Assembly (NCBI GenBank): GCA_963835905.1
Contig: CAWIHG010000008.1
Coordinates: 258,384-322,383, forward strand
DNA length: 64,000 nt
Direction: 5' to 3'
Source of the DNA: an uncultured delta proteobacterium
GTDB lineage: Bacteria; Desulfobacterota; Binatia; Binatales; Binataceae
Shown here: one piece after another, positions 1-64,000 of the stretch
Numbering within the stretch: the stretch's first letter is position 1
Layout of the letters: each line of letters begins with the position of its first letter
Program-made: the position numbers and the translations under genes
The notes under the pieces: model-generated
The model's database searches: none
Told to the model about the DNA's origin: nothing
Seen by the model: the letters and a program-made list of their open reading frames with translations, nothing else

Positions 1-858
1 TCGTAAAGAACCCGTGGATCATGCCGTCGTACCGGGTGACGGTGACCGGTACGCCCGCCTTGCGCAGGATTTCGCCGTAGGCTTCGCCCTCGTCGCGCAG
101 CGGATCGAACTCCGCGGTGATGATCAGCGCCGGCGGCAGTCCCTTGTGGTTCGCGGCGAGCGCGGGCGACGCGGTCGTGTCTTTGCGGTCGGCCTCGCCA
201 CGCAGGTAATGGCCGAGGAAATACCGAATCGAGCGATCGGTCAAAAAGTAATCGGTGAACGTCTTGTGCGAATACGTGTTGCAGGCCATGTCGGTGGCCG
301 GATAAACGAGCAGTTGAAAGGCGATTTTCGGGCCGCCGCGATCACGCGCCAGCAGCGGCACCACCGCCGACAGGTTTCCACCCGCGCTGTCGCCACCGAC
401 TGCAAGGCGCGCGGAGTCGCCGCCGAGTTCGCGCGCATGCTCGGAGACCCACTTCGCCGCGGCGTAACAATCGTCCACCGCCGCGGGGAACTTGTGTTCG
501 GGAGCGAGCCGGTAATCGATCGCGACCGTGATGCATCCGGCCTGATTGGTCAACGCGCGGCAGGCGGCGTCGTGACTGTCCAGGTCTCCGATTACGAACC
601 CGCCGCCATGAAAGAAGACCAGCACCGGAAGCGGGCCAGCGCCGGCAGGCTTGTAAATGCGCACGGGAATTTCGCCGGCGGGACCGGGAATCTTGCGATC
701 CTCAACCTGATGCACCGGCTCGGGCGTTCCGCCCTGCGCGCGGAACATCTGCGCGGTCACCTGACGCAGTTGAACGGGCGGCAGCGAGTCTATCTCGGGC
801 ATCCCCGCGGCCTTCATCTGGTCCATCATCGCCTTCGCGGCGGGATCAAGCGGCATGG
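1..858 (-). CDS. HSL-family esterase/lipase (alpha/beta hydrolase), 3' end truncated by the window edge
   Basis: Minus-strand translation shows HGGGF (oxyanion) and GDSAGGNLSAV (nucleophile) motifs; ATG at 858-856. Confidence 0.8.
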
Positions 859-957
859 CAATCCTCCGATGGGTGGATGTGCGCGGCTTGCGACAGGCAA
901 GGGCGCGGCGATCTCTATAGAACGGTTTTCGCGCGAATCACAAGCGCGCCGGTCGTA

Positions 958-1854
958 TCACAGGATGCTCGCGAGAATTGCGACCTCGCCCGGATAGCCT
1001 TCCACCCGCGCGCTGCGGACGATTGCAGATTCCCGCTGCAGGCGCGCCAGTGCGGAATCGACCAGCTCCGGCCCGATCGCGAGCAAGCGGGCCACGCTGC
1101 GCTCCGAGCCAAAGGCCGCGATCTCGAAGTAGCGCCGCGCGATTCGGTACGCCGCCTCGCGCGCGGTCAGCGCCCTCGCCTCGCGCATCGCGTCCGGCCA
1201 TCGATGCTCGACGGTGTCCCACACATAGGTGAAAGGGTCGTAGCGCTCCTCGACCTTGAGCGCGAGAAACTTCTCCTGCAACTCTTTCATCGCGCGGTCA
1301 AACGCGGTGCGCTGGCGCGGCTGCGCGTAACCGGAGGACAGTTTGAGCGCGCGCGTCTCGTGCGGTCCGCGCCGCGCGAGCGCATCCATCACGAGCTTGC
1401 CGCAGTGCGACAGGCCGCCGCGCTGGTAGAGCCGCCTGTATCCGCCGGGTGTAACCCGCAAGCGCAGGAACGCACCGAGCAGATCGCGCGCGATGAAGCC
1501 GGGGCGTCCGCCGATCACCTTGCCGTAGTACACCAGGCGTTTGGCCGGCAGTGTGTCCTTTATCTGCCAGGTCATCCCGATCGCGTAGTCGTGCTGGATG
1601 TGCTCGGGCAGCACGGGCTCGCGCGCGCCCGCAATCGCCTCGCGCAGGCAGGGCACGCCCAGGCCCGCGGTGAAGGCGGCGCAGAAGCCGACTTCCTCGA
1701 TAAAGCGCAGGGCGGTCTTTTCGCCCGAGACACGGCGCGAGGGCATGCGGCGGAAGTGGTGATCGCGATGGCGCTCGAGGCGGTCGAGCGCTTCGGCGGG
1801 AAGTCTGGCGGCCGCGGCGCCGCGGGCTTTCAATGCGAGGCGCGCCGGACGCAT
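958..1854 (-). CDS. Conserved hypothetical protein, possibly a winged-helix YcaQ/AlkZ-like family member
   Basis: 298-aa ORF co-directional with and overlapping the upstream kinase gene; family assignment is by weak resemblance only. Confidence 0.35.
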   Translation of the reverse strand: MRPARLALKARGAAAARLPAEALDRLERHRDHHFRRMPSRRVSGEKTALRFIEEVGFCAAFTAGLGVPCLREAIAGAREPVLPEHIQHDYAIGMTWQIKDTLPAKRLVYYGKVIGGRPGFIARDLLGAFLRLRVTPGGYRRLYQRGGLSHCGKLVMDALARRGPHETRALKLSSGYAQPRQRTAFDRAMKELQEKFLALKVEERYDPFTYVWDTVEHRWPDAMREARALTAREAAYRIARRYFEIAAFGSERSVARLLAIGPELVDSALARLQRESAIVRSARVEGYPGEVAILASIL

Positions 1855-3152
1855 TGCTCGAAAATCTGGCGGTAGTTGGCTCTGACGGCGAGCCGGCGGG
1901 TAATTCCCTCCAGCCCTATCAGCGCTCGAATCAGAAACACGCCGTGCGCCGGCGACTTGTACAGCTTGTGCTCGACCGCGATCTCACCGACCCGCGTGGC
2001 CTTGCCTACCGCGTCGTATTCCTGCGGGTCGAACTCGCGATCGGACATCATCGGCTCGAACAGGATCCGGATTATCTCGGCCATCGCCCTGCCGTCCTGA
2101 CCGCGCTCGAGCCATCCGAGCTTCAGCATCCCGGATGCGATCGTCGCGTTGTCGTCATCGAGGATTCCCTGCGCGACCAGAAGGTTGGCCTTGCGCACCG
2201 GCTCGGCGAAGCGGCGAATCGATCCGAAGTCCAGGACTCCGAGCAGCGGATGGTAGCTGACCAGAAAATTGCCGGGATGAAAGTCCGTATGCAGCACGCC
2301 GAACTCGAGGATTTGACGCCACAGGAGTTGATGGCATTTGCGCACGACCCATGAGCGCAGTTCCAGTTCGACCACCGGGTTCATCACGTCTTCGAGCGGA
2401 TAGCCGTCCACGTAAGTCATGGTCAGGACCCGGCGCGAGCTGCGCTCGGGCACCAGGCGCGGAATCACGACCTCGGCGTCGTCGGCGAACATCCGCCCGA
2501 ATTGCGTCAGGTTGCGCGCCTCGTTGACGTAATCAAGCTCTTCGCGCAGGCGGGTCTGCAGCTCCGCATAAATCGCGTCGGTGTCGATCTTCTGGCGCAT
2601 CACGTCGCGCGCGATCGCCTGCAAGGTGCGGAGCAGCAGCTTGAGGTTGCTCAGATCCTGCTCGACCGTGTTCTCCACGCCGGGGTACTGAACTTTGACC
2701 GCCACGTCGCCCCCGTCTCGCAGGCGCGCGCGATGCACCTGGCCGAGTGATGCGGCGGCGAACGCCGTCTGATCGAAGCTTTGGAACAACGCCTCGGGCC
2801 GCTTTCCCAGCTCGCGGCGGACCTGCTCGGAGATCATCGCGTAGCTCATCGGCGGAACGCTCGATTGCGTCGCCTTGAGCACCTCGAGCGCCTCTCCCGG
2901 CAACAGGTCCTGGCGCATCGAAAGCATCTGGATGAGCTTCATGAAGGCGCCGCGCAGATGCGTCGAGCTCTCGACGATGCGCCGGGCGTTCTTGATATGC
3001 GTGTCGAGCAGCTCGCGTTCCTGCTCGCTGCGGGAAAGAAATGGACGGCGCAACGAAGTCCACAGGTAGCTGGAGCCGACCTGCGAGGCGAGTTCGCCCA
3101 TTTTCATCGCGCGCCGGGCGCGGCCCTGCGTGATATGCGTGCGTTTGGGCAT
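1830..3152 (-). CDS. ABC1/UbiB (AarF-domain) atypical protein kinase
   Basis: Kinase-like core (VAVKVQYPGV, HTDFHPGNFLV, DFG) typical of the ABC1 family; start ATG at 3152-3150 overlaps the larB-like stop (ATGA). Confidence 0.85.
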   Translation of the reverse strand: MPKRTHITQGRARRAMKMGELASQVGSSYLWTSLRRPFLSRSEQERELLDTHIKNARRIVESSTHLRGAFMKLIQMLSMRQDLLPGEALEVLKATQSSVPPMSYAMISEQVRRELGKRPEALFQSFDQTAFAAASLGQVHRARLRDGGDVAVKVQYPGVENTVEQDLSNLKLLLRTLQAIARDVMRQKIDTDAIYAELQTRLREELDYVNEARNLTQFGRMFADDAEVVIPRLVPERSSRRVLTMTYVDGYPLEDVMNPVVELELRSWVVRKCHQLLWRQILEFGVLHTDFHPGNFLVSYHPLLGVLDFGSIRRFAEPVRKANLLVAQGILDDDNATIASGMLKLGWLERGQDGRAMAEIIRILFEPMMSDREFDPQEYDAVGKATRVGEIAVEHKLYKSPAHGVFLIRALIGLEGITRRLAVRANYRQIFEQCVRRASH

Positions 3153-3925
3153 CAGCCTTCGCCGTCGCGATCGATGCCGGCCCGATTTATCAAGGTGGCC
3201 GCCAGCGCCGCGCCGAAGCCATTGTCGATATTGACGACCGTAACTCCGCTCGCACACGAATTGAGCATCCCGAGCAGCGCGGCGATTCCGCCGAACGCGG
3301 TGCCGTAACCCACGCTGGTCGGTACCGCGATCACCGGACGATCGACGAGTCCCGCAACCACCGACGGCAGCGCCCCTTCCATTCCGGCCACCACGATCAG
3401 CACGCTCGCGCGCCGCACGCCATCGAGGTTGGTCGTCAGGCGATGAATCCCCGCCACGCCGACGTCGAACAGTCGGCGCACGCGATTGCCGAATAGCTCG
3501 GCGCAGATAGCGGCTTCCTCCGCGACCGGGATGTCGGAAGTGCCCGCGCTTATCACCATCACCTCGCCGTGACCACGCGGCGTGATCCGCTCCTTGATCG
3601 CGGTGCCGATGCGGGCGTCGGGATGGTAGCGGAGCGTGCGGATCGCGCGGCGGACGGCGCGCGCCTTTTCGGCGGACAGCCGGGTTACGATCAGATTGGT
3701 GCCCGAGGCGAGCACCCGCTTGCCGATTGCGGAGATTTGCGCGGCGCTCTTGCCCTCGCCAAACACCACTTCAGGTACTCCACGGCGGAGCGCGCGATGG
3801 CGATCGAGCTTGGCGAAGCCGAGATCCTCGAACGGAAGCTCCCGCAGCGAGCGCATCGCGGTCGCGGCCGTCATCCGGCCCGCCGCCACCCGCTCGATAA
3901 TCTGGCGGATGCGCTTTTCGGTCAT
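3152..3925 (-). CDS. LarB/PurE-like (COG1691) AIR-carboxylase-related protein
   Basis: 257 aa with a Gly-rich PurE-like core (VISAGTSD, VVAGMEGALP). Confidence 0.65.
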   Translation of the reverse strand: MTEKRIRQIIERVAAGRMTAATAMRSLRELPFEDLGFAKLDRHRALRRGVPEVVFGEGKSAAQISAIGKRVLASGTNLIVTRLSAEKARAVRRAIRTLRYHPDARIGTAIKERITPRGHGEVMVISAGTSDIPVAEEAAICAELFGNRVRRLFDVGVAGIHRLTTNLDGVRRASVLIVVAGMEGALPSVVAGLVDRPVIAVPTSVGYGTAFGGIAALLGMLNSCASGVTVVNIDNGFGAALAATLINRAGIDRDGEG

Positions 3926-5211
3926 CGCCGCTTTGTGGGTTCCGTCCGCAGCTGCCGGCTGAGCTGCAGGAGCACTTCGCGGACCGCGCGCAGATCGCTG
4001 CGCGTGACCGTAATCGAAGCTTCGCCGACCGTGAGTTGCTCTCCGGGCTGCGGAATGTGGCCGAGACGTTCGAGCACCAGGCCACCGATCGTAGCATACT
4101 CATCCGCCTCGGGCAGCTTGAGGCCGAATCGTTCATTGAGTTCAGCGATCGGCGCGCGGCCCATCACGGCAAGCGTGCGGCGGTTGATCACGCGCGCGAG
4201 CTCTTCGGCTTTGTCGTATTCGTCCTCGATTTCGCCGACGACCTCCTCGAGCAGATCCTCGAGCGTGATTATTCCGGCGGCGCCGCCGTATTCGTCCACG
4301 ATCACCGCCAGGTTCTCTCCGGTGCGCTGAATCGCGACCAGCACTTCGTCCAGCGGCATCGACTCCGGAAAATAGCTGACGGGGCGCGTCACGTCGCGCA
4401 CCGGGCGGGAGAGATCGGGTGCCTGCAGCAGGTCGAAGACGTGCACGATCCCGACGATATCAGTGATTCTGCGGCGAAAGACCGGCAGCCGGCTATAGCC
4501 GACCCTGCGCACCACTTCAATCGCGCGCTCCAGCGACATTTCTTCGGGCACCGCATCCACCCGTACCAGCGGCACCATCGCCTTGCGCGCATCGGCGCGA
4601 GAGAAACGAAAGATGCGGCTGATCATCAGGCGCTCGGCGGGCAGGATCGCGTCGTGCCCGTCGGCGGTGGCGGTTTCGGCGGGCCGGCGAAGAACCAGGC
4701 GCACCAGATCCTCGCGCGAAAGAAACACGCTGGCCGCTTCCGGCGCCACCCCCGCAAGCGCTCGCAGCGCTCGGCTCATCAGCGTTTCCGCCACCAGCAG
4801 CGGCGAAAGCAGCGCGGCCAGCAGGCGCAGCGGACGGGCGGCAATTCGCGCGAACCTCAAGGGATCGCGCAGCGCCAGCATCTTGGGAATCGCCTCGCCC
4901 AGCACGAGCGTGATCGGCGCAAGGATGAACGGCGCCCAATACGATAGCCGCCCTCCCATCGCGTGCAGGAACGCCGTCAGCATCACCGCTGCCAGCACGG
5001 TCGCGAGGTTATTGCTGGTAAGCGTGAGCGCGAGCAGTTGATCGCGGCGTTCGAGCAGAGAGCCCAGCATGCGCGCGGTCTTCTCGCCCTGCTCGCTCTC
5101 CGCGCGCACCTTGAGATCGTCGGCCGAGACCAGCGCGATTTCGCTGGCCGCGAAAAACGCCTGCACGAGCACGCATGCGCCCACCGCCGCGAGCAGCCAC
5201 ACGATACTCAT
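3922..5211 (-). CDS. HlyC/CorC (CNNM) family transporter, DUF21-CBS-CorC_HlyC
   Basis: N-terminal TM DUF21, tandem CBS region and C-terminal transporter-associated domain; 4-bp overlap with the downstream gene. Confidence 0.85.
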   Translation of the reverse strand: MSIVWLLAAVGACVLVQAFFAASEIALVSADDLKVRAESEQGEKTARMLGSLLERRDQLLALTLTSNNLATVLAAVMLTAFLHAMGGRLSYWAPFILAPITLVLGEAIPKMLALRDPLRFARIAARPLRLLAALLSPLLVAETLMSRALRALAGVAPEAASVFLSREDLVRLVLRRPAETATADGHDAILPAERLMISRIFRFSRADARKAMVPLVRVDAVPEEMSLERAIEVVRRVGYSRLPVFRRRITDIVGIVHVFDLLQAPDLSRPVRDVTRPVSYFPESMPLDEVLVAIQRTGENLAVIVDEYGGAAGIITLEDLLEEVVGEIEDEYDKAEELARVINRRTLAVMGRAPIAELNERFGLKLPEADEYATIGGLVLERLGHIPQPGEQLTVGEASITVTRSDLRAVREVLLQLSRQLRTEPTKRR

Positions 5212-6419
5212 CGGCTGAGCCTCACCAGTTCCACGGTCGCGCCGCGCACGCGTTCCACACGCGCGTCCAGCGGGCCCAGGCGCAGGGTTTCGCCGGGCGG
5301 CGGCACGCGCCCCAGCGTGCGGAGCACGATCGCGCTGAGAGTGCGGCCCGCGCCGGGCGCCGCGATCGGCGGCGACAACTGGAGGGCGGCGTTCAGACTA
5401 CGGACATCGATCGCGCCTGAGGCCATCCACTCGCCCGGCTTGATCTCCTGAAGCTCGGGTAAGTCGGTATCGAATTCGTCGCGCAACTCGCCAAACAGCT
5501 CTTCGAGCAGGTCCTCCAGCGTGACGAGCCCGAGCAGGCCTCCGTATTCATCGACCACCAGCGCCATCTGGAAGCGCCCGCGCCGCATCTCGTCGAACAG
5601 CCCGGCAAGCGGTCGGTTGGGCGGGATAAAGTTGGCCGGGCGCAGCAGACGCTCGGTTCGCGGCGCGGTGCCCTCGAGCCGGTGCACGACCAGGTCCTTG
5701 GCGTGCATGATTCCGACGACGTTATCGAGCTTTCCGCGATACAGCGGTACCCGCGAGAAATGCCCGTGCGCTATCTCGGCGGTAAGCTGCGCAAGCGGCA
5801 AATCGACGTCGAGCGCAAAGACCCGGTCGCGCGGCGTCATCACCTCGGACGCGCGCCGCGCGCCGAAGTCGAATACGCGATGGATGAATGCGCGCTCCTC
5901 AGGTTCGATCTCGCCGCCTTTCTCGCCCAGCCGCAGCAGCGCCTTGAACTCAGCCTCCGACACCGGCTCGGGACCCGGAGCAGGCTCCGCCGGTCCGAAA
6001 AAGCGCGCAACCGGGCTCAGAGGTCCGATCAGCGCCGCGAGCGGTCGCGCGGTAAGCCGGGCGACTCCCGCGGGATGCCCGAGCGCAAAGGTTTTCGGCG
6101 TGATATCGCAGAACAGGAGCACGATCACGAGCATTACCGGCGCCGCGACCCACGCGCCGACATCGCCGAGCCAGAGCAGGAACCAGGTGGTCGCAAGGCA
6201 CTCGGCAAACACGTTGCTGGTCTCGTTGATTCCGATCACGACGATCAGCGACTCGACCGGCCGCCGCATCAGGCGCTCGAGCGCGGAGCGAATCGGCCGG
6301 CTCATCTGCTCGCGCAAATGCTCCATCCGCGTCATCGCAAAAATGGCGGTTTCCGACGCCGCGAGCATCGCGCTCACGATGATCAGGACTCCCACGAGAA
6401 TCGGAAGGATTATCAGCAC
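5208..6419 (-). CDS. HlyC/CorC (CNNM) family transporter, tandem paralog
   Basis: Same DUF21-CBS-CorC architecture as its neighbour; 4-bp overlap. Confidence 0.85.
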   Translation of the reverse strand: MLIILPILVGVLIIVSAMLAASETAIFAMTRMEHLREQMSRPIRSALERLMRRPVESLIVVIGINETSNVFAECLATTWFLLWLGDVGAWVAAPVMLVIVLLFCDITPKTFALGHPAGVARLTARPLAALIGPLSPVARFFGPAEPAPGPEPVSEAEFKALLRLGEKGGEIEPEERAFIHRVFDFGARRASEVMTPRDRVFALDVDLPLAQLTAEIAHGHFSRVPLYRGKLDNVVGIMHAKDLVVHRLEGTAPRTERLLRPANFIPPNRPLAGLFDEMRRGRFQMALVVDEYGGLLGLVTLEDLLEELFGELRDEFDTDLPELQEIKPGEWMASGAIDVRSLNAALQLSPPIAAPGAGRTLSAIVLRTLGRVPPPGETLRLGPLDARVERVRGATVELVRLSR

Positions 6420-6423
6420 GCGG

Positions 6424-7452
6424 TCATCCCTGCGACTTCAACTGGTCCCAACCGGTAATCTTTGGTGCGCCGCCGCCGACGATGGCTGCCGACGAACCGC
6501 GGAGAATCCTGCCGATCCGCGCCACGCGGATCCCCAGCCGGCGCGACAGGCGTGCCGGTGAATGGCCGGGGCGCAGGCAGAATAGAAGCTCGTAATCCTC
6601 ACCGCCTCCCAGAGCGAGCGAACGGTCGTCGCCCACCACGGCGCGATAAGCGCGCGAGACGGGAATCGCGGCGGGATCGATTTCGGCGCCGACGCGGCTG
6701 CGCTCCAGGATGTGGGACAGATCCTGCCAGAGTCCGTCGCTGACGTCGATTGCGGCGGCGCTGGGGCGGATCTTCGCGAGCCGGCGCCCCGCCTCGAGCC
6801 GCGCGACCGGCGCCAGGTAGCGGCGCACCAGGTAGCTGCGCACGGAGCCGCGCGCGCGGAGCTGGCCGGCGAGTATCCGCCATCCCGCCGCGGCGTCGCC
6901 AAAGGTCCCGGTGACAAAGATCTCGTCGCCCACGCGGGCCGCGTCGCGCCGCAGAGGGCGCGTGGGCGCGTCGCCCAACAACGCAATCGTAATCGATAGC
7001 TGCCGCGCGGTGGTGATATTGCCGCCGACTATGTCCACCCCCGCGCGCCGCGCCTCGCCCGCCAGACCGGCATAGAGGCGATCGAGGAATCTGACCGCGA
7101 CGCCGGCCCCGACGGCGAGATTCACCACGCACGCGGTCGGCGTGCCGCCCATCGCGGCGATATCGCTCAGGTTGACCGCGAGCGCGCGCGCCCCAATCTG
7201 CTCGGGGGTTCCCCAGGCGCAGTTGAAGTGCACGCCCTCGACCATCGAATCGATCGTGAACAGTTGGCGGGCGCGGCGGGCGCTGAGAATTGCGCAGTCG
7301 TCGCCAATCGAAAGGATCGTCCGGCGGCTTGCCGGCAGGCGTGCACACAGGCGCTCGATCAATTCGAACTCGCCGGGCAGTTTGCGCCCGCCGGCGGAGC
7401 GCCGCACGCGTCTGCCTGTGGTGGAGGGCAAGTCCTCAGGGACGGTCCGCAA
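6424..7452 (-). CDS. thiL: Thiamine-monophosphate kinase
   Basis: EFELIERL...SIGDDCA N-terminal signature and AIR-synthase-related fold; the true start may be internal to the ORF. Confidence 0.8.
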   Translation of the reverse strand: MRTVPEDLPSTTGRRVRRSAGGRKLPGEFELIERLCARLPASRRTILSIGDDCAILSARRARQLFTIDSMVEGVHFNCAWGTPEQIGARALAVNLSDIAAMGGTPTACVVNLAVGAGVAVRFLDRLYAGLAGEARRAGVDIVGGNITTARQLSITIALLGDAPTRPLRRDAARVGDEIFVTGTFGDAAAGWRILAGQLRARGSVRSYLVRRYLAPVARLEAGRRLAKIRPSAAAIDVSDGLWQDLSHILERSRVGAEIDPAAIPVSRAYRAVVGDDRSLALGGGEDYELLFCLRPGHSPARLSRRLGIRVARIGRILRGSSAAIVGGGAPKITGWDQLKSQG

Positions 7453-7543
7453 TTTGCGTTTGGAGGCGAAGATCAGCGGTTACGAGCATGAACATCGATG
7501 ACGCTAATCGATCGGCGCAGAGCGGGCAATAGCAGGCTTCGAA

Positions 7544-8746
7544 TCAGCCGCGCGGGCCGGATCCGGCCGCATCGCGCATCGCCTCCACCGCAAAATCGAT
7601 TTCAGCGCGTGAAATATTGAGGGGCGGCGCAAGCCGCACCACGGTATCGGCATTCAGCGTCCAGTTAACAACTACACCGCGCTCAAGCGTGCGCGCGACG
7701 AAGCCCTGCGCTTCGGCGGCAGAGCGAAATTCTATCCCCGCGAGCAGTCCAAGTCCGCGAACGTCCGCGATCTCGCGGATAGCGAGTCCGCGCAACCGCT
7801 CACGCAGATATGCCCCCGATTCCTGCGCGCTCGCACACAGGTTTTCGCCCTCGATCACCTCGAGCGCCGCAAGTCCAGCGGCGCAAGACAGCGGATGTCC
7901 ACCGAAGGTCGTGATATGCCCAAGCGGAGGGTCATGCGCGAGCGTGCCGATCAGTTCGTCGCGGCCCGCGAACGCGCCCAGTGGAAGCCCGCCGCCCAGC
8001 GCCTTGGCCATCACCACGATATCCGGCACGACCCCGAAGTGCTCGAGCGCAAACATCCGGCCGGTGCGTCCGAAGCCGGTCAGGACTTCATCGAAGATGA
8101 GCAACGCGCCCGCGCGATCGCATCGCGCACGCAGCGCACGAATGAACTCCACACCCGGGATGCGCACGCCGGCTTCGGCCTGGACGGGCTCGATCACCAC
8201 TGCGGCGATGGAGTCGTCGATCGCGTCCAGCGCGCCGCAGTCGCCAAAGGGCAAATGCCGCACGTCCGCGAGCAGAGGCTCGAACGGCGCGCGGAAGGCG
8301 GGGTTTCCGGCCAGCGCCAGCGCGCCGGTGGTGTCGCCGTGGTATGCCCCTTCGAATGCGGCAAAGCCTGCGCGGCCAGTGAATTTGCGCGCGGCTTTCA
8401 TAGCGCCTTCGATCGCTTCCGTGCCGCTGTTGGTGAAATAGACGCGAGACAGTACCGGCGGCAGAAGCGCGGCGAGCCGCGCCGCGAGCCGCACCTGCGC
8501 CTCGATCACGTACTCGCCATAAACCATCACGTGCAGATGCCGGCGCGCCTGCGCATCGATCGCGGCGATTACGCGCGGATGCCCATGACCGAGCGCGGCC
8601 ACGCCGATTCCGGCGATCATGTCGAGGTAGCGCCTGCCGTCGGCCGCGTAGAGCCAGGCTCCTTCGGCGCGATCGATTTCCAAACCGATCGGGCTCGGCG
8701 AGGTCTGCGCGAGATTGCGCGCGAACAGGTCGCGAAGCTCGCTCAT
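7544..8746 (-). CDS. Class-III PLP-dependent aminotransferase (ArgD / omega-transaminase-like)
   Basis: Aminotransferase-III motifs (YFTNSGTEA, FDEV.TGFGRTG, MAKALGGG); ATG at 8746-8744 overlaps the upstream stop. Confidence 0.85.
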   Translation of the reverse strand: MSELRDLFARNLAQTSPSPIGLEIDRAEGAWLYAADGRRYLDMIAGIGVAALGHGHPRVIAAIDAQARRHLHVMVYGEYVIEAQVRLAARLAALLPPVLSRVYFTNSGTEAIEGAMKAARKFTGRAGFAAFEGAYHGDTTGALALAGNPAFRAPFEPLLADVRHLPFGDCGALDAIDDSIAAVVIEPVQAEAGVRIPGVEFIRALRARCDRAGALLIFDEVLTGFGRTGRMFALEHFGVVPDIVVMAKALGGGLPLGAFAGRDELIGTLAHDPPLGHITTFGGHPLSCAAGLAALEVIEGENLCASAQESGAYLRERLRGLAIREIADVRGLGLLAGIEFRSAAEAQGFVARTLERGVVVNWTLNADTVVRLAPPLNISRAEIDFAVEAMRDAAGSGPRG

Positions 8747-9969
8747 CCGCGCCTCGTAATCCAATCCAGAAACGCGCCGCCGCCGTGCCGCCAGGTCACA
8801 GGCGGGGATTGTATCGTGCCGGGAGCCGCCAGATGCGACACGCCGAGCGCACCCAGCAGCGCGCCCAGCTGCGCGGCTTCTGTCTCCGTGGCAGCCACCG
8901 AAAAGCCCTCCAGCCTCCCCTGCGCGGGACGCAACCGCGCCCTCAGGTCGTCCAGGCCCCGGAACTCGCTGACATGGACCGTGCGCAGGCCGGGCGACGC
9001 GGTGAAACTCGCGCCGGGATCGTAGATGACGGTCCACGCAAGCCTGGACCCTTCGAAAATTTCGACCGGTTCGCCGCCCAAACCGCGCCATCGCGCATGC
9101 TCGCGCGCAATCCGCAGCGCCGCGGAATCCTCGAGCTCGAGCGACGCGGGCGGCGGCAGAGCCCGGGCAATCTCGCCCATCTCCGATGAAAGTGCGCGGA
9201 CAAATTCCCGCCCGGCGGGAGCTTCGACGAATACGTGATGCGCCGAGAGGCATCCGAGTTGCTCGAATAGCGTCACGTCGCGCGCGAACCCGCTTGCGAC
9301 GGAGGCTTGCGTGCCGGCGCCGACCGAGCTGCGCATCGCGACCGCGCCGCTCAACCGTGCGCCAAATGCGAACAGCGGCCGCTTAACGTCCAGACTCGCA
9401 ATCGTAGCATCGTCGCCGTACGCGACCATCGCGTCGGTGGCGTCGCGCAGCGGGTTGGTCAACTCCGCCTGCTCGCGCGGCCAGGTGAATACGGAGATTC
9501 GCGCGGCGAGAGCGGGATCGTGCTCGGCAAGGGTGCGCAGGATCGCGCGAAACAGCACCGGCTCGGTGCTCGCGGTTTTGATAATCATCCCGGAGCCCGC
9601 AATCAGCGCGAGCGCGACCTCATGAAGTCCCGCGCCGGCGACGTTCCCCGCCATCACGAAACCCAATAGAGTGCGGCGTTCCGCCGCGCGCGCCGCGAAT
9701 GAACGCAAGGCATCCGCGCTGAACGGCGCGAGCAGCGCATCGAGCGAAGCCTCCAGCAGCGGCTCGGAAAATTGCCGCTGACGCGCGATCAGCGCGATGG
9801 CTTCGCGGCGCGCCGGCAGAGCGTGATGGCGCCATCGCGCGATCACTGCCGCGACGATCTCGGCCGCGTGCTCGGGACTGTGGGGTGTGGCGATGAATTT
9901 ACGGATCCGGGCGGCGGCTTCGGCGAGATCCCCGGGCGTCGGACCTTGGACCATCGTGAGCGCGCTCAC
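8743..9969 (-). CDS. LuxC-like acyl-CoA (acyl-protein) reductase
   Basis: About 400 aa with LuxC-type Rossmann region (GFVMAGNVAGAG) and a candidate catalytic Cys (QLGCLSAHH); GTG start overlaps the luxE-like stop (GTGA). Confidence 0.6.
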   Translation of the reverse strand: MSALTMVQGPTPGDLAEAAARIRKFIATPHSPEHAAEIVAAVIARWRHHALPARREAIALIARQRQFSEPLLEASLDALLAPFSADALRSFAARAAERRTLLGFVMAGNVAGAGLHEVALALIAGSGMIIKTASTEPVLFRAILRTLAEHDPALAARISVFTWPREQAELTNPLRDATDAMVAYGDDATIASLDVKRPLFAFGARLSGAVAMRSSVGAGTQASVASGFARDVTLFEQLGCLSAHHVFVEAPAGREFVRALSSEMGEIARALPPPASLELEDSAALRIAREHARWRGLGGEPVEIFEGSRLAWTVIYDPGASFTASPGLRTVHVSEFRGLDDLRARLRPAQGRLEGFSVAATETEAAQLGALLGALGVSHLAAPGTIQSPPVTWRHGGGAFLDWITRRG

Positions 9970-11120
9970 CGCCGCCCCTCTTGCGCATCCAGCTTAGCGC
10001 CGCGAGCGGCCGCGCTGAACTGATCGACGGCGAGCGCGCATCCGCGCGGCCCGCCTGCCTGCGCGCGGCCCAACAGGCGCACGCGGCTGCCTTCGACAAA
10101 TCCAAGGTCTTCGGTGACGACAGCCGAGACCGAGCACACGTTGGCGAGGTCGAAAAACCCGAGCATCCCGGCGCTCCCGTCCGGCGAGCGCTCGAAGGTC
10201 CGCGGATCGATAGCGACCGGGCGCATCCACTCCGGCGCGATCTTGACGCGCTGGTCCGCCGGCGCGACCTCGGCGCCGTTGAGCGGCGTCGCGTCATAAA
10301 GCTGCGAGCACAACTCCGTCATGCCGTACTCATTGATGACGTGGCTCGGGGGGATCCCGAGGCAGGCGCTCGCGCGTGCAACGACCTCGGCCGGTGCGAG
10401 CGGATCGAGTTGTCCCTTCGGGCCGCCGGTATCCATCATTCGCGACCCTGGCGCGAGCACGAATCCGGCGCCCCCCTCCACCATCCGGTGGAACATCGTG
10501 GCCGCCGCGGCCGTGGTCGCCAGGATGCAAACCGGCGCGGCGTCCGACTCCGCTTCGCGCAGAAAACCGAGCGCGGCATCGAGGTCAACGCGATGGCGGT
10601 CCGCGGCGCACATCACCGCTGCTTCGCCGAACTCCTCGATACACCAGGAGATCATCGTGGACAGCGACGACTCCGGCATCCGGTCCGCCGTCGCGTGAAG
10701 CGCGAGCATCCTCATCCGCGCCCCGTCGGCGAACATCATGCGGTGCAATTGCGCCAGCGCGGAGGCGCGGTATATTTCGGGAAATTCCACGACGTGGCGG
10801 CCGCGGCGCTCGCGCCCGATCGTAGTGCCGCTGGTCAGAAACGCGAGCGAGCCGGGACGCGCGGCGGCGCCGGAGGGCGCAAGGTCCGCGTACTTGAACG
10901 CCGCGGTGTTGACCATCGGTATTTCGTCCGCAGTCGCCACGCTCGTGGGAGTTCTGCCAATCGAGCGGCAGTATTCGCGATAGGGAGGCACTGAATCGAA
11001 CTGGTAAGCGAACACCTCGAGCGCCAACTCGTCGAACTTCGCCCGGTCGGGCCTGTGGATAAACGAAATGACCTTTTGATGGGTTGAAGTCACCGTGGCG
11101 ACGGCGGGCCCCGTCCTCAT
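9966..11120 (-). CDS. LuxE-like acyl-protein synthetase
   Basis: LuxE-family N-terminus (FDELALEVFAYQFDSVPPYREYC) and FLTSGTT adenylation motif; ATG at 11120-11118. Confidence 0.7.
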   Translation of the reverse strand: MRTGPAVATVTSTHQKVISFIHRPDRAKFDELALEVFAYQFDSVPPYREYCRSIGRTPTSVATADEIPMVNTAAFKYADLAPSGAAARPGSLAFLTSGTTIGRERRGRHVVEFPEIYRASALAQLHRMMFADGARMRMLALHATADRMPESSLSTMISWCIEEFGEAAVMCAADRHRVDLDAALGFLREAESDAAPVCILATTAAAATMFHRMVEGGAGFVLAPGSRMMDTGGPKGQLDPLAPAEVVARASACLGIPPSHVINEYGMTELCSQLYDATPLNGAEVAPADQRVKIAPEWMRPVAIDPRTFERSPDGSAGMLGFFDLANVCSVSAVVTEDLGFVEGSRVRLLGRAQAGGPRGCALAVDQFSAAARGAKLDAQEGRR

Positions 11121-11416
11121 TGCATAATGTCGCGGCTTTGGCGGCCGTTCAATGCCGCGAATCGTAGTGCGGGCGATTTGTGAAAAGCCATATTTACCGC
11201 GGGCTTGAAATCATCTAATATCTGTCCGGTGGCGGTGGTGGCGGCGTGGCACCGCAGGCGAAGTTAGCCGGGCGGTTGGTAGCTTCCGCGGGATTTCAAG
11301 CGTATCAAATCGAAAAACTAGCGGCCTCACCGCCGATACGGATGAAACCATTTTTGCAGGCTGTGCGTAATTCTGTTAATAGAACCGGTATCGGCGTCCG
11401 GGAGGGGCTTCGGTAA

Positions 11417-11830
11417 ATGAAGAAGTTCGTAGTGGGCGTAATGGTGGGCTTTCTCGCCAGTTGCGGCTTGGCACTTGCCTCAGCCGGTCTCGGCCACAAC
11501 GGGATGTTCTGGAACAAGCTCAGCACCCAGGCCAAGGACGGCTACGTCAACGGATACTCCGATGCGATGAAGGTCAGCGTCGGTCAGCTCGACAGCCTGC
11601 AGATCGCAGCCGACATGTTCCACTGGAAGGGCGCGCACAAGATCATCAAGCAGCTGAGCGGTGAGCTCTCGATGGCGGACCTGTCGCCGAACCAGGCGGT
11701 CTCCCGGCTCAACTCGCTTTACTCGAATCCGAAATACAGCGAACTCGACCTTGGACAGGCGCTGCAGTTGCTCACGTTGCGAGCCAACGAGACCGCGCTT
11801 CCGGCAGGGCGCGAATCGCACCGGAAGTAG
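11417..11830 (+). CDS. Hypothetical lipoprotein
   Basis: Signal peptide with a lipobox (LASCG); followed by a strong terminator. Confidence 0.55.
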   Translation: MKKFVVGVMVGFLASCGLALASAGLGHNGMFWNKLSTQAKDGYVNGYSDAMKVSVGQLDSLQIAADMFHWKGAHKIIKQLSGELSMADLSPNQAVSRLNSLYSNPKYSELDLGQALQLLTLRANETALPAGRESHRK

Positions 11831-11854
11831 CGGCTCCAATTTTCTTGAAAGCAG

Positions 11855-11887
11855 AGAGGCGAGTCCCCGGACTCGCCTCTTTTTTTC
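11855..11887 (+). terminator. Rho-independent terminator
   Basis: 11-bp perfect stem AGAGGCGAGTC/GACTCGCCTCT, CCCG loop, then TTTTTTT. Confidence 0.8.
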
Positions 11888-11961
11888 TGCACTCGCGGGC
11901 TTTGTCAACGCTTGAAACGCCGCGGGAGCGGTCCTAGCCTGATTGCCGGGAAGTCGTCGTA

Positions 11962-12870
11962 GTGAATGCTCCTATAATCCCGCTCGAGAAAGCGGTGCGC
12001 GCGACGGTCGGGGTTCATTCCCATGTACCGTCCACGCACGTCTCGACCGCGATTGGTCTCGGCACCGATCGCCGCGGCACCGGAACCATCGTCAGCCCCG
12101 ACGGCCTCATCCTCACCGTCCATTACCTGCTGCTTGGCGCGACCAACGTGATCGTGACGCTGCCGGGCGGCGAGCAGCATGAAGCCAGGATTGTCGGCAA
12201 GGATTACGGCACTGGGCTCGGGCTTCTGAAGATCGACGCGGGAGCCCTGCCGCACCTGCAAGTGGTCTCCTCGGAAACCTGCACCCCGGGCGAAGAGGCT
12301 TTCACGGTGGCGAGCCTGGGCGCCGAGAAGCGATGCGCCGATTGCGGCATTATCACCTATCTGGGGCCGTTCGACGCGGTCTGGGAGTTCGTGCTCGAGC
12401 GATGCATCTGCGTCACGGCGTCGTCGCTGCAAATCGGGCTCAGCGGCGGGCCGATCCTTAATCGCCGGGCGCAGATCGTCGGCGTGTCGTACCTGAACTT
12501 CGCCGATCTCGGCCGCGCAATTCTCGGCATCCCCGGCGAATACTTCCTTGCGGTGCGCGACGAATTGCAGCAGCACGGCCAGCGCATTACCGCCGCGCCG
12601 CGCGCCTGGCTTGGCGTGCTGTCCTACACCCTGCGCGAGCACGTCGTGATCGCGACCGTGATGCCGGGCGGACCGGCGGACAAGGCCGGGCTTCAGCAGG
12701 GCGACCTGGTGCTCGCGGTGGACGGCGCCGACGTCAGCGAACGCCGCCTGATGTATGACGCGGTGCGCAGCCATCAGCCAGGCGAACAGATAACGCTCAA
12801 GGTCCTGCGCAATAACCGCATCTACAACGTCGAAGTCCCCGCCATCCGTGCCGAGGACTACTTCGCCTGA
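11962..12870 (+). CDS. Trypsin-like S1C serine protease with C-terminal PDZ domain (HtrA-like)
   Basis: GTGTIVSPDGLILTVHY and GLSGGP catalytic-serine motif, PDZ-like tail. Confidence 0.75.
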   Translation: MNAPIIPLEKAVRATVGVHSHVPSTHVSTAIGLGTDRRGTGTIVSPDGLILTVHYLLLGATNVIVTLPGGEQHEARIVGKDYGTGLGLLKIDAGALPHLQVVSSETCTPGEEAFTVASLGAEKRCADCGIITYLGPFDAVWEFVLERCICVTASSLQIGLSGGPILNRRAQIVGVSYLNFADLGRAILGIPGEYFLAVRDELQQHGQRITAAPRAWLGVLSYTLREHVVIATVMPGGPADKAGLQQGDLVLAVDGADVSERRLMYDAVRSHQPGEQITLKVLRNNRIYNVEVPAIRAEDYFA

Positions 12871-12951
12871 GCCCGCATCCGCCGCGCCCGCAAGTGCGCC
12901 GCAATCGCGGCGCGCATGATCCGATCGCCGATTCGCAAAGGAGCTGCCCCG

Positions 12952-13794
12952 ATGAATGAACCGAGAGCGCGGCTGCGCGAGATGCTCGCGAAGCCCGCGA
13001 TGATCGTTGCCCCGTTCGTGTTCGACTGCCTGCAGGCGCGGCTGGCCGCGGAGGCCGGCTTCGAGGCGGTGTACATGACCGGATTCGGCACCGCCGCCGC
13101 GCGCGGCTATCCCGACCTGGGATTGCTGACGATGTCCGAGATGGCGGCGGCCGCGCGCGCGATCGCGAATTCCGTAGACGTCCCGGTAATCTGCGACGCC
13201 GATACGGGCTACGGAAATCCGCTCAACGTATGGCGCACGGTGCGCGAGTACGAAGACGCCGGCGCGGCGGCGCTCCATATAGAAGACCAGGTCTGGCCCA
13301 AGCGATGCGGCTTCCTGGCGGGAAAGCAGGTCATCCCGATGGAAACGATGGCGCCAAAGGTGCGCTCGGCATGCGACGCGCGCCGCGATCCCAACCTGGT
13401 CATCATCGCGCGCACCGACGCGCTCCAGCCGCACGGATGGGATGAAGTCGAGCGGCGCGCACGCGCCTATCGCGCGGCCGGCGCGGACCTGATCTTCGTC
13501 GACGGCATCCGCACACAGGACGATCTCAGGACGTATGCGGGGCGGCTGGGAGACCTGCCGCTGGTCTATAACGGCGACCTGCTGCCGGTCGATGAACTCG
13601 CCAGGTATCCGTTCAAGCTGACCATCCACATCGGCACGCTGCTCGCAGCGTACCGCACCACGCGCGACACGATGCGCGAGCTGCGCCGCTCTGGGCGCGT
13701 CGGCGCTGGGACGCGGGACGGGACATTCGAGGAATTCGTGCGCACCATGGGCGTGTCCGAGTACCAGGCGCTGGAGCGGAAGTATAAGGAGTAG
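12952..13794 (+). CDS. Isocitrate lyase / PEP mutase family enzyme (PrpB- or carboxyvinyl-carboxyphosphonate phosphorylmutase-like)
   Basis: DADTGYG and HIEDQ..PKRCGF motifs of the ICL/PEPM TIM-barrel family. Confidence 0.8.
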   Translation: MNEPRARLREMLAKPAMIVAPFVFDCLQARLAAEAGFEAVYMTGFGTAAARGYPDLGLLTMSEMAAAARAIANSVDVPVICDADTGYGNPLNVWRTVREYEDAGAAALHIEDQVWPKRCGFLAGKQVIPMETMAPKVRSACDARRDPNLVIIARTDALQPHGWDEVERRARAYRAAGADLIFVDGIRTQDDLRTYAGRLGDLPLVYNGDLLPVDELARYPFKLTIHIGTLLAAYRTTRDTMRELRRSGRVGAGTRDGTFEEFVRTMGVSEYQALERKYKE

Positions 13795-13860
13795 CGCCGG
13801 ACCGGTTTTGGGAATCCGCAGATTTCGCCGATGTCACGGATTATCGATCACAGTAAATTT

Positions 13861-13887
13861 CGGGCGGCGCTGGAACAGCGCCGCCCG
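13861..13887. terminator. Bidirectional hairpin terminator between convergent genes
   Basis: Perfect 12-bp stem CGGGCGGCGCTG/CAGCGCCGCCCG; sits between the ICL/PEPM-family gene (+) and ppdK (-). Confidence 0.5.
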
Positions 13888-13945
13888 ATGATTTCAGTGA
13901 AACTGTGAAATCGGTGAAATCTGCGGAGCGATATTTCCGCGCGGT

Positions 13946-16693
13946 TCAGACGTCCTTGAACGCCTTCTTTTTCTGCCTCGCCTGGACTGAAGCCTGCGCC
14001 GCCGCCAGCCGCGCGACCGGAATCCGGTACGGCGAGCATGATACGTAATCCAGGCCCAAACCGTCGCAAGTCCTGACGCTGGCGGGATCGCCGCCGTGCT
14101 CGCCGCAAATCCCGATTTTCAGCTTTCGATTGGCCTTGCGCCCGCGCTCGACCGCGATCTTCATCAGCTCGCCCACGCCGGGCTCGTCAAGTTCCTGGAA
14201 AGGGTCCTTCGGATATATTCCGCGCCGCAGATAATCGGGCAGAAACTTCGCCGAATCGTCGCGCGACAGCCCGTACGTCATCTGCGTCAGGTCATTGGTG
14301 CCGAACGAAAAAAATTCCGCCGCCGCGCCGATCTGCGCCGCCATCAGGCAGGCGCGCGGCACCTCGATCATGGTGCCGACCGTGAACGGCACCTTGACGC
14401 CCTGCTCCTTGAAGACCTCGGCCGCGACTTGTCGGATCTCGCCGGCCAGGATGTCGAACTCCTTACGCTCGCCGATCAGCGGGAGCATGATTTCCGGCAC
14501 CGCCTTGACGCCCTGCTTGCGCAGCTCGCAGGCCGCTTCCAGGATCGCGCGGGCCTGCACCTTGTAGATCTCGGGATAACTGATTCCGAGGCGGGAGCCG
14601 CGATGCCCCAGCATCGGGTTGAACTCGAACAGCCCGTCGCGGACGTTCTTCAGATGCTCGGGCGTGACGCCGATCTTGGCGGCCAGCTCGCGAATCTCCG
14701 CGTCCTCCTTGGGCAGGAACTCATGCAGCGGTGGATCGAGCAAGCGCACGGTCACCGGCAGCCCCGCCATCGCCTTGAAAATCCCGACGAAGTCCTCGCG
14801 CTGCATCGGCAGGATTTTCGCGAGCGCGGCGGCGCGCTGACGCGCATTCTCGGCCATGATCATCTGGCGCACCGCCTCGATTCGATCGGGCTCGAAGAAC
14901 ATATGCTCGGTGCGGCACAGCCCGATTCCCTCCGCGCCGAACTCGCGCGCAATTTTCGCATCGCCTGGCGTGTCGGCGTTGGCGCGCACGCCAAGCCTGC
15001 GCTCCTGGTCCGCCCACGACATGAATTTCTTGAAATGCGGCGGCATCTCGGGGCGCACGGTCGGCACCCGTCCCAAAATTACCTCGCCCGACGAACCGTC
15101 GAGCGTAAGATACTCGCCACGGCGAATCACCTGGCCGCCCGCGGTAAGGGTGCCGCCCGCGTAGTCCACGTCCAGCGCGGAGCATCCCGCAACGCAGCAC
15201 TTGCCCATCCCGCGCGCCACCACCGCGGCGTGACTTGTCATTCCGCCGCGTGCGGTGAGAATTCCCTCCGCGACCTGCATTCCGTGGATATCCTCGGGCG
15301 AAGTCTCGACGCGTACCAGGATGACGGGGCGTCCGGCGGCGCTGACCGCGACCGCCTCCTCGGCTGAGAACGCGACCTCGCCGAACACGGCGCCGGGCGA
15401 GGCGGGGAGTCCACGCGCGATTACCTGCTTGGGGCTGGACGGATCGAGCCGCGGATGCAGGAATTGCTCGAGCGATTCCGGCTCAACGCGGGTGAGCGCG
15501 ACCTTGCGATCGATCAGTTTCTCGTCGGCCATATCGACCGCGATTCGAACCGCGGCTTCCGCGGTGCGCTTGCCGCTGCGGGTCTGAAGCATGAACAGGC
15601 GGCCGCGCTCGATGGTGAATTCCATGTCCTGGCAGTCGCGGAAGTGCTTCTCCAGGCGCGCGGCAATCTTGAGCAGGTCCTTGTAAACCGCGGGAAAGCT
15701 CTCCTCCAGGGTCGGATATTTCGCGCGGCGTTCGTCCTCGCGAACGCTCATCATCGCGGCGCGCTTGCGTCCGGCCGCAAGGCTTATCTGGAGTGGCGTG
15801 CGGATTCCGGCGACCACGTCCTCGCCCTGCGCGTTGGGAAGAAATTCGCCGTAGATTCCCTTCTCACCGGTTCCCGGGTCGCGCGTGAATGCCACGCCCG
15901 TGGCGCAATCCGCGCCCAGGTTGCCGAAGACCATCGATTGGACGGTGACCGCGGTGCCCCAGTCGCCGGGGATATCGTTGATCCGCCGGTAGGTGATGGC
16001 GCGATCGTTGTTCCAGGAGCCGAACACCGCGCCGATCGCCTCCCAGAGCTGCTCCCACGGATCCTGCGGCACGTCGCGTCCAATCCGGCGCCGAATCAGC
16101 GCGCGAAATTCGCCGACCAGCTCCTTCAGGTCGTCAACGTTCAGATCGACGTCCTGCTGCACTCCGCGCGCGGCCTTCTTGCGATCGATCAGCTCCTCGA
16201 ACGGATCGGGATCGTGCTTGTCCTCGGGCTTGAGCTTGAGCACCACGTCGCCGTACATCTGGCAGAAGCGGCGATAAGAATCCCATGCAAAGCGCGGATT
16301 GTTGCTCACCGCCTCGAGGCCCTTGACGGTCTCGTCGGTCAGCCCGAGGTTGAGCACCGTGTCCATCATCCCGGGCATCGAGACCCGCGCGCCCGAGCGC
16401 ACCGAGACGAGCAACGGGTTGTGCGCGTCGCCGAACTTGCGTCCGAGCGCCTTTTCCACGCGCGCGACGCTTTTCTTCACGCCCTCGGCAAGGCCCTTCG
16501 GATATTTGCTCTGATGGTCGTAAAAGTAGTTGCAGACCCGGGTCGAGATCGTGAAGCCGGGCGGCACCGGCAGCTTTAGCGAAGCCATCTCGGCGAGATT
16601 CGCGCCCTTGCCGCCGAGCAAATCGCGCATCGCGGAGCGGCCTTCCGCCACCCCGGCGCCAAAGAAGTAGATTTCAGGATGCACACGAGCCAT
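13946..16693 (-). CDS. ppdK: Pyruvate, phosphate dikinase
   Basis: 915 aa with PEP-utilizing, mobile phospho-histidine and PPDK N-terminal domains (GGMTSHAAVVARG). Confidence 0.95.
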   Translation of the reverse strand: MARVHPEIYFFGAGVAEGRSAMRDLLGGKGANLAEMASLKLPVPPGFTISTRVCNYFYDHQSKYPKGLAEGVKKSVARVEKALGRKFGDAHNPLLVSVRSGARVSMPGMMDTVLNLGLTDETVKGLEAVSNNPRFAWDSYRRFCQMYGDVVLKLKPEDKHDPDPFEELIDRKKAARGVQQDVDLNVDDLKELVGEFRALIRRRIGRDVPQDPWEQLWEAIGAVFGSWNNDRAITYRRINDIPGDWGTAVTVQSMVFGNLGADCATGVAFTRDPGTGEKGIYGEFLPNAQGEDVVAGIRTPLQISLAAGRKRAAMMSVREDERRAKYPTLEESFPAVYKDLLKIAARLEKHFRDCQDMEFTIERGRLFMLQTRSGKRTAEAAVRIAVDMADEKLIDRKVALTRVEPESLEQFLHPRLDPSSPKQVIARGLPASPGAVFGEVAFSAEEAVAVSAAGRPVILVRVETSPEDIHGMQVAEGILTARGGMTSHAAVVARGMGKCCVAGCSALDVDYAGGTLTAGGQVIRRGEYLTLDGSSGEVILGRVPTVRPEMPPHFKKFMSWADQERRLGVRANADTPGDAKIAREFGAEGIGLCRTEHMFFEPDRIEAVRQMIMAENARQRAAALAKILPMQREDFVGIFKAMAGLPVTVRLLDPPLHEFLPKEDAEIRELAAKIGVTPEHLKNVRDGLFEFNPMLGHRGSRLGISYPEIYKVQARAILEAACELRKQGVKAVPEIMLPLIGERKEFDILAGEIRQVAAEVFKEQGVKVPFTVGTMIEVPRACLMAAQIGAAAEFFSFGTNDLTQMTYGLSRDDSAKFLPDYLRRGIYPKDPFQELDEPGVGELMKIAVERGRKANRKLKIGICGEHGGDPASVRTCDGLGLDYVSCSPYRIPVARLAAAQASVQARQKKKAFKDV

Positions 16694-16788
16694 TTCGGAT
16701 ATCGTCTCCAGTTCCCGCCGCGAGCGGGTTCGATGTTAGGAGTTAAATTGCCGCGATTTGTTCGCGGCTGCGATCCGGCACCACCGCA

Positions 16789-18087
16789 TCAACGGTACCA
16801 TCCGATCTTGTCGGTCAGTACTTCTACCAGCCGCGAGACTGGGAATCGCTCCTGCTGCGTGGTGTCGCGATCGCGCAGCGTCACGGTGTCATCTTCCATG
16901 GTCTGATGATCGATCGTCACGCCGAACGGCGTGCCGACTTCGTCCTGACGGCGGTAGCGCCGCCCGATCGAGCCGGCCTGGTCGTACGCGGTCGTGAAGT
17001 GGCGCGCGAGAATTTCGCGCACCGAGTGCGCCTTCTCGGGCTGCCCGGCCTTGCGCAGTAGCGGATAGATCGCGACCTTGACCGGCGCAAGCCGCGGGTC
17101 AAGCCGCAGCACGATTCGCTCCTCGTTCTCGACCACGTCTTCGTCGTACGCATCGAGCATGAAACACAGCATCGAGCGATCGACTCCGAGCGCGGGCTCG
17201 ATCACCCACGGGCGGTAGCGCTTTTTGGCTTCTTCGTCGAAGTAGGTCAGGTCCCTGCCGCTGGCGTTTGCGTGCTGGTCGAGATCGAAGCTGCCGCGCT
17301 TGGCGATCCCCTCCAGTTCGCCCCATCCGAACGGGTACAGAAACTCCAGGTCGGTGGTGCCGCTGGAATAATGCGAAAGCTCCTGCTGGCCGTGCTCGCG
17401 GCGGCGCAGATGCTCGGGTTTGAGGCCGTACTTTGTGTGCCAATTGAATCGGAACTCGACCCAGTAGCGGTACCACTTTTCCTCTTCCGCCTGGTCGGGC
17501 CGGATGAAGAATTCCATCTCCATCTGTTCGAACTCGCGGGTGCGGAAAATGAAATTCTCAGTGGTGATCTCGTTGCGGAATGACTTGCCGATTTGCGCGA
17601 CGCCGAAGGGCAGCTTGACGCGCTGGGTGTCCACGATGTTCTGGAAGTTGGCGAAGATTCCCTGCGCGGTTTCCGGCCGCAGATAGACGGTGCTCGCGGT
17701 CTCTTCGACCGGACCCATGAAGGTCTTGAACATCAGGTTGAACTGGCGCGCCGGCGTCAGCTCGCCGCCGCACTCGGGGCACTTGTCGCCCTGAATATGA
17801 TCGGCGCGAAAGCGCTGCTTGCAGCTTTTGCAGTCCACCAGCGGGTCGGTGAAATTCTTCAAATGACCCGACGCCTCCCAGGTGCGGGGATGCTGGAAAA
17901 TCGCGGAGTCCAATCCCAGCACGTCGGTCCGCCACTGCACCATCTCGCGCCACCACGCTTCCTTGACGTTGCGCTTGAGCTCGACTCCGAGCGGACCGTA
18001 GTCGAAGGTCGAGCCGAGGCCGCCGTAGATGTCGCCGGTGGGAAAAACGATTCCGCGGCGCTTGCAGAGATTGACCAGCTTTTCCAT
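16789..18087 (-). CDS. glyQS: Glycine--tRNA ligase (dimeric class II type)
   Basis: MEKLVNLCKRRGIVFP..IYGGL N-terminus and class-II aaRS core; ATG at 18087-18085. Confidence 0.9.
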   Translation of the reverse strand: MEKLVNLCKRRGIVFPTGDIYGGLGSTFDYGPLGVELKRNVKEAWWREMVQWRTDVLGLDSAIFQHPRTWEASGHLKNFTDPLVDCKSCKQRFRADHIQGDKCPECGGELTPARQFNLMFKTFMGPVEETASTVYLRPETAQGIFANFQNIVDTQRVKLPFGVAQIGKSFRNEITTENFIFRTREFEQMEMEFFIRPDQAEEEKWYRYWVEFRFNWHTKYGLKPEHLRRREHGQQELSHYSSGTTDLEFLYPFGWGELEGIAKRGSFDLDQHANASGRDLTYFDEEAKKRYRPWVIEPALGVDRSMLCFMLDAYDEDVVENEERIVLRLDPRLAPVKVAIYPLLRKAGQPEKAHSVREILARHFTTAYDQAGSIGRRYRRQDEVGTPFGVTIDHQTMEDDTVTLRDRDTTQQERFPVSRLVEVLTDKIGWYR

Positions 18088-18151
18088 CGTGACCGCGTTC
18101 TTGCGCGCGGTCAGCGGTTGCGATTCCGACAAACGACCCTCCTGGACTGAC

Positions 18152-18715
18152 TCAAGTTTGACCCGCGCTCCCGCGCCCCGGGACCAGCTCGATGATCTCC
18201 GCCGCCAGCACCCGGCCGTCCGCGATTTCAAGTATCGCCACCGTTCCCGGCACTCCGACCAGGTTGCGCGGCAGCGTCGCGCTGCCCGGATTTACCACCA
18301 GCGTCGCGCCATATCGCACCACGCCTTCCACGTGGCTGTGCCCCTGCACGACGACGTCCACCGGTCCGCCGAACTGCCGGTCCATCGCGCGGCGGAAAAC
18401 CTCTTCGGAGGTCTCGTCGGGAGTCGGAATCGCGTGGACCAGCCCGATCCGCAGCCCCTCGATTTCGACCAGGTGCGCCTCGCGCACACGCTCATCGGGG
18501 TCGAGGCGGAAGCGATGGCCGTCTAGACCCTCGTCGCCGTTGCCAAGCGCCGCGATTACCGGCGCTATCTCCGCAAGCTCGTCCAGCACCCGGTTCACAT
18601 AGACGTCGCCCGCGTGCATGACGAGGTCGATGCCGCGAAAGACCTCGAACACCTCGGCGGGCAAATGCTCGCAGGCTTCGGGGATGTGAGTGTCGGAAAT
18701 GAGACCGATGCGCAT
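18152..18715 (-). CDS. YfcE-like metallophosphoesterase
   Basis: MRIGLISDTH...HAGD...GNGD...GHSH phosphoesterase motifs. Confidence 0.8.
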   Translation of the reverse strand: MRIGLISDTHIPEACEHLPAEVFEVFRGIDLVMHAGDVYVNRVLDELAEIAPVIAALGNGDEGLDGHRFRLDPDERVREAHLVEIEGLRIGLVHAIPTPDETSEEVFRRAMDRQFGGPVDVVVQGHSHVEGVVRYGATLVVNPGSATLPRNLVGVPGTVAILEIADGRVLAAEIIELVPGRGSAGQT

Positions 18716-19001
18716 CGCGATGCGCCGCGAAAAACCTCGCGAGCGCGAAGGGTTAAGGCTACCATGCACGGCGCGCGTCGGCAATTTTGCGATTTTCGGC
18801 GGTTCCTTCGCATGTTTGTGCCAGCGTCGCGCCGGATTTGCCGCACTTCCCGCCGATTCGCGGCCCGAATGTGCAAAAACGTGAGCCCAGCGTTGATCCT
18901 TTCGGTGTCCACCGTGATAAAAGCGCACCAGCCGACGCCAGCCGCGATCCGGATCGTGCCCGACGCGACTACCTGAGCGGCGCCCGGCGGGGAGAGAAGA
19001 C

Positions 19002-19334
19002 ATGCGGCCCTTGACGATTATCATCGTGGGATTCGCCATCGGAACCGCGCTGGCACTGGCGGGATGCGGGCACAAGCTCGTCGCCACCACCGGTGAAAAG
19101 ACCGTCTCGATCTACCCCGACGAGGACACCTTTAAGAAAATTGCGCAGATGAAAGGCGAAGGCGGCGTCGCCGGGATGTTCGGCGGACTGGGCGAAAGCC
19201 TTGCCACCAAGAAGGTCGCCAATGACACCCCGGTGAAAATTATTTCCAGTGATGACCTCGGCTCCGAGATCGAAATCCTTGACGGAAGCGACAAGGGCCA
19301 GAAGGGGTTCGTTCCCAGGCAGAACGTCGACTGA
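19002..19334 (+). CDS. Hypothetical small lipoprotein
   Basis: Signal peptide with a lipobox (LAGCG). Confidence 0.5.
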   Translation: MRPLTIIIVGFAIGTALALAGCGHKLVATTGEKTVSIYPDEDTFKKIAQMKGEGGVAGMFGGLGESLATKKVANDTPVKIISSDDLGSEIEILDGSDKGQKGFVPRQNVD

Positions 19335-19432
19335 GCTCGGCGTCCACTCGCGCCGGTCTTCCCAGCCTCCAGGCGCCGCGCTTTCGAGGGCTCCGCCGCT
19401 TTGATAAATTCGAAGCTCCGGCATACACCGCG

Positions 19433-19972
19433 ATGGCGCTTCTCAAGATTCGAAAATTTCCCGACGACGTCCTGAAGCAGCCGGCCGAGCCGGTCGCCAA
19501 TATCGACGCAAAGCTCAATGCCCTGCTCGACAGCATGGCCCAGACCATGTACGCGGCTCCCGGCGTGGGGCTCGCAGCGCCACAGGTCGGAGAATCGGTG
19601 CGCGTCGTGGTGCTCGACACCGAGCACGAGGACCCTGGCAAGCATCTGCTTAAACTGATCAACCCGAAAATCGTCGAGGCCGAGGGCAAGATCACGTGGG
19701 AAGAGGGATGTCTGTCGGTGATCGATTACTCGGCCGAAGTCGAGCGCGCGGCGCGGGTGCTGGTGCGCGCGTGGACACCGGAGGAAAAGGAAATCGAGAT
19801 TGAGGCCGACGATCTGCTGGCGGTCGCCCTCCAGCACGAGATCGATCATCTCGAAGGCAAGCTCTTCATCGATCGCATCAGCCGTATCAAGCGCGAATTC
19901 TACCGCCGCAAACTCAAGAAAATGATCAAGGAGGGCAAAGCCGACGATCGTCCCTCCGCGGTCCGGATCTGA
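19433..19972 (+). CDS. def: Peptide deformylase
   Basis: GVGLAAPQ, EGCLS and HEIDHL motifs. Confidence 0.95.
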   Translation: MALLKIRKFPDDVLKQPAEPVANIDAKLNALLDSMAQTMYAAPGVGLAAPQVGESVRVVVLDTEHEDPGKHLLKLINPKIVEAEGKITWEEGCLSVIDYSAEVERAARVLVRAWTPEEKEIEIEADDLLAVALQHEIDHLEGKLFIDRISRIKREFYRRKLKKMIKEGKADDRPSAVRI

Positions 19973-20000
19973 AATCGCGGCGCCGCTGAAAATCATCTTC

Positions 20001-20927
20001 ATGGGTACGCCCGCGCTGGCGGCGCATATCCTCAAGGGGCTCGCCGCAGCGCACGATCCGCGCTTTGCAGTGGCCGCCGTCGTGACGCGGCCCGATGAAC
20101 CGCGCGGACGCGGGATGACGCTTCATCCGAGCGAAGTCGGCGCCGCTGCCGCGCGGCTGGGCCTGCCGGTGCTGAGGCCGGTCAAAATTCGCACCGCCGG
20201 GTTTCTTGCGGAGATCAGCTCTTATGAACCCGATCTGATCGTGGTTGCCGCGTACGGCCGGATCCTGCCGAATGAAATTCTCGATGCGCCCCGGATAGCG
20301 ACGATTAACGTCCACGCCTCGCTGCTGCCGCGTCTGCGCGGCGCCGCACCGATCGAAGGCGCGATCCTCGCGGGCGATTCGCAGACCGGTGTCACGATCA
20401 TGCGCGTGACCGAAAAAATGGACGCGGGTCCCACGATGCTTCAGCGCGCGATTCCAATCGCGCCGGACGACACCCAGGGCACGCTCAAGGAAAAGCTCGC
20501 CCGGCTCGGCGCCGCCGCGCTGCTCGAAGCGCTCGATTTGATCGCGCGGGATGCGGCGGTGTGGACTCCGCAGGACGAAAGCGCCGCCACTTACACCGCG
20601 CAGGTGAAGAAGGAAGACGGCTTTATCGACTGGAACCGGGACGCGGCGCAAATCGAGCGGATGACACGCGCGTACGATCCGTGGCCGGTCGCGCGAACCA
20701 CGCTCGACGCACAGCCGCTGATGATCTGGAGCGCGCGCGTCGATCCCGCCCCATCCGGCGCAGCCGCACCCGGCACCATCGTCGCGGTGAGTCCGGACGT
20801 CACCGTCGCTTGCGGCGCCGGACAGCTCGCGCTGGTCGAAGTTCAGGCGGCCGGACGCAAGCGGATGAACGCGGCGGATTTCGCGCGCGGGCGTAGAATC
20901 GAAGCCGGCCACCGACTCGGGACTTGA
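20001..20927 (+). CDS. fmt: Methionyl-tRNA formyltransferase
   Basis: Formyltransferase N-terminal fold (IFMGTP...) and Fmt C-terminal domain; immediately downstream of def. Confidence 0.9.
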   Translation: MGTPALAAHILKGLAAAHDPRFAVAAVVTRPDEPRGRGMTLHPSEVGAAAARLGLPVLRPVKIRTAGFLAEISSYEPDLIVVAAYGRILPNEILDAPRIATINVHASLLPRLRGAAPIEGAILAGDSQTGVTIMRVTEKMDAGPTMLQRAIPIAPDDTQGTLKEKLARLGAAALLEALDLIARDAAVWTPQDESAATYTAQVKKEDGFIDWNRDAAQIERMTRAYDPWPVARTTLDAQPLMIWSARVDPAPSGAAAPGTIVAVSPDVTVACGAGQLALVEVQAAGRKRMNAADFARGRRIEAGHRLGT

Positions 20928-22315
20928 ACGCTGTGAGCCGCAGCACGCGATCGCAGCCAGCGCTCCGCCCCACAGCCGGCCTTGCCGCGCGCAAGATCGC
21001 GCTGGAAATTTTGCTGGAAGTCGATCAGCAGGGCGCGTACGCCGACGCCTTGCTCGGAAGCCGGATTCCCGCTCTGGAAGCGGCCGATCGCCGCCTCGCG
21101 ACGCGTCTTGTGCTGGGCACTCTGGCCTGGCGCGCTCGCCTGGACTTCGAGCTCGAACGACTGACCGGCCGCGACCTTGGAAAGATTCAGCCCGCGGCGG
21201 TCGAGATCATGCGGGTTGGAATCTTTCAGCTCCGCTTCCTGGATCGGATTCCGAAGCATGCCGCGGTCTCTACTTCAGTCGAGCTGGCAAAGCAGACCGC
21301 AGAGGCGAAAGTTGCGGCCGGCTTCGTCAACGCCGTCCTGCGCCGCGCCGCGCGCGAGACGATCGCGCTGCCGGATCGCAAATCTGACGAGATCGGATAC
21401 CTCGCCGTCGCATACTCGCATCCGCGATGGCTCGTCGAGCGGATGGTCGATTGGTACGGGCGCGAGGGCGCGGAGAGCGCGATGGCGGCGAACAACGAGG
21501 CCGCACCCAACGCAATTCGTCTGAATCTTGCCCGCGCGACACGCGGCGAAATTGCCGCACGCCTTGCCGCCGATGGGATGGAAATCGATCGCGAGGGCCG
21601 CTTTCCCGAAACCGCGATTCTCGCCGGCGCGCCGCGATTTGATTGCGACTCGTATCGCCACGGCCTGTTCCAGCCGCAATCCGAGGCCTCGCAGATGATT
21701 GCGCGGATGCTCGCGCCGCGGGAGGGCGCGACGGCCCTCGATTTGGCCGCCGCGCCCGGCGGCAAGACGACTCATCTAGCCGAACTCGTCGGCGCTTCGG
21801 GACGGGTGATAGGACTCGACGTGAACTTCGGTGGCCTGCGCAAAGCGCGCGCTCTCGCCGCGCGGCTGGGTCATCGCAATGTCGCCTTCGTGCGCGCCGA
21901 CGCCGCCGCGGCCGTCCCGATGCGCTCGCAATGCGCCGGCGCGGTGCTGCTCGACGCGCCGTGCACGGGACTCGGCACTCTGCGCGAGCATCCGGAGATC
22001 CGCTGGCGCGTCGGTCCGGCAGACCCGGCGCGAATGTCCCAGCTGCAAGCCCGGATGCTGGCGAACGCCGCGGCGCTGGTGCGCCCCGGCGGGGCGCTGG
22101 TTTACTCGGTCTGCAGCATCGCGCCCGAGGAAGGCGAGCGGGTGGTCGGCGAGTTCCTGCTCAATCGCACCGAGTTCAGCCTGGCGCCGCCGCCCCCGGA
22201 GATCGCCGCGGCGCTCACGGATCTCATCGATGCGGACGGCTTCATGCGCACGCGGCCCGACCGCGGCAGCCTGGACGGCTTTTTCGCTGCACGCATTGTG
22301 CGGCGGGCCGATTGA
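20924..22315 (+). CDS. rsmB: 16S rRNA (cytosine967-C5)-methyltransferase
   Basis: NusB-like N-terminal domain plus SAM-dependent MTase with catalytic Cys motifs; TTG start overlaps the fmt stop. Confidence 0.9.
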   Translation: MNAVSRSTRSQPALRPTAGLAARKIALEILLEVDQQGAYADALLGSRIPALEAADRRLATRLVLGTLAWRARLDFELERLTGRDLGKIQPAAVEIMRVGIFQLRFLDRIPKHAAVSTSVELAKQTAEAKVAAGFVNAVLRRAARETIALPDRKSDEIGYLAVAYSHPRWLVERMVDWYGREGAESAMAANNEAAPNAIRLNLARATRGEIAARLAADGMEIDREGRFPETAILAGAPRFDCDSYRHGLFQPQSEASQMIARMLAPREGATALDLAAAPGGKTTHLAELVGASGRVIGLDVNFGGLRKARALAARLGHRNVAFVRADAAAAVPMRSQCAGAVLLDAPCTGLGTLREHPEIRWRVGPADPARMSQLQARMLANAAALVRPGGALVYSVCSIAPEEGERVVGEFLLNRTEFSLAPPPPEIAAALTDLIDADGFMRTRPDRGSLDGFFAARIVRRAD

Positions 22316-22420
22316 CCGCGCTGGGGGCTGGGGCAGGTGCGAAAAATATCGCTTCTCGCTTGATACAGCGTGAATCCTTGAGGAATCGCGCGGCCAGGCT
22401 GCAGCGAGGGCGAAAAATCT

Positions 22421-22449
22421 TTGCGCGTCACGGTTCCTGTCTCTACAAT
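22421..22449 (+). promoter_or_regulatory. Sigma70-like promoter TTGCGC-N17-TACAAT
   Basis: Read directly from sequence, upstream of the rlpA-like gene. Confidence 0.4.
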
Positions 22450-22505
22450 CAGGCCTGTTGTGGAGCGCGCGTCAACTTTCCTGCGGCTCCACGGCGGTTG
22501 GACCG

Positions 22506-23186
22506 ATGGCTGGTGGGAGCATCATTCGTAGCGTCCGGGTGAGGGCGAATCGCGTGCGTATCGGCGCGATCGCCGGCGCGATGATCGCGATGCTCGCGCT
22601 CGCGGGATGCTCCACGCAAAATATCGCGCCGCCTCCCGCAGCCTACAGCGGCCAAACCTCCGCTCCGCACATGGAAGTCGCATCGTGGTACGGACCCGGT
22701 TTCCAGGGTCGTCCGACCAGCACCGGCGAGCGCTACAACGAAAATGCGATGACCGCGGCGTCGAAGACGCTCCCGCTGGGCTCTCACGTGCAGGTCACCA
22801 ACCCCAACAACGGGCGCTCGGTCGTAGTGCGAATCAACGACCGCGGGCCCTACGTTCACGGACGCTCGATCGATCTCTCCAAGGCCGCAGCCGAGCGGCT
22901 CGGAATCAAGGAGCGCGGCGTCGCTCCGGTTGAAGTCGCTTCGCTGGGCTCGGCGCCGCGGATGATGCTAGCGCCGGAGACCCGTACCGCGCCCGAGCCG
23001 CGTCACTACGAGCATCCTTATCGCTTCCCTGCCTGGCGCCACGCGCGAACGGCGCCGATCCGCCGCGAGACGCACGAGATTCATCGCGTCGGATGGCACT
23101 CGCGTCGACGCTACGCTCAGCGCCGCACGCGGAGAGTCTGGAATCCGATTGGCGCGTGGATCGCCGGTGCGTTCAGCGGCCTTTGA
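22506..23186 (+). CDS. rlpA: RlpA-like (DPBB domain) septal lipoprotein
   Basis: Lipoprotein signal (MLALAGCS), then ASWYGPGFQGRPTSTGERY...VRINDRGPY double-psi beta-barrel. Confidence 0.8.
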   Translation: MAGGSIIRSVRVRANRVRIGAIAGAMIAMLALAGCSTQNIAPPPAAYSGQTSAPHMEVASWYGPGFQGRPTSTGERYNENAMTAASKTLPLGSHVQVTNPNNGRSVVVRINDRGPYVHGRSIDLSKAAAERLGIKERGVAPVEVASLGSAPRMMLAPETRTAPEPRHYEHPYRFPAWRHARTAPIRRETHEIHRVGWHSRRRYAQRRTRRVWNPIGAWIAGAFSGL

Positions 23187-23288
23187 TCCCCCGCGTGTAA
23201 ACCAGCATACGCCCGCCTTTACGCCTTTCGCACGCTTGGGGTAGTTCTACAATCAGTGCGCGGACACTTTCGCGCGCGAGGCGGTTCC

Positions 23289-24095
23289 ATGGAAAATGCG
23301 ATCGCGGGAAAGCTCAAGCGTCTCGACGACGCGATCTCGCGTCACGTCCGGCCCGACAGTTACCCAGTCGGGATCCGGATGCTCAAGCCGGGCGAGCCGG
23401 TGCCCGAGGGCCTGCGAATCCCCAGTCAGAGCATGGGCGAGAACTGGATCGTGTGCCAGTCGATCGGCGTTGCGCGGCGCTATGGATGGGGTATCGCGGT
23501 CGGAAAGGACGACGTGATCTGCCCTCTGTCCGCGATCGCGTTCGGATTTCGCAAACCCAACGACGAGTATCTAAGCGGCTTCGCGTCCAAGGGGATGTAC
23601 TGCGAAAACGAGGAAGCGGCCTCACGCCTGGAAGCGGGCGTCTGGCGCTTCGAGCCCGGCACCTACGACTACCTCTGCGTCGCACCGCTGGGGCGTGCCA
23701 CATTCGAGCCGCATGTCGTGGCGGTGTATGCGAACAGCGCGCAGGTGATGCGCCTGGTCAATGCCGCCCTGTACACCCGCGGCGGACGAATCGAGAGCAC
23801 CACCGGCGGGCGCCTGGATTGCGCGGAGATAGTGATCCAGACCATGACCGCGCGCGCGCCCAAAGTGATCATTCCGTGCAATGGCGATCGCGTTTTCGGG
23901 ATGGCGCAGGACACCGAGATGGTCTTCGCGTGCCCGTGGGAATTCACCGACGAGCTGCTCAAGGGGTTAGATGGGACGCACAAGGGCGGTGTCCGCTACC
24001 CGATTCCGGTCGCGATGCGCGGCACCGTCACGATGCCGAAGCATTACCAGGAACTCCTAAAGATGCTCGAGGATCGCGACAAGCCCGGCAAGTAG
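23289..24095 (+). CDS. DUF169-family protein
   Basis: Full-length resemblance to the DUF169 / COG2043 conserved family. Confidence 0.7.
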   Translation: MENAIAGKLKRLDDAISRHVRPDSYPVGIRMLKPGEPVPEGLRIPSQSMGENWIVCQSIGVARRYGWGIAVGKDDVICPLSAIAFGFRKPNDEYLSGFASKGMYCENEEAASRLEAGVWRFEPGTYDYLCVAPLGRATFEPHVVAVYANSAQVMRLVNAALYTRGGRIESTTGGRLDCAEIVIQTMTARAPKVIIPCNGDRVFGMAQDTEMVFACPWEFTDELLKGLDGTHKGGVRYPIPVAMRGTVTMPKHYQELLKMLEDRDKPGK

Positions 24096-24133
24096 CGCTC
24101 GCCGCGCGATTTATCCCGCGATATTGTGAGGCG

Positions 24134-24814
24134 ATGGAGCGAGAGGACAAAATCGCCCCCTCGATTCTCTCGGCCGACTTCGCCCGCCTGGGCGACGAAG
24201 TCGCCGCCGTCGAGCGCGCGGGCGCGGACCTGATTCACTTCGACGTGATGGACGGGCACTTCGTGCCGAACCTGTCCATTGGCGTGCCGGTGCTCGCGTC
24301 ACTCAAGAAGGTGACTCGGATTCCGCTTGACGCGCATCTGATGATTGACAACCCGGATAAGTACGTCGAGGTGTTCGTCAAAGCCGGCGCCAACTCCGTC
24401 TCGGTGCACGCCGAAGTATGCCGGGACATCCCGGCGATGGCGCGAAAGCTGCACGACCTCGGCGCTCGCGCTTCGATCGGAATCAACCCCGAAACCGACG
24501 TCGCGCGCGTGCTGCCCTTCGCCGAGCATCTCGACATGATCCTGATCATGAGCGTGCATCCGGGCTTCGGCGGCCAGGAATTCATCCCCGACGCGCTCGG
24601 CAAGCTGCGCGCAGTGCGCCGCGAGTTGGACCGTCGCGGCCTCAAGCTGGATATCGAAATCGACGGCGGCGTCAAGCTTGACAATATCGCGGAGGTCAAG
24701 GCCGCCGGCGCCAACGTCTTCGTCTCGGGCTCGGGGATTTTCGCGATGGACGATTACACGCGTGTGATTCGCCAGATGCGCGAGACCGTCGCGCGCACCC
24801 CGGTGATATTGTGA
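24134..24814 (+). CDS. rpe: Ribulose-phosphate 3-epimerase
   Basis: IAPSILSADFARLG...HFDVMDGHFVPN...DGGV motifs. Confidence 0.9.
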   Translation: MEREDKIAPSILSADFARLGDEVAAVERAGADLIHFDVMDGHFVPNLSIGVPVLASLKKVTRIPLDAHLMIDNPDKYVEVFVKAGANSVSVHAEVCRDIPAMARKLHDLGARASIGINPETDVARVLPFAEHLDMILIMSVHPGFGGQEFIPDALGKLRAVRRELDRRGLKLDIEIDGGVKLDNIAEVKAAGANVFVSGSGIFAMDDYTRVIRQMRETVARTPVIL

Positions 24815-24928
24815 CGGATGACTCGCCGCGGCGCGCGCTAGACGCGGGACAGTCGCCCAACGGGTGCCCTCGCGCGGCGGGGCGGCGGATGCTATAAAGT
24901 CGAGACTCCCGAAAAGCGCGATGGCATA

Positions 24929-25006
24929 CGGGGTGTAGCTCAGCCTGGCTAGAGCACTGCGTTCGGGACGCAGGAGTCGCTGGTTCAAATCCAGTCACCC
25001 CGACCA
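24929..25006 (+). tRNA. tRNA-Pro (anticodon CGG), CCA encoded
   Basis: 7-bp acceptor stem CGGGGTG/CACCCCG, D-arm GCTC/GAGC, anticodon loop TTCGGGA, T-loop TTCAAAT. Confidence 0.8.
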
Positions 25007-25031
25007 TCCATTTCTCAAGCGGCGCACGACC

Positions 25032-25640
25032 ATGCTGCAAATCGTTCTGCTGGCAATCGGATCCTACCTGGTCGGCTCGATTCCGTTCGGCGTGATCGTC
25101 GGGCGCCTGCGTGGATTCGATCCCCGGGCGGTCGGTTCCGGCAATATCGGGATGGCCAACGTGGCGCGCGCCGGCGGGGCCTCTGCCGCCGCGATAACCT
25201 TCGCCGGAGACGTCGCCAAGGGTGCGATTCCGGTGCTGGTCGCGCGCGCGATGGGCTTCGACCCGGCCGTCCTGGCGCTCGCCGCGTTCGCCGCATTCAT
25301 GGGCTCCATCTATTCGGTTTTCCTGCGCTTCTCGGGCGGCAAGGGGCTGTCTGCCGCGCTCGGAGTGTGGCTGGCGCTGTTCCCGATGGCGGTGCTGTTC
25401 GCGCTTGCCGCGTTCGTGGCCGTATTCGCGATCTTCCGCGTCATGTCGCTGTCCTCGATCTCGGCCGCGATCGTGATGCCGCCGGCGGTAGCGGCGCTGG
25501 GGGCCCCCCGCCCATATATCCTGCTTGCTATCGTGATCACCGCGCTGGTCCTGTTGCGCCATCACGAGAATATCGCGCGCCTGATCCGGGGCGAGGAACC
25601 GGTTTTTCAGCCGCGCAAACGCAACTCGCTGGCGGGTTGA
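25032..25640 (+). CDS. plsY: Glycerol-3-phosphate acyltransferase
   Basis: GSGNIGMAN and SGGKG motifs; multi-TM. Confidence 0.9.
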   Translation: MLQIVLLAIGSYLVGSIPFGVIVGRLRGFDPRAVGSGNIGMANVARAGGASAAAITFAGDVAKGAIPVLVARAMGFDPAVLALAAFAAFMGSIYSVFLRFSGGKGLSAALGVWLALFPMAVLFALAAFVAVFAIFRVMSLSSISAAIVMPPAVAALGAPRPYILLAIVITALVLLRHHENIARLIRGEEPVFQPRKRNSLAG

Positions 25641-25740
25641 GTCTGCCCGCAAAATAATCTTTCGCTCGCTTTCAAGGCATGGCGGTCCGCGTCGATGCCA
25701 TCAAAACTGGTCTGATTGCGCGTTAGACACGCCGCCGCGT

Positions 25741-25756
25741 TGGCATCGCGCTTGCT
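25741..25756 (+). promoter_or_regulatory. Candidate sigma54 promoter (-24/-12: TGGCAT-N5-TTGCT)
   Basis: Match to the TGGCAC-N5-TTGC spacing about 150 nt upstream of the P-II gene. Confidence 0.4.
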
Positions 25757-25871
25757 GCGTCATCGGATTAGACGCGCGACGGCTGATCGCCACGAGCGTC
25801 AGCGATCGCCGCTGGGGCTTGCCAATGCCGTAGCGATACGGACAAGCTTACGGTAGTTACGCGGTATCTGA

Positions 25872-26246
<375 letters not shown>

Positions 26247-26298
26247 AGGCGCGCTGCCCGCCCCGATGGCGCGGCGTCCAAATCCATAGCCTGCAAAA

Positions 26299-26338
26299 GC
26301 GGCGGCGGGGAGAAATCGAATCTCCCCGCCGCATTTTC
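26299..26338. terminator. Bidirectional hairpin terminator
   Basis: Stem GCGGCGGGGAGA/TCTCCCCGCCGC then ATTTT on plus and CTTTTG on minus; between P-II (+) and the ACAD gene (-). Confidence 0.6.
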
Positions 26339-26364
26339 ATCGCGAATTTATCCGATAGCGCCGG

Positions 26365-27597
26365 CTACCGCTCGCGGAAGGCGCGCGAGCGCACCCCCTG
26401 CGAGAAATCGAATTTTCTCCCCTTCTTGAACTCGCTCACGATCCGCCGCGACACCACCATCCGATGCACTTCGTCGGGGCCGTCGTAGATCCGCGCAAAT
26501 CGCGCGTGCCGGTACATCCGGGCCAGCGGCGTGTCCTCCGACACACCCATCGCGCCATGCACCTGGATCGCGCGATCAATAACGTCGTGGAGCACCTTGG
26601 CGCCGTAAAACTTGATGAGCGAGATCTCGACGCGCGCCTCGTCGCCCGCATCGATCTTCGCCGCCGCATTAAGCGTCAGCAGCCGCGCGGCCTGAATTTC
26701 GGCGGCGGAGTCCGCGATCCAGTTCTGAATCGTCTGCTTGTCGGCCAGCGGCCCGCCGAAGGTCTGGCGATTGATCGCCCGATTCACCAGCAGTTCGAAC
26801 GCACGCTCGGCCTGCCCGAGCCATCGCATGCAATGGAAGATGCGTCCGGGGCCCAGCCGTTTCTGCGCGATCTTGAACGCCTGCCCGCGCGGCCCAAGCA
26901 GGTTCGTCAGCGGCACCCGGGCGTCATTGAAGCGCACCTCGCAGTGTCCGCCGGTCGTCTCGCCCATGACCGGGACTACGCGCACTATCTCGAAGCCCGG
27001 GGTGTCGGTCGGCACCAGGATCATGCTGAAGCGCTCGTAGGTCGGCGCGTCGGGGTCGGTCACCGTCATCACCGTCGTGTACGCGGCGTGATTGGCGCCG
27101 CTGGAGAACCACTTGTGCCCGGTGATCACCCATTCGTCGCCGTCCTGGACCGCGCGGGTGCGCAGACCGGTCGGGTCGGCGCCCGAAACCTCAGGCTCCG
27201 TCATCGAGAAGCACGGATAGATGTCGCCGTTGACCAGCGGCATCAGGAAACGCTTTTTCTGCTCGGGACTGCCAAACATGTGGAGCATCGTCGCGTCCTG
27301 GGCGGAATGCGTCCCCAGCCCCGCGATCGCGAATTCGCTGCGCCCGACCAGCTCGTTGACGAACACGTAGGGCATGAATGGAAGCCCGCCGCCGCCAATT
27401 TCCTTGGGCAACCCGAGCGCCCACAGTCCGCGCTCCTTGGCCTTGGCCTGAATTGCCTTCATGGTGCGGCCGGACTCTTCGTCATAGCGCAAAAGGGCGG
27501 GCTCATTTGGATAGATGAATTCGTCAAGGAATTGATTGATCTTCGCGCGCAGGTCCTGGACTTCGGGACTTGCTTCGAGTTCCGCAACGCTCTGCAT
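26365..27597 (-). CDS. Acyl-CoA dehydrogenase
   Basis: ACAD N-terminal, middle and C-terminal domain signatures (YPCFSMTEP..SGAD). Confidence 0.9.
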   Translation of the reverse strand: MQSVAELEASPEVQDLRAKINQFLDEFIYPNEPALLRYDEESGRTMKAIQAKAKERGLWALGLPKEIGGGGLPFMPYVFVNELVGRSEFAIAGLGTHSAQDATMLHMFGSPEQKKRFLMPLVNGDIYPCFSMTEPEVSGADPTGLRTRAVQDGDEWVITGHKWFSSGANHAAYTTVMTVTDPDAPTYERFSMILVPTDTPGFEIVRVVPVMGETTGGHCEVRFNDARVPLTNLLGPRGQAFKIAQKRLGPGRIFHCMRWLGQAERAFELLVNRAINRQTFGGPLADKQTIQNWIADSAAEIQAARLLTLNAAAKIDAGDEARVEISLIKFYGAKVLHDVIDRAIQVHGAMGVSEDTPLARMYRHARFARIYDGPDEVHRMVVSRRIVSEFKKGRKFDFSQGVRSRAFRER

Positions 27598-27850
27598 ATG
27601 GGTGCCTCCTCGTATCGGCGGCGCGGCCCGGTGCGCTGGGCCGGCTCCGCGCCGATTGGGTTCGTGATTGATCCGCGTGGTCCTGCCGCCTGATTAGCGC
27701 GGCGCGCACCGCCCCGGCAAGCGCCGCGAATCCGGCGTCAGTTGCAAAATGATACCTTGCGCCGCTCCGCGCGGAAGCATACGGCTACGATCATCCGCTC
27801 GCGACCCGTCGCCGGGTCGCGAAATCCGCCAGCCAAGGGATATCACCACG

Positions 27851-28474
27851 ATGATCGATCTATACACCTGGACCACTCCCAACGGGCGCAAAGTCTCGAT
27901 CATGCTCGAGGAATGCTCCATCCCGTACCAGGTGCATCCGGTCAATATCCGCGAGGGCGCGCAGTTCAAGCCCGAGTTCGTCGCGATCTGTCCCAACAGC
28001 AAGATTCCCGCAATTGTCGATCGCTCAAGCGGGCTGTCGATCTTCGAGTCGGGCGCGATCCTGATTCATCTCGCCGAGCAGACCGGCAAATTCCTGCCCA
28101 AGTCCGATCCGGGCCGCGCCAAAGTCTTCGAATGGCTGATGTTCCAGATGGCGAACGTCGGGCCGATATTCGGGCAGGTGAACCATTTCATTAACGCCGC
28201 GCCCGAAAAGATTCCCTACGCCATCGAGCGCTACGTGAACGAATCGGTGCGCATCCTGAAGGTGCTCGACGGGCAGCTTGGCCGCACCGAGTACGTCGCG
28301 GGCGACTATTCGATCGCCGACATGGCGAACTATCCGTGGGTCAGCGCCGCGGTCGCGCCGCTGCGCTCGCTCAAGGCCGAGGCGCTCGGAGAGGCGCGCA
28401 ACCTTCAGCGCTGGATCGCCGCGCTCGGAGCGCGCCCCGCCGTGCAGAAGGGGATGGCGGTGCCCAAGCTGTAG
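27851..28474 (+). CDS. Glutathione S-transferase (Nu-class, YfcG/YghU-like)
   Basis: Thioredoxin-like GST N-terminus (IDLYTWTTPNGRKVSIMLEE) and C-terminal helical domain. Confidence 0.8.
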   Translation: MIDLYTWTTPNGRKVSIMLEECSIPYQVHPVNIREGAQFKPEFVAICPNSKIPAIVDRSSGLSIFESGAILIHLAEQTGKFLPKSDPGRAKVFEWLMFQMANVGPIFGQVNHFINAAPEKIPYAIERYVNESVRILKVLDGQLGRTEYVAGDYSIADMANYPWVSAAVAPLRSLKAEALGEARNLQRWIAALGARPAVQKGMAVPKL

Positions 28475-28539
28475 TCGCGCCGCTCGGTTGACATGGCGGG
28501 CGAGCGTGCGCTTCTATCGCGCTTGGGAAGGCCGAACCG

Positions 28540-29751
28540 ATGCGGTACAGCGCGCTGAGCGATCTGCGAGTCGTCGATCTGACCCACTTCATCGCGGGAC
28601 CTTACGCAACCAGGATGCTCGCCGATTTCGGCGCGCGCGTGGTCAAGGTCGAGCCGCCGGGCGGCGAAGGCGGGCGCAGGCTCGGCGCCGCGCGCGCGGG
28701 CGCCGATCGCGGAGCGCTGTTCGCCTTTCTTAATACCGACAAGCTCGGCGTTTCGCTTGATCTGAAGAGTGCGCGCGGACGCGATTTGATCCTCGAGATG
28801 CTCGCGAACGCGGACCTGATGGTTGAGAATTTCTCGCCGGGAACGCTGGCGCGGCTCGGGCTTGCCCCCGTCGATCTGCTCGCGCGCTTCCCGCGGCTTT
28901 CAATCGTCTCGATTTCCAATTTTGGCCAGGACGGCCCCGACCGCGACGCACCTCTCGACGATCTGACCCTGTTCGCGCGTGGCGGATGGACCTTTCCCGT
29001 CGGCGAGCGCACCCGCGAGCCGCTCACGCCACCGGGCTCGCTGGCGCAGTATATCGCGGGGCTGTACGGCGCCGTGGGCGCGATGCAGGCAACGATGGCG
29101 CGCGATCTCGGCGGCGCGCGCGGCCAGCACGTCGATATCTCACTGCTCGAGGCGACCGTCTCCACGATGATCTACGAGTCGGTCGGCTTCCAGTACAGCG
29201 GAATCCTGCGCGAGCGCGCGGGCCGCCGCTTTGCGATCGGCCCGTTCCTGATCGTCACGCTCAAGTGCAAGGACGGCTACGCCGGATTGCAGCAGGTGAC
29301 CGACAAGCAGTTCGAAGCGTTGTGCGACCTGATGAACCGGCGCGACCTGCTCTCCGACGCGCGCTTCACCACCGCGCGCGACCGGATGCTGAACAACGAC
29401 GCACTGCTCGAGATCGTGGCGGAATTCTTTCTCGACCGCGAACGCCAGTGGCTTTATCGCGAGGGCCAGGGGCGCGGACTGCCGCTGGTCCCGATCCCGA
29501 GTATCGCGGAGGTGCTCGAATGGGAGCAGACCCGCGCGCGCGGCTACTTCGAGACCATTGAAGATCCCGCGCTCGGCGCGATCCGGATTCCCGGCGCGCC
29601 GCTGCGCCTGATGTCGCATCGCGCGGCCCCCTCGCGGCCCGCGCCGCGCCTGGGCGAGCACAATCGCGAAGTGCTCGGCGCGGGACTGGGCCTGGATTCG
29701 TCCGCGCTGCGCGAACTCGCGGCCGCGGGCACTATTGCGGGGACCATATGA
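28540..29751 (+). CDS. Family III CoA-transferase (CaiB/BaiF)
   Basis: LRVVDLTHFIAGPYATRMLADFGARVVKVEPP N-terminus and conserved Asp region. Confidence 0.85.
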   Translation: MRYSALSDLRVVDLTHFIAGPYATRMLADFGARVVKVEPPGGEGGRRLGAARAGADRGALFAFLNTDKLGVSLDLKSARGRDLILEMLANADLMVENFSPGTLARLGLAPVDLLARFPRLSIVSISNFGQDGPDRDAPLDDLTLFARGGWTFPVGERTREPLTPPGSLAQYIAGLYGAVGAMQATMARDLGGARGQHVDISLLEATVSTMIYESVGFQYSGILRERAGRRFAIGPFLIVTLKCKDGYAGLQQVTDKQFEALCDLMNRRDLLSDARFTTARDRMLNNDALLEIVAEFFLDRERQWLYREGQGRGLPLVPIPSIAEVLEWEQTRARGYFETIEDPALGAIRIPGAPLRLMSHRAAPSRPAPRLGEHNREVLGAGLGLDSSALRELAAAGTIAGTI

Positions 29752-30998
29752 CGACGCCGTTTGACGGAAAAATCCGGGTGCTCGATCTCTCGATGGGATG
29801 GGCGGGGCCGCTTGCGTCCCAGATGCTCGCCGAGATGGGCGCCGAGGTAATCAAGGTCGAGGACACCCAGTACATCGACTGGTGGCGCGGGTCGCTCTCG
29901 ATGGGTCCGCCCGAGCTGCAGGTTCATGAGCGCGCCCCAACCTTCAACAGCGCAAATCGCGGCAAGCTCGGCGTGACGCTCGACCTCGCAAGCCCGCGCG
30001 GCATCGAGATCGTAAAGCGGCTCGTCGCGATCTCAGACGTGCTGGTCGAAAATTACAGCCCCGGCGTGATGGCGCGGTTCGGAGTCGATTGGCCGGTGCT
30101 GGAGCCGCTCAATGCACGGCTGGTGATGCTCTCGATGCCGTCGTTCGGGTACGGTGGCCCCGAAACCAACTCGCGCGGTTACGGCAACACGGTCGAGGCG
30201 ATGGCCGGCGTGACGACGCTCAACCGCTACCACGACTCCGAGCAGCCCTACACGCTCTCCAACGCGCTCGGCGATCCGGTCAGCGGAATCACCGGCGCCT
30301 TCGCGGTGCTCGCCGCACTGCACGAGCGCGAACGCACCGGGCGCGGCCAGTGGATCGAGCTTGCTCAGGTTGAGGCGGCAATCCCGCTGCTCGCCGGGCC
30401 GATTATCGACTCTCAGCTCACCGGTGCGCCACCGCGCGCGCGCGGCAATCGCCATCCGGAGCACGCTCCGCACGGTCTGTACCGATGCGCCGGCGATGAC
30501 GACTGGATCGCGATCTCCGCGGCCACCGACGAGCAATGGCGCGCGCTTGCCGCCGCCCTGGGCCGCGAAGATCTCACCCGCGATCCGCGTTTTGCCGATG
30601 CGCCCGGGCGCAAGGCCAACGAGGACGCGCTCGATGCGGAAATTACCCACGCGCTCGCGCAGACCTCGCAAGATGACGCCGTGACGAGACTTCGCGCCGC
30701 AGGGGTGTGCGCCGCGCCGGTCAATTCAGCGCCGGCGGTGCTCGGCGATCCGCAGCTTCAGGAGCGCGGGTATTTCGTCGCGATCGATCGCGCCGTCAGC
30801 GGCACGCACCTGTATCCGGGCGCAGTCGCGCGGATGTCGGGCACTCCGCTCAACGCCAGCGCGCCGGCTCCACTGCTCGGCGAGCACAACGCGCACGTGT
30901 TCGGGAATATTCTCGGGATGAGCGCGGCGGAAATTTCGGAGCTCGAAGAGGCGGGCGTGATCGGCACCAGCCCGCGCCAGTACCGGCAAGCGTCGTAG
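29748..30998 (+). CDS. Family III CoA-transferase (CaiB/BaiF), tandem paralog
   Basis: IRVLDLSMGWAGP...VIKVE signature; 4-bp overlap with the upstream gene. Confidence 0.85.
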   Translation: MTTPFDGKIRVLDLSMGWAGPLASQMLAEMGAEVIKVEDTQYIDWWRGSLSMGPPELQVHERAPTFNSANRGKLGVTLDLASPRGIEIVKRLVAISDVLVENYSPGVMARFGVDWPVLEPLNARLVMLSMPSFGYGGPETNSRGYGNTVEAMAGVTTLNRYHDSEQPYTLSNALGDPVSGITGAFAVLAALHERERTGRGQWIELAQVEAAIPLLAGPIIDSQLTGAPPRARGNRHPEHAPHGLYRCAGDDDWIAISAATDEQWRALAAALGREDLTRDPRFADAPGRKANEDALDAEITHALAQTSQDDAVTRLRAAGVCAAPVNSAPAVLGDPQLQERGYFVAIDRAVSGTHLYPGAVARMSGTPLNASAPAPLLGEHNAHVFGNILGMSAAEISELEEAGVIGTSPRQYRQAS

Positions 30999-31008
30999 CC
31001 GGGCGCAG

Positions 31009-31935
31009 TCAGGCCGGCACCGCTGCCAGCCCCAGCGGGGCGAGGAACGATTCCATCGCCGCGACGCACTTCTCGGGCTCCTCGATCTGCAGGAAGTGCG
31101 AGGTGCCGGGAATCGACTGGTACGGCAGCCCGTGCTCGCGCCCGAGCGCGCGCCCGATAAGCGCCGGTGGCATGACGTCGGGCGCGTCGGGATCGCCGCA
31201 CACCAGCTTCGCCGGCATCGGCAGCGAGCCCATCTTGCGCCACAGCTCGGGGTCGGCGTTGGTCGAAAAGACATTGGCTTCCAGCTCGCGCGGGCAGGCC
31301 AGGATCCATTGGCCCGAATGCGAATCGTGCCGCAGCGTCGCCTGCGCCATCAGCTCGTATGCCTCCGGACGCCATCTTTTGAAGCGCGCGCGGAACTGCG
31401 CGGCGAGGATCGACGGATCCGCATAGCGATCGGTGCGCCGACGCGCGCGCTCTGCCAGCGAATTCTTATCGCCCGCCTGATCGCGGCGCAGCGCGTGCCC
31501 TTCGGGCGGAAAGATCGGCGGGTCGAACAGCACCAGCGCCTCGAAACGCTTGCCGTGCCTGAGCGCGTGCATCGCGGCCGTCACGCCCGACAGCGAGTGA
31601 AACACGCCCGCCGTCGGACGGGGCCCCAGCTCGCGCTGGATCTCATGGAACACGATCTCCATGTCTTCGATGAAGCGCAGCCAACCATGCGCGTCCTCGC
31701 GATGAAACGGGTTGTGGCCGTGATTGCGGAAGTCGAACAGCACCACTTCGTAGCGCTCGCGCAGCGGTCCCCAGAACGGCAGGTAGCCGTCGATCGCAAG
31801 CCCGTTGCCATGACTCAGCACCAGCCGCGGCGCGCCGGGGAGGCCATGCTGGCGGACGCGGATGATTGCACCGTCGTCCATGCGGGCTTCGAAGCTGTGC
31901 CGCGCGCGGGGCACGGCGGAATGATGCTCGTTCAT
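31009..31935 (-). CDS. Alpha/beta-fold hydrolase
   Basis: HGNG oxyanion region and HSLSG nucleophile elbow. Confidence 0.7.
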   Translation of the reverse strand: MNEHHSAVPRARHSFEARMDDGAIIRVRQHGLPGAPRLVLSHGNGLAIDGYLPFWGPLRERYEVVLFDFRNHGHNPFHREDAHGWLRFIEDMEIVFHEIQRELGPRPTAGVFHSLSGVTAAMHALRHGKRFEALVLFDPPIFPPEGHALRRDQAGDKNSLAERARRRTDRYADPSILAAQFRARFKRWRPEAYELMAQATLRHDSHSGQWILACPRELEANVFSTNADPELWRKMGSLPMPAKLVCGDPDAPDVMPPALIGRALGREHGLPYQSIPGTSHFLQIEEPEKCVAAMESFLAPLGLAAVPA

Positions 31936-31948
31936 TGCGGATAGTCCT

Positions 31949-34456
31949 TCACAACATGCGTACCGGGTCGATATCGATTATCAGAAAAACCTGGTCGCGT
32001 TCAGCGCCCGGCCCGACCTCCGCGCGCATCGCGGCCAGCGCCGCGCGCATCGGCCTGAGCTCCTTCGACTTTATCATCACCTGCCATCGGTAGCGCTGCT
32101 TTAACCGTTCGATCGGCGCGGGTGCGGGTCCCAGCACGCGCAGCTTTTCCGGCGCGGCTGCGCGCCCGAGCGAGGCGGCTGCCGCGGCGGCCACGCGCGC
32201 GACCAGGCGCGGCTCCGCGCCTTCGATCCGCACCATCGCAAGGCGCGCGAACGGCGGATAGTCGAGCTCGCGCCGCAGCTCGAGCTCGCGGCGCATGAAG
32301 CGCGCGTAATCCTGATCGCGCGCGGCGCGGATACTGTAATGATGCGGCGCGTAGGTCTGGATAATCACGCGCCCCGGCCGCTCGCCGCGCCCCGCCCTGC
32401 CCGCCACCTGGGTCAGCAACTGAAACGTGCGCTCGGCGGAACGGAAGTCGGGCATGTTGAGGCCGAGATCCGCGAGCACCACCGCGGCCAGCGTAACGCC
32501 CGGGAAATCGAAACCCTTGGTGATCATCTGGGTGCCGACCAGGATATCGATCTCGCCTGCGCGCAGCGCCGCCAGGATTTGCGCGCGCGCGCCGCGCCGC
32601 CCGCTCGTGTCGCTGTCCATCCGCTCGATCCGCGCCTCGGGAAAATGCTCGCTTAACGCCTCGACCAGCCGCTCGGTGCCGAAGCCCTGCCCCTCCAACC
32701 CATAGCCGCGGCATTCCGGGCATACGTCGGGCGCGGCTGAGCGGCTGCCGCAGTAGTGGCATCGCAGCGATCGGTCGCGCAGATGGAACGTCATGCTCAC
32801 GCTGCAGTTGGGGCACGCGATCACGTTGCCGCACAGGCTGCATTGCAGAAAATTGTGGAAGCCGCGCCGGTTAAGAAACACCATCGCCTGCCCGTGCGCG
32901 GCGAGATTCGCCCGTATCGCATCGAGCAGCGCCGCCGACAGTGGCACCACATCCGCGCGCTTGTCCTCGCGCGCCGGTTTCGCGGCTGGCGCCGATGCGC
33001 CGTTGCGGTGGCCCTCCTCAACTTGAGCGGACGGCGCGCGCGCCTGGGCGCCGGCGCGGCGCAAATCGACGATCTCAACCTCCGCCATCGCGCGATCGCC
33101 CGCCCTGCGCGGCAGCCGCAGCATCCGGTAGCGCCCGCGCCGCGCATTGGCGAACGACTCGCCAGACGGCGTCGCCGAGCCGAGCACCACCGGGCAGGGC
33201 GCGAATCCGCCCATCGCGACGGCGAGATCGCGCGCGTGATAGCGGATGCCCTCATCGCTCTTGTAGGCGCCGTCGTGCTCCTCATCCACGACGATCAGGC
33301 CGGTGTCGTGAGTCGGCGCGAAGATCGCGGAGCGCGGACCGATCATGATCCGCGCCTCGCCTCCCAGCGCCGCCATCCAGCTCGCCCACCGTTCGGCCAC
33401 GTTCTGCGCGCTGTGCGCGATCGCGACCATCCGCCCGAACCGCGCGCGGAAAGAGCGCACCAGCTCGTCGGCGAGCGCAATTTCGGGAACCATCACCAGC
33501 ACCTGCCGGCCCGCTGCCAGCGCCCGCGCGGCGAGCGTGATATAAACCTCGGTCTTGCCGCTGCCGGTCACGCCCCACAGCAGGAACGTCTCGAAGCGGC
33601 GCGCGTCGATAGCCGGGGCGACCGCGTCGATCGCGATGCGCTGCTCGGCGCTCAGATCGAAATTCGGCGCGCTGATTTCGCTGACCTGCGCATGGGGCCG
33701 GTCTTCCGCCGCAACGACCTCGATCATCCCGCGCCGCTCGAGCGACTTGAGCACCGGTCGCGCACCGCGAATGCGCTCGGCGATCTCCTCCAGTGCGACT
33801 CCCGCCGCGCCGGCCTCGGTCACGATCGCAAGGACCTCACGCTGGCGCGGACCGCGCACCGTCGCGCTCGCCTCTGCGGCGCTCGCGCGAACCCGGGCGA
33901 GCAACTCCGCGGTCTCGCGATGGCGTCCGCGGCTTGCGTCGAAGCGCGCGACAATCCCCTCCTCCAGGAGCCTCGCGATTGCCGAACGCACCTCGGCGGG
34001 CGCGCCGAGCTTTTCCAGGCGGAGTACGGTCGCGGGGCGCCGGGCCACGGTCTCGATGATCCTGCGCTCTACCCTGCTCAAAGCCGCCTCGCGCAGCGGG
34101 TCGGGATGGCGCGCGAGCCGATAGCTCATCCGCGACTCCACGCGCGCCACCGACGGGATCACGCTGCGATACGCCTCGCCCAGCGTGCACATATAGTAGC
34201 TGGCCAGGAATTCGAGCAGGCGCAGGTGAGCGGCATCGAACAGCGGGCGCGCGTCCATCACCTCGCCCACCGGCTTGAGCGCGCCGGCAGAAAGGTTCTC
34301 GCCGGTCTCGAGCACCATCGCCGTGACCGTGCGCGAGCGCAGCGGGACCAGCACGCGATGACCCGGCGCGAGGCTGCTGGCAAGCGCGGGCGGGACGTCA
34401 TAGACAAGTTGATCGACGCCGCGCGCCGCTCCCACGATTACCACCTTGGCCTGCAT
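31949..34456 (-). CDS. priA: Primosomal protein N' (replication restart helicase)
   Basis: Walker A (GVTGSGKTEVY), DEEH box, and Cys4 zinc-binding region (CPNC...CHYC...CPEC). Confidence 0.9.
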   Translation of the reverse strand: MQAKVVIVGAARGVDQLVYDVPPALASSLAPGHRVLVPLRSRTVTAMVLETGENLSAGALKPVGEVMDARPLFDAAHLRLLEFLASYYMCTLGEAYRSVIPSVARVESRMSYRLARHPDPLREAALSRVERRIIETVARRPATVLRLEKLGAPAEVRSAIARLLEEGIVARFDASRGRHRETAELLARVRASAAEASATVRGPRQREVLAIVTEAGAAGVALEEIAERIRGARPVLKSLERRGMIEVVAAEDRPHAQVSEISAPNFDLSAEQRIAIDAVAPAIDARRFETFLLWGVTGSGKTEVYITLAARALAAGRQVLVMVPEIALADELVRSFRARFGRMVAIAHSAQNVAERWASWMAALGGEARIMIGPRSAIFAPTHDTGLIVVDEEHDGAYKSDEGIRYHARDLAVAMGGFAPCPVVLGSATPSGESFANARRGRYRMLRLPRRAGDRAMAEVEIVDLRRAGAQARAPSAQVEEGHRNGASAPAAKPAREDKRADVVPLSAALLDAIRANLAAHGQAMVFLNRRGFHNFLQCSLCGNVIACPNCSVSMTFHLRDRSLRCHYCGSRSAAPDVCPECRGYGLEGQGFGTERLVEALSEHFPEARIERMDSDTSGRRGARAQILAALRAGEIDILVGTQMITKGFDFPGVTLAAVVLADLGLNMPDFRSAERTFQLLTQVAGRAGRGERPGRVIIQTYAPHHYSIRAARDQDYARFMRRELELRRELDYPPFARLAMVRIEGAEPRLVARVAAAAAASLGRAAAPEKLRVLGPAPAPIERLKQRYRWQVMIKSKELRPMRAALAAMRAEVGPGAERDQVFLIIDIDPVRML

Positions 34457-34648
34457 TCGGATGCCCGCACTCGGACTTCCGCCGCCGGCCGCGCGCTCGC
34501 GTCGCGACGGGCCGGGGCGGCGAGTGCAATTTACTCCGCATGGGCCGCGGAGCAACGGCCTCGGCGCCCGGCTTCCACCGCCGCGCGGGGTCTGATTGAA
34601 TCGTGGTTTCCGGGCGGCCGGGTACCGCCCCGCGAACGGATACCGCAG

Positions 34649-35815
34649 ATGCTCCGCTTTCTAACCGCTGGTGAGTCGCACGGACCCGAACTCGTGGCCG
34701 TGGTCGAGGGCGTTCCGGCCGGTTTCGACATCGACCTTGCGGTAATCAATCACGACCTCGCGCGGCGCCAGAAGGGTTACGGACGCGGAGGCAGGATGCT
34801 GATCGAGAAGGACGAGGCGCGCCCGGTCTCCGGAATCCGCTTCGGCCGCACGATGGGCAGCCCAATCACCCTCATCGTCGTCAATCGTGACTTCAAGAAC
34901 TGGGAAAAGCGGATGTCGGCGGACCCGGCCGACCGCGGCGAGGCAAAGGTCGTCACCCGCCCGCGCCCCGGTCATGCGGACCTCGCCGGCGTGCTCAAGT
35001 ACAACCTCGAAGATATCCGCGACGTGCTCGAGCGCGCCTCGGCGCGCGAGACCACGGCGCGAGTCGCGATCGGCGGCCTGGTGCGCCAACTGCTGACCCC
35101 GTTCGGGATCGAAATTCTGGGCTACGTCGTCAGTATCGGCGCGACCCAGGTGCAGACGCCCGCTGACATGAGCCTGGAGGAGTTGCGCCGTGTGACTGAG
35201 GAGTCGCAGGTGCGCGTCGCCGATCCAGAAGCGGAGCGCGCGATAATCGCAGAGATCGATGCGTGCAAAAAAACCGGCGACACGCTGGGCGGCGTCGTCG
35301 AAGTCGTCGCGACCGGGCTTCCGGTCGGCCTAGGCTCGCACGTGCAGTGGGACCGCAAGCTTGACGGGCGGCTGGCGCACGCGCTGCTCAGCCTGCAGGC
35401 GGTCAAGGGCGTGGAGTTCGGGATGGGCTTCGAGTCGGCGCGGGTGCGCGGCTCGGCGCTTCACGACGAGATCGGCTACAACGCCGGTGAGCGCCACTTC
35501 ACGCGCCACTCGAACAACTCGGGCGGCACCGAGGGCGGCATGTCCACCGGCGAGCCGATGCGGGTGCGGGTGGCGTTCAAACCGCTCTCGACGCTGATGC
35601 GCCCGCTGCGCTCGGCCGATATCCGCAGCAAGGAAGAAGCGGTCGGAGCGATCGAGCGCTCGGATGTGTGCGCGATTCCGGCCGCGGCGGTGATCGCGGA
35701 GGCGGCGGTTGCTTTCGAGATCGCGGGCGCGTTTCTGGAAAAATTCGGCGGCGACTCGCGCACCGAAATTACCCGCAACTGGCGCGGCTACCTCGACCAG
35801 GTCCGCGATTTCTAG
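34649..35815 (+). CDS. aroC: Chorismate synthase
   Basis: MLRFLTAGESHGP and GRSSARETA-like signatures. Confidence 0.95.
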   Translation: MLRFLTAGESHGPELVAVVEGVPAGFDIDLAVINHDLARRQKGYGRGGRMLIEKDEARPVSGIRFGRTMGSPITLIVVNRDFKNWEKRMSADPADRGEAKVVTRPRPGHADLAGVLKYNLEDIRDVLERASARETTARVAIGGLVRQLLTPFGIEILGYVVSIGATQVQTPADMSLEELRRVTEESQVRVADPEAERAIIAEIDACKKTGDTLGGVVEVVATGLPVGLGSHVQWDRKLDGRLAHALLSLQAVKGVEFGMGFESARVRGSALHDEIGYNAGERHFTRHSNNSGGTEGGMSTGEPMRVRVAFKPLSTLMRPLRSADIRSKEEAVGAIERSDVCAIPAAAVIAEAAVAFEIAGAFLEKFGGDSRTEITRNWRGYLDQVRDF

Positions 35816-35834
35816 CCGGCCGGGGCGCGCCGCG

Positions 35835-36410
35835 ATGACGCCCAAACTGATCCTCACCGGTTTCATGGCCACCGGCAAAAGCGTGGTTGGCCCGCTGCTC
35901 GCGCGCCGGCTCGGATGGCGTTTCATCGACACCGACGCGATCATCGTCGCCCGGGAGCGCCGTCCGATCGAGGCGATTTTCAGCGAGGACGGCGAGCCGC
36001 GCTTCCGCGTGCTCGAACGTCAGGTGGTCGCCGCCATCGCCGCCGAGCGCCGGCGATGCCCTCAGTGCGGGGGCCCGCTTCCCGCCGTGGTCGCAACCGG
36101 CGGCGGCGTGATGGTGGATGAAGCGAACTGCGCCGCGCTGCGCCGCACCGGAGTGGTGATATGCTTGAGCGCGCGTCCCGAGGTGATCGCCGCGCGCGTT
36201 TCACGCTCGCGCGCCAGGCGCCCGAAGCTGATGGAGGGCGGCAAGCCGCTGGGCGAGCGCATTTCAGAGCTGATGGCCGAGCGCGCGGTCGCGTACACGC
36301 GCGCCCACGCGAGCGTGGACACCTCCGATCTACCCGTGGACGCGGTGGTCGAGCGCGTGCTCGAAGCGTTCGTCGCCGAGGCAAAACTGCGATGGAAACA
36401 TTCCGCGTAG
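35835..36410 (+). CDS. aroK: Shikimate kinase
   Basis: P-loop LTGFMATGKS; follows aroC directly. Confidence 0.85.
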   Translation: MTPKLILTGFMATGKSVVGPLLARRLGWRFIDTDAIIVARERRPIEAIFSEDGEPRFRVLERQVVAAIAAERRRCPQCGGPLPAVVATGGGVMVDEANCAALRRTGVVICLSARPEVIAARVSRSRARRPKLMEGGKPLGERISELMAERAVAYTRAHASVDTSDLPVDAVVERVLEAFVAEAKLRWKHSA

Positions 36411-37468
36411 AGCTGGGGCCGGCCTCGCATCCGGTCCACGTGGGAGCGGGAATTCTCGACGAGCTGGGCGCGCTCGCGCGGCGCGCGGGACTCGGCGCCG
36501 GGCGCGCCGCGATGATCACCGATTCCAACGTCGCGCGGCTATACGGCGAGCGCGCCGCGGCGGCGCTCGAGCGCGCGGGCTTCGCGCCGGTGACGATTGA
36601 GGTGCCGGCGGGAGAAGCGAGCAAGTCGCTCGCGATGCTCGAGAAGATCTACAACGGTCTCGCGGCCGCGGAGATCGATCGGGCCGGGGTGATCTTCGCG
36701 CTCGGAGGCGGCGTGGTCGGCGACCTCGCCGGATTCGCCGCGGCGACCTGGATGCGCGCAATCGCGCTGGTGCAGGTTCCGACCACGGTCGTCGCGCAGG
36801 TGGATTCCGCGCTGGGGGGAAAGACCGGTGTCAATCATCCCAGCGGCAAGAACCTGATCGGCGCGTTCCATCAGCCGCGCGCAATCGTCGCCGACGTAGC
36901 CTTGCTGGCAACGCTGCCCGAGCGCGAATTCCGCGAGGGCCTGGCCGAAGTGATCAAGTACGGCGCGATCATGGACGCCGCGATGGTGGGGGATCTGGAG
37001 GGCGCAATCGGCGCGATCCTGGCTCGCGACGCTTCGTCGCTGCAGATGATGGTTGCGCGCTCGCTGCGCCACAAGGCCGCGGTGGTCATCGCCGACGAAC
37101 GCGAAAGCGGTCTGCGCAAGACGCTCAACTTCGGTCACACCATCGGGCACGCGCTCGAGGCGAGCGCCGGCTACGGTAACTTTCTTCACGGCGAAGCGGT
37201 CGCGATCGGGATGGCGGCGGCAGCGGCTCTGTCGCAGGCGCGCGCCGGGCTGAGCGCGGACGAGGGTTCACGCCTGGTCCGGCTCATCGAGCGCGCGGGT
37301 CTCCCCTCCACGCTTCCGCCCGATGCGCGCAGCGCGGAGTTCGTGCGCGCGCTGCGCCTGGACAAGAAGCGCACCGCGGACGCGGTGGAATTCGTGCTGC
37401 TCGACAGGCTGGGACATGCCGTCACGCGCAAGCTGAGCTTCGAGGAGATTCTGGCCGCGGTCGGATGA
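36392..37468 (+). CDS. aroB: 3-dehydroquinate synthase
   Basis: GGGVVGDLAGFAAATWMRAI NAD-binding and metal-binding motifs; overlaps aroK by 19 nt. Confidence 0.9.
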   Translation: METFRVELGPASHPVHVGAGILDELGALARRAGLGAGRAAMITDSNVARLYGERAAAALERAGFAPVTIEVPAGEASKSLAMLEKIYNGLAAAEIDRAGVIFALGGGVVGDLAGFAAATWMRAIALVQVPTTVVAQVDSALGGKTGVNHPSGKNLIGAFHQPRAIVADVALLATLPEREFREGLAEVIKYGAIMDAAMVGDLEGAIGAILARDASSLQMMVARSLRHKAAVVIADERESGLRKTLNFGHTIGHALEASAGYGNFLHGEAVAIGMAAAAALSQARAGLSADEGSRLVRLIERAGLPSTLPPDARSAEFVRALRLDKKRTADAVEFVLLDRLGHAVTRKLSFEEILAAVG

Positions 37469-37995
37469 CCGGCGAATGACGCTGCGCGATGCCGAGCATT
37501 GCGTGCGCGGGCTATTCTTAAGCGTTCATCGCCGAACTCGCATCGCGTCGGGCGTGCAACGCCGACCTCTGGCGGTGAAGATCGAAATTCGCCGAAGCAA
37601 GCGACGCGGTGACCGCAAACCGATCCCGAATTCGTCTGGCCTGTGGAAAAGCCAGCAATAGGGGTCTTGCCATTCGATAGCAATTAGTAAGAAAATCCTA
37701 CGTAGTGAGACAGCAGTAACGACTGGCCGGCGGCCCTCACTTGAACAGCCTCAGATGCCGGCGGATTAGAAAATTGCGGGGAACAAGGCGGCACCGAATC
37801 CGGTGGACTTTACCGGCGGTGAAACAGTGGAGAAAATATATCAGCGGCTCTGGTCTTTTTTGCCGAATGAGTGTACACCGCCTGAAAAGCGTCAGTTTCG
37901 ACTCGGTTTAAGGTAAAGGCGCTGAAGACCTCCACATGCAACCGGATGACGGCTCAAGGCTTCAATTGGCAGAGATATCCGTGACGAGGTGAACC

Positions 37996-38229
37996 ATGGA
38001 TCGCATAGAGATACTGAACAGCAGGGTGCTGACGGTGCAGGAAGTCTCCAGCTACCTGCGTGTTCATCCTTCGACCATCTATCGGATGCTGAAGAAGAAC
38101 CAGCTTCCCGCATTCCGCGTCGGCAGCGACTGGCGCTTCACGGTCGAGGCGATTGACAAATGGCGTGAGCAGGCTGAGTCCGGCGCGCTGCTCGGAGCCG
38201 AGGTCATCGTTCCATCCGCCCACAAGTAG
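37996..38229 (+). CDS. Excisionase/Xis-type helix-turn-helix DNA-binding protein (HTH_17-like)
   Basis: LTVQEVSSYLRVHPSTIYRMLKKNQLPAFRVGSDWRF motif; sits after a ~0.5 kb lower-GC non-coding stretch. Confidence 0.7.
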   Translation: MDRIEILNSRVLTVQEVSSYLRVHPSTIYRMLKKNQLPAFRVGSDWRFTVEAIDKWREQAESGALLGAEVIVPSAHK

Positions 38230-38266
38230 CATCCGCAGGCTCGATCCGAGGAAGAGGACGCGCCGC

Positions 38267-39217
38267 TCAGCTGAAGTAGCGGCGCGGATTCTCCTCCAGC
38301 ATCGCACGGATCTTGTCTTCGCCGACGCCCGCCGCGCGCAGTGCGGGCACGATGTTCTTGAGCACGTGCGTCGGCTTCCAGTTTTCCACCAGCCGCGCGG
38401 TTTCGGGCGGCAGGCTGAGCCCGCGCCCGAGCCAGCAGGCGACCGTATCGTGCGACAGCACCAGCTGCTTTTCGTAGCCCACCCCGAGCAGTCCGATCAG
38501 CGCCGCCATCCGCAGCTTGTCCGGCTGCAGGAACTCCAGGCCGAAACGGTCGAAGCCCAGGATGCAGCCGCGGTCGAGCATGTCGGTGTGATAGCGCAGG
38601 TCCGAGGCGCCGCAGCTATGGCCGATCACCACGCGGGCGAGATCGACTCCCTCTGAGGCAAAGATGTCGAGCTGCTCGCGGCCCATCGTGCCGTCCTCGG
38701 TATGGGTCGTTATCGGCGCGCCGGTGCGCAGATGGGCGCGGGCAGCAGCGCGCAGGCAGTTCTGCTCATAGTCGGTGATCTGGCCCTTGCCGGTCGCGCA
38801 CTTTATTATGCCCGCCTTGATCCCGGTGTCGCCGATCCCTTTCGTTATCTCCGACGAATAGACCTCCGCGATCTCGTCCACGCTGCGCTGCTTGAAGTAC
38901 GGCGTGTTGCCGAGGTCTTCCTTGTAAAGCCCGGTGGCGCAGATGATCCGCATGCCCGAGGCGTCGGCGACCTCCGCCATGAAGCGCACGTCGCGCCCGA
39001 TATCCATCGGGCACGGATCGACGAACGTCCCCAGCCCGAGATCGCGCAGCTCCTTGAGCCGCTCGACGCAGTTGCGCATCGCCGCCTTGCGCTCGAAGCG
39101 CGGCGCGGCGCAATCCAGCTCCCATCCCGCCCATCCGATCATCAGATGCTCGTGCATCAGGGTGGTGCCGAGCTGTTCGGCCGTCGCGGTGCCGGTAACC
39201 GTGTTGATTGTCTTCAT
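38267..39217 (-). CDS. Phosphotriesterase-family (PTE/PHP) metal-dependent hydrolase
   Basis: GTTLMHEHL N-terminal HxH metal-binding motif and amidohydrolase TIM barrel. Confidence 0.85.
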   Translation of the reverse strand: MKTINTVTGTATAEQLGTTLMHEHLMIGWAGWELDCAAPRFERKAAMRNCVERLKELRDLGLGTFVDPCPMDIGRDVRFMAEVADASGMRIICATGLYKEDLGNTPYFKQRSVDEIAEVYSSEITKGIGDTGIKAGIIKCATGKGQITDYEQNCLRAAARAHLRTGAPITTHTEDGTMGREQLDIFASEGVDLARVVIGHSCGASDLRYHTDMLDRGCILGFDRFGLEFLQPDKLRMAALIGLLGVGYEKQLVLSHDTVACWLGRGLSLPPETARLVENWKPTHVLKNIVPALRAAGVGEDKIRAMLEENPRRYFS

Positions 39218-39307
39218 GGTGGCGCGCTCCCGGGCCCGCGCTTGGAGACGGGCCGCGAGCGTGAAATTAAACCCGCCGGGCGCGAAACGTCAAATCGCGC
39301 GGGGCGC

Positions 39308-39841
39308 TCAGGTCGATTCGCCGCCGCTGCCGAACAGCGAGGCGATCAGGATCAGCGCCACGCCGATCGTGATCGCGCTGTCGGCGACGTTGAAGATCGG
39401 ATAGCTCCATCCGTAGTAGTGGACGCGGATGAAGTCGATCACTTCGCCGCGGACGCCGCGATCGATCACGTTGCCCGCCGCGCCCGCGATTATCAGCGCG
39501 AATGCCACCGTGTTGAAGTCCACCCGCTCGCTGCGCGCGAGCAAAATCATCAGCACCACGATCGCGCCGAGATTCATCGCGACCAGGAAGGCGAGCCGGA
39601 ACCATGGCGGCAACCCGATGAACAGGCTGAACGCGGCGCCCGGATTGAGCATGTAGGTCAAGTCGAGGTAGTGCGGGACGAGCGGGATGCTCTGGTACAG
39701 GTCCATCCGCTCGCGCACCAGCATCTTGCTCAGTTGATCCAGCACGAGCACCGGAATCGTGATCAGGCACACCAGCCTCACCAGCGGCGATCTCGGCGCG
39801 GGCGTGGATGCGGACATCGCGGTGGCAGTCTCGGCGTTCAC
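39308..39841 (-). CDS. lspA: Lipoprotein signal peptidase II
   Basis: LspA TM topology with conserved NPGAAFS and FNVADS motifs; downstream of ileS. Confidence 0.9.
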   Translation of the reverse strand: MNAETATAMSASTPAPRSPLVRLVCLITIPVLVLDQLSKMLVRERMDLYQSIPLVPHYLDLTYMLNPGAAFSLFIGLPPWFRLAFLVAMNLGAIVVLMILLARSERVDFNTVAFALIIAGAAGNVIDRGVRGEVIDFIRVHYYGWSYPIFNVADSAITIGVALILIASLFGSGGEST

Positions 39842-39844
39842 GGC

Positions 39845-42733
39845 TCAGGCGCGCACCACGGCGCGGCATCGCGGGCACAACTCGGGGTCGCCGCCGTCGT
39901 CGAAGTAGCACCAGCATCGCTGGCACTTGACCCCGGGCGCGCGCCGTCCCTTAAGCGCGATCGCTAGCGATTGCGGCGCGCGGAACCAGGCGCCGTCCTC
40001 GGCGAACTCCTCGCGCCCTGGCGCGCGCGAGCGCAGCGCGTCCGCTCCAGCGGGCGGCAGGATCGTAACGTCGGAGACGATGAATAGCTCCTTGAGCAGA
40101 TCGCGATAGCGCGCGAGCGTCTCGGCCGCGCCGTTTGCGCCGGAAGATGCCGCGCCAATCTCCACCGCCGCCTCCAGCGGCGCGCCGATCGTGCCGGCCT
40201 TGCGCATCGCCTCGAGCAGCTTGAGCGCCTCGTCGCGGACCGCGAGCAGCGTTTCCCATCGCGCGACCAGCTCCGCGTCGGCCCACTCGGGATGCGGCGG
40301 TTGGAACTCGAGCAGATGCACGCTGTCCGCGACGCGGCCGGGCAGATACGAGTAGACCTCTTCGGCGGTGTACGGAACCAGCGGCGCGAGCAGCCGCACC
40401 AGCGCGTCGAGCGCGTGCCAGAGCGCGGTCTGCGCCGAGCGCCGGCTCGTGGAAGCCTTGCCGTCGCAGTAGAGCCGGTCGCGCGCCACGTCGATATAGA
40501 GCGAGCTCAAGTCCACGATGCAGTAATTCAGCAGCGCGTGGTACGCCGCCGAGTAGTCGAAGTTCTCGTACGCCCGGCGTACCTCGGTCTTGAGCCGCTC
40601 GGTGCGCGCCAGGATATAGCGGTCGAACTCCAGCATCGCGCCGTACTCGATCGCGTCGCGCGCGGGATCGAAGTCCGACAGGTTACCGAGCAGGTATTTG
40701 CAGGTATTGCGGATCTTGCGGTACGACTCCGCGACCGCATCGAACAGCGTCTTGCCCAGCGTCATCTCGCGGGTCGAGTCGATCGACGCGTACACCAGCC
40801 GGATCACGTCGGCGCCGAGCCGGTTCGCGACGTCGTACACGTCCTCGGTATTGCCGAGCGACTTCGACATCTTGCGCCCCTGCTCATCGACCGTGAGTCC
40901 GTGGCTGATCACGTTGCGGAACGGCGCCGCGCCGCGCTGCGCCACCGCGCAGGTCAGCGACGACCCGAACCATCCGCGCGCCTGCTCGACCGCCTCGAGG
41001 TACGCGTCCGCGGGCCAGGTCAGCTCCGGGCGCCGGGCGAGCACGGCGGCCTGCGAGCATCCCGAATCGAACCACACGTCGAGCACGTCTTCCTGCCTGG
41101 TGAATGAGGCGCCGGAGCATTGCGGGCACTTGAGCCCCGCCGGCATGAAGTCGACGGCGGGCCGCACGAACCACGCATCGGAGCTTTCGGCTGCGAAGAT
41201 CTCCTCGGCCCGCTTCATCACGCCCGCCTCCAGAATCACGTTGCCGCATCCGTCGCACTTGAGCGCCGGAATCGGAACGCCCCAGGCGCGCTGGCGCGAA
41301 AGGTTCCAGTCCGGGCGCGTCTCGGTCATGTTGCGGATTCGATCGCGCGACCACGCCGGCACCCACTTGACGCCGTCGATAGCCGCGATCACCCGCGCGC
41401 GCAGCCCGTCATGATCGATCCTCATGAACCACTGCTCGGTGGCGCGGAAGATGAGCGGGTTATGACATCGCCAGCAGTGCGGATAGCTGTGCGAGATTTT
41501 CCGCACCGCGAGCAGCGCGCCGGTCTCGCGCAGGCGCTCGACTATCGAGTCGTTCGCCTTGAAGACGTTGCTGCCCGCCCATTCGCCGCCCTCCGCCGTG
41601 AACACGCCCGCGTCGTTCACCGGCGTGAACGGCTCGACGCCGTACTGCGCGCCGACCACGTAATCCTCGTAGCCGTGACCGGGCGCGGTATGCACCAGGC
41701 CGGTGCCGGTATCGGCGGTGACATGCTCGCCGTACATCAGCTTGACGTCGCGGTTAAGGAACGGATGCCGAAAGATATCCTTGCCGTCGAGCGCGGCGAG
41801 CGCGTCGCTGCTGAGCGCGATCGTCTTGTCGATGCTGAGCGCGCAGTCCTTCGCGACCGCCTCGGCCAGGCGCGCGGCGACGATCAGGTAGCGCTCGCCC
41901 ACCTTGAGCGCCACGTACTCGAAGCTGCGGTTGAGCGAGATTCCGAGATTGGCCGGCAGCGTCCATGGCGTGGTCGTCCAGATTACGCCGTAAAGGCGCC
42001 CCACCTTGTGCGCAGCGGCAAGCTCCGCGCGCTCGCCCCCATTTGTCGCCAGCGCGCCTGCGTCGCCGGCGATGTGGTTGAGCGCGAACGCGACGTAGAT
42101 CGAGGGCGAGCTATGCTCCTCGTACTCGACCTCCGCCTCGGCCAGCCCGGTGCGGCAGTCGAAGCACCAGTGCACCGGGCGCAGCCCGCGATAGATGTAG
42201 CCGTGCTCGACCAGGTCGCGCAGCACGCCGATCTCGGCGGCGTCGTACTCCGGCGCCATCGTCAGATACGGATTGAACCACTCGCCGATACATCCGAGGC
42301 GCCGGTAGTCGGAGCGCTGCAGGTCGATCCACTTCTCGGCCTCGGCGCGGCACAGCTTGCGCAGCTCCGCCTTGGGCATCGTGCGCGCCTTGGGGCCCAG
42401 CCCGCGCGAGACCTTATGCTCTATCGGCATCCCGTGGCAGTCCCATCCGGGCACGAACGGAGTCCGAAACCCCATCATCGAGCGCGAGCGCACCACGAAG
42501 TCCTTGAGGATCTTGTTGAGCGCGGTGCCCAGATGAGCGCGGCCGTTGGCGTAGGGCGGCCCGTCATGGAGCACCCACGCCGGGCAAGCCTTGCGCGTCT
42601 CCATCAGGCGCGCGTAGAGGTCCATCTCGTCCCATCGCTTGAGCGTCTCGGGCTCGCGGCGGGGGAGATTCGCCTTCATCGGGAAGTCGGTCCTGGGAAG
42701 AGCGAGGGTGGATTTGTAGTCGGTTGCGGCCAC
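39845..42733 (-). CDS. ileS: Isoleucine--tRNA ligase
   Basis: 962 aa class-I aaRS with HIGH-type region (PYANGRAHLG), KMSKS, editing domain and C-terminal zinc finger. Confidence 0.95.
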   Translation of the reverse strand: MAATDYKSTLALPRTDFPMKANLPRREPETLKRWDEMDLYARLMETRKACPAWVLHDGPPYANGRAHLGTALNKILKDFVVRSRSMMGFRTPFVPGWDCHGMPIEHKVSRGLGPKARTMPKAELRKLCRAEAEKWIDLQRSDYRRLGCIGEWFNPYLTMAPEYDAAEIGVLRDLVEHGYIYRGLRPVHWCFDCRTGLAEAEVEYEEHSSPSIYVAFALNHIAGDAGALATNGGERAELAAAHKVGRLYGVIWTTTPWTLPANLGISLNRSFEYVALKVGERYLIVAARLAEAVAKDCALSIDKTIALSSDALAALDGKDIFRHPFLNRDVKLMYGEHVTADTGTGLVHTAPGHGYEDYVVGAQYGVEPFTPVNDAGVFTAEGGEWAGSNVFKANDSIVERLRETGALLAVRKISHSYPHCWRCHNPLIFRATEQWFMRIDHDGLRARVIAAIDGVKWVPAWSRDRIRNMTETRPDWNLSRQRAWGVPIPALKCDGCGNVILEAGVMKRAEEIFAAESSDAWFVRPAVDFMPAGLKCPQCSGASFTRQEDVLDVWFDSGCSQAAVLARRPELTWPADAYLEAVEQARGWFGSSLTCAVAQRGAAPFRNVISHGLTVDEQGRKMSKSLGNTEDVYDVANRLGADVIRLVYASIDSTREMTLGKTLFDAVAESYRKIRNTCKYLLGNLSDFDPARDAIEYGAMLEFDRYILARTERLKTEVRRAYENFDYSAAYHALLNYCIVDLSSLYIDVARDRLYCDGKASTSRRSAQTALWHALDALVRLLAPLVPYTAEEVYSYLPGRVADSVHLLEFQPPHPEWADAELVARWETLLAVRDEALKLLEAMRKAGTIGAPLEAAVEIGAASSGANGAAETLARYRDLLKELFIVSDVTILPPAGADALRSRAPGREEFAEDGAWFRAPQSLAIALKGRRAPGVKCQRCWCYFDDGGDPELCPRCRAVVRA

Positions 42734-43413
42734 TGGCGGATACGGCGGACGCGGCTGGCGCGCCCGATTCTTGTCTCCTTCGGATATCTGCTGCGATGGT
42801 CTTCAGCCTAAGATTAACTGACCGGTGGAAGACGCGCGAGACTGGCTTTCGGGACCGCGATCTGCGCTGTGGGCGGCTTCGAGGGCCGGGTGATCGGGGG
42901 TCGCGATCGGTTCGCGGACCTGCGCGATGGGTTTGGGATCCGGGTCGCCGGAGGGGGTGGCGGGGACGAGAATCCGCGCCGATGCTCGCGAATACCGCGC
43001 CGCCGCGATGGGTCCGTTTAATTTTCCGCCGGGAGATTTTTTTCTTTCTCCCGCCGCCTCAGCCGCTCCCGTGATTCTTGCGTGGCACTGACTTAAGTCT
43101 GTGCCCACTCCCGGACCGACGAATCCCCGCTCCGTCGCGGGCAAATAGACCGGGAATCCTCGCGCGCGCGACGCGGAGCGTCCCGTGAGAAACGAATCAC
43201 GCGCGGGGATGACAAAATCAAAAATCGATGGATCTTTACGAGAGGCGCCGCAGACTCTGCGGCTCGGAAGATTCGGACGGCGGGCGCCTGACATGGCGTC
43301 ATCCATCGCTGACGCCATTATACGACTTGCCGCCGCCGAATAACAGGGATCGCGATCTGTCGCCTATAAAGACCGATGAAGGCGGTCAGAGCAGGCACCC
43401 CCTCTTGTATTCT

Positions 43414-43435
43414 CCCCCATGTGAAAAAATGGGGG
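43414..43435. repeat. Hairpin CCCCCAT-GTGAAAAA-ATGGGGG
   Basis: Perfect 7-bp inverted repeat. Confidence 0.5.
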
Positions 43436-43494
43436 GGAAAATGAAAGGACAAAGATTCGCGAAGAAGCAGAAACTGGCCGCCTCAACTTCCGTT

Positions 43495-43522
43495 CCTCCC
43501 CCGTTCTTCGACACGGGGGAGG
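43495..43522. repeat. Hairpin CCTCCCCCG-N10-CGGGGGAGG
   Basis: Perfect 9-bp inverted repeat. Confidence 0.5.
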
Positions 43523-43547
43523 ATACAGAAGGGGGTGACTGAAGCAC

Positions 43548-43658
43548 CGCTCGCTGCGAGTGCCTCACAGGCTAAAGCCGATGCCACTCGCACCAAGTCA
43601 TCACAGGCTAAAGCCGATGCCACTGGTAGCAAGCGCAGACACGCGCTCGCAGCGAGCG
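43548..43658. repeat. Nested repeat unit: 15-bp inverted repeats (CGCTCGCTGCGAGTG / CGCTCGCAGCGAGCG) flanking two direct copies of TCACAGGCTAAAGCCGATGCCACT
   Basis: Inverted repeats at 43548-43562 and 43644-43658; direct repeats at 43565-43588 and 43600-43623 (one mismatch after the repeat). Confidence 0.7.
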
Positions 43659-43679
43659 CCACGCGCCTTCGGCGCGTCC

Positions 43680-43708
43680 AGTGAAAAGTGAAAAGTGAAA
43701 AGTGAAAA
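43680..43708. repeat. Tandem heptamer (GTGAAAA) x4
   Basis: cagtgaaaagtgaaaagtgaaaagtgaaaaagg. Confidence 0.8.
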
Positions 43709-43808
43709 AGGACCCTCACCAAACCGTGTGCCAGTGGCACGTCCCTAACAGGGAGAGGGCTCAGAAAGGAACACACGCGCGCGGTAACGACAGCAGCGAG
43801 CGCGACAG

Positions 43809-44966
43809 CTATCCGCGGATCGATTTTCCGGCGCCCACGTCTTTGAGAAACGCGAGCAGATGGCCGAAATACGCCTGCTGATCGTCGTACATCGCCAGAT
43901 GGCTGCCGTTCTCGCATACGGCGACGCGGCTGTTGGGAATCAGCCGGCCCATCTTCTGGATGTCATCGACCGACATGGTGCCGTGGCGCGCCGCGATCAG
44001 CAGGGTCGGGACCGAAATCCGGTGCAGGTCCGGCCATCGATTCCAATCCTTGTAATTCCCCGTGATTACGAATTCGCTGGGCCCCTGCATCTGGTTGTAG
44101 ATCTTCGCGTTCACATGGTTGAAGCCCATCATCATCGGTTCGGGCCACGGGTCGAGGTGGCACATGAAGCGGTGATAGACCTGGCCCATCAGCAACTCCT
44201 GATATTCGGGCGCGTCGTATTTCTTCTCCGCTTCGTATTTCGCCATCACGGTCTGCACTCTTTCAGGCAGACTCTTGCGCAGCGCATTGATGTGAGCGAC
44301 GTAGGACTTCATGCTCGCGGTCATGTTGGAGATGACGGCGGCCTTCAAATGATGGGGATAGGTTATGGCGTACTCCTGCACCAGCATCCCGCCCCATGAA
44401 TGCCCGTAGAGCACGAAGTCGGTGAGCCCAAGCCCGGCGCGCACTTCCTCGACCTCGGTGCGGTAGCGCGCGACGGTCCACAGCGAATCGTCGTCGGGAC
44501 GGTCCGAGTTGCCGCATCCGAGCTGATCGTAAAAGTAAAGCTCGTATCCGGTTGCGGGCAGGAAGTCTTGCAGGCATTCGAGGTACTCATGGGTCATTCC
44601 CGGTCCGCCGTGGAGCGCGAGGATCTTGAGGCCGCCATTGCCGACGCGCTGGGTCCAGACCCGATATTTTCCGCCGACGACCGGGATCATCCGGATTCCT
44701 GCCTGATGGACGCGGACCGCCGGGCCGTCGATCATCTTTTCGCCGTCGAAGCGGACCCGATGAAGGAGCGGAGCTTCGCTCGCCGGTGCTGCCGCGGGGG
44801 CCGGGCTCTGCGATGAAGCGCCCGACGCCGACGAAGTGCGGCCGATAATCGCGCAGGCTACCGCCGCAGCACTTGCGCCGATAAAGGCGCGGCGCCCTAT
44901 CGGTGTTGCAGCCTCGCCTGCACTGGCGTGCGTATCTTGATGCGTAAGGTTCGCTTGCTTTTTCAT
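43809..44966 (-). CDS. Proline iminopeptidase-like S33 alpha/beta hydrolase with Tat signal
   Basis: Twin-arginine signal (RRAFIGASAA), GHSWGG nucleophile elbow, PIP-family length. Confidence 0.8.
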   Translation of the reverse strand: MKKQANLTHQDTHASAGEAATPIGRRAFIGASAAAVACAIIGRTSSASGASSQSPAPAAAPASEAPLLHRVRFDGEKMIDGPAVRVHQAGIRMIPVVGGKYRVWTQRVGNGGLKILALHGGPGMTHEYLECLQDFLPATGYELYFYDQLGCGNSDRPDDDSLWTVARYRTEVEEVRAGLGLTDFVLYGHSWGGMLVQEYAITYPHHLKAAVISNMTASMKSYVAHINALRKSLPERVQTVMAKYEAEKKYDAPEYQELLMGQVYHRFMCHLDPWPEPMMMGFNHVNAKIYNQMQGPSEFVITGNYKDWNRWPDLHRISVPTLLIAARHGTMSVDDIQKMGRLIPNSRVAVCENGSHLAMYDDQQAYFGHLLAFLKDVGAGKSIRG

Positions 44967-45166
44967 TTAGCCTCTACCGAATTTGGCGAGATACGGCCGG
45001 AAATTGCGGCCGATTTCGAGTCCAGCGCCGTTGGCGGCGCGGCCGCTTGACTGCTAGTCTCATGCTGGAACAATTTCAATCCAAGTTCCATCCGGCTCGA
45101 CGCGCACGCCGCCAATCTCATCGGCGCAGGGCCACGGAAGCGTAAAGGTGCGGCCGCGCGGCCGGG

Positions 45167-45772
45167 GTGAGTGAACCTCTAGTGGCAGCGACGTACTCTT
45201 CACCGATCCATTCGATCATCCTGTACGCCGGCTTCTTGTGCTGGGTGATTTTTGAGATCTGGGTGTTATCCCGCGAGCGGGGAACGGGGCGGAGCAGCGC
45301 ACGCGATCGCGGCAGCACTGCGTTCGTGATCGTCGTCATCGTGGCCGGGCTGTTGCTTGCATTCAACGCACCGCGGATCGTGCCCGCGCTCGATGTCGGC
45401 AGGGGGCTGGCGATCGTCGTCGCGGTCGGCGTCGTTCTCATCTGGGGCGGGATGATATTTCGCTACTTCGCGATTCGGACGCTGGGAGAATTTTTCCGCA
45501 CTCAAGTCATCATCCAGCAGAGTCATGAGTTGATAACCACGGGACCTTACACGTATCTGCGCAATCCGGGGTACACCGGCAGCACGATTACGCTGGTCGG
45601 CTTCGGCTTCGCGGTGGGCAACTGGATGAGCGTAAGCGTGCTCGTGGCAGCGACGCTCATCGCGTACTCACGGCGGATCCCGGTCGAAGAGCAGGCGCTG
45701 CGCGATCGCTTCGGGGCGGAGTACGACGAGTATCGCAAGCGGACTTGGGCGCTGATTCCGCTGGTGTGGTAG
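45167..45772 (+). CDS. ICMT/PEMT-family membrane methyltransferase
   Basis: Multi-TM protein with C-terminal LITTGPYTYLRNPGY...AYSRRIPVEE motif of isoprenylcysteine carboxyl / phospholipid methyltransferases. Confidence 0.75.
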   Translation: MSEPLVAATYSSPIHSIILYAGFLCWVIFEIWVLSRERGTGRSSARDRGSTAFVIVVIVAGLLLAFNAPRIVPALDVGRGLAIVVAVGVVLIWGGMIFRYFAIRTLGEFFRTQVIIQQSHELITTGPYTYLRNPGYTGSTITLVGFGFAVGNWMSVSVLVAATLIAYSRRIPVEEQALRDRFGAEYDEYRKRTWALIPLVW

Positions 45773-45837
45773 CCGGCGCGGGGGTTTGAAAAGCGGCGCG
45801 CGCATTCGTATCATCGCTGTTCGCGGACGAACCATCC

Positions 45838-46092
45838 ATGGGACTCAGAAAAGTTACCTACTACGACAAACGCGGCACCGCCGAAGTTGAGGTGGACGAG
45901 GACGGCCAGGCCAAACCCTGCGTGCTGGGGGTGAGGTGGGTTAATCCCGACACCTTCGAGACTATCCGGGTCGTCGGTGGCAAGCGCACCGGCCCCAAGG
46001 GCGAGTTGCTGAAAGAAATCCCGCCCACGCTCGACACCAGCGCGTTCGCAATCGAGAACCTGGGCAAAAAGCCGCGGACCTTCGGCAAGTGA
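45838..46092 (+). CDS. Hypothetical small protein (84 aa)
   Basis: ORF whose stop overlaps (GTGA) the downstream CoA-transferase start; no recognisable domain. Confidence 0.4.
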   Translation: MGLRKVTYYDKRGTAEVEVDEDGQAKPCVLGVRWVNPDTFETIRVVGGKRTGPKGELLKEIPPTLDTSAFAIENLGKKPRTFGK

Positions 46093-47294
46093 GCGAGCCG
46101 GGCGCGCTTGCGGGTCTGCGGGTCCTTGACCTGAGCGACCATCGCGCGCAGCTATGCGCGCGAACGTTGGCCGACATGGGCGCCGACGTTATCAAGGTCG
46201 AGCCGCCGGGCGGCGACGCGGCGCGCCGGATCGGCCCGTTCGCCGGCGACCAGCCTCATCGCGATCGCTCGCTGTTCTTCTGGTTCTACAATCTCAACAA
46301 ACGCTCGCTCACGCTCGACGTCGCCACCGCGCGCGGCGCGGAAATTTTCCGCAAGCTCGCCGCATCGGCCGACGTGGTGATCGAAAGCTTCGCGCCGGGC
46401 ACGATGGAGCGGCTGGGGCTCGGGTGGGAGCGGCTTCATCGCGAGAATCCGGCGCTGGTGATGCTCTCCGCAGCGCCCTTCGGGCAAAGCGGCCCGTATC
46501 GCGACTTCCAGGCCGACGACACCGTGCTGACGGCGCTGGGCGGGATGCTCTACGTCAACGGATTTCCCGGGCACGCGCCGGTGCGTCCGCTGGGCCTGCA
46601 GGCTTATCATTCGGGCGCGTACTACGGCGCGATCGCCACGATGCTCGCGCTGCTCGCGCGCGACAATTGCGGCCAGGGCGCATTGATCGATCTCTCGATG
46701 CAGGAGGCGACCGCCAGCGCGGTGGAGCACGTGGCCGGCAGCTTCTTTGAGACCGGCACCACGGAGCCGCGCCGCGGCACGCTGCATTGGAGCCGCTTCT
46801 TCCGGGTCGGGCGATGCCGCGACGGCTATATCATGCACTGCACGCTCGGCGACTGGACCTCGCTTATCGAATGGCTCAAGGCCGACGGCAAGGCGGGCGA
46901 CCTGGTCGCGCCCGAGTACGACCAGGTGCTGCATCGGTACGCCAACGCCGAGCATCTGTTCGACGTGCTGGACCAGTGGGTCAAGGATTACGATCGCGAT
47001 GAGCTGCTGGAGCGGGCCCAGATGCTGCGGCAGCCGTATGCGACGGTGCGCGCGCCCGAGGCGCTGTTCGAAGACGAGCAGCTTGCGGCGCGCGGATTTT
47101 TCGCCGAGGTCGAGCATCCCGAGCTGGGCCGCAGCTTCAAGTATCCGGGCGCGCCCTACCTCTTCGGTGGCACGCCGTGGCGCGTCTATCGGCGCCCGCC
47201 GCTGGTCGGAGAGCATAGCGGCGAGATCCTGCGCGAGGACGCGGGACTGGACGCGGACGAGATCGCGGCGCTCGCGGCCGAGGGAGTGATCTGA
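46089..47294 (+). CDS. Family III CoA-transferase (CaiB/BaiF)
   Basis: LRVLDLSDHRAQLCARTLADMGADVIKVEPP signature. Confidence 0.85.
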   Translation: MSEPGALAGLRVLDLSDHRAQLCARTLADMGADVIKVEPPGGDAARRIGPFAGDQPHRDRSLFFWFYNLNKRSLTLDVATARGAEIFRKLAASADVVIESFAPGTMERLGLGWERLHRENPALVMLSAAPFGQSGPYRDFQADDTVLTALGGMLYVNGFPGHAPVRPLGLQAYHSGAYYGAIATMLALLARDNCGQGALIDLSMQEATASAVEHVAGSFFETGTTEPRRGTLHWSRFFRVGRCRDGYIMHCTLGDWTSLIEWLKADGKAGDLVAPEYDQVLHRYANAEHLFDVLDQWVKDYDRDELLERAQMLRQPYATVRAPEALFEDEQLAARGFFAEVEHPELGRSFKYPGAPYLFGGTPWRVYRRPPLVGEHSGEILREDAGLDADEIAALAAEGVI

Positions 47295-47296
47295 TC

Positions 47297-48499
47297 GTGG
47301 CCGCGATGCCGCTGGAGGGAATCCGGGTGCTCGATTTCACCTGGGTCGTCGCGGGACCGGTGGCGACGCGGATTCTGGCCGACCACGGTGCCGAGGTCGT
47401 CAAGGTCGAGCGCAAGGTGCCGCCACCGCTCGGCAACCGCAAGGTGGGACTCCAATGCGACCTTCATCGCGACAAGCTCTCGGTCGCGATCAACATGGCG
47501 ACGCCGCGCGGAGTCGAGCTCGCGCGCAAACTCGCCGCCAAAAGCGACGTCGTGATCGACAACTTCTCGGCGCGCGTGATGCGCGCGTGGGGGATGGATT
47601 ACGAGTCGCTGCGCGCGGTCAAACCCGACATTATTTGCGTCAGCATGTCGGGACTCGGTCATACCGGACCGCGCTCGAGCTACGTCAGCTACGGGCCGAC
47701 GCTGCAGGCGCTGTCGGGCTACACGCTTCTGATGGCGGAAGACGACGGCCGGCCGGCGGGCTACGGATATTCCTACGCGGACATGAGCGGTGGATATACC
47801 GGAGCGCTCGCGGCACTGATCGCGCTGTACAATCGCAAGCGCACCGGGCGCGGCCAGTTCGTCGATCTGTCGCAGTTCGAGGCGGTCACCGCCGTGGTGG
47901 GAACTTCGCTGCTCGATATCGCGGTCAACGGCCGCACGCAGACGCCGTTCGGCTACAAATCGCAGGAGGCGCCCGCCGCGCCGCACGGGGTTTACCGATG
48001 CCGCGCGCGCGGCGACGACGACGACAGGTGGATCGCGATCGCGGTGCGCACGCAATCCGAATGGGAGCGCTTCACCGCCGCGCTCGGCGCGCCCGCGTGG
48101 ACGAGCGATCCGAAATTCCGCACGCTTTACCTGCGGATGCGCAATCACGCCGAGCTCGACGCGCAGGTCACGCGCTGGACGCGCGAGCGCAGCGCGGAAG
48201 ACGCGATGGAGCATCTGCAGCGCGCGCAGATAGCGGCCGGGGTGGTCTCCAACGGGGCGGACCTGTGCGAGCGCGATCCGCAGCTCAAGGCGCGCGGATT
48301 TTACGCGCCGCTCGCGGCCGCTTCGGGAGCCTCGACCAGGGTCACCGGGATTCCGTTCCGCATCTCGTCGGGCTCGGGTGCGATCCGCACGATCGCTCCC
48401 GAGGTGGGCGAGAACAACGCGCACGTGCTGGGTCATATCCTGGGACTCAGCGCCGCGCAGCAGGCGGAGCTCGTCGAGCAGGGCGCCGTCTGGCCGTAG
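47297..48499 (+). CDS. Family III CoA-transferase (CaiB/BaiF), tandem paralog
   Basis: IRVLDFTWVVAGPVATRILADHGAEVVKVE signature. Confidence 0.85.
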   Translation: MAAMPLEGIRVLDFTWVVAGPVATRILADHGAEVVKVERKVPPPLGNRKVGLQCDLHRDKLSVAINMATPRGVELARKLAAKSDVVIDNFSARVMRAWGMDYESLRAVKPDIICVSMSGLGHTGPRSSYVSYGPTLQALSGYTLLMAEDDGRPAGYGYSYADMSGGYTGALAALIALYNRKRTGRGQFVDLSQFEAVTAVVGTSLLDIAVNGRTQTPFGYKSQEAPAAPHGVYRCRARGDDDDRWIAIAVRTQSEWERFTAALGAPAWTSDPKFRTLYLRMRNHAELDAQVTRWTRERSAEDAMEHLQRAQIAAGVVSNGADLCERDPQLKARGFYAPLAAASGASTRVTGIPFRISSGSGAIRTIAPEVGENNAHVLGHILGLSAAQQAELVEQGAVWP

Positions 48500-48513
48500 C
48501 GCGGCGGCTCTGC

Positions 48514-49076
48514 TTTTTTCATTCCAGCGCGTGTGGAGACCGGGGTCGCTCGACTTCGCTCGAAGACTCGCTCCGCTCGGGATGACACAAGGGCGCGCCG
48601 CGCCCGCGGCGAGTCCGTCATCTAGAATCGCCGGTTCCTTTATCTTGACCGATACCTCCGTCATCCTGAGCGAAGCGAAGGATCTCGCGCGGTCCTCCGC
48701 GCGTCGCTGCGAGACTTGACGCGGCCGCAAAAGGAGTCGGCCGCGAGATCCTTCGCCGTCGCAGCCGACAGAAGGCCCTCTCGCTGCGCTCAGGGCGCCC
48801 AGGCGGCGGCTCAGGATGACCGAGAAAGAGAGCGGCGAAGGGGATTGGAGCGGCGTGAACCGGCGGCGCGGCGCCGCCTCAGAATGAGAGACGGGGGCGC
48901 GCCCCTGTTTTGTCATTCCAGCGCGTGTGGAGACCGGGGTCCCTCGACTTCGCTCGAAGGTCCTTCGCTCCGCGCAGAACGTCCACTCGGTCGCGCGGCG
49001 CGGCGCTAGCGTCGTAATTCGGTCATCCTGAGACGAGTCTGCGAGGCGAAGGATCTCGCGCGGTCCTCTGCGCGCC
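48514..49076. repeat. Cluster of REP-like palindromic elements (A units near 48514 and 48906; B units near 48660 and 49022; inverted partial copies between)
   Basis: A unit is TTTTGTCATTCCAGCGCGTGTGGAGACCGGGGTCSCTCGACTTCGCTCGAAG; B unit is GTCATCCTGAGCGAAGCGAAGGATCTCGCGCGGTCCTCCGCGCG. Both occur in two direct copies plus reverse-orientation fragments. Confidence 0.8.
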
Positions 49077-49180
49077 ACGGCGATCGAATCACGAATAGTC
49101 GCTCACCCGCCATTTCGCGCTTACGAACTCTTGCGCTAAAGTCGGCTCCAGCCGCCAATCGCGGGCCAAGGGGGACCGGG

Positions 49181-50713
49181 TTGCTAGCCAGCGTAATCTC
49201 CAGCGCTCTGGCCGGAGTCGAGGCCTACCGGATCGAGGTCGAAATCGACATCAGCCCCGGCGTGCCTGGCCTCACGATGGTCGGGTTGCCGGAGCTATCG
49301 GTGCGCGAGGCGCTGGAGCGGATTCGCTCCGCCCTGCGCAACTGCGGCTACGATTTTCCCAATCGCAAGGTGACCATCAACCTGGCGCCCGCCGACACGC
49401 GCAAGGAAGGCTCGGCGTTCGACCTGCCGCTGGCGGTCGCGCTGCTCGGCGCCAACGGCCAGATTCGCGACCGCGACCGGCTGCGCAATTTCCTGGTGCT
49501 CGGAGAGCTGGCGCTCGACGGCCGGGTCAAGGGAATCAAGGGCGCGTTGCCCTCCGCGATCCTGGCGCGCGCACAGAAGTACGGCGGAATCGTGCTGCCG
49601 ACCGAGAACGCGAGCGAGGCGGCGGTGATCGGCGAGGGCGTCTCGGTCGTCGGCGTGGGCAACCTGCGCGAGGCGATCGAGTTTTTCGATGGCGCGCGCG
49701 AGATCCCGTCCACCACCGCCAATCTCGGCGAAATGTTCAACGGCGCCAGCCGTTACGAGGTCGATTTCAGCGAGGTCAAGGGACAGGAGCAGGCCAAGCG
49801 AGCGCTCGAGGTCGCCGCCGCGGGCGGCCATAACGTGCTCATGATCGGGCCGCCCGGTTCGGGCAAGACGATGCTGGCCAAGCGGCTGCCGACGATCCTG
49901 CCCGCGATGACCTTCGAGGAGGCGATCGAAACCACCAAGGTGCACAGCGTGATGGGCCTGCTCGACGGGCGGGCGCTGATCGCGACGCGGCCGTTCCGCT
50001 CGCCGCATCATACGATCTCCGACGCGGGGCTTATCGGGGGCGGTCCGATGCCGCGGCCGGGTGAAGTCAGCCTGGCGCACAACGGAATCCTGTTCCTCGA
50101 CGAATTGCCCGAGTTCCGCAAAAACGTCCTCGAAGTGCTGCGCCAGCCGCTGGAGGACGCGCGAATCACGATCGCGCGCGTGATGGGCACGCTCACGTTT
50201 CCGGCCAGCGTGATGCTGGTGGCGGCGATGAATCCATGCCCGTGCGGATTTTTCACCGACCCGACCCATGAATGCACCTGCTCGCCGCTTGCGATCCAGC
50301 GCTACCGCTCGCGAATCTCGGGCCCGCTGCTGGACCGGATCGATATCCATATCGAAGTTCCAGCGGTCAAGTACCGCGACCTGACCGACAAGAGCCCCGG
50401 CGAGCCGTCCACCGCAATCCGCGAGCGGGTCAATCGCGCCCGCCAGGTCCAGTTGCGCCGCTTCCACGGCGTCCGCATCTACAGCAACGCCCAGATGGGC
50501 GCCCGCGAGCAGCGCGAATACTGCCGGGTCGAGGCGGCGGGCGAGCGCCTGCTGGAACTCGCGATCAACCGGCTCGGACTCTCCGCGCGCGCCTACACGC
50601 GGATTCTCAAGGTGGCGCGGACCATCGCCGACCTCGACGGCGCCGACACGATCGCGGCCCATCATGTGAGCGAGGCGGTCCAGTACCGCTCGCTGGATCG
50701 CAGCGCGATGTAG
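49181..50713 (+). CDS. YifB/ComM-family Mg-chelatase-like AAA+ ATPase
   Basis: N-terminal ChlI-like domain, Walker A (GPPGSGKT), Mg-chelatase C-terminal region. Confidence 0.9.
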
Positions 50714-50766
50714 AGCTCCGTCGGCCGGCGGACTGACGGGGAAGCCGAAATCATTCCACGAAGGGT

Positions 50767-50795
50767 ACTTGCGAGTCCTGCGCCGCAGGTATACT
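50767..50795 (+). promoter_or_regulatory. Sigma70-like promoter (TTGCGA-N15-TATACT)
   Basis: Read from sequence; followed by a 10-bp perfect hairpin (50833-50860) and a strong SD. Confidence 0.35.
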
Positions 50796-50875
50796 GATTT
50801 TTCAGATAAGTCCGGGTTATGATCGCGCGCTCGGAGGACGCTCGGGAGTTGAGCGTCCTCAAGGGGAGGTCACCG

Positions 50876-50977
50876 ATGACTAGTTCAGTCAAAATGGCGA
50901 TCTTTGTCGTGCTCGGCAGCGCCCTGACCGTCGCAGCCCTGATGATCGCGAACTACCTGAACGCGGCGGCGGGCTGA
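50876..50977 (+). CDS. Small hydrophobic peptide (33 aa), single predicted TM
   Basis: ATG preceded at 6 nt by AAGGGGAGGT; product MTSSVKMAIFVVLGSALTVAALMIANYLNAAAG. Confidence 0.4.
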   Translation: MTSSVKMAIFVVLGSALTVAALMIANYLNAAAG

Positions 50978-51098
50978 GAGTAGCGCCGGCCGTCTCGCGG
51001 CCGGCGGCGGTATCGATTTCGATCCCCCGTCTGGCGGTATCACGGACCGCCCGGGATGATTTTGCGCGCCGCGCGGACTATCCTCCGGAAGGTCGCGC

Positions 51099-51986
51099 TT
51101 GCGCCCGGCGCGATTGCGGCCCTATTCCGTGAAGCCCGAATCCGCCGACTTCCACGCTATCCATCGCGCCGCGATCCGGCGCGTGTATCGCAAGGCGGGC
51201 GCCGCGCGATGGAACCTGGACGAAGCCGCGTTCGCGGCGGCGCTCAAGGCGGCGGTTGCCGATGCGGTCGCATCCGATCCGCGCGCCGACGCCGCGATCG
51301 ATTCGATCCACGCCGAAGACCTTGCACTCGCGTGCGCGTGCGCGGCGGGAAACGCCGCGGCGTGGGACTTCTTCGTCACCCGCTACCGGCCAATCCTCTA
51401 TGCGTCGGCGCGCGCGATAACCGGCGACGAATCCCGCGCACGCGAGCTTGCCGATTCGATTTACGCCGATCTATACGGGCTGGAAGTGCGCGAGGGGCGC
51501 CGCCGCTCGCTGTTCAGCTACTTCCACGGCCGCAGCCGGCTCGCCACCTGGCTGCGCGCGGTGCTCGCGCAGCGCCATGTCGATTACGCGCGCTCGGCGC
51601 GGCGCCTCGAGCCGCTCGACAAGATTCCCGAGCCGGCCGCTCCCGCCCCGGCCGATCCGCCCGACCCCGATCGCGCGCGCCTGGTCCGCGCGCTTGCCGC
51701 CGCGCTCGCCGCGGCGCTGGGCGCGCTGGAGGCGCGCGACCGGATGCGCCTGGGTCACTACTATCGCGACGGGCTCAAGCTGCGCGAAATCGGACGGCTG
51801 ATGGGCGAGAGCGAATCCGGCGTCTCGCGCCATCTCGAGCGCACCCGCCGCGCGATCCGAGCGTCGATCGATGCCGCGCTGAGCACCGCGCACGGTCTCA
51901 GCCGGGAGCAAATCGCGATGTGTTATCATTACGGGGCCGAAGATTTGCCGCTCGATCTCGGCCGCGCGCTATCGGAGGCGTCATGA
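51099..51986 (+). CDS. ECF-type RNA polymerase sigma factor
   Basis: Sigma-70 region-2-like segment (FFVTRYRPILYASAR...LADSIYADLY) and region-4 HTH (LKLREIGRLMGESESGVSRHLERTRRAI). Confidence 0.7.
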   Translation: MRPARLRPYSVKPESADFHAIHRAAIRRVYRKAGAARWNLDEAAFAAALKAAVADAVASDPRADAAIDSIHAEDLALACACAAGNAAAWDFFVTRYRPILYASARAITGDESRARELADSIYADLYGLEVREGRRRSLFSYFHGRSRLATWLRAVLAQRHVDYARSARRLEPLDKIPEPAAPAPADPPDPDRARLVRALAAALAAALGALEARDRMRLGHYYRDGLKLREIGRLMGESESGVSRHLERTRRAIRASIDAALSTAHGLSREQIAMCYHYGAEDLPLDLGRALSEAS

Positions 51987-52061
51987 TTATCGTGCCTCAG
52001 GATCCCGCGCAGGGCGGCGCGCAAGGAACGGCCGCCCACTCGTTCGAATACCAGGAACCCT

Positions 52062-53195
52062 ATGCCCGGCGCTGATAATCGACCCGACCCGCTCGACGCG
52101 ATCCTGGCGCGCGCGATGCGCTCCGCCGACGCGCCCGTGCGTCCGGATTGCCCCGAGCCCGCGATGCTCGCGGCGTGGTTCGATAAATCGATGGGCCGCG
52201 GCGGCGCGGAGCGCGTCGAGTCGCATCTCGGCGAGTGCCCGCGATGCCAGGGAATCGTGGCGGCGATGGCGCGTGCGGAATCCGCCGCATCCGCGCCGGC
52301 GCCGCAGGCCACCGAGCGAGCGCGCTGGCGGATGCTGTTCGAGATGCGGTTTCTCGCGCCGGCGATTGCGGGAGTTTTCGCGATCGTCACGCTGGCGACC
52401 GTGTTTCATCGCCGCTTCGGCCGCTATCGCAAAGCCGAGCGGGTCGCGATGCTCCAGGCGCCTCGCGCCGCGGCGAAGGCCGCGGAAACCCGGATGCTCG
52501 CGATGAACGAGGCCGCGCCCCCGCGGCGTCGGGTTGAACTCCAGGCCGAGAGGACGTCCCCGCCGCGCGAGCGATCGCAGCAGGCCGGAGTCGGCGCACC
52601 CCGCCCAGCGCCGCGCGGTTTCGCCGCCGGTGCATCCGGTGGCGCGATGCGCGCAGGCGCGGCAGGCGCCGCAGTCGCGCCCGGCGCTCCGAAGCCAGCA
52701 GGTGCGGCAGGCGTTGCTGAAGCACCCGCCGCTTCGATGGCGGCGCCCTCGCCACTTCATCACGTTCAAGCGGGAGCACAACTCAAGCGGCAAGCCGCGG
52801 GGCTCGTGGCGGCACCTCGGGAGGCCGCGATACAAAGTCCCGTCGCCGTGGAGTCGCCTGACGGCACCGCGACCTGGCACGTCGGCAAAAACGGTTTCAT
52901 CAGTATCGTGGCCGAAGAGGGCGGCCATTTCATCGTGGGAAAGCAGGACAGCGGCGTCACGACCGATCTGCTCGCCGGCTCCGCGGTGTCAGCGAAAGTG
53001 TGCTGGGTGGTCGGACGCGACGGCACGATCCTGCGCACGACCGACGGCGGATATCATTGGATGAGCGTCGATTCGCCGACTCACGCCGATCTCGCGGGCG
53101 TCACCGCGCAGAGCGCGGATTCCGCAACGATTCGGACCACGTCTGGCCAGCAATTTTCCACCGCCGACGCCGGCAATAACTGGAAATCAGAGTAG
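52062..53195 (+). CDS. Anti-sigma factor (zf-HC2) with single TM and C-terminal beta-propeller-like extracytoplasmic domain
   Basis: HLGECPRCQ zinc-finger anti-sigma motif, TM segment (AIAGVFAIVTLATVF), C-terminal DGGYHW/BNR-like repeats. Confidence 0.6.
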   Translation: MPGADNRPDPLDAILARAMRSADAPVRPDCPEPAMLAAWFDKSMGRGGAERVESHLGECPRCQGIVAAMARAESAASAPAPQATERARWRMLFEMRFLAPAIAGVFAIVTLATVFHRRFGRYRKAERVAMLQAPRAAAKAAETRMLAMNEAAPPRRRVELQAERTSPPRERSQQAGVGAPRPAPRGFAAGASGGAMRAGAAGAAVAPGAPKPAGAAGVAEAPAASMAAPSPLHHVQAGAQLKRQAAGLVAAPREAAIQSPVAVESPDGTATWHVGKNGFISIVAEEGGHFIVGKQDSGVTTDLLAGSAVSAKVCWVVGRDGTILRTTDGGYHWMSVDSPTHADLAGVTAQSADSATIRTTSGQQFSTADAGNNWKSE

Positions 53196-53225
53196 CGCCC
53201 GCCCGCCGCGCCGCGCGCGCCGGCG

Positions 53226-53356
53226 CCTTCGCTTCGCTCCCGGCTCGCGCCGCACCTGTTTTCGTCATTCCCGCGCGCGTGTGTCGCGTAGCGTCCAGTG
53301 AAATACGCGCGCGAGAGCCTGTCCTGAGCTTGCCGAAGGAAATCCCGCCTCCGCTT
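53226..53356. repeat. REP-like element variant (inverted B core, A-like unit, B-like unit)
   Basis: ccttcgcttcgctc... ttttcgtcattcccgcgcgcgtgtg ... gtcctgagcttgccgaaggaaatcccgcctccgc. Confidence 0.6.
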
Positions 53357-53444
53357 CTAATTTGTTCACTGAAATCTCCGCCAGCCACTTGGCGCTGCAA
53401 GAAATTCCGGGCTCGTCGTTCAGAGAGTCGAGGGAGACGACTCG

Positions 53445-54401
53445 ATGGACGCACAAACCTCGCCAGCCCCTGTTGCCGCCGCCGCTGCCGCCGCTCCGTG
53501 GCGATTTCCCGCGCTCGGGGCGTGGCTCCCCGCCGATCCGCGCGTCTTCCAAATCGCAACTCTCGGCGTGCTGCTGGCGGCGGGGGTATGGTTCCGCGAT
53601 TTCAGCCTGCGCCCGGCGCAGATTGCGCTGACCTTTGCCGCGGCGATAGCGGCACAGCGAATCGCGTGGGTATTCGCACCGCCGCAGTCGCGCTCGATGC
53701 GCAGCGCGGTGATTACGGCGCTCAGCCTGACGCTGCTGCTGCGCGCCGACAACCTGATCGCGCATCCGGCCGCGGCGGCGCTCGCTATTTTCTCCAAATC
53801 GGTTTTCAAAATCCGCGGCAAGCATCTGTTCAACCCCGCCGCGTTCGGGATCGTCGCCGCGCTGCTCGCGATTCCGGGAACCTGGGTGTCGCCGGGGCAA
53901 TGGGGACAGGACCTTGCGCTCGGCGGATGGCTGGTGGTGCTGGGCACCGCGGTGACGGCGCGCGCGCGTATCGGCGATATCAGTTGGGCGTTCCTCGGCT
54001 TCTATCTTGGCGGCGCGGCGCTTCGCGTCGAGGCTCTAGGCTATCAGTGGCCGGTCCTTACGCATGAGCTGACCAGCGGCGCTCTGCTGCTGTTCGCATT
54101 CTTCATGATCTCCGATCCGCGCACCGCGCCAGATTCGGCGCGCGGACGCGTCGCGCATGCGGCCGTGGTCGCGGCGATGGCGCTCGGGTGGCAATTCGGA
54201 CTTTACGCCAACAACGGACTCATCTGGGCGCTGGTGCTGTGCGCGCCCGCAATCCCGCTTTGGGACGCGCGCTTTCCGGCGCCGAGATTTCAATGGCAAT
54301 CGCAAGGAGGTCGTCATGAATCTTCCGCTAAAAGCCCGATTCCGGATCGCAGCCGCGGCGCTTGGGATCCTCGCCGTCGCGGCGCTCACGACGCCGCGTG
54401 A
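53445..54401 (+). CDS. RnfD/NqrB-family-like polytopic membrane protein
   Basis: Multi-TM; LLLFAFFMISDPRTAP resembles the FFMATDPVT FMN-site motif and KHLFNPAAFG the NqrB/RnfD signature. The 3' end overlaps the next gene by 86 nt. Confidence 0.55.
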   Translation: MDAQTSPAPVAAAAAAAPWRFPALGAWLPADPRVFQIATLGVLLAAGVWFRDFSLRPAQIALTFAAAIAAQRIAWVFAPPQSRSMRSAVITALSLTLLLRADNLIAHPAAAALAIFSKSVFKIRGKHLFNPAAFGIVAALLAIPGTWVSPGQWGQDLALGGWLVVLGTAVTARARIGDISWAFLGFYLGGAALRVEALGYQWPVLTHELTSGALLLFAFFMISDPRTAPDSARGRVAHAAVVAAMALGWQFGLYANNGLIWALVLCAPAIPLWDARFPAPRFQWQSQGGRHESSAKSPIPDRSRGAWDPRRRGAHDAA

Positions 54402-55707
54402 CGCGCGCGCGTTCTGCGGCTTCTTTGTCGGCAAAGCCGGCGCGAAGCTGTACAACCATGCCTCGCAGGTCGTGATGGTCCGGCACGACGACAAGACCGT
54501 CATCAGCCTAATGAACGATTACCAGGGCCCGCTTAACGAGTTCGCGCTGGTGGTGCCGGTGCCCGAGGTCCTGCAGCGCGGGCAGATCCATATCGGCGAC
54601 CGCGCGCTGTTCGAAAAGCTCGACGCGTACAGCGCGCCGCGCCTGGTCGAATATCACGATCCCGATCCGTGCCGGATTTACGAGCCGATGCAATTGCACA
54701 TGGGCATCGCCGGAGCGCCAGCCGCGATGAATAGCGCCGCCAAGGCGGAATCGAGCAAGGCGCTGGGCGTCACCGTCGAGGCGCAATACACCGTCGGCGA
54801 ATACGACATCGTGATTTTGAGCGCAAAGCAGTCAGATGGTCTGGAAACCTGGCTCGTGCAGAACGGCTACCAGATTCCGCAGGGCGCCAGCGCGGCGCTC
54901 GCGCCGTATATCCGGCAGGGGATGAAATTCTTCGTCGCGAGGGTGAATCTCAAGGAGCACAGGCGCACCGGGCTAAGCTACCTGCGCCCGCTGCAGTTCG
55001 CCTTCACCACGCGCAAGTTCATACTTCCCATTCGGCTCGGGATGATCAACGCCGACGGTCCGCAGGATTTGATCATCTATGCGCTCACCCGCGACGGCCG
55101 CGTCGAGACGACCAACTATCGCACCGTCCGGCTGCCGAGCGGGGACGAAATTCCGAATTTCGTGCGCGACGAGTTCCCGAAATTTTACCAGGCGATGTTC
55201 AACGAGCAGGTGCGCCGCAGCGACATGCGCGCCGTTTTCACCGAGTACGTATGGAACATGGGATGGTGCGATCCGTGCGCGGGACCGCCGCTGTCGCACG
55301 ACGAATTGCGCCAGCTCGGCGTGTTCTGGCTCGACCAGGGCGCGCAGCCGGGGCCGCAGCCGCGCTTTCGCGGGGCGCCGATGCTGTTTCAATACGGCGG
55401 CGCGACGCCGGTGATCCTGACCCGGCTGCATGTGCGCTACAGCGCCGACACGTTTCCCGAAGACCTCGCCTTCCAGGAAACCCAGGATCGCGAGAACTGG
55501 CAGGCGCGCTATGTCCTGCACGTGCCGTGGGAGGGTTCGCCCGATGCGTGCCCGGCCGCGCGCTCGTACTTCGACCGGCTGGAGCAGCGGCGCTCGCGCG
55601 AGGCGCGCAATCTCGCCGAGCTTACCGGATGGGATCTCGACGCGATCATGAAGCAGGCCGGCGCGACGACGCAGCCCGCGCCATGGTGGTCGCATCTGTG
55701 GGAATGA
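54316..55707 (+). CDS. Secreted DUF2330-like protein
   Basis: Perfect SD (AAGGAGG) 6 nt before the ATG; signal peptide then CGFFVGK motif; Cys-containing C-terminal region. Confidence 0.5.
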   Translation: MNLPLKARFRIAAAALGILAVAALTTPRDARAFCGFFVGKAGAKLYNHASQVVMVRHDDKTVISLMNDYQGPLNEFALVVPVPEVLQRGQIHIGDRALFEKLDAYSAPRLVEYHDPDPCRIYEPMQLHMGIAGAPAAMNSAAKAESSKALGVTVEAQYTVGEYDIVILSAKQSDGLETWLVQNGYQIPQGASAALAPYIRQGMKFFVARVNLKEHRRTGLSYLRPLQFAFTTRKFILPIRLGMINADGPQDLIIYALTRDGRVETTNYRTVRLPSGDEIPNFVRDEFPKFYQAMFNEQVRRSDMRAVFTEYVWNMGWCDPCAGPPLSHDELRQLGVFWLDQGAQPGPQPRFRGAPMLFQYGGATPVILTRLHVRYSADTFPEDLAFQETQDRENWQARYVLHVPWEGSPDACPAARSYFDRLEQRRSREARNLAELTGWDLDAIMKQAGATTQPAPWWSHLWE

Positions 55708-55726
55708 GAACCCCGTGTCGATAAAC

Positions 55727-55752
55727 AGCGGCGGGTCACCCGACCCGCCGCT
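55727..55752 (-). terminator. Hairpin terminator (11-bp perfect stem, ACCC loop)
   Basis: AGCGGCGGGTC-ACCC-GACCCGCCGCT; on the minus strand it is followed by TGTTTAT, downstream of the 55776-56282 gene. Confidence 0.45.
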
Positions 55753-55775
55753 CCCCTCGCCAGCCGAGACAGCGG

Positions 55776-56282
55776 TCAGGCGGCCGTCTGAGGAGCGGCG
55801 TTTACCTGCGGCCTGCGAGCGAGCGCGGTGCGCCTGGTCATCTTGATGAAGCGGTCAAGCTCGCCGCACAGCTTGACGACCTGGGCATGGCGCGCATGCT
55901 CCTGGTCGGCGACGCGGGTTTCGAAGTCGGTCAGCTTTCCGGCGTCGAAGTCCGAGATAAAATCGACGATCGGCGCCGGCAGCTTCACGTAAATCGAGCC
56001 ACCCTCGGCGGCCTGCTGGTTTAAGGGGTAAGCCGCGCCGAACCAGGCGCTGTGGATACGTTTTGCCAGCGCCATCACGTCCTGACCGCACGCCCCCAGG
56101 CGCAACCAGTTGCTCCCGACCGCGAGAAACAGCCATTGGTCGGCGCCGGCGCGAAACGCCCGCGCCATCGGATCGAACGACGGGCTGGCCCGCTCGCCGC
56201 GGGGAATGGAATCCAGCGGAGCGCATCCATAAGCCTCGCGCGCCGCGTTGATAAGTCTTAGTACTTCTTCGATATCGGTCAT
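55776..56282 (-). CDS. Hypothetical protein (168 aa)
   Basis: ORF with reasonable amino-acid composition; no recognised domain. Confidence 0.45.
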   Translation of the reverse strand: MTDIEEVLRLINAAREAYGCAPLDSIPRGERASPSFDPMARAFRAGADQWLFLAVGSNWLRLGACGQDVMALAKRIHSAWFGAAYPLNQQAAEGGSIYVKLPAPIVDFISDFDAGKLTDFETRVADQEHARHAQVVKLCGELDRFIKMTRRTALARRPQVNAAPQTAA

Positions 56283-56534
56283 GTTTCCACCGCTGGGATG
56301 GTTCCGTATTTACGAACAGGATCGAACGCAGAGGACGTGCCAGAAATTATCCAAGCGCCGCCGTCGGGCGGTTATGGCATCCTGCATCCGTCGGCATCAT
56401 AGCCGGGGTCAGTGGCTCAAATCGAAGCATCGCAAGGTCGCCCCCGTAACACAGCCGTAATACTGGCGGGGGCTTCATTTGCGCCTCATCCCGGTGTCGG
56501 CCGAGTCACGCGTCGGCGCGGTGGCGGGCTCGGA

Positions 56535-56563
56535 TTGACTCCTCCGGACTGCTGGCCTAATGT
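56535..56563 (+). promoter_or_regulatory. Sigma70-like promoter TTGACT-N17-TAATGT upstream of ffh
   Basis: Read from sequence; about 75 nt upstream of the ffh start. Confidence 0.4.
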
Positions 56564-56641
56564 TCGCCGTTTGCTACACTAATTGGGAATCCGGAAAGAC
56601 CAGCACTTCATCCTGCGACCCGCGCATATCGGCTCTGACCT

Positions 56642-57982
56642 ATGTTCGACACCCTCAGCGATCGACTCGACGGCGTCTTCAAGAAGCTCAAGGGGCAGGG
56701 ACGGATCAGCGAGCGCAATATCGAAGAGGCGCTCCGCGAGGTCCGGCTCGCGCTGCTCGAGGCCGACGTCAATATCCGTGTCGTCCGCGACTTTATCGAG
56801 CATGTAAAGAGCAAGGCGCTGGGACAGGAAGTGCTGCGCTCGCTCAGCCCCGAGCAGCACCTGGTCAAGTTCGTCGCCGCTGAGCTGACCCAGGTGATGG
56901 GCGGGCAGGCCCGCGAGCTCGACCTCAAGGTCAAGCCGCCGGTCAAGATCATGCTGGTGGGGCTGCAGGGCTCGGGCAAAACGACCTCGGCCGCCAAGCT
57001 CGCGCTGTGGCTCAAGAAGGATCGCAAGCGCCATCCGATTCTGGCCTCGACCGACGTCTACCGCCCCGCTGCGATGGAGCAGTTGCGCGTGCTCGGCGCG
57101 CAGGCCGGAGTGCCGGTGGTGGAGAGCCGCGAGGACGAGGACCCGGTCGTAATCGCGAGCCGCGCGATGGCGCGGGCGGACTCGGGCGGGCATGACGCGA
57201 TCATTATCGATACCGCGGGCCGCCTGCAGATCGACGAAGAGCTGATGGAAGAGCTCGAGCGCCTGCGCGCCGCGCTCAATCCGCATCATATCGTGTTCGT
57301 CGCCGACGCGATGACCGGGCAGGAGGCCGCCAACGTGGCCGCCGGCTTCCATGAGCGGCTCCAGCTCTCCGGCGTGATCCTGACCAAGCTCGACTCCGAC
57401 GCGCGCGGCGGTGCGGCGCTCTCGGTGCGCGCGGTGACAGGCGCGCCAATCCTGTTCGCCGCGATGGGCGAGAAGCTCGACGCCTTCGAGGTGTTTCATC
57501 CCGACCGGCTCGCCTCGCGGGTGCTCGGGATGGGCGACGTGCTGACCCTGATCGAGAAGGCGCAGGAGAATTACGACGCCAAGAAGGCCAAGGAACTCGA
57601 GCGCAAGTTCAAGAAGAACGAATTCACCATCACCGACTTCGCCGAGCAGATCCGGACCCTGCGCAAGATGGGCTCGCTGGGCGATTTGCTCGGGATGATC
57701 CCGGGAATGAAGAAGATGGCGGGCGCGGCCGACTCCGAGGAAGCCAAGCACGAACTGCGGCGGATCCAAGCGATCATCGACTCGATGACCGCGCAGGAGC
57801 GCGATAATCATCTGATTCTCAACGGCCGGCGCCGCGCGCGAATCGCAGGCGGCAGCGGGACCAGCGTGGCCGACGTCAACCGCTTTCTCAAGCAATTCGA
57901 GCAGACGCGCAAGATGATGAAGAAATTGACCCGGATGGGAGCCGGCCGAGCCATGATGCGCGGAATAGGCTTCGGGCGCTAG
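56642..57982 (+). CDS. ffh: Signal recognition particle protein
   Basis: N domain, SRP54 GTPase (GLQGSGKTT, DTAGR) and M domain. Confidence 0.95.
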   Translation: MFDTLSDRLDGVFKKLKGQGRISERNIEEALREVRLALLEADVNIRVVRDFIEHVKSKALGQEVLRSLSPEQHLVKFVAAELTQVMGGQARELDLKVKPPVKIMLVGLQGSGKTTSAAKLALWLKKDRKRHPILASTDVYRPAAMEQLRVLGAQAGVPVVESREDEDPVVIASRAMARADSGGHDAIIIDTAGRLQIDEELMEELERLRAALNPHHIVFVADAMTGQEAANVAAGFHERLQLSGVILTKLDSDARGGAALSVRAVTGAPILFAAMGEKLDAFEVFHPDRLASRVLGMGDVLTLIEKAQENYDAKKAKELERKFKKNEFTITDFAEQIRTLRKMGSLGDLLGMIPGMKKMAGAADSEEAKHELRRIQAIIDSMTAQERDNHLILNGRRRARIAGGSGTSVADVNRFLKQFEQTRKMMKKLTRMGAGRAMMRGIGFGR

Positions 57983-58003
57983 AATAATTTCGAGGAGACC
58001 TTA

Positions 58004-58258
58004 ATGGCACTGGTAATGAGACTGCGCCGTCACGGCAGCAAGAAAAGACCCTTCTTCCGCATCGTGGTCGCCGATTCGCGATCGCCGCGCGACGGGCGCT
58101 TTGTCGATCAGATCGGAACCTACGACCCGGCCTTCGATCCACCAAAAGTCACGATCAAGAAGGCCGAGGTCGATCGCTGGCTCAAGGCCGGCGCTAAACC
58201 CAGCGAGACGGTAAAGAAACTGATCAAGCGGGCATCTGGGGCGTCCGTCTCGGCTTAA
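58004..58258 (+). CDS. rpsP: 30S ribosomal protein S16
   Basis: MALVMRLRRHGSKKRPFFRIVVADSRSPRDGRF signature. Confidence 0.95.
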   Translation: MALVMRLRRHGSKKRPFFRIVVADSRSPRDGRFVDQIGTYDPAFDPPKVTIKKAEVDRWLKAGAKPSETVKKLIKRASGASVSA

Positions 58259-58285
58259 CATCACCCGGGGCCACGGGAGCCAACC

Positions 58286-58522
58286 ATGAAGGAACTAGTT
58301 CAGTTCCTGGCGCAGCAGCTGGTGAACAACCCCGACGCGGTGGAGGTCAAGGAAACCCAGGGCGACACCGCCTCGGTCCTCGAGCTGCGGGTGGCGAAGG
58401 AAGACCTGGGACGGGTCATCGGCAAGCAGGGCCGGACCGCGAAATCGATCCGGACCATCCTGAACGCCGTGGCGTCGCGGACCAACCGCAAGGTCGTCCT
58501 TGAGATCATCGAGGATAAGTAG
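58286..58522 (+). CDS. KH-domain RNA-binding protein (YlqC/UPF0109)
   Basis: VIGKQGRTAKSIRTI KH GXXG motif; conserved position between rpsP and rimM. Confidence 0.85.
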   Translation: MKELVQFLAQQLVNNPDAVEVKETQGDTASVLELRVAKEDLGRVIGKQGRTAKSIRTILNAVASRTNRKVVLEIIEDK

Positions 58523-58597
58523 CGCCGGCGCGGCCGGCCCGCGCGAAGGCCTCCGCGCCCGCCAGCGGCCCGAATCGGCCCGCGGCGCCCGGCGCGA

Positions 58598-59125
58598 ATG
58601 AACGACGCCGTCCGGCCCGTCGAGCTGATCCGGCTGGGCCGGATCTCCGGAGCGCACGGACTGCGCGGCGCGGTCAGGCTCCGCCTGGACAATCCCGCCT
58701 CCAACGCCCTGGCTCATCTCTCCCAAATCACGATTGAACATCGCGGCGAACGCCGCGAATACCGTATCCTGGATACCGCGCGGGCGGGCGCGGGCGGGAT
58801 TCGCGTCACGCTTGAGGGCGTCGCCGGCGTGGACGCGGCGCAGGCGCTGCGCGGGGCGGTCGCGATGGCGCCGGCCGGGGATCTGCCCGCGCTCGGACCG
58901 GGCGAATTCTATTATCGCGACTTGATCGGCTGCGAAGTCCGAACCACCGACGGCCGCTTGCTCGGCGCGGTAGCCGAAGTATTCTCGGCCGGCGCGAGCG
59001 AGGTGCTGGTGGTGCGCGACGGCAAGCGCGAAGTCCTCGTACCGGCGATCGAGGACGTGATCAAGTCGATGGATTTGACGGAGCGCCGCGTGGTGATCGA
59101 GCCGGTTCCCGGACTGCTCGATTAA
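58598..59125 (+). CDS. rimM: Ribosome maturation factor RimM
   Basis: RimM N-terminal beta-barrel (IRLGRISGAHGLRGAV) and PRC C-terminal domain. Confidence 0.85.
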   Translation: MNDAVRPVELIRLGRISGAHGLRGAVRLRLDNPASNALAHLSQITIEHRGERREYRILDTARAGAGGIRVTLEGVAGVDAAQALRGAVAMAPAGDLPALGPGEFYYRDLIGCEVRTTDGRLLGAVAEVFSAGASEVLVVRDGKREVLVPAIEDVIKSMDLTERRVVIEPVPGLLD

Positions 59126-59144
59126 GCCTCGCGCCGCCGCCCCG

Positions 59145-59720
59145 TCATCGGCACACCGCGGTCATCCGGCAATTCAGCTTGTTGCTGAAATGATCGCCGA
59201 AGTACTCCAGCCCCTTGTTCGGGCAGAACGTGAAAGCACCCGGATGGTACCATCCGCCCTCCATCGTCGCGTCGACCCCGGCCTCGCGCTTGTTGGGCGC
59301 GGAAGCAAGCCATGCCCCGTGCTCCTTGACCAGGTAGATATTAAGCGCGCTGGCCTCGGCGGGGGGCACGTCCTTGGTTTGCGGCTTGAACTCCACGGCC
59401 TGCACGACCGCGTCGTCGCTTGACGAGCGCAGCACTTTGACCTGGCCGTTATAGTCGACGGCGAGCTTGGGGCCGGTCGCAAGCGGCCGCAGCTCCTCCG
59501 CGGTGAGATGCTTGGCGTACTTGTGAACGGTGAGCGCCTTGACGGCGTCGAGGTTGTTGTCGGCGATCGCCTTGAAGAGCTTTTCGCCAGCCGCGGTGAT
59601 GGCCGCGTCCTCACTCGCACCGGCCGCGGCTTGGGCGCGCGCAATCGACGGCGCAAAGGCGAGCGCAATACCAAGCGCTGCGGACGCGGAAATCGCTACG
59701 AGCTGTCTGATTGAATTCAT
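59145..59720 (-). CDS. Secreted hypothetical protein (191 aa)
   Basis: Signal peptide (AFAPSIARAQA); antisense insertion between rimM and trmD. Confidence 0.5.
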   Translation of the reverse strand: MNSIRQLVAISASAALGIALAFAPSIARAQAAAGASEDAAITAAGEKLFKAIADNNLDAVKALTVHKYAKHLTAEELRPLATGPKLAVDYNGQVKVLRSSSDDAVVQAVEFKPQTKDVPPAEASALNIYLVKEHGAWLASAPNKREAGVDATMEGGWYHPGAFTFCPNKGLEYFGDHFSNKLNCRMTAVCR

Positions 59721-59854
59721 CCTGTTCCTCCGGCCTGAGCCTAACTAGCACTCAAAAAACGGCGGCTGCAAGAGCAGACGGCTGCGCGACGGCATCCGGG
59801 ACGCCGCGGCGGCGCGCGCTCCGTTCGCAACGTCAGGACCGGCGCCGCGCTCTT

Positions 59855-59996
59855 TTCCGTCATCCCGAGCGAAGCCGAGGGATCCCGGATCCGGGATTTC
59901 TCGACTCCGCCCGCAACGGGCTCCGCTCGAAATGACGGAGGGCCGCCCACTGCGGGCTCCGCTCGAAATGACGGAAGGCCGCCCGCAATGGGCGGA
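59855..59996. repeat. REP-like element cluster (one forward B-like core, CCGGATCCGG palindrome, two inverted 22-bp copies)
   Basis: gtcatcccgagcgaagccgagggatc, then gggctccgctcgaaatgacgga twice, which is the reverse complement of the core. Confidence 0.7.
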
Positions 59997-60072
59997 GCCT
60001 GCGCCGCGCCGGCTGGTCCGACGGTGCGCGCGCGGATAAATTAGGACCTGCGCCGGCCCGCGCGCTCCCCGG

Positions 60073-60759
60073 ATGGATTTCCACGTAATCACGCTGTTCC
60101 CCGAGATGTTCTCGTCGCCGTTCTCCTCGGGAATAATCGCGCGCGCAATCGAGCAGCAGATAATCGGCCTGAAGCTTCATCCGCTGCGCCCCTTCGGCCT
60201 GAGCAATTACCGGCAGGTCGACGACGCGCCGTACGGAGGGGGCAGCGGGATGGTGATGCGGCCGGAGCCGATCGCGGCCGCGATCGATTCGGTCACCGCC
60301 ACCAATCCCGCGCTGTGGAAGATCCTGATGACGCCGCAGGGCGAGGTCTTCGACCAGGCGCTTGCGCGCGAGCTGGCGGGCCGCGGCGGCGGGCTGCTGC
60401 TCGTGGCGGGGCGCTACGAGGGAATCGACGAGCGGGTGCGCTCGCTGGTGGACCAGGAAATCTCGATCGGCGATTACGTGCTGTCGGGCGGCGAGATACC
60501 CGCGATGGCGGTTATCGAGGCGGTCGCGCGGCTGGTGCCGGGCGTGCTCGGCAATCCCGACTCGCTTAGCGAGGAATCGTTCGCCGAGGGGACCCTGGAA
60601 TATCCGCAGTACACGCGGCCCGAGGAGTTCCGCGGGATGCGGGTGCCCGAAATCCTGCTCAGCGGCGACCATGGCAAGATCCGCGCGTGGCGGCGCGAGG
60701 AAGCCCGGCGCCGGACCGCGCGCCGGCGCCCGGACCTGGGCGTGCGGCGCAAACCGTGA
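60073..60759 (+). CDS. trmD: tRNA (guanine37-N1)-methyltransferase
   Basis: SPOUT knot motifs and TrmD-specific [16 protein letters not shown]. Confidence 0.95.
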
Positions 60760-61319
60760 GCACCGCCGATCTGTTCGTCGCCCTGCTCCACTATCCGGTC
60801 GTCGATCGCACCGGACGGATCGTGACCTCGGCGATCACCAGCCTCGACCTCCATGATATCGCACGCTCGGCGCGGACTTACGGCGTGCGCGGGTTCTTCG
60901 TCGTGCATCCGATTCCGGAGCAGCGCGGGTTCGCCGCATCCGTGATCGATCACTGGCGGTTCGATTTCGGGCGCGCGCACGACTCGCGCCGGCGCGAGGC
61001 GCTGGCGCTGGTCGAGATCGTCGCGGACCTCGACGCCGCGACCGCGGCGGCCGAGCGGATCGCGGGTGCGCGCCCGACCCTGGTCCACACCTCGGCGCGC
61101 AATCAATCGGGGCTGACCTTTGCCGAGTTGCGCGGCCGGATGGAAGTGGCGGGCGCCGCGCCGGTCATGCTCCTGCTCGGGACCGGATTCGGGTTCGCGC
61201 CGGCCATCCGGGAGCGGGCCGACCTGGCGCTGGAACCGATTGCCGGCGCGACCGATTACAACCATCTGTCGGTGCGCGCCGCCGTTGCGATCATGCTCGA
61301 CAGGCTGCGCGGGCGCTGA
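60756..61319 (+). CDS. SPOUT-superfamily RNA methyltransferase-like protein
   Basis: GTG start overlapping the trmD stop; C-terminal LLLGTGFG and [16 protein letters not shown] resemble SPOUT motifs 2 and 3. Confidence 0.45.
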
Positions 61320-61386
61320 GCGCCGCCCACGGCGCCGCTTCCCGTTGCGATGCACAAGGGGCATCATATCGGCGGAGCGCGACGCG

Positions 61387-61905
61387 ATGACGTGGAGACA
61401 TAATCCGCCGACACGGGGTTTGCTGTGCGCCGCGATCGCAGCGGCCACGATGCTCGCGGGATGCGCGACCACGGCGGTGCCCGTCGGCGGCTCCCGCGCC
61501 GGGGCCCTGCTGCCCGACCGCGCCCGCGCACTCATCCAGCATTGCCCCGAGCTTGCGTGTACCGCCGCCGAGGTGCCGGGATGCGGCTTCGGCGAGGACG
61601 TGGAAGCCGGCGGTATCACGATGCGCGCCGAGATCGAATGCGCCCGCGATGGCGCCGGGACCGCATGCGTGGAGCGGCGCAAGCCGGTGGGCGGCGAGAA
61701 TCTGACTCTGCAGAATCAGCGGCTGAACTTCCGATGCGCCGGCGATCCGCTGACCTGCGTGGTTACGGGCGGCAGCGCGATGTGGCCGGAGCCGGCGGCG
61801 ATAGCGGGCGGGGCGGCAAGCGGCCCCGAACTCTCTTGCCATGCACCGCGGCGGGCAGGACCCGCGCCGGCGCCGCACAGCATCCCCGGCCCCGACACCG
61901 CGTAA
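61387..61905 (+). CDS. Cys-rich hypothetical lipoprotein
   Basis: Lipobox (MLAGCAT); the last ~70 nt belong to the duplicated block that flanks the GIY-YIG cassette. Confidence 0.45.
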   Translation: MTWRHNPPTRGLLCAAIAAATMLAGCATTAVPVGGSRAGALLPDRARALIQHCPELACTAAEVPGCGFGEDVEAGGITMRAEIECARDGAGTACVERRKPVGGENLTLQNQRLNFRCAGDPLTCVVTGGSAMWPEPAAIAGGAASGPELSCHAPRRAGPAPAPHSIPGPDTA

Positions 61906-62061
61906 AGCGCGCGCGACGAGCGACGGCGCCAGGGTCTGGGGCGGATTGATCGCATGTGCGACACGCATCAGCGGCGTTCCTCGCGATCCCTAATGATACC
62001 CCGATTTTCCTCAACACCCGCCCGTAATGCTGAATACTTGGCCGTAATGCTGAACATCCGG

Positions 62062-62108
62062 CCATCATCCTGAACGAAGTGAAGGATCTCGCGCGGTCCT
62101 CCGCGCGC
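62062..62108 (+). repeat. REP-like element B, forward copy (left inverted repeat of the GIY-YIG cassette)
   Basis: tcatcctgaacgaagtgaaggatctcgcgcggtcctccgcgcgc; ends 9 nt before the GIY-YIG ATG. Confidence 0.8.
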
Positions 62109-62116
62109 TTCTGAAA

Positions 62117-62437
62117 ATGCGCCGCACCTATTGCGTGTACATCATGAGCAGCAAGTCCGGTGTGCTCTGCATCGGCTCGACCAGCGATCTCGAGCGACGC
62201 GTGATCGAACACAAGCAGGGATTATTCCCAGGCTTCACGAGAAAATACCGGGTGAACCCACTCGTGTACTTCGAAGAGTTCGAGCGGGCAACTCAGATGG
62301 TAGAGCGCGAGCGACGGCTGAAGGGCTGGACCAGGCAAAAGAAGCTCGAATTGATTCACAGCCAGAACCCCGAGATGGTTGATTACGCGCGGAGGACCGC
62401 GCGAGATCCTTCGCTCCGCGGACTTCGCTCAGGATGA
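62117..62437 (+). CDS. GIY-YIG nuclease family protein (small YhbQ/COG2827-like)
   Basis: YCVYIMSSKSGVLCIGSTSDLERRVIEHKQG..YFEEFE...RERRLKGWTRQKKLELI..NP matches the GIY-YIG/URI domain; the C-terminal 15 codons run into the inverted REP-like element. Confidence 0.85.
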   Translation: MRRTYCVYIMSSKSGVLCIGSTSDLERRVIEHKQGLFPGFTRKYRVNPLVYFEEFERATQMVERERRLKGWTRQKKLELIHSQNPEMVDYARRTARDPSLRGLRSG

Positions 62438-62438
62438 C
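62386..62438 (-). repeat. REP-like element B, inverted copy (right inverted repeat of the GIY-YIG cassette)
   Basis: Reverse complement is gtcatcctgagcgaagtccgcggagcgaaggatctcgcgcggtcctccgcgc; it contains the GIY-YIG stop codon. Confidence 0.8.
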
Positions 62439-62778
62439 GACTGGAGCTGGTGCGCCGTGGTTGAGCGCACGGGACATAAGCGGGGCTCGAGCGTCAGGCG
62501 CCGAGCTCTCTTGCCAGGCACGCGGCGGGCCGGACCCGCCCCGGCGCCGCACAGCATCCCCGGCCCCGACACCGCGCAAGGCGCGCGCGACGAGCGACGG
62601 CGCCAGGGTCTGGGGCGGATTGATCGCATGTGCGACACGCATCAGCGGCGTTCCTCGCGATCCCTGATGACACCCCGATTTTCCTCAACAATCGGCCGTC
62701 GCGCTGAACACGGCGCAGTCATGCTGCAGACCCGCCCGTCGTCGAGAACACCCGCCCGTCACGCTGAACGCTCTGTCC

Positions 62779-62823
62779 GTCATCCTGAGCGCAGCGAAGG
62801 ATCTCGCGCAGTCTTCCGCGCGC
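62779..62823 (+). repeat. REP-like element B, forward solo copy
   Basis: gtcatcctgagcgcagcgaaggatctcgcgcagtcttccgcgcgc. Confidence 0.8.
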
Positions 62824-62910
62824 CTGTTCGTCGGTTCACCGCTACGTGAAGCGTCCGGAGAAATACGACGACGCTCATTTGGGAGAGTATCGCCGGGCGG
62901 CACGCTAATT

Positions 62911-63150
62911 TTATCTGTCAATCTTAACCGCCCGCCGCCAGAGCCAACCCAGAAGCTCGTGCCAGTACCATCCGAATAGCCGCACCACAAACCAGCCGAA
63001 GCAGATCGCGGTGGCGATCGCGAAAATCACGGAAAGCCATCGCGTGCCGTATGCCGCTCCCGCCAGAATTCCGAAGACCCACGCCATGACGAGCGCAATA
63101 TAGGCGGACGGGCGAAGCCTGGGCCTGCCGTCTGGTTGCTGTGATGGCAT
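62911..63150 (-). CDS. Hypothetical small membrane protein (79 aa, 2 TM)
   Basis: ORF with two hydrophobic helices and a Trp-rich tail; no known domain. Confidence 0.4.
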   Translation of the reverse strand: MPSQQPDGRPRLRPSAYIALVMAWVFGILAGAAYGTRWLSVIFAIATAICFGWFVVRLFGWYWHELLGWLWRRAVKIDR

Positions 63151-63211
63151 AGCGCTGCGCCGATCAGGTTCGCCGGGAGTGGGTAAATTTTGGGGCGCGG
63201 ATTTTCATGTT

Positions 63212-63252
63212 GTCATTCTGAAGCTATACCGCTGCCCTTTCGAGGGCAGGCT
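63212..63252. repeat. REP-like element variant with tetraloop hairpin
   Basis: gtcattctgaagctataccg + CTGCCCT-TTCG-AGGGCAG. Confidence 0.5.
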
Positions 63253-63499
63253 CCACGCACGGGTAAGCGCGAGAGGCCCGGCGGCACTTGCACCAGGAGT
63301 CGGCCCAGCGATCCAAATCGGCGGGAAGCCGGGATTCTACCGGTCAAGCCAGCGCCAGCGCTGGCTTGGACCTTCACAATGTCAGCCTCCAGGATCGCCC
63401 CATCAAGATGAGCGATTGCCACGCCGCGCCCGCGCTATTGTTTCCGGCGCCACTATTCGATACGTTTCCTAGCTCGACCCCCGGCGGTCACAAACTCCC

Positions 63500-63844
63500 A
63501 TGAATAGCGTCATCAAGAAGCTCGAAGAGCGGGGGCTGCGCAGCGAACTCCCCGATTTCCGCGTCGGCGACACGGTCCGTTTGCAGGTCAAGGTCATCGA
63601 GGGCGAGAAGGAGCGCATCCAGCCCTTCGAAGGCGTCGTGATCCGGATCAACGGGGGCAGCAACCGCGCCACCTTCACCGTCCGCAAGGTTTCCTACGGC
63701 GTGGGCGTGGAGCGAATCTTTCCGGTCAATTCGAGCCGGCTCGAGAAAATCGAAGTGCTGAGCCGGGCCCGAGTCCGCCGCGCGCGGCTGTACTACCTGC
63801 GCCAGCGCTCTGGCAAAGCCGCCCGTCTCGAAACGAGATCCTGA
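63500..63844 (+). CDS. rplS: 50S ribosomal protein L19
   Basis: [13 protein letters not shown]...[10 protein letters not shown]...[14 protein letters not shown]...RRARLYYLR signature. Confidence 0.95.
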
Positions 63845-63872
63845 GCGCGGCGGCGCGCGATGCGCCGCCAAT

Positions 63873-64000
63873 CAGTCGGTCTTGGGACTTCGGGTCATCC
63901 GCACGTGGCCCCAGAGCTGCGCGCCCTCGCAAATCGTCAGGCTCTCGGTTTCGATATTGCCGTGGACTCTCCCGTGCGGCCCAATCACCACGCGCCGGGT
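63873..64000 (-). CDS. Bactofilin-family protein, C-terminal fragment at the window edge
   Basis: Minus-strand translation ...VVIGPHGRVHGNIETESLTICEGAQLWGHVRMTRSPKTD* has the bactofilin beta-helix repeat pattern. Confidence 0.55.

Follow-up and report, generated by a model that had tools for sequence, protein, structure and literature searches.

A translationally coupled LuxE-like, LuxC-like and class-III aminotransferase gene trio in Candidatus Binataceae and its probable role in converting a carboxylic acid into a primary amine

In a 64,000-nt stretch of a Candidatus Binataceae genome (the whole of which is called the window here), three adjacent minus-strand genes probably constitute one translationally coupled unit that turns a free carboxylic acid into a primary amine. 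This acid-to-aldehyde-to-amine logic was put forward in a first-pass annotation of the same DNA, and it is still the best reading, well supported by inference: protein families, predicted folds, retained catalytic residues and evolutionary coupling are the evidence from which we infer the chemistry, direction, cofactors and amino donor. The literature search found no paper on any member of the trio. The features concerned, all on the minus strand, are as follows.

9966..11120 (-): putative LuxE-like acyl-protein synthetase, 384 aa; adenylate-forming, with a C-terminal acyl-cysteine arm; Pfam LuxE
8743..9969 (-): putative LuxC-like acyl-thioester reductase, 408 aa from GTG 9969 or 403 aa from ATG 9954; Pfam LuxC
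7544..8746 (-): class-III (PLP) aminotransferase, 400 aa; Pfam Aminotran_3; member of the "type 1" clade, which is dedicated to LuxE/LuxC partners
9966..9969 (-): GTGA junction, where the stop codon of the LuxE-like gene is overlapped by the GTG start of the LuxC-like gene
8743..8746 (-): ATGA junction, where the stop codon of the LuxC-like gene is overlapped by the start of the aminotransferase gene
11121..11416 (-): intergenic region upstream of the trio, presumed operon promoter and leader

The three open reading frames and both 4-bp overlaps lie exactly where the first-pass annotation had placed them. A single 4-bp overlap is commonplace, but its recurrence across related loci exceeds chance, and the proposed translational coupling is borne out by NTGA overlaps at other loci. 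A start codon occupies the -4 position at the LuxE>LuxC junction in 22 of 33 related loci and at the LuxC>aminotransferase junction in 16 of 20; where the aminotransferase gene precedes the LuxE-like gene, a 4-bp overlap is present in nine of 13 loci. The fixed stoichiometry that the first-pass annotation also read from the overlaps may follow from such coupling. In the database copy of the LuxC-like protein (403 aa), translation begins five codons later, at ATG 9954. The overlapping GTG 9969 start is the likelier of the two on sequence comparison, because the start at the -4 position is mostly ATG in Binataceae orthologues.

Profile searches confirmed the family assignments proposed for all three proteins. 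The LuxE-like protein matches Pfam LuxE (PF04443) with 38.4 bits (cut-off 24.9) over model positions 43-388 of 391, and LuxE (7xc6_E) was its sole match in a PDB sequence search. It scores 47.5 bits against the NCBIfam LuxE equivalog NF052244 and does not reach the cut-off of 550, which would place it in a distant paralogous subfamily and not in LuxE itself. LuxE has a catalytic K238/R355 pair and an acylated C364 within a C-terminal TRxxKGCxLS motif. The corresponding catalytic residues of the LuxE-like protein, K235, R352 and C361, are all kept, and the nine-residue spacing from R352 to C361 is the same as that from Arg355 to Cys364 in LuxE (PMC9157457). Among 36 diverse LuxE-like homologues, G98-T99 (in the SGTT loop), K235, E269 (in EYGMTE), D324, R352 and G360-C361 are invariant; K235, R352 and G360-C361 are also invariant in 29 Binataceae homologues. 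The AF2 model (pLDDT 83.9, with residues 355-369 disordered) retrieved PaaK1, PaaK2 and BT_0428 as the top Foldseek matches (probability 1.00, TM ~0.6). The model thus suggests a PaaK-type adenylate-forming fold with a disordered Cys-bearing tail, and LuxE itself is set beside PaaK1 in PMC9157457. Because these closest solved folds are CoA ligases, CoA could conceivably take the place of the enzyme's own cysteine.

The LuxC-like protein matches Pfam LuxC (PF05893) with 145.9 bits (cut-off 21) and likewise falls short of the LuxC equivalog NF052251 (53.3 bits, cut-off 750). Its C240, in a QQAC-F motif, aligns with the catalytic Cys296 of LuxC, which is followed by Phe297. This cysteine is invariant in 29 Binataceae homologues and present in all of the approximately 60 LuxC-like proteins, whatever the arrangement class. 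When the AF2 model (pLDDT 93.3) was compared with solved structures, LuxC (7xc6_A) came first (TM 0.79, E 6.6e-19) and outranked every ordinary aldehyde dehydrogenase, at a sequence identity of about 16%. On our reading, the aligned motif of the LuxC-like protein contains nothing equivalent to the hydrolytic Glu that ordinary aldehyde dehydrogenases have, as is also the case in LuxC.

The third protein matches Pfam Aminotran_3 (PF00202) with 354 bits. Class-III aminotransferases carry their PLP on a lysine, and a Glu/Arg pair marks the 2-oxoglutarate-dependent members; K248 (in AKALGGG), E191 and R371 are all kept and align with the LysJ residues. In ArgD, LysJ, OAT and GabT, the Arg of a (F/Y)xGRT motif binds the substrate carboxylate. 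The type-1 motif is (Y/F)HGD138T, so that D138 stands where LysJ has Arg and the putrescine aminotransferase YgjG has Lys, and Asp138 was found in all 17 type-1 members recovered through LuxE. Type-1 sequences form one clade, sister to ArgD/LysJ, and the Arg-bearing sequences lie in a separate clade. At the recognition position, a second clade of LuxE/LuxC-linked aminotransferases, made up of types 2 and 3, carries Leu or Met. Since Asp replaces the carboxylate-binding Arg of ArgD/LysJ, the database name "acetylornithine aminotransferase" is probably wrong; by the same substitution, the aldehyde is argued to lack a distal carboxylate, and it may bear a group that is cationic or donates hydrogen bonds.

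The linkage of the three genes was surveyed from both directions. The forward survey covered 83 LuxE-like loci: 80 in genomes that span more than 10 phyla, and three on the Binataceae contigs L001, L004 and L005. A class-III aminotransferase gene directly adjoins LuxE/LuxC in 35 of them, in three arrangements, and the order aminotransferase-LuxE-LuxC occurs in many loci. The reverse survey started from 50 type-1 aminotransferases recovered independently from metagenomes: LuxC/LuxE genes were adjacent to 37 of them, and 12 of the 13 partnerless ones were cut off by a contig end. None of 30 other class-III aminotransferases had such neighbours. The adjacency predicted for related genomes is therefore conserved across phyla. 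The tree of LuxE-like proteins follows aminotransferase type, and the family includes LuxE-LuxC and Zn-ADH-LuxE fusions as well as two independent aminotransferase-LuxE fusions (P0339 and P0404). In other Binatia, Myxococcales (Myxococcota) and Nitrospiria, the trio with a type-1 aminotransferase is isolated, with housekeeping genes on the opposite strand to either side; in Eisenbacteria it lies among co-directional genes. Because the same trio recurs in all of these lineages, the link goes beyond lineage synteny.

These data bear on whether the aminotransferase is simply a housekeeping acetylornithine/succinyl-DAP aminotransferase whose LuxE/LuxC neighbours are functionally meaningless. IMG annotation gives it that name, ArgD/LysJ are its nearest relatives in NCBIfam and the PDB (LysJ 1vef, 293 bits), and the Binataceae copy lies within a run of housekeeping genes. 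However, it stays under every NCBIfam cut-off, including those of the argD models TIGR00707 (360.7 against 410) and PRK03244 (371.5 against 457) and those for LysJ (320 against 700), the putrescine aminotransferase YgjG/PatA (311 against 612) and bioA (267 against 405), and orthologues from other phyla likewise miss the ArgD/LysJ cut-offs. Together with Asp138, the separate clade, the two-way linkage across phyla (no Arg-type aminotransferase having such neighbours), the coupled junctions and the aminotransferase-LuxE fusions, this largely refutes an ArgD-type identity, which we regard as scarcely credible.

Beyond a 91-nt gap with no terminator-like site, the minus-strand run continues downstream of the trio with thiL, two CNNM genes, larB and an ABC1 kinase gene. 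The first-pass annotation was right about this run, which does not hold outside Binataceae, where the flanks are unrelated and, in other Binatia, Myxococcales and Nitrospiria, on the opposite strand. The continuation is Binataceae-only synteny, and in other Binataceae a histidine kinase gene is inserted after the aminotransferase gene. Luciferase had been noted as absent, and indeed neither luxA/luxB nor luxD was found among the genes at positions 1-22315 of the window, all of which fall in other families; nor was any of the three a recurrent neighbour of the trio in the 48 loci compared. Upstream, the intergenic region is shared divergently with a 137-aa gene at 11417-11830(+) and has a sigma-70-like site at 11379..11350 (-) before the LuxE-like gene. 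It gave no match to Rfam families (11121..11416), and conserved islands shared by seven Binataceae loci include GG(G/C)ATTGAAC...CG(A/C)CAT(C/T)AT at about 11123-11156.

In the proposed route, the LuxE-like enzyme would adenylate the acid with ATP through its K235/R352 pair and then transfer the acyl group to its own Cys361 on the flexible C-terminal arm. From this arm the acyl group would pass to Cys240 in the LuxC-like protein, where NAD(P)H would reduce the thioester to an aldehyde, and the aminotransferase, with PLP on K248, would convert this aldehyde into R-CH2-NH2. Glutamate is the probable amino donor, since the Glu191/Arg371 pair of 2-oxoglutarate users is kept. Transamination being reversible, the only pointer to the direction is the consumption of ATP and NAD(P)H by the partner enzymes. 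A catabolic direction would lead from amine to aldehyde, to a thioester on the LuxC-like enzyme and, via the LuxE-like enzyme, to acyl-AMP and ATP, conserving energy. In principle, both transaminases and thioester-forming dehydrogenases can run backwards, and the frequent aminotransferase-LuxE-LuxC order would suit such a pathway. But it has no known precedent for LuxE/LuxC, the LuxC cleft has been suggested to lead the aldehyde off the active centre and so block the reverse reaction (PMC9157457), and the fusions of LuxE-like proteins with alcohol dehydrogenase better fit a reductive branch point from acid to aldehyde and then to alcohol or amine. We consider the catabolic direction very improbable and retain the reductive one.

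The closest characterised system is LuxC-LuxE (PDB 7XC6; PMC9157457), which likewise comprises an adenylating enzyme with a Lys/Arg pair and an acyl-Cys arm that delivers to the catalytic Cys of a reductase with an aldehyde-dehydrogenase fold; the Pfam families are the same, LuxC is the best fold match, and the genes are adjacent and coupled. Unlike it, the trio scores far under the NCBIfam equivalog cut-offs, is without luxD and luxAB, has a LuxC-like protein about 70 residues shorter, and is predicted to pass its aldehyde to an aminotransferase and not to luciferase; its substrate need not be a fatty acid.

TamA/TamH of tambjamine YP1 (PMC9594044) and TabE/TabA of tambjamine BE-18591 (10.1101/2025.08.11.669332) are characterised routes from thioester to aldehyde to amine. 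They follow the chemical logic proposed for the trio: ATP is spent to activate the acid as a thioester, NAD(P)H reduces this to an aldehyde, and a PLP enzyme transaminates the aldehyde with glutamate to give a primary amine. TabE clusters with LuxC by sequence similarity, and TamH is an aminotransferase-reductase fusion (PMC9594044; 10.1101/2025.08.11.669332). They differ in forming the thioester on an acyl carrier protein or on CoA where the trio would use the synthetase's own cysteine, in the SDR-type thioester reductase of TamH, in lying in specialised-metabolite clusters where the trio stands alone amid housekeeping genes, and in the clade of the aminotransferase.

The ArgB-ArgC-ArgD and LysZ-LysY-LysJ routes, which act on N-protected amino acids, also lead from carboxylate through activated acyl and semialdehyde to amine, and ArgD/LysJ are sister to the clade of the trio's aminotransferase, whose closest relative of solved structure is LysJ 1vef. 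Those routes, however, use a kinase and an acyl phosphate in place of adenylation and a Cys thioester, and an ArgC fold in place of the aldehyde-dehydrogenase (ALDH) fold; in addition, the Arg that binds the substrate carboxylate is Asp in the trio, and the argD and LysJ cut-offs are missed. A further parallel is offered by cascades of CAR and omega-transaminase and by NRPS reductase-domain release with subsequent transamination (for example myxochelin MxcG/MxcL), in which ATP/NADPH-driven reduction of an acid or thioester is followed by an alcohol or amine branch. The LuxE-like family also branches, into members with Zn-ADH fusions and SDR neighbours and members with aminotransferase neighbours. 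CAR and NRPS systems combine, within a single polypeptide, a carrier domain that bears a phosphopantetheine arm with a reductase domain of SDR type, whereas the trio consists of separate small proteins with a cysteine arm.

As to the substrate, the first-pass annotation favoured a long-chain fatty acid, with a long-chain alkylamine or aminolipid precursor as the product. The sole characterised LuxE/LuxC pair does use myristic acid (PMC9157457), C12 aldehydes are transaminated by TamH and TabA (PMC9594044; 10.1101/2025.08.11.669332), and the Leu/Met recognition position of types 2 and 3 would fit a hydrophobic aldehyde. The aminotransferase in the window, however, has Asp and not a hydrophobic residue at this position, and the enzymes whose solved folds come nearest to the LuxE-like protein bind acids that are small and aromatic or short. 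Moreover, few residues of the LuxC hydrophobic cleft can be aligned and those are not conserved, the type-1 trio has in 48 loci no conserved neighbour among LuxD-type thioesterases, acyl carrier proteins, acyltransferases or lipid genes, and a free fatty amine without a downstream enzyme would be an unusual end product. A fatty-acid substrate is thus rather unlikely.

Alternatively, the acid may carry an amino or other cationic group (an omega-amino acid, or an amino acid reacting at its alpha-carboxyl), and the product would be a polyamine-like or vicinal diamine made without a decarboxylase. An invariant Asp in place of the ArgD/LysJ Arg and the putrescine aminotransferase Lys is consistent with this, as is the second-best solved relative, putrescine aminotransferase (265 bits). 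YHGDT is also present in BioA, an enzyme that aminates a carbonyl adjacent to an amine, and BioA-like proteins with YHGDT were recovered in the aminotransferase survey. The trio lies amid housekeeping genes and not in a biosynthetic gene cluster, and in Binataceae the two CNNM transporters in the same run have weak, family-level matches to the polyamine exporter PaeA (about 100 against a cut-off of 500). On the other hand, the whole case consists of one residue and analogy, the CNNM link is confined to Binataceae, free amino-aldehydes readily cyclise, and polyamine genes are nowhere conserved nearby. We therefore think a diamine product unlikely. No conserved gene that would supply the substrate or consume the product was found beside the trio.

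Returning to the acid-to-amine unit as a whole, we tentatively raise a broader and rather speculative interpretation, namely that the trio is a widespread and so far unrecognised primary-metabolic route that spends ATP and NAD(P)H to make a specific small amine directly from a carboxylic acid. Such a route would extend over Binatia, Myxococcota, Nitrospiria, Eisenbacteria and many lineages in soil metagenomes, with its own Asp138 aminotransferase clade and, outside Binataceae, with two small accessory proteins, a TPR protein of 116 aa and an acidic one of 91 aa. If this were true, one candidate product would be a diamine or vicinal diamine formed from an amino-substituted acid with no decarboxylase.

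The LuxE-like, LuxC-like and class-III aminotransferase families proposed for three genes in the first-pass annotation were confirmed by Pfam, and the 4-bp overlaps claimed to join them could be read directly in the sequence. The three ORFs are consecutive on the minus strand of the window, the G+C content of which is uniform (about 0.62-0.71):

9966-11120, minus strand: LuxE-like ORF, 384 aa, ATG start (Pfam LuxE, 38.4 bits, cut-off 24.9)
9966-9969, minus strand: GTGA junction
8743-9969, minus strand: LuxC-like ORF, 408 aa, GTG start (Pfam LuxC, 145.9 bits, cut-off 21)
8743-8746, minus strand: ATGA junction
7544-8746, minus strand: class-III aminotransferase ORF, 400 aa, ATG start (Pfam Aminotran_3, 354 bits)

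Public gene calls place the LuxC-like start at ATG 9954, resulting in 403 aa. Since the position of the -4 overlap is mostly ATG in Binataceae orthologues, the overlapping GTG is the likelier true start. Such overlaps recur in related loci: the NTGA overlap includes a start codon in 22 of 33 loci for the LuxE-to-LuxC (E>C) junction, 16 of 20 for LuxC-to-aminotransferase (C>A) and 9 of 13 for aminotransferase-to-LuxE (A>E).

Among solved structures, the sole match of the LuxE-like protein was LuxE (7xc6_E) and the sole credible match of the LuxC-like protein was LuxC (7xc6_A). In LuxE, the active-site pair is Lys238/Arg355, and Cys364 (motif 358-TRxxKGCxLS-367) is acylated and carried on a flexible arm reaching LuxC Cys296 (PMC9157457). 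Among 1.84 billion cluster representatives (50% clustering), a search with the LuxE-like protein recovered 2,488 relatives, 462 of them at E below 1e-30 and typically 30-45% identical; together they make up a large subfamily that stands clearly apart from true LuxE. Residues G98-T99, K235, E269, D324, R352 and G360-C361 are invariant in 36 diverse members, and the Arg-to-Cys spacing of the window protein (9) is equal to that of LuxE. C240 of the LuxC-like protein aligns with the catalytic Cys of the LuxC QQAC-F motif. The AlphaFold model of the LuxC-like protein (pLDDT 93.3) has LuxC as its closest fold (TM 0.79, E 6.6e-19), with ordinary aldehyde dehydrogenases behind. The LuxE-like model (pLDDT 83.9) has a PaaK-type adenylating fold, the comparison fold for LuxE in the LuxC-LuxE structure paper (PMC9157457), and its disordered tail (355-369) bears C361. 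Both proteins score far below the NCBIfam LuxE and LuxC equivalog cut-offs. Judging from alignments and models, the pair appears to work like LuxE and LuxC, yet is not orthologous to them. As for the LuxC cleft, only N162, S166, T169, Y291 and F297 could be aligned, and they are uninformative about the substrate; His116-Glu117 was rejected as a substrate clue because it is Binataceae-specific and absent from other loci with the window's aminotransferase type (type 1).

The aminotransferase is named acetylornithine/N-succinyldiaminopimelate aminotransferase in IMG. ArgD-type models score best against it, all below cut-off (371 vs 457; 361 vs 410), and among solved structures it is closest to T. 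thermophilus LysJ (293 bits), followed by E. coli putrescine aminotransferase (265 bits). The aligned recognition motif is FSGRT in LysJ, FHGKS in YgjG and YHGD138T in the window protein; Arg at this motif position binds the distal carboxylate of the substrate (OAT R180, GabT R141). A literature search on the role of BioA Asp147 returned nothing useful. The window protein retains K248 of the PLP-lysine motif, E191 (Glu of QxE(G/A)G) and R371 (the C-terminal Arg), which fits a putative glutamate/2-oxoglutarate co-substrate. The (Y/F)HGDT motif is present in 17 of 17 type-1 aminotransferases. Other aminotransferases linked to LuxE/LuxC-like genes contain YHGL(S/G) or YHGMS together with EPIQGRGG and have no C-terminal Arg, and none of the linked aminotransferases of other loci attains any NCBIfam cut-off. 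Neighbour-joining grouped the Asp-type, partner-linked aminotransferases into a single clade, whose sisters are the Arg-type (LysJ included) and Lys-type clades; the Leu/Met-type linked enzymes make up a second, separate clade. Thus, two aminotransferase clades became dedicated partners of LuxE/LuxC-type proteins.

The linkage of the three genes was examined from both sides. Scanning the LuxE-like alignment against one genome per GTDB species yielded 80 loci spread over more than ten phyla; together with earlier Binataceae contigs, 83 LuxE-like loci were annotated using purpose-built HMMs.

Gene arrangements in the 83 annotated LuxE-like loci (E, LuxE-like; C, LuxC-like; A, aminotransferase)
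E-C-A1, 14 loci: aminotransferase of the window's type (at least 400 bits to it)
E-C-A2, 5 loci: different class-III aminotransferase type
A-E-C, 16 loci: aminotransferase upstream
E-C, 37 loci: no aminotransferase
E only, 11 loci: no aminotransferase; several of these loci cut short

The E-C-A1 class takes in Binataceae, other Binatia (loci L010-L012), Eisenbacteria (L017), Myxococcales (L039), Nitrospiria (L052) and a 'delta proteobacterium' MAG (L069). The LuxE-like proteins cluster largely according to aminotransferase type and arrangement in a rough neighbour-joining tree. From the other side, metagenome contigs were scanned solely with a 44-residue aminotransferase fragment around YHGDT, and the 80 returned loci were annotated. 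Fifty of these aminotransferases are close to that of the window, and 37 of the 50 directly adjoin LuxC and/or LuxE, mostly in E-C-A order (four in A-E-C). For 12 of the 13 partnerless ones, a contig end cuts at least one side, leaving L103 as the only one with at least 700 nt on either side. All 30 other class-III aminotransferases (Arg-type, Lys-type, BioA-like) returned by the same patterns lack a LuxC or LuxE neighbour. The trio is therefore kept across phyla in both forward and reverse scans, and its families, folds, residues and evolutionary coupling are established.

The first-pass annotation also continued the minus-strand run beyond the trio, from thiL to an ABC1 kinase:

Downstream of the trio, minus strand: thiL (passes TIGR01379)
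5208-6419 and 3922-5211, minus strand: tandem CNNM/CorC genes, joined by a 4-bp overlap
3152-3925, minus strand: LarB homologue, nickel-pincer cofactor synthesis carboxylase (passes NF033503, 291 vs cut-off 175)
Downstream of the trio, same (minus) strand: ABC1/UbiB-type kinase

The best-matching homologues of both Lux-like proteins are labelled Candidatus Binataceae, and relatives with 45-52% LuxC-like identity have the block from PPDK to the ABC1 kinase intact on their contigs, which shows family-level synteny only. In the window, the aminotransferase and thiL are separated by a 91-nt gap only (7453-7543), with no terminator-like site; elsewhere in Binataceae, a HisKA/HATPase histidine kinase gene lies between them (L001:10495-11868, L003:10675-11952, L004:10560-11864). 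The linkage of thiL, CNNM, larB and ABC1 genes to the trio is restricted to Binataceae, and at L011, L012, L039 and L052 the trio is self-contained, with genes of the opposite strand (e.g. prfB or uppP) on both sides (at L017, its neighbours are on the same strand). Hence, the extended run was placed outside the module. The tandem CNNM/CorC pair gives weak family-level matches to PaeA, a polyamine exporter (96-106 bits vs cut-off 500), a resemblance that could be a coincidence or a hint at the trio's product. The position of larB between a CNNM transporter and the ABC1 kinase is kept in Binataceae, and no LarC or LarE was found among the annotated window genes.

The genes upstream of the trio are as follows:

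11417-11830, plus strand: divergent 137-aa gene (no Pfam or NCBIfam family)
11962-12870, plus strand: divergent trypsin-PDZ protease
12916-13794, plus strand: divergent PEP-mutase/ICL-superfamily gene
Beyond the PEP-mutase/ICL-superfamily gene, minus strand: PPDK

The 137-aa gene is divergent from the trio in all Binataceae loci (59-77% identity); its product has a signal-peptide-like N-terminal segment (MKKFVVGVMVGFLASCGLALASA), and a strong terminator-like hairpin (11853-11882, plus strand) follows it. Just 5' of the LuxE-like start, within the intergenic region 11121-11416, sequence islands are kept in seven Binataceae loci (window ~11123-11156, minus strand): GG(G/C)ATTGAAC, a spacer of ~14 nt and CG(A/C)CAT(C/T)AT, with no Rfam family. 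More islands, GGTAAATA and CGCCACC, are located farther upstream in the same region, and these elements may represent an operator or leader. A leader riboswitch (such as TPP, given that thiL follows) was rejected, as Rfam yielded no match across 7300-11900 with E values of up to 1 allowed. A 574-aa ORF without family (11905-13629, minus strand) can almost certainly be dismissed as spurious and antisense; the plus strand carries the real genes. A phosphonate link through the PEP-mutase-superfamily gene was also discarded: this gene reaches no equivalog cut-off and resembles methylisocitrate lyase most, and Asp at the aminotransferase recognition site would not suit a phosphonate. Elsewhere in the window, a single tRNA gene (24929-25003, plus strand) is the sole Rfam match at the gathering threshold. 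Four family-III CoA-transferase paralogues in two tandem pairs (28540-30998 and 46089-48499, plus strand) and an acyl-CoA dehydrogenase gene (26365-27597, minus strand) suggest that the organism has an extensive metabolism of organic acids and CoA esters. No second class-III aminotransferase was detected among the annotated window genes (all at 1-22.3 kb and ten larger ones beyond).

Fusion proteins were also found among the LuxE-like representatives, including LuxE-LuxC fusions, Zn-alcohol-dehydrogenase-LuxE fusions (P0265, P0285 and P0289) and an aminotransferase-LuxE fusion (P0339). The last has no close fused relatives; it was accepted as genuine rather than a singleton artefact because it is found on two assemblies, with a LuxC-like gene directly after it (4-bp overlap), and because a second, independent aminotransferase-LuxE fusion (P0404) is present in a low-G+C organism. 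P0404 aligns with the window LuxE-like protein over 365 residues and keeps the motifs SGT, DTGGxKG, NEYGMTE and RGCSL. These fusions point to a LuxE-like family that acts as an acid-to-aldehyde core, its aldehyde-consuming partners being interchangeable. Other LuxE/LuxC-like arrangements were observed at L022, L031, L034, L035, L066, L067 and L015; L014-L059; and L033, L036, L050, L058 and L065. The LuxE/LuxC-like pair occurs with a 255-aa SDR passing the 3-oxoacyl-ACP reductase model in Bacillota and Proteobacteria (Neobacillus, Priestia, Pantoea, Bosea); in Gemmatimonadota, it is accompanied by a DrrA-type ABC ATPase and other conserved genes. A five-gene run of MetY, CoA-binding protein, LuxE, LuxC and aminotransferase is found in Vulcanimicrobiota, Verrucomicrobiia and Acidiferrales; MetY and the CoA-binding protein were not taken as part of the module, as MetY passes a housekeeping model and the arrangement is probably operon packing. 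In the A-E-C class (mostly Myxococcota and Spirochaetales), HPPK (folK) is divergent upstream in seven loci (L041, L044, L049, L055, L062, L063 and L073), which may be lineage synteny.

No fourth conserved enzyme supplying or consuming the substrate was found; only a pair of small genes recurs, outside Binataceae:

L010:3205-3552, L011:6591-6941, L039:6545-6901 and L069:6387-6770, minus strand: TPR gene, recurring neighbour of the type-1 trio

The TPR protein (116-127 aa, conserved C-terminus ...EAEAEAAKARVLDWKRQL) is also encoded in ~14 metagenome loci (including L086, L087, L089, L092, L097, L104, L111, L112, L114, L117, L122 and L126) and is usually paired with an acidic 91-aa protein of no Pfam family (e.g. 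L011:6306-6581). At 18 or more loci outside Binataceae, the pair is a divergent neighbour of the type-1 trio (43-90% identity); it is absent from the window and Binataceae, and may be accessory or regulatory.

The best-supported reading is a route from carboxylic acid via aldehyde to primary amine, with predicted chemistry, direction and cofactors. The LuxE-like protein would adenylate the acid with ATP and then thioesterify itself, the acyl group would be passed to the LuxC-like protein and reduced to the aldehyde with NAD(P)H, and the aminotransferase would convert the aldehyde to a primary amine by glutamate-dependent transamination. The module and acid-to-amine logic of the first-pass annotation are thereby retained, whereas its extended operon and its fatty-acid substrate with an alkylamine or aminolipid precursor as product are not. 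Across 48 loci, the type-1 trio has no conserved thioesterase, acyl carrier protein, acyltransferase or lipid gene alongside it, the fold neighbours of the LuxE-like protein act on small acids, and Asp occupies the aminotransferase recognition site; therefore, a fatty-acid substrate should not be assumed. A cationic (amino-substituted) acid would be an attractive alternative, in line with this Asp and the similarity to putrescine aminotransferase, although the argument consists of one residue and an analogy.

Precedents for the acid-to-aldehyde-to-amine chemistry are provided by LuxCDE (PMC9157457), TamA/TamH (PMC9594044) and TabE/TabA, of which TabE clusters with LuxC (10.1101/2025.08.11.669332). 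The resemblance to ArgB-C-D and LysZ-Y-J is confined to the logic of the route. In flagellin glycosylation islands, LuxE/LuxC homologues have been mentioned, without characterisation, alongside acyl carrier protein, FabG and CoA ligase (PMC7874193, PMC4875605). Our literature search on the trio, the LuxE-like and LuxC-like proteins and their Pfam/InterPro accessions found no characterisation or description of the trio, which is best regarded as a candidate acid-to-amine module that uses no carrier protein and has an aminotransferase clade of its own. The trio sits among housekeeping genes and not in a biosynthetic cluster, which suggests core rather than specialised metabolism.

Biocatalysis now assembles acid-to-amine conversion from large CAR enzymes and omega-transaminases. 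If the proposed chemistry is true, three small soluble enzymes would convert a carboxylic acid to a primary amine free of any carrier protein, and a systematic mis-annotation in public databases, where the clade is named "acetylornithine/succinyl-DAP aminotransferase", would be corrected. As a starting point for enzymology and for correcting annotations, the trio is solid, if unsurprising in kind. It would also imply an amine metabolite from several poorly studied soil phyla. LuxE/LuxC-type reductases constitute a large modular family in which the partner routes the aldehyde to amines, alcohols or elsewhere, with bioluminescence as just one of its uses.

What the first reader, a model, noticed from the sequence alone, without database searches (positions are those of the whole stretch)
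48514..63252. Genome-dispersed REP-like palindromic element family at six or more intergenic loci
The same roughly 45-bp element, and a partner roughly 50-bp A unit (TTTTGTCATTCCAGCGCGTGTGGAGACC...), occur in both orientations at several intergenic positions. Clusters lie at 48514-49076, 53226-53356 and 59855-59996. Individual copies lie at 62062-62108, 62386-62438, 62779-62823 and 63212-63252. Copies pair into long imperfect palindromes and always sit between genes, often between convergent or operon-internal genes. This is the REP/BIME pattern, but the sequence family is not one I can match to a described REP.
Basis: seen in the sequence. Interest (0 to 1): 0.55.

Follow-up and report, generated by a model that had tools for sequence, protein, structure and literature searches.

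The report
Ssn nuclease gene and its hairpin repeats
The scattered palindromic repeats are the hairpin recognition sites of a small single-strand-DNA nuclease (Ssn, GIY-YIG family) whose gene lies among them; this gene-plus-repeat system was first described in Neisseria in 2025, so this is a new example of it in a soil bacterium.

Summary
The repeats are real. The motif GTCATYCYGAGCG occurs 10 times against 1.05 expected, and 8 of the 10 lie in intergenic DNA between 48.5 and 62.8 kb.

The key feature is a 106-aa single-domain GIY-YIG gene at 62117-62437. It is framed by inverted 44-nt copies of the main repeat (the 'B' unit), and the right copy supplies its stop codon. About 120 close homologues show the same framing. 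So do 74 of 80 loci from more than 12 phyla, where repeat density is 30-fold higher within 300 nt of the gene.

This matches the published Ssn/SRM system (Chenal et al. 2025, PMC11893778). There, SsnA binds such hairpins in single-stranded DNA only and cuts a few nucleotides upstream.

- The window protein is 41% identical to Neisseria SsnA.
- The repeat keeps the GTC head, the A-T closing pairs and the 3' C.
- The repeat carries a G·A-bulged two-tier stem that the published search string misses: 0 hits in the window, and hits at 2 of 80 related loci.
- The window copy has Cys at the catalytic YIG tyrosine.
- The 'A unit', 53.2 kb and 63.2 kb elements are not confirmed as the same family.

Verdict: a new member of a known kind, of modest interest.

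The parts
62117..62437 (+). ssn gene: 106-aa single-domain GIY-YIG nuclease. The last ~17 codons and the TGA stop are encoded by the right-hand repeat. Cys18 replaces the YIG tyrosine.
   Evidence: Pfam PF01541, E = 2.6e-13. 41% identical to N. gonorrhoeae SsnA, E = 9e-21. Best PDB sequence matches are UPF0213 proteins 1ywl and 1zg2. Codon 18 is TGC.
62064..62107 (+). Left inverted repeat of the ssn unit (B unit, two hairpins). The head is mutated from GTCAT to ATCAT.
   Evidence: (D2, I4). Model R1: 33.4 bits, E = 5e-6.
62386..62438 (-). Right inverted repeat of the ssn unit (B unit with a 9-nt loop insertion). It overlaps the ORF's 3' end and stop codon.
   Evidence: (I1, I2, I4, I5). R1: 38 bits, E = 4e-7.
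62779..62822 (+). Solo B unit.
   Evidence: D2. R1: 42.9 bits, E = 2e-8.
48660..48703 (+). B unit; left arm of a gene-less doublet.
   Evidence: D2. R1: 45.1 bits, E = 7e-9. DNA fold gives two hairpins, -13.9 kcal/mol, z = -3.1.
48748..48820 (-). Degenerate inverted partner of the 48660 unit, with a GTCATCCTGAGCC head.
   Evidence: R1 borderline, E = 1.3.
49022..49074 (+). B unit with a 9-nt loop insertion.
   Evidence: D2, I1. R1: 27.8 bits, E = 1e-4.
48561..48590 (-). Head GTCATCCCGAGCG closing the first 'A unit' block; weak SRM-like element.
   Evidence: R1: E = 0.88.
59859..59936 (.). Inverted doublet of a second subfamily: GTCATCCCGAGCGAAGCCGAGGGATC on the + strand and GTCATTTCGAGCGGAG...GAGAAATC on the - strand.
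   Evidence: R1: E = 4e-5 and 0.03. Long hairpin within a -50.1 kcal/mol fold, z = -5.4.
59948..59972 (-). Truncated extra head, GTCATTTCGAGCGGAGCC.
48514..48565 (+). 'A unit' copy 1 (T(T/G)TCATTCCAGCGCGTGTGGAGACC...). Relation to the family is unproven.
   Evidence: D15. No significant fold. No R1 hit.
48908..48959 (+). 'A unit' copy 2.
   Evidence: D15, 96% identical to copy 1.
62019..62063 (+). Tandem degenerate head copies (period ~20 nt) immediately 5' of the left repeat.
62693..62778 (+). Four tandem degenerate head copies (period ~20 nt) 5' of the solo B unit at 62779.
61835..62045 (+). Leader of the ~270-nt direct duplication. The second copy at 62510-62711 is 93% identical.
   Evidence: (D1).
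53264..53343 (+). GTCATTCCCGCGCGCG... element; only a head resemblance, unconfirmed.
   Evidence: R1: E = 6.8 on a fragment.
63212..63252 (+). GTCATTCTGAAG... followed by an unrelated hairpin; unconfirmed.
   Evidence: No R1 hit.
43157..43217 (-).
   Evidence: R1: E = 9.7.

Best explanation
This is an Ssn/SRM system. It consists of a small single-domain GIY-YIG nuclease gene (ssn) framed by inverted copies of its own hairpin-forming recognition motif. Further copies of the motif (solo units, gene-less inverted doublets and degenerate mosaics) lie scattered in nearby intergenic DNA.

Mechanism, taken by homology from N. meningitidis SsnA, where it was shown experimentally:
- When the DNA is single-stranded, the motif folds into a hairpin.
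- Ssn binds the hairpin in a strand-specific way. The C just 3' of the palindrome matters for binding, and the GTC just 5' of it matters for cleavage.
- Ssn cuts the single strand a few nucleotides upstream. Double-stranded DNA and RNA are not substrates.

Shown here:
- The homology of the protein.
- The repeat-ssn-repeat architecture and its conservation across phyla.
- Compensatory change that preserves the hairpin.

Inferred:
- That this protein cuts these B units.
- What the system does in this organism. The options are restriction of incoming or exposed single-stranded DNA, or self-propagation of an insertion-sequence-like unit whose internally deleted copies become the gene-less doublets.

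The window copy carries Cys in place of the catalytic YIG tyrosine, so it may bind without cutting.
For: 1. ORF 62117-62437 is a GIY-YIG domain protein. It is 41% identical to Neisseria SsnA (E = 9e-21) and aligns Y8 and E65 with the Neisseria catalytic residues Y6 and E64.
2. It is framed by inverted B units at 62064-62107(+) and 62386-62438(-).
3. Nearly all of 120 close homologues end in the repeat-encoded tail ...YARRTARDPSLR..SG. Many have mis-called N-terminal extensions (MLRHPERSEGSRAVLRALRA) that are the upstream repeat read in frame. Locus L001 shows 44-nt inverted repeats with a single mismatch.
4. In 80 genome loci from more than 12 phyla:
   - 74 have a GTCAT[CTG]YYGA head within 300 nt of the gene, and 54 have one on both sides;
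   - head density is 3.36 per kb near the gene against 0.11 per kb farther away;
   - the best flanking inverted repeat exceeds the null 95th percentile in 56 of 79 loci.
5. Plasmid or chromid examples in Planktothrix, Spirosoma, Azospirillum, Sinorhizobium, Neisseria, Aeromonas and Novosphingobium show the same framing with lineage-specific hairpins.
6. The stem covaries. At stem position 3 the pairs are T-A 90, C-G 59 and G-C 33, giving 93% paired against 52% when partners are shuffled. On alignment A4 the covariation score is 0.306 against 0.089, with 0 of 500 shuffles as high.
7. A model built from other genomes' ssn-flanking repeats retrieves the window copies.
8. The published biochemistry and the published ssn-repeat association are in PMC11893778.
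Against: - The published degenerate SRM search string has 0 hits in the window (0.6 expected by chance). It hits only 2 of the 80 related loci. The match to 'SRM' therefore rests on architecture and association, not on the operational motif.
- Residue 18 is Cys, where 239 of 254 relatives have the YIG Tyr. The equivalent Y17A mutant of Neisseria SsnA does not cut (PMC11893778).
- No biochemical or genetic data exist for this lineage.
- The source genome as a whole could not be examined. Copy number and the presence of other ssn paralogues are therefore unknown.
- The A unit and the 53.2 kb and 63.2 kb elements are not explained by this model.
Confidence: 0.88

Rival explanations
1. The repeat-ssn-repeat unit is primarily a selfish, insertion-sequence-like mobile element. 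The GIY-YIG nuclease would act on its own hairpin ends, analogous to IS200/IS605 or RAYT elements. The gene-less doublets would be MITE-like internal-deletion derivatives spread in trans, rather than sites serving a host function such as ssDNA restriction.
For: - Inverted-repeat framing is seen across phyla.
- Units are inserted inside conserved operons: sufB-sufC in Azospirillum, between glycoside hydrolase genes in Spirosoma, and within the rimM-trmD-rplS region here.
- In metagenome loci, 31 of 51 B-type repeat pairs have short spacers of 18-179 nt. Many of these retain the 5' and/or 3' ends of the ssn ORF, for example L139, L176, L205 and L213.
- 61 of 139 exact B cores are solo, with no ssn nearby.
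- Chenal et al. themselves note the IS-like architecture.
Against: - No target-site duplication flanks the unit here.
- No empty-site/filled-site pair was found.
- A 90-100 aa GIY-YIG domain has no known strand-transfer activity.
- There is only one ssn copy in 64 kb.
- Deletion derivatives could arise by decay without any mobility.
Confidence: 0.35
2. Classical REP/BIME elements, mobilised by a RAYT (Y1 HUH) transposase encoded elsewhere in the genome. The neighbouring GIY-YIG gene would be a coincidence.
Against: - The head is GTCAT, not GTAG.
- The gene framed by inverted copies is GIY-YIG, both in the window and in 74 of 80 loci across phyla.
- None of the ORFs next to the repeats is a Y1 transposase.
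- The association is 30-fold enriched within 300 nt of the gene.
Confidence: 0.02
3. RNA-level elements (intrinsic terminators or mRNA-stabilising hairpins) that are unrelated to the nuclease.
For: Stable hairpins lie between co-oriented genes. REP-type hairpins can stabilise transcripts in E. coli (from my own knowledge of the field).
Against: - Hairpin 2 is not followed by a T-run.
- Copies occur in both orientations, including upstream of genes.
- No Rfam family matches.
- Neisseria SsnA does not bind RNA, and its motif acts as ssDNA.
- The conserved non-palindromic GTC head and 3' C point to protein recognition.
Confidence: 0.05

Closest known systems
Ssn nucleases and their Ssn-related motifs (SRM), including the N. 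meningitidis NTS/dRS3 repeats (Chenal et al. 2025, Nat Commun 16:2388, PMC11893778)
   Same: - A single-domain GIY-YIG protein of ~95-105 aa, 41% identical to Neisseria SsnA.
- The gene is framed by inverted hairpin repeats, matching the NTS-ssnA-NTS architecture.
- The repeat has a GTC head, a palindrome that opens with A-T pairs, and a C immediately 3' of the palindrome.
- The repeats are multi-copy and almost entirely intergenic.
- Repeat sequence differs between lineages, tracking the associated gene.
   Different: - The stem is two-tiered. It has a 5-bp outer stem, a tandem G·A/A·G internal loop, and an inner mini-hairpin (GCGAAGC in the simplest form). The published search string does not detect this form: 0 hits in the window and hits at 2 of 80 related loci.
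- In this clade a second G+C hairpin (CGCGCGG-TCCT-CCGCGCG) is part of the unit.
- The right repeat encodes the protein's C-terminus and stop codon.
- The window copy has Cys at the catalytic YIG tyrosine.
- The host is a Binataceae-like soil bacterium with no known natural transformation.
REP/BIME elements with RAYT (TnpA_REP) transposases ('REPtrons', REPINs)
   Same: - A nuclease gene framed by inverted copies of a short hairpin repeat.
- A conserved short head next to a variable hairpin.
- Gene-less inverted doublets (REPIN-like).
- Action inferred to be on single-stranded DNA.
   Different: - The enzyme is a GIY-YIG nuclease, not a Y1 HUH transposase.
- The head is GTCAT, not GTAG.
- No strand-transfer chemistry is known for GIY-YIG enzymes.
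Neisseria intergenic mosaic elements (NIMEs) and Rhizobium RIME/Sm-repeats
   Same: These are mosaic intergenic arrays of inverted hairpin units. The Neisseria and Sinorhizobium loci fetched here show such repeats on both sides of an ssn homologue.
   Different: - Their stems are perfect and the sequences differ.
- The Sinorhizobium head is CTCATCC.
- That these named repeat families are the same as the repeats I saw is recalled from memory. It was not tested beyond those two loci.
Housekeeping UPF0213/YhbQ-type standalone GIY-YIG proteins (PDB 1ywl, 1zg2)
   Same: Same minimal GIY-YIG fold. They are the best sequence matches among solved structures.
   Different: Only ~34% identical. They sit in a fixed operon context (tRNA methyltransferase - GIY-YIG - rsmI in Radiobacillus) with no flanking repeats.

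Membership tests
Ssn nuclease family (cd10448, Chenal et al. 2025) | Single-domain GIY-YIG protein of roughly 90-110 aa with no accessory DNA-binding domain | tested here: met
   106 aa. The only significant Pfam hit is PF01541, covering residues 5-76 (a sub-threshold T5orf172 match overlaps the same stretch). The C-terminal ~17 residues are encoded by the repeat.
Ssn nuclease family (cd10448, Chenal et al. 2025) | Sequence homology to N. meningitidis/gonorrhoeae SsnA (the paper used E < 1e-10) | tested here: met
   BLASTP gives 41% identity over 80 aa, E = 9e-21, against the N. gonorrhoeae orthologue translated from L015. tblastn gave E = 7e-12. Assignment to CDD cd10448 itself could not be run.
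Ssn nuclease family (cd10448, Chenal et al. 2025) | Catalytic residues equivalent to Neisseria Y6, Y17 and E64 | tested here: not met
   Y8 and E65 align with Y6 and E64, but position 18 is Cys (TGC) where Neisseria has Y17. 239 of 254 relatives have Tyr there. This concerns the activity of this particular copy, not its descent. The 83%-identical P0002 has Tyr.
Ssn nuclease family (cd10448, Chenal et al. 2025) | Site-specific cleavage of ssDNA only, next to the cognate hairpin | not testable with these tools
   Requires purified protein and oligonucleotide assays.
Ssn-related motifs (SRM) | Hairpin repeats flank the ssn gene on both sides in inverted orientation | tested here: met
   Window repeats at 62064-62107(+) and 62386-62438(-). 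Locus L001. 54 of 80 loci have a head on both sides.
Ssn-related motifs (SRM) | Oriented motif: a conserved GTC(A/T) head 5' of a palindrome and a conserved C 3' of it | tested here: met
   GTC-ATCCT...AGGAT-C in all B units. GTCAT and ATC are invariant in alignment A4, although those columns were fixed by the extraction pattern.
Ssn-related motifs (SRM) | Hairpin-forming, with the structure maintained in evolution | tested here: met
   DNA fold of -13.9 kcal/mol, z = -3.1. Compensatory changes occur at unconstrained stem positions.
Ssn-related motifs (SRM) | Match to the published operational search string HGTCWYN(0-2)YYVSBRHN(0-5)WNVSBRGN(0-2)RNCYNB | tested here: not met
   0 hits in the window (0.6 expected). 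The same regex does hit the Neisseria NTS and loci L014-L016. The string was built by hand from 29 genomes and excludes the CTGAGCG...CGAAG G·A-bulged stem. I treat it as a search heuristic rather than a definition, so the repeat is filed as an SRM-type variant.
Ssn-related motifs (SRM) | Many copies per genome, enriched over shuffles, almost all intergenic | tested here: inconclusive
   Within the window the head is enriched about 10-fold, and all confirmed copies are intergenic except the one overlapping the ssn 3' end. The whole source genome was not available. At least 120 metagenome stretches carry the exact B core.
REP/RAYT (BIME, REPIN) | A GTAG-type head and an associated Y1 (HUH) transposase framed by the repeats | tested here: not met
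   The head is GTCAT. The framed gene is GIY-YIG. The neighbouring ORFs have no Y1_Tnp hit. The rest of the window's ORFs were not scanned.

The most novel reading that the evidence does not exclude
The repeat-ssn-repeat unit may be an autonomous, ssDNA-based mobile element of a kind absent from current insertion-sequence classifications, with a GIY-YIG nuclease in the transposase role.

On this reading:
- The G·A-bulged hairpin class seen here would be its dominant form across soil and aquatic phyla (Binatia, Acidobacteriota, Chloroflexota, Cyanobacteriota, Bacteroidota and others), and largely invisible to the published SRM search.
- The gene-less doublets would be its MITE-like deletion derivatives.
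- The tandem ~20-nt head duplications would be footprints of repeated cleavage and repair.
- Catalytically altered copies such as the window's Cys18 protein could be domesticated hairpin binders.
Probability: 0.25. Interest if true: 0.65.

Novelty: new member of a known kind. Interest (0 to 1): 0.3.

Why it matters
The finding ties an anonymous 'REP-like' family in an uncultured soil lineage to a defined enzyme-motif pair. It therefore gives a concrete, testable function: strand-specific cutting of single-stranded DNA at hairpins.

It also shows that the published SRM search string misses a whole structural class of these motifs. That class appears at 74 of 80 loci from more than 12 phyla, against 2 of 80 for the published string. 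Current censuses of Ssn/SRM systems are therefore probably underestimates, and the repertoire of natural ssDNA-nuclease specificities available as molecular tools is wider than reported.

The gene-less doublets that retain ssn remnants add comparative support to the idea, raised only as a hypothesis in the original paper, that these units behave like insertion sequences.

Tried and rejected
- **Rfam:** neither the gathering nor the permissive threshold gave a relevant family.
- **Literature keyword searches:** combining GIY-YIG with REP, RAYT, MITE, terminal inverted repeats, COG2827 or palindromes found nothing relevant. The Ssn paper surfaced only when I searched for the repeat sequence itself.
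- **Source contig:** look-ups of P0001 and P0002 found nothing on record, so the rest of the source genome could not be read.
- **First genome scan:** A 22-sequence alignment worked.
- **Loose architecture search:** GTC + 5-bp stem + C is not specific, giving 10 hits against 9.2 expected. I dropped it in favour of the covariance model.
- **The A unit:** it does not fold better than shuffles and has no relatives in the fetched loci.
- **Target-site duplication:** none flanks the unit.
- **Other ssn copies:** no second ssn copy or remnant is present in the window.
- **NCBIfam:** no model matches the protein.
- **Supplementary tables:** those of the Ssn paper are not held, so I could not check whether its 29 curated motifs include the G·A-bulged type.
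- **Not used:** structure prediction, as unnecessary for the verdict.

Full report
**The observation**

The region contains a real repeat family. Its best-defined member, called the B unit here, is 44 nt long: GTCATCCTGAGCGAAGCGAAGGATCTCGCGCGGTCCTCCGCGCG. It lies at these positions:
- 48660-48703(+);
- 49022-49074(+), with a 9-nt loop insertion;
- 62064-62107(+), with the head mutated to ATCAT;
- 62386-62438(-);
- 62779-62822(+).

As single-stranded DNA the unit folds into two hairpins. The first is ATCCT-GA-GCGAAGC-GA-AGGAT and the second is CGCGCGG-TCCT-CCGCGCG. The fold energy is -13.9 kcal/mol, z = -3.1.

A second subfamily forms an inverted doublet at 59859-59936, within a -50.1 kcal/mol fold (z = -5.4).

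The shared head GTCATYCYGAGCG (up to 1 mismatch) occurs 10 times against 1.05 expected, and no shuffle out of 100 reaches 10. Eight of the ten hits lie in intergenic DNA between 48.5 and 62.8 kb.

It does not fold better than shuffles and has no relatives in anything I fetched. The elements at 53226-53356 and 63212-63252 share little more than GTCAT.

**The decisive feature**

ORF 62117-62437(+) encodes a 106-aa protein whose only significant Pfam domain is GIY-YIG (PF01541, E = 2.6e-13). It sits exactly between two inverted B units:
- The left unit ends 9 nt before the ATG.
- The right unit encodes the last ~17 residues (...YARRTARDPSLRGLRSG) and provides the TGA stop within its terminal ATGAC.

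Neighbouring genes are ordinary. They include CoA-transferase III, a ComM/YifB-like Mg-chelatase ATPase, and ffh-rpsP-KH-rimM, then trmD, an RNA methyltransferase and rplS. The repeats and the nuclease gene therefore interrupt a conserved ribosomal operon region.

**Is the framing a coincidence?**

It is not.
- The 120 closest homologues (59-100% identity; several are named as Candidatus Binataceae) almost all end in the same repeat-encoded tail. Many carry spurious N-terminal extensions (MLRHPERSEGSRAVLRALRA) that are the upstream repeat read in frame.
- A peat-metagenome locus shows 44-nt inverted repeats with a single mismatch around the ORF (L001).
- A tblastn search of plasmids and chromids found homologues framed by lineage-specific hairpins in Planktothrix, Spirosoma, Azospirillum (inserted between sufB and sufC), Sinorhizobium, Neisseria, Aeromonas and Novosphingobium. 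A 34%-identical Bacillota homologue, in a fixed tRNA-methyltransferase/rsmI operon, has none.
- A scan of one genome per species returned 80 loci from more than 12 phyla:
  - The best inverted repeat flanking the ORF exceeds the 95th percentile of a same-geometry null in 56 of 79 loci.
  - 74 of 80 loci have a GTCAT[CTG]YYGA head within 300 nt of the gene, and 54 of 80 have one on both sides.
  - Head density is 3.36 per kb near the gene against 0.11 per kb elsewhere in the same loci.
  - In nine loci the downstream head ends one base after the stop codon, as in the window.

**Structure of the repeat**

Across 203 distinct elements from 70 sources, the three stem positions that my extraction pattern left free are paired in 92-93% of cases. 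At stem position 3 the pairs are T-A 90, C-G 59 and G-C 33, against 52% paired when partners are shuffled.

On a 43-sequence alignment the covariation score is 0.306 against 0.089. None of 500 shuffles is as high, and the signal collapses when partners are slid by 1-3 columns.

The consensus has these parts, in order:
- GTC;
- a 5-bp stem opening with A-T and T-A pairs;
- a tandem G·A/A·G internal loop;
- an inner mini-hairpin of variable length that also covaries (G-C 31, A-T 7);
- a C immediately 3' of the stem.

A covariance model (R1) built only from such elements in other genomes retrieves seven window copies at E < 0.05. It finds nothing significant outside the flagged regions.

**Comparison with what is known**

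Keyword searches failed, but searching the literature for the repeat sequence itself found Chenal et al. 2025 (Nat Commun 16:2388, PMC11893778). That paper reports the following:
- N. meningitidis SsnA is a 94-aa single-domain GIY-YIG protein (CDD cd10448). It binds the NTS repeat (CGTCATTCCCGCGMAVGCGGGAATCYRG, which contains dRS3) as ssDNA only, on one strand only, and cuts a few nucleotides upstream.
- The Y6A, Y17A and E64A mutants bind but do not cut.
- The C just after the palindrome is most important for binding. The three nucleotides before the palindrome are most important for cleavage.
- The system lowers transformation by NTS-containing DNA.
- Homologues across phyla are flanked by 'Ssn-related motifs' (SRM): 71% have at least one, and 42% have one on both sides.
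- The NTS-ssnA-NTS layout resembles an insertion sequence and the REP/RAYT system.

The window protein is 41% identical to the gonococcal orthologue (E = 9e-21). The B unit keeps the GTC head, the A-T closing pairs and the 3' C. I therefore identify the finding as an Ssn/SRM system.

**Where it departs from the description**

1. The published degenerate search string has no hit in the window. It hits only 2 of the 80 loci most related to this ssn, although it does hit the Neisseria, Aeromonas and Azospirillum loci. The G·A-bulged two-tier stem lies outside that heuristic.
2. The window protein has Cys18 (TGC) at the position of Neisseria Y17. 239 of 254 relatives have Tyr there. This copy may bind without cutting, may be decaying, or may carry an assembly error.
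3. In this clade a second G+C hairpin belongs to the unit, and the right repeat is translated.

**Dispersal**

I could not read the rest of the source genome. The 139 core occurrences break down as follows:

| Context | Count |
|---|---|
| Adjacent to an ssn homologue | 28 |
| Solo, with at least 450 nt of sequence on both sides | 61 |
| Too near a contig end to decide | 50 |

Of 51 B-type repeat pairs, 20 have the spacing expected for a full gene and 31 have spacers of 18-179 nt. Many of the short spacers retain the first and/or last codons of ssn. They therefore look like internal-deletion derivatives, as MITEs are of insertion sequences. This supports, but does not prove, the mobile-element reading. 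No target-site duplication or empty site was found.

**Verdict**

The REP/BIME analogy is apt in form but wrong in family. The system is a new, slightly atypical member of the recently described Ssn/SRM kind.

Function in this organism is inferred, not shown. Remaining oddities are listed under things noticed in passing: the tandem ~20-nt head duplications, the ~270-nt duplication bracketing the gene, and the Cys18 substitution.

Noticed in passing
window 62019-62063 and 62693-62778; also L011 (Planktothrix plasmid) downstream of its ssn gene: Immediately 5' of two B(+) units there are 2-4 tandem, degenerate copies of just the head, with a period of ~20 nt (CCGTAATGCTGAAC..., CCGTCGCGCTGAAC...). 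The cyanobacterial plasmid shows the same thing with a 23-nt period (CTGTCATTCTGAGTTCTCCTGTG x3). This may be a footprint of repeated cleavage and repair next to the motif. It is unexplained.
   Followed up: partly
window 61835-62107 and 62510-62822: A ~270-nt direct duplication (leader ~93% identical, plus head repeats and a B unit) brackets the ssn gene. The leader has no match in any other fetched locus and no Pfam-supported ORF.
   Followed up: partly
window 62168-62170 (codon 18 of the ssn ORF): TGC (Cys) replaces the YIG tyrosine, which is Tyr in 239 of 254 relatives. It corresponds to Neisseria SsnA Y17, whose alanine mutant binds but does not cut. A single G-to-A change would restore Tyr.
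   Followed up: yes
80 genome loci L019-L098; window: The published SRM search string detects 2 of 80 loci of this ssn clade and nothing in the window. A simple G·A-bulged head pattern detects 74 of 80. The published census of these motifs probably misses most Acidobacteriota, Chloroflexota, Cyanobacteriota, Bacteroidota and Binatia systems.
   Followed up: yes
metagenome loci, e.g. L139, L176, L205, L213, L215, L134, L179: Gene-less inverted doublets of the B unit often retain the first and/or last codons of ssn between the two repeats. They look like internal-deletion (MITE-like) derivatives of the repeat-ssn-repeat unit.
   Followed up: partly
window 42803-43808: A 1-kb intergenic region is packed with other short repeats. 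These are CACAGGCTAAAGCCGATGCCACT twice (43558-43625), a (GTGAAAA)n run (43681-43710), two G/C-tract hairpins around 43395-43440 and 43490-43535, and a weak GTCAT-type element at 43157-43217(-).
   Followed up: no
window 13815-13927: A 28-nt inverted repeat (86% complementary) surrounds a G+C hairpin between the genes ending at about 13794 and 13946. It is unrelated in sequence to the GTCAT family.
   Followed up: no
window 28492-31000 and 46089-48499: Two tandem pairs of CoA-transferase family III paralogues account for most of the long 'direct repeat' families in the mechanical repeat scan (D3, D6, D7, D9-D11).
   Followed up: no
window 59145-59720 (-) and 60687-61319 (+): The conserved rpsP-KH-rimM-trmD-rplS order is interrupted in two places. 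A reverse-strand ORF of unknown function lies between rimM and trmD. Between trmD and rplS lie a SAM-dependent RNA methyltransferase gene (PF09936, overlapping the trmD 3' end) and the ssn region.
   Followed up: no

Follow-up and report, generated by a model that had tools for sequence, protein, structure and literature searches.

REP/BIME-like repeat clusters are prone to copying by local recombination or replication slippage, and Shyamala, Schneider and Ames are said to have described REP-mediated duplications in enterobacteria in EMBO J in 1990. A further system of hairpin repeats was first described in 2025, together with the Ssn proteins (cd10448), which are small single-domain GIY-YIG enzymes that act as site-specific nucleases of single-stranded DNA (ssDNA) (Chenal et al. 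2025, Nat Commun, PMC11893778). The hairpin repeat bound by Ssn proteins (NTS/SRM) has a CGTCAT tag, and cleavage falls a few nucleotides upstream of this repeat. The proteins act on transforming ssDNA, and their genes typically lie between copies of the repeat, an IS-like layout for which mobility was raised as a hypothesis only (PMC11893778). Here we analyze a 64-kb stretch of bacterial DNA (hereafter, the window) in which an ssn gene stands between two direct copies of a block that includes the 3' end of a host gene.

Around ssn genes, direct repeats of repeat composites are ordinary, as can be seen at the four other ssn loci with which we compared the window (L012 to L015), a small sample that comprises Neisseria gonorrhoeae (L012), Rhizobium (L014), Planktothrix (L015), and Azospirillum. 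The Planktothrix gene is bracketed by direct copies of a composite of three 23-nt half-site units and a full hairpin pair (81-140 nt, spacing 641), and the gonococcal gene is bracketed by a 124-nt repeat (spacing 832) and has a 73-nt exact repeat upstream (spacing 252). In Rhizobium, ssn adjoins a 271-nt repeat-bearing unit that is present 2.2 times in tandem, and in Azospirillum it separates sufB from sufC and has hairpin pairs at either flank, the end of sufB not being duplicated. Thus, none of the four loci has a duplicated host flank, and repeat composites are all that is found in direct copies. What sets the window apart is a direct repeat that does not stop at the repeat composite but continues for another 195 nt, across unique DNA and into a host gene.

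The ssn gene of the window (62117..62437, plus strand) encodes a single-domain GIY-YIG nuclease of 106 aa, a length within the ~94-110 aa expected of an Ssn protein. PF01541, matched over residues 5-76 (E 2.6e-13), is the sole family above the Pfam curated cut-off, with a weak T5orf172 match below it, and the relatives found in the PDB, 1zg2 and 1ywl, are single-domain UPF0213 proteins. Judged by sequence similarity, the protein is a homologue of Neisseria SsnA, since tblastn against the N. gonorrhoeae locus, where the homologue is surrounded by NTS repeats, gives an E value of 2e-11 and pairwise BLASTP gives 40% identity with an E value of 2e-20, both below the E < 1e-10 by which homologues of SsnA were defined (PMC11893778). 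The nuclease has 157 homologues, with Candidatus Binataceae as the annotation of homologues, and no ssn relatives were found in viral contigs. The closest homologue, P0024, is 83% identical. Of the catalytic residues of SsnA (Y6, Y17, and E64), the first and the last are present as Y8 and E65, and the second tyrosine is replaced by Cys18, at a position that is tyrosine in 15 of the 15 aligned homologues. This Y18C change (codon 62168-62170), along with T47N and R48P, falls at positions that are invariant or nearly so among these homologues. The Y17A mutant of SsnA binds with its cleavage lost (PMC11893778), and by analogy the Cys18 nuclease may bind but not cut. From these substitutions, the cassette is probably decaying.

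The hairpin repeat that flanks the nuclease gene, element B, has the form GTCATCCTGA.CGAAG.GAAGGATCTCGCGCGGTCCTCCGCGCG, and its 3' part folds, as single-stranded DNA, into a 7-bp GC hairpin. The upstream copy, B1 (62057..62108, plus strand), is CGTCAT-tagged, has the stem CGCGCGG/CCGCGCG, and stops 8 nt upstream of the ssn start codon. The downstream copy, B' (62386..62445, minus strand), overlaps the gene and encodes the conserved C-terminal tail of the nuclease (..ARRTARDPSLRGLRSG). The 33-nt arms of B1 and B' are 94% complementary and inverted around ssn, and DNA folding gives z values of -2.2 and -3.2 for the flanking hairpins. Further downstream lies B2 (62772..62823, plus strand), a decayed copy whose stem is weakened by two substitutions. 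Across the window, copies of B are found at 48661, 48742 (minus strand), 49048, 62081, 62399 (minus strand), and 62796, so that these hairpin repeats occur intergenically, in both orientations, and at several loci. The CGTCAT tag and ..GGATC tail of the published repeats are also found in B, whose stem is different, and the SRM pattern HGTCWYN(0-2)YYVSBRHN(0-5)WNVSBRGN(0-2)RNCYNB has 0 matches on both strands of the whole window. A second repeat type is located at 59855-59978.

Both B1 and B2 are preceded by a tandem array of 20-nt half-site units of the form ..CCGTCATGCTGAAC. There are three units before B1 (62013..62072, plus strand; ..CCGTAATGCTGAAC..), the last of which runs into B1, and five units of 20 or 21 nt before B2 (62687..62787, plus strand). 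These arrays are part of two larger direct copies, block A1 (61822-62108, 287 nt) and block A2 (62497-62823, 327 nt), which have a spacing of ~675 bp and are each made up of four pieces: 88 nt of host DNA (n88), a core of ~107 nt, the half-site array, and B.

A duplication bracketing the GIY-YIG gene had been noted in a preliminary description of this DNA, and it is real, with limits slightly wider than first given. BLAST aligns A1 with A2 at 88% identity over 254 nt (E 1e-89), a repeat search returns a 229-nt direct repeat of 89% identity (61847-62075 and 62521-62749) that further families extend on both sides, and a 60-nt probe from the center of the block has 2 exact matches in the window compared to 0 expected from shuffles. 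In the pairwise alignment, the leftmost ~195 nt are near-identical and are followed by a 41-nt indel, which consists of two additional 20-nt tandem units in A2 and accounts for the difference in length between the blocks. The longest identical run, 85 nt at 61907-61991, lies mid-block, and the central part of the blocks resembles no other sequence within the 64-kb window. Each block ends in a B element, as described before, and each includes the 3' end of the upstream lipoprotein gene. The earlier statement that the copies differ by few substitutions holds for the core and not elsewhere, as the gene end differs by 10% and B by 13%, and the tandem units are much more divergent still. A1 and A2 differ at more than 20 positions as well as in repeat number, and an independent assembly, Logan contig L001, begins within the B of copy 2, carries the variants specific to copy 2, and is 100% identical from B2 on into the downstream genes, confirming the right-hand junction. 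An assembly artefact is therefore an unlikely source of the duplication.

The repeats also tell how much was copied at a time. With the copy at 48661 as the family consensus, three changes are private to B1, three to B2, and none is common to both, as expected if both descend from a single ancestor close to the consensus. Only A1 and A2 have the 20-nt arrays, which are absent from the other B loci and from the spacer between B' and copy 2. Taken together, these two observations indicate that the block was duplicated whole, as a unit. The same restriction of the arrays to A1 and A2 led us to reject a scheme in which arrays and B form independent clusters and ssn was inserted between core and array.

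The duplicated host gene end belongs to a lipoprotein gene (61387..61905, plus strand) that encodes 172 aa with the lipobox LAGC. It is an ORF with ten homologues (63-90% identity) and belongs to no family in Pfam or NCBIfam. All ten homologues keep the last 23 residues of the protein, SCHAPRRAGPAPAPHSIPGPDTA, indicating that the gene end in copy 1 is genuine coding sequence. The n88 segment of copy 1 (61822..61909, plus strand) consists of the last 27 codons, the stop codon, and 4 nt, so that the preliminary description was right about the stop and short in its count of roughly 23 codons. Copy 1 serves the lipoprotein gene as its functional end, and n88 of copy 2 (62497..62583, plus strand) is a dead relic with a frameshift from a 1-nt deletion (62520/62521), a stop codon changed from TAA to CAA (62577-62579), and a His to Gln change. 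The duplication also produces twin minus-strand ORFs (61291..61968 and 62235..62642), which both open with MRVAHAINPPQTLAPSLVARALRGVGAGDAVRRR and part ways after residue 34. They had been called spurious, and we came to the same view after considering them as real genes, since they lack a Pfam match, an exact record in the protein collection, and the GC3 excess of real genes here, and since the six frames of the core have no homologue in the database. For annotation, the duplication accounts for one relic gene fragment and two spurious antisense ORFs.

Comparison with an empty site in a related genome, which the preliminary description had put forward as a check, was made with contigs carrying lipoprotein homologues, namely L011, the closest, and L002, L003, L004, L005, and L006. 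All of them have an empty site, with a single gene end and without core, repeats, or GIY-YIG gene, within a common neighborhood of rimM, trmD, Methyltrn_RNA_4, lipoprotein, (small membrane protein), rplS, and bactofilin. L011 is about 94-96% identical to the window (nucleotide identity trmD 96.4%, lipoprotein 92.9%, rplS 98.8%). Collinearity between the two ends at 61909, where n88 of copy 1 stops, and resumes at about 62885-62905, and n88 of copy 1 can be aligned with the other relatives as well. The lipoprotein and small membrane-protein genes are separated by 59 bp in L011, and in the relatives the latter gene lies 27-65 bp from the lipoprotein stop. In the lineage of the window, about 975 bp have been gained in the interval from the lipoprotein stop to the small membrane-protein gene (62911..63150, minus strand; 79 aa, compared to 81 aa in the relatives). 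Import of this region from a divergent donor, considered in view of the 84% identity of the small membrane-protein gene, was rejected because this gene is fast-evolving in all pairs. The same families of intergenic repeats are also present in some of these relatives and absent from others.

The empty sites also define what in the block is host DNA. Target DNA makes up 88 nt of each block. The empty site lacks the other 200-240 nt (core, tandem units, and B), which thus belong to the added DNA. The large target-site duplication of 270-320 bp that had been suggested is therefore unsupported, as only 88 of the 287-327 nt are found at the empty sites of L011 and L002-L006. Intermediates, whether one block with ssn or one block without it, were found in none of the relatives examined. 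The n88 segment of copy 2 is 92% identical to L011 (2473-2560), the match being confined to the first 87 nt of copy 2. Compared to L011 and outgroups, copy 1 has four private changes and copy 2 has five, with none clearly common to both, which dates the duplication near the split from L011. Divergence from L011 at four-fold sites is 6.8%, indicating that the event is old, and the probable decay of the cassette fits this age. The main value of the locus is that it forms a clean occupied/empty pair between relatives about 5% apart, in which a cassette and its repeat cluster have been added to a conserved neighborhood of ribosomal-protein and tRNA-modification genes.

Two orphan stretches complete the added DNA, a 51-nt spacer between B' and copy 2 (62446..62496) and 61 nt to the right of copy 2 (62824..62884), after which homology to the relatives resumes. 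Both are similar to none of the sequences compared, the spacer is not tandem-unit-like, and at its junction with copy 2 there is no clear microhomology. The idea that the spacer or the right flank is left over from ssn or from tandem units was rejected, as they show no similarity to either. In register with the lipoprotein gene, the spacer is identical at 21 of 51 positions, which is marginal (P about 0.03), and with a peptide score no better than shuffles (47/300), an extension of copy 2 leftward to B' was discarded as well. A candidate third partial copy of the gene end at 62837 came down to a 7-nt match, CACCGCT, and local alignments to the intergenic DNA of the relatives were not significant. 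Besides the GIY-YIG gene, 61910-62884 has no credible ORF, and no integrase or recombinase is encoded there.

Divergence between the two blocks is distributed unevenly. A1 and A2 differ at 9 of 88 positions in n88 and 6 of 46 in B, and the tandem arrays are heavily reshuffled, compared to 2 of 107 differences between core copy 1 (61910..62012; unique, ~103-107 nt) and core copy 2 (62584..62686). The lower divergence of the core is significant (binomial P 3e-4, Fisher P 0.005). Judged from this pattern, gene conversion between the direct repeats, which lie 675 bp apart, is the best explanation for how alike the two cores have stayed, with functional constraint as an alternative reason, and a core so well preserved could instead be a functional or mobile part of the added DNA. 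The core has no match in the L002-L006 or L011 loci and no further copy in the 64-kb window, which is all that was searched of the source genome in this respect. Its six frames have no protein relatives in the database, Rfam gives no match at gathering or at E<=1, and it folds no better than shuffles (in fact, worse) on either strand, so that a structured RNA in the block was rejected. The core as a widespread repeat was rejected too, as scans of genome and metagenome contigs with 20- and 22-mers returned nothing or four chance matches without extended homology. A survey of metagenome and genome contigs for further such loci with a lipoprotein profile gave pattern matches only, none of them confirmed.

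Of the origins suggested in the preliminary description, a recombination event that copied flanking DNA is still the best class of explanation. With a probability of roughly 0.5, we read the locus as a fairly old, locus-specific segmental duplication that lies where an Ssn-type repeat cluster has inserted in this lineage alone. Both the succession of events and the mode of recombination given below are what we infer from the arrangement. The ~975 bp, comprising core, half-site array, B, ssn with B', and the orphan spacers, would have been added first. Local recombination or replication slippage would then have copied the gene end, core, half-site array, and B past ssn, resulting in 1.5 periods of a 675-715-bp unit that was later trimmed. 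This could have happened by tandem duplication of the block together with ssn, the second ssn being lost or never completed, or by out-of-register repair through unequal recombination or template switching, and in either case no transposase-style staggered cut would be involved. Afterwards, selection would have kept copy 1 as the gene end while copy 2 decayed, B1 and B2 would have drifted separately from the consensus, and ssn would have lost its catalytic tyrosine, with the central ~150 bp held near-identical, most simply by gene conversion between the direct repeats. Against this reading, the order of events is not observed, as no intermediate was found, and the tandem route predicts two ssn copies, the loss of the second having left no recognizable junction.

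Several features of the locus could instead point to the ssn unit as the cause of the duplication. On either side, this unit directly adjoins one of the direct repeats, and both copies terminate on the right precisely where B does, which would be expected if ssn, B', and the spacer had inserted beside a resident core, array, and B and if widely staggered nicks, made for example by an ssDNA nuclease at the hairpin, had been filled in to duplicate ~290 bp. SsnA cuts ssDNA a few nucleotides from a hairpin and is encoded in an IS-like SRM-ssn-SRM layout (PMC11893778), and close relatives here have occupied and empty sites. However, since the empty site has only 88 of the 287-327 nt, an earlier, separate insertion would still be needed, the left edge at 61822 has neither hairpin nor half-site, and the ssn loci of Azospirillum, Planktothrix, Rhizobium, and Neisseria lack a duplicated host flank. 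Moreover, no GIY-YIG hydrolase is known to join DNA, and in copies that are 10-13% diverged the junctions are no longer readable. We consider such an insertion-coupled duplication unlikely. Next in our ranking, and doubtful, is a homology-driven integration, in which a sibling or related cell supplied a small DNA molecule with block and ssn to a chromosome that had one block, either by a Campbell-type single crossover or by one-ended homologous plus illegitimate joining after DNA uptake. A single crossover classically leaves an insert flanked by two copies of the homologous stretch, and the 85-nt identical run is placed mid-block, where a crossover between diverged partners is expected. When copy 1, copy 2, and L011 are compared three ways, the pattern is star-like and neither copy clearly shares a change with the other, and transforming ssDNA is a substrate of Ssn proteins (PMC11893778). 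Yet this route requires a donor with ssn at this locus and a recipient block without ssn, neither of which was observed, two-sided homology usually gives a double crossover without duplication, and the inserted DNA encodes no recombinase.

The near-identity of the core bears on two further readings. It is improbable that A1-ssn-A2 is the footprint of Ssn cassette movement, in which the cassette inserted beside the hairpin cluster, a long upstream flank was copied, and the core acts in cis. The core, 98% identical while its surroundings drifted 10-25%, would then be a promoter, an end, or a small RNA. If this were true, the locus and the empty site of L011 would be the first occupied/empty pair documenting SRM-ssn-SRM mobility. 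More improbable still are two independent site-specific insertions of a mobile unit of core, array, and B behind two copies of the gene end, with both cores derived from one master. They would account for 2 of 107 differences in the core compared to 9 of 88 in the adjoining host segment and for the identical junction after TAA(A/G)GCG in both copies. However, there is no other core copy in the window, the loci of the relatives, the genome and metagenome collections (20-22-mer), or six-frame proteins, the strong divergence of the arrays and B beside the cores speaks against a recent common master, and a separate 88-nt duplication would still be required. Least credible is that two strain variants were strung in tandem during assembly or binning. 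The source is apparently a metagenome-assembled contig, and the independent short-read assembly breaks within B2, but at the junction of spacer and copy 2 an unrelated sequence meets the middle of the gene and the two have no k-mers in common, copy 2 is set apart by a frameshift and substitutions of its own and by two additional repeat units, and the B variant specific to copy 2 is contiguous with the downstream genes in L001.

The locus shows that repeat clusters of this type can carry part of a host gene along in a local duplication, and being a single old and partly decayed case, it does not settle the mechanism. Among known systems, GIY-YIG homing endonucleases (e.g., of the I-TevI type) share the catalytic domain and the presence/absence polymorphism among close relatives. 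Homing, however, results in co-conversion of flanks and not in their duplication. The homing event suggested in the preliminary description is not supported, given a single-domain protein without a DNA-binding domain, an intergenic site within a repeat cluster without intron or intein context, and the four ssn loci without host-flank duplication. Integrative elements that duplicate a gene end at att sites likewise leave the host 3' end twice, with the upstream copy as the intact gene and the downstream copy as a relic. In contrast to them, no integrase or recombinase is present here, the insert is <1 kb, and 200+ nt of the duplicate are not host DNA.

The REP/BIME elements come closer, being short GC-rich intergenic hairpins in alternating orientation whose composites amplify locally and serve as recombination substrates (PMC2817692, PMC3116915). 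Consistent with this, the window has hairpins in both orientations at several loci, and composites are amplified as direct repeats at A1/A2 and at the N. gonorrhoeae, Rhizobium, and Planktothrix loci. As in REP/RAYT systems, an associated nuclease or transposase gene lies between inverted repeats, although the enzyme here is a GIY-YIG hydrolase and not a Y1 transposase. In contrast to REP/BIME amplification, the join points are not both in repeats, as the left edge is within coding sequence. The likeness to the SRM-ssn-SRM units includes a single-domain GIY-YIG protein of ~100 aa, flanking inverted CGTCAT-tagged hairpins, a repeat that is also scattered intergenically, and the IS-like arrangement. 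In contrast to those units, B is outside the published SRM pattern, the second catalytic Tyr is Cys, and the upstream hairpin is preceded by an array of 20-nt half-sites, Planktothrix having a half-site array too. Thus, the locus is another instance of an Ssn/SRM cassette combined with repeat-cluster amplification, both of which are of known kinds.

Examining the GIY-YIG gene (window 62117-62437, forward strand), a homologue of Neisseria ssnA, we found that codon 18 (62168-62170) reads TGC, so that the GIY-YIG motif has cysteine in place of its second catalytic tyrosine. Two further substitutions, T47N and R48P, fall at adjacent sites that are invariant or nearly so across 15 homologues. As judged from its sequence, the window's nuclease is probably inactive or binding-only. 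At the other end of the gene, the inverted hairpin repeat itself encodes the final 13-16 residues of the protein (62386-62437; ARRTARDPSLR..SG), and this C-terminal tail is kept by all close homologues, indicating that the repeat is an integral part of the nuclease gene in this clade.

The end of the lipoprotein gene 5' of the cassette (61387-61905, forward strand) also differs among genomes. In some relatives, AAG stands in place of the stop codon (positions 6500-6549 in L006, a more distant relative without the GIY-YIG gene; proteins P0004 and P0005), and the protein is longer by 14 residues (KAGGI[AT]VHATLA). These extensions indicate that the gene end is variable within the clade even where the cassette is absent.

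On the 3' side, the DNA separating the small membrane-protein gene (62911-63150, reverse strand) from rplS includes a roughly 150-bp segment (window 63211-63386, interior 63225-63372) that lies in opposite orientation in L011, the closest relative (2934-3073), and L006 (6898-7034) compared with the window, the independent contig L001, and the more distant relatives L002-L004 (6852-6968 in L002). Despite the inversion, the flanks are collinear on both sides, and the segment edges are imperfect inverted repeats, TTGTCATTCTGAAG and CTTCACAATGTCAG. Since orientation does not track relatedness among the compared contigs, the segment is a candidate invertible switch.

Other repeat clusters occur in the window. 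A second CGTCAT-tagged palindromic family (CCGTCATCCCGAGCGAAGCCGAGGGATCCCGGATCC...) occupies the intergenic region 5' of trmD in the window (59778-60004), L002 (3874-4624), and L006 (4211-4687) and is missing from the counterpart region of the closest relative (L011 580-654), a distribution pointing to another fast-changing repeat cluster. Between the CoA-transferase-like and Mg-chelatase-like genes is a repeat mosaic (48500-49080), with copies of the CGTCAT-tagged hairpin repeat B at 48661, 48742 (inverted and partial), and 49048. A second element in this mosaic (TTTCATTCCAGCGCGTGTGGAGACCGGGGTC..CTCGACTTCGCTCGAAG) is present twice, near 48516 and 48909.

Beyond this clade, an ssn homologue is located between sufB and sufC, within an Fe-S assembly operon, on plasmid AZO_p3 of Azospirillum lipoferum 4B (L013 1390-1900), with hairpin pairs on either side of the gene. 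Another feature is an array of tandem "half-site" units of 20-23 nt, which carry the hairpin repeat's 5' tag once per unit and lie directly 5' of a full repeat; such arrays are common to the Binataceae-like genome (window 62013-62072 and 62687-62787) and a cyanobacterium (Planktothrix plasmid, L015 1172-1252 and 1813-1893). The consulted portions of the Ssn paper (PMC11893778) make no mention of half-site arrays, and they place the SsnA cut site on the upstream side of its repeat. The arrays are located on that same side, which suggests that they may be products of repeated cut-and-repair.
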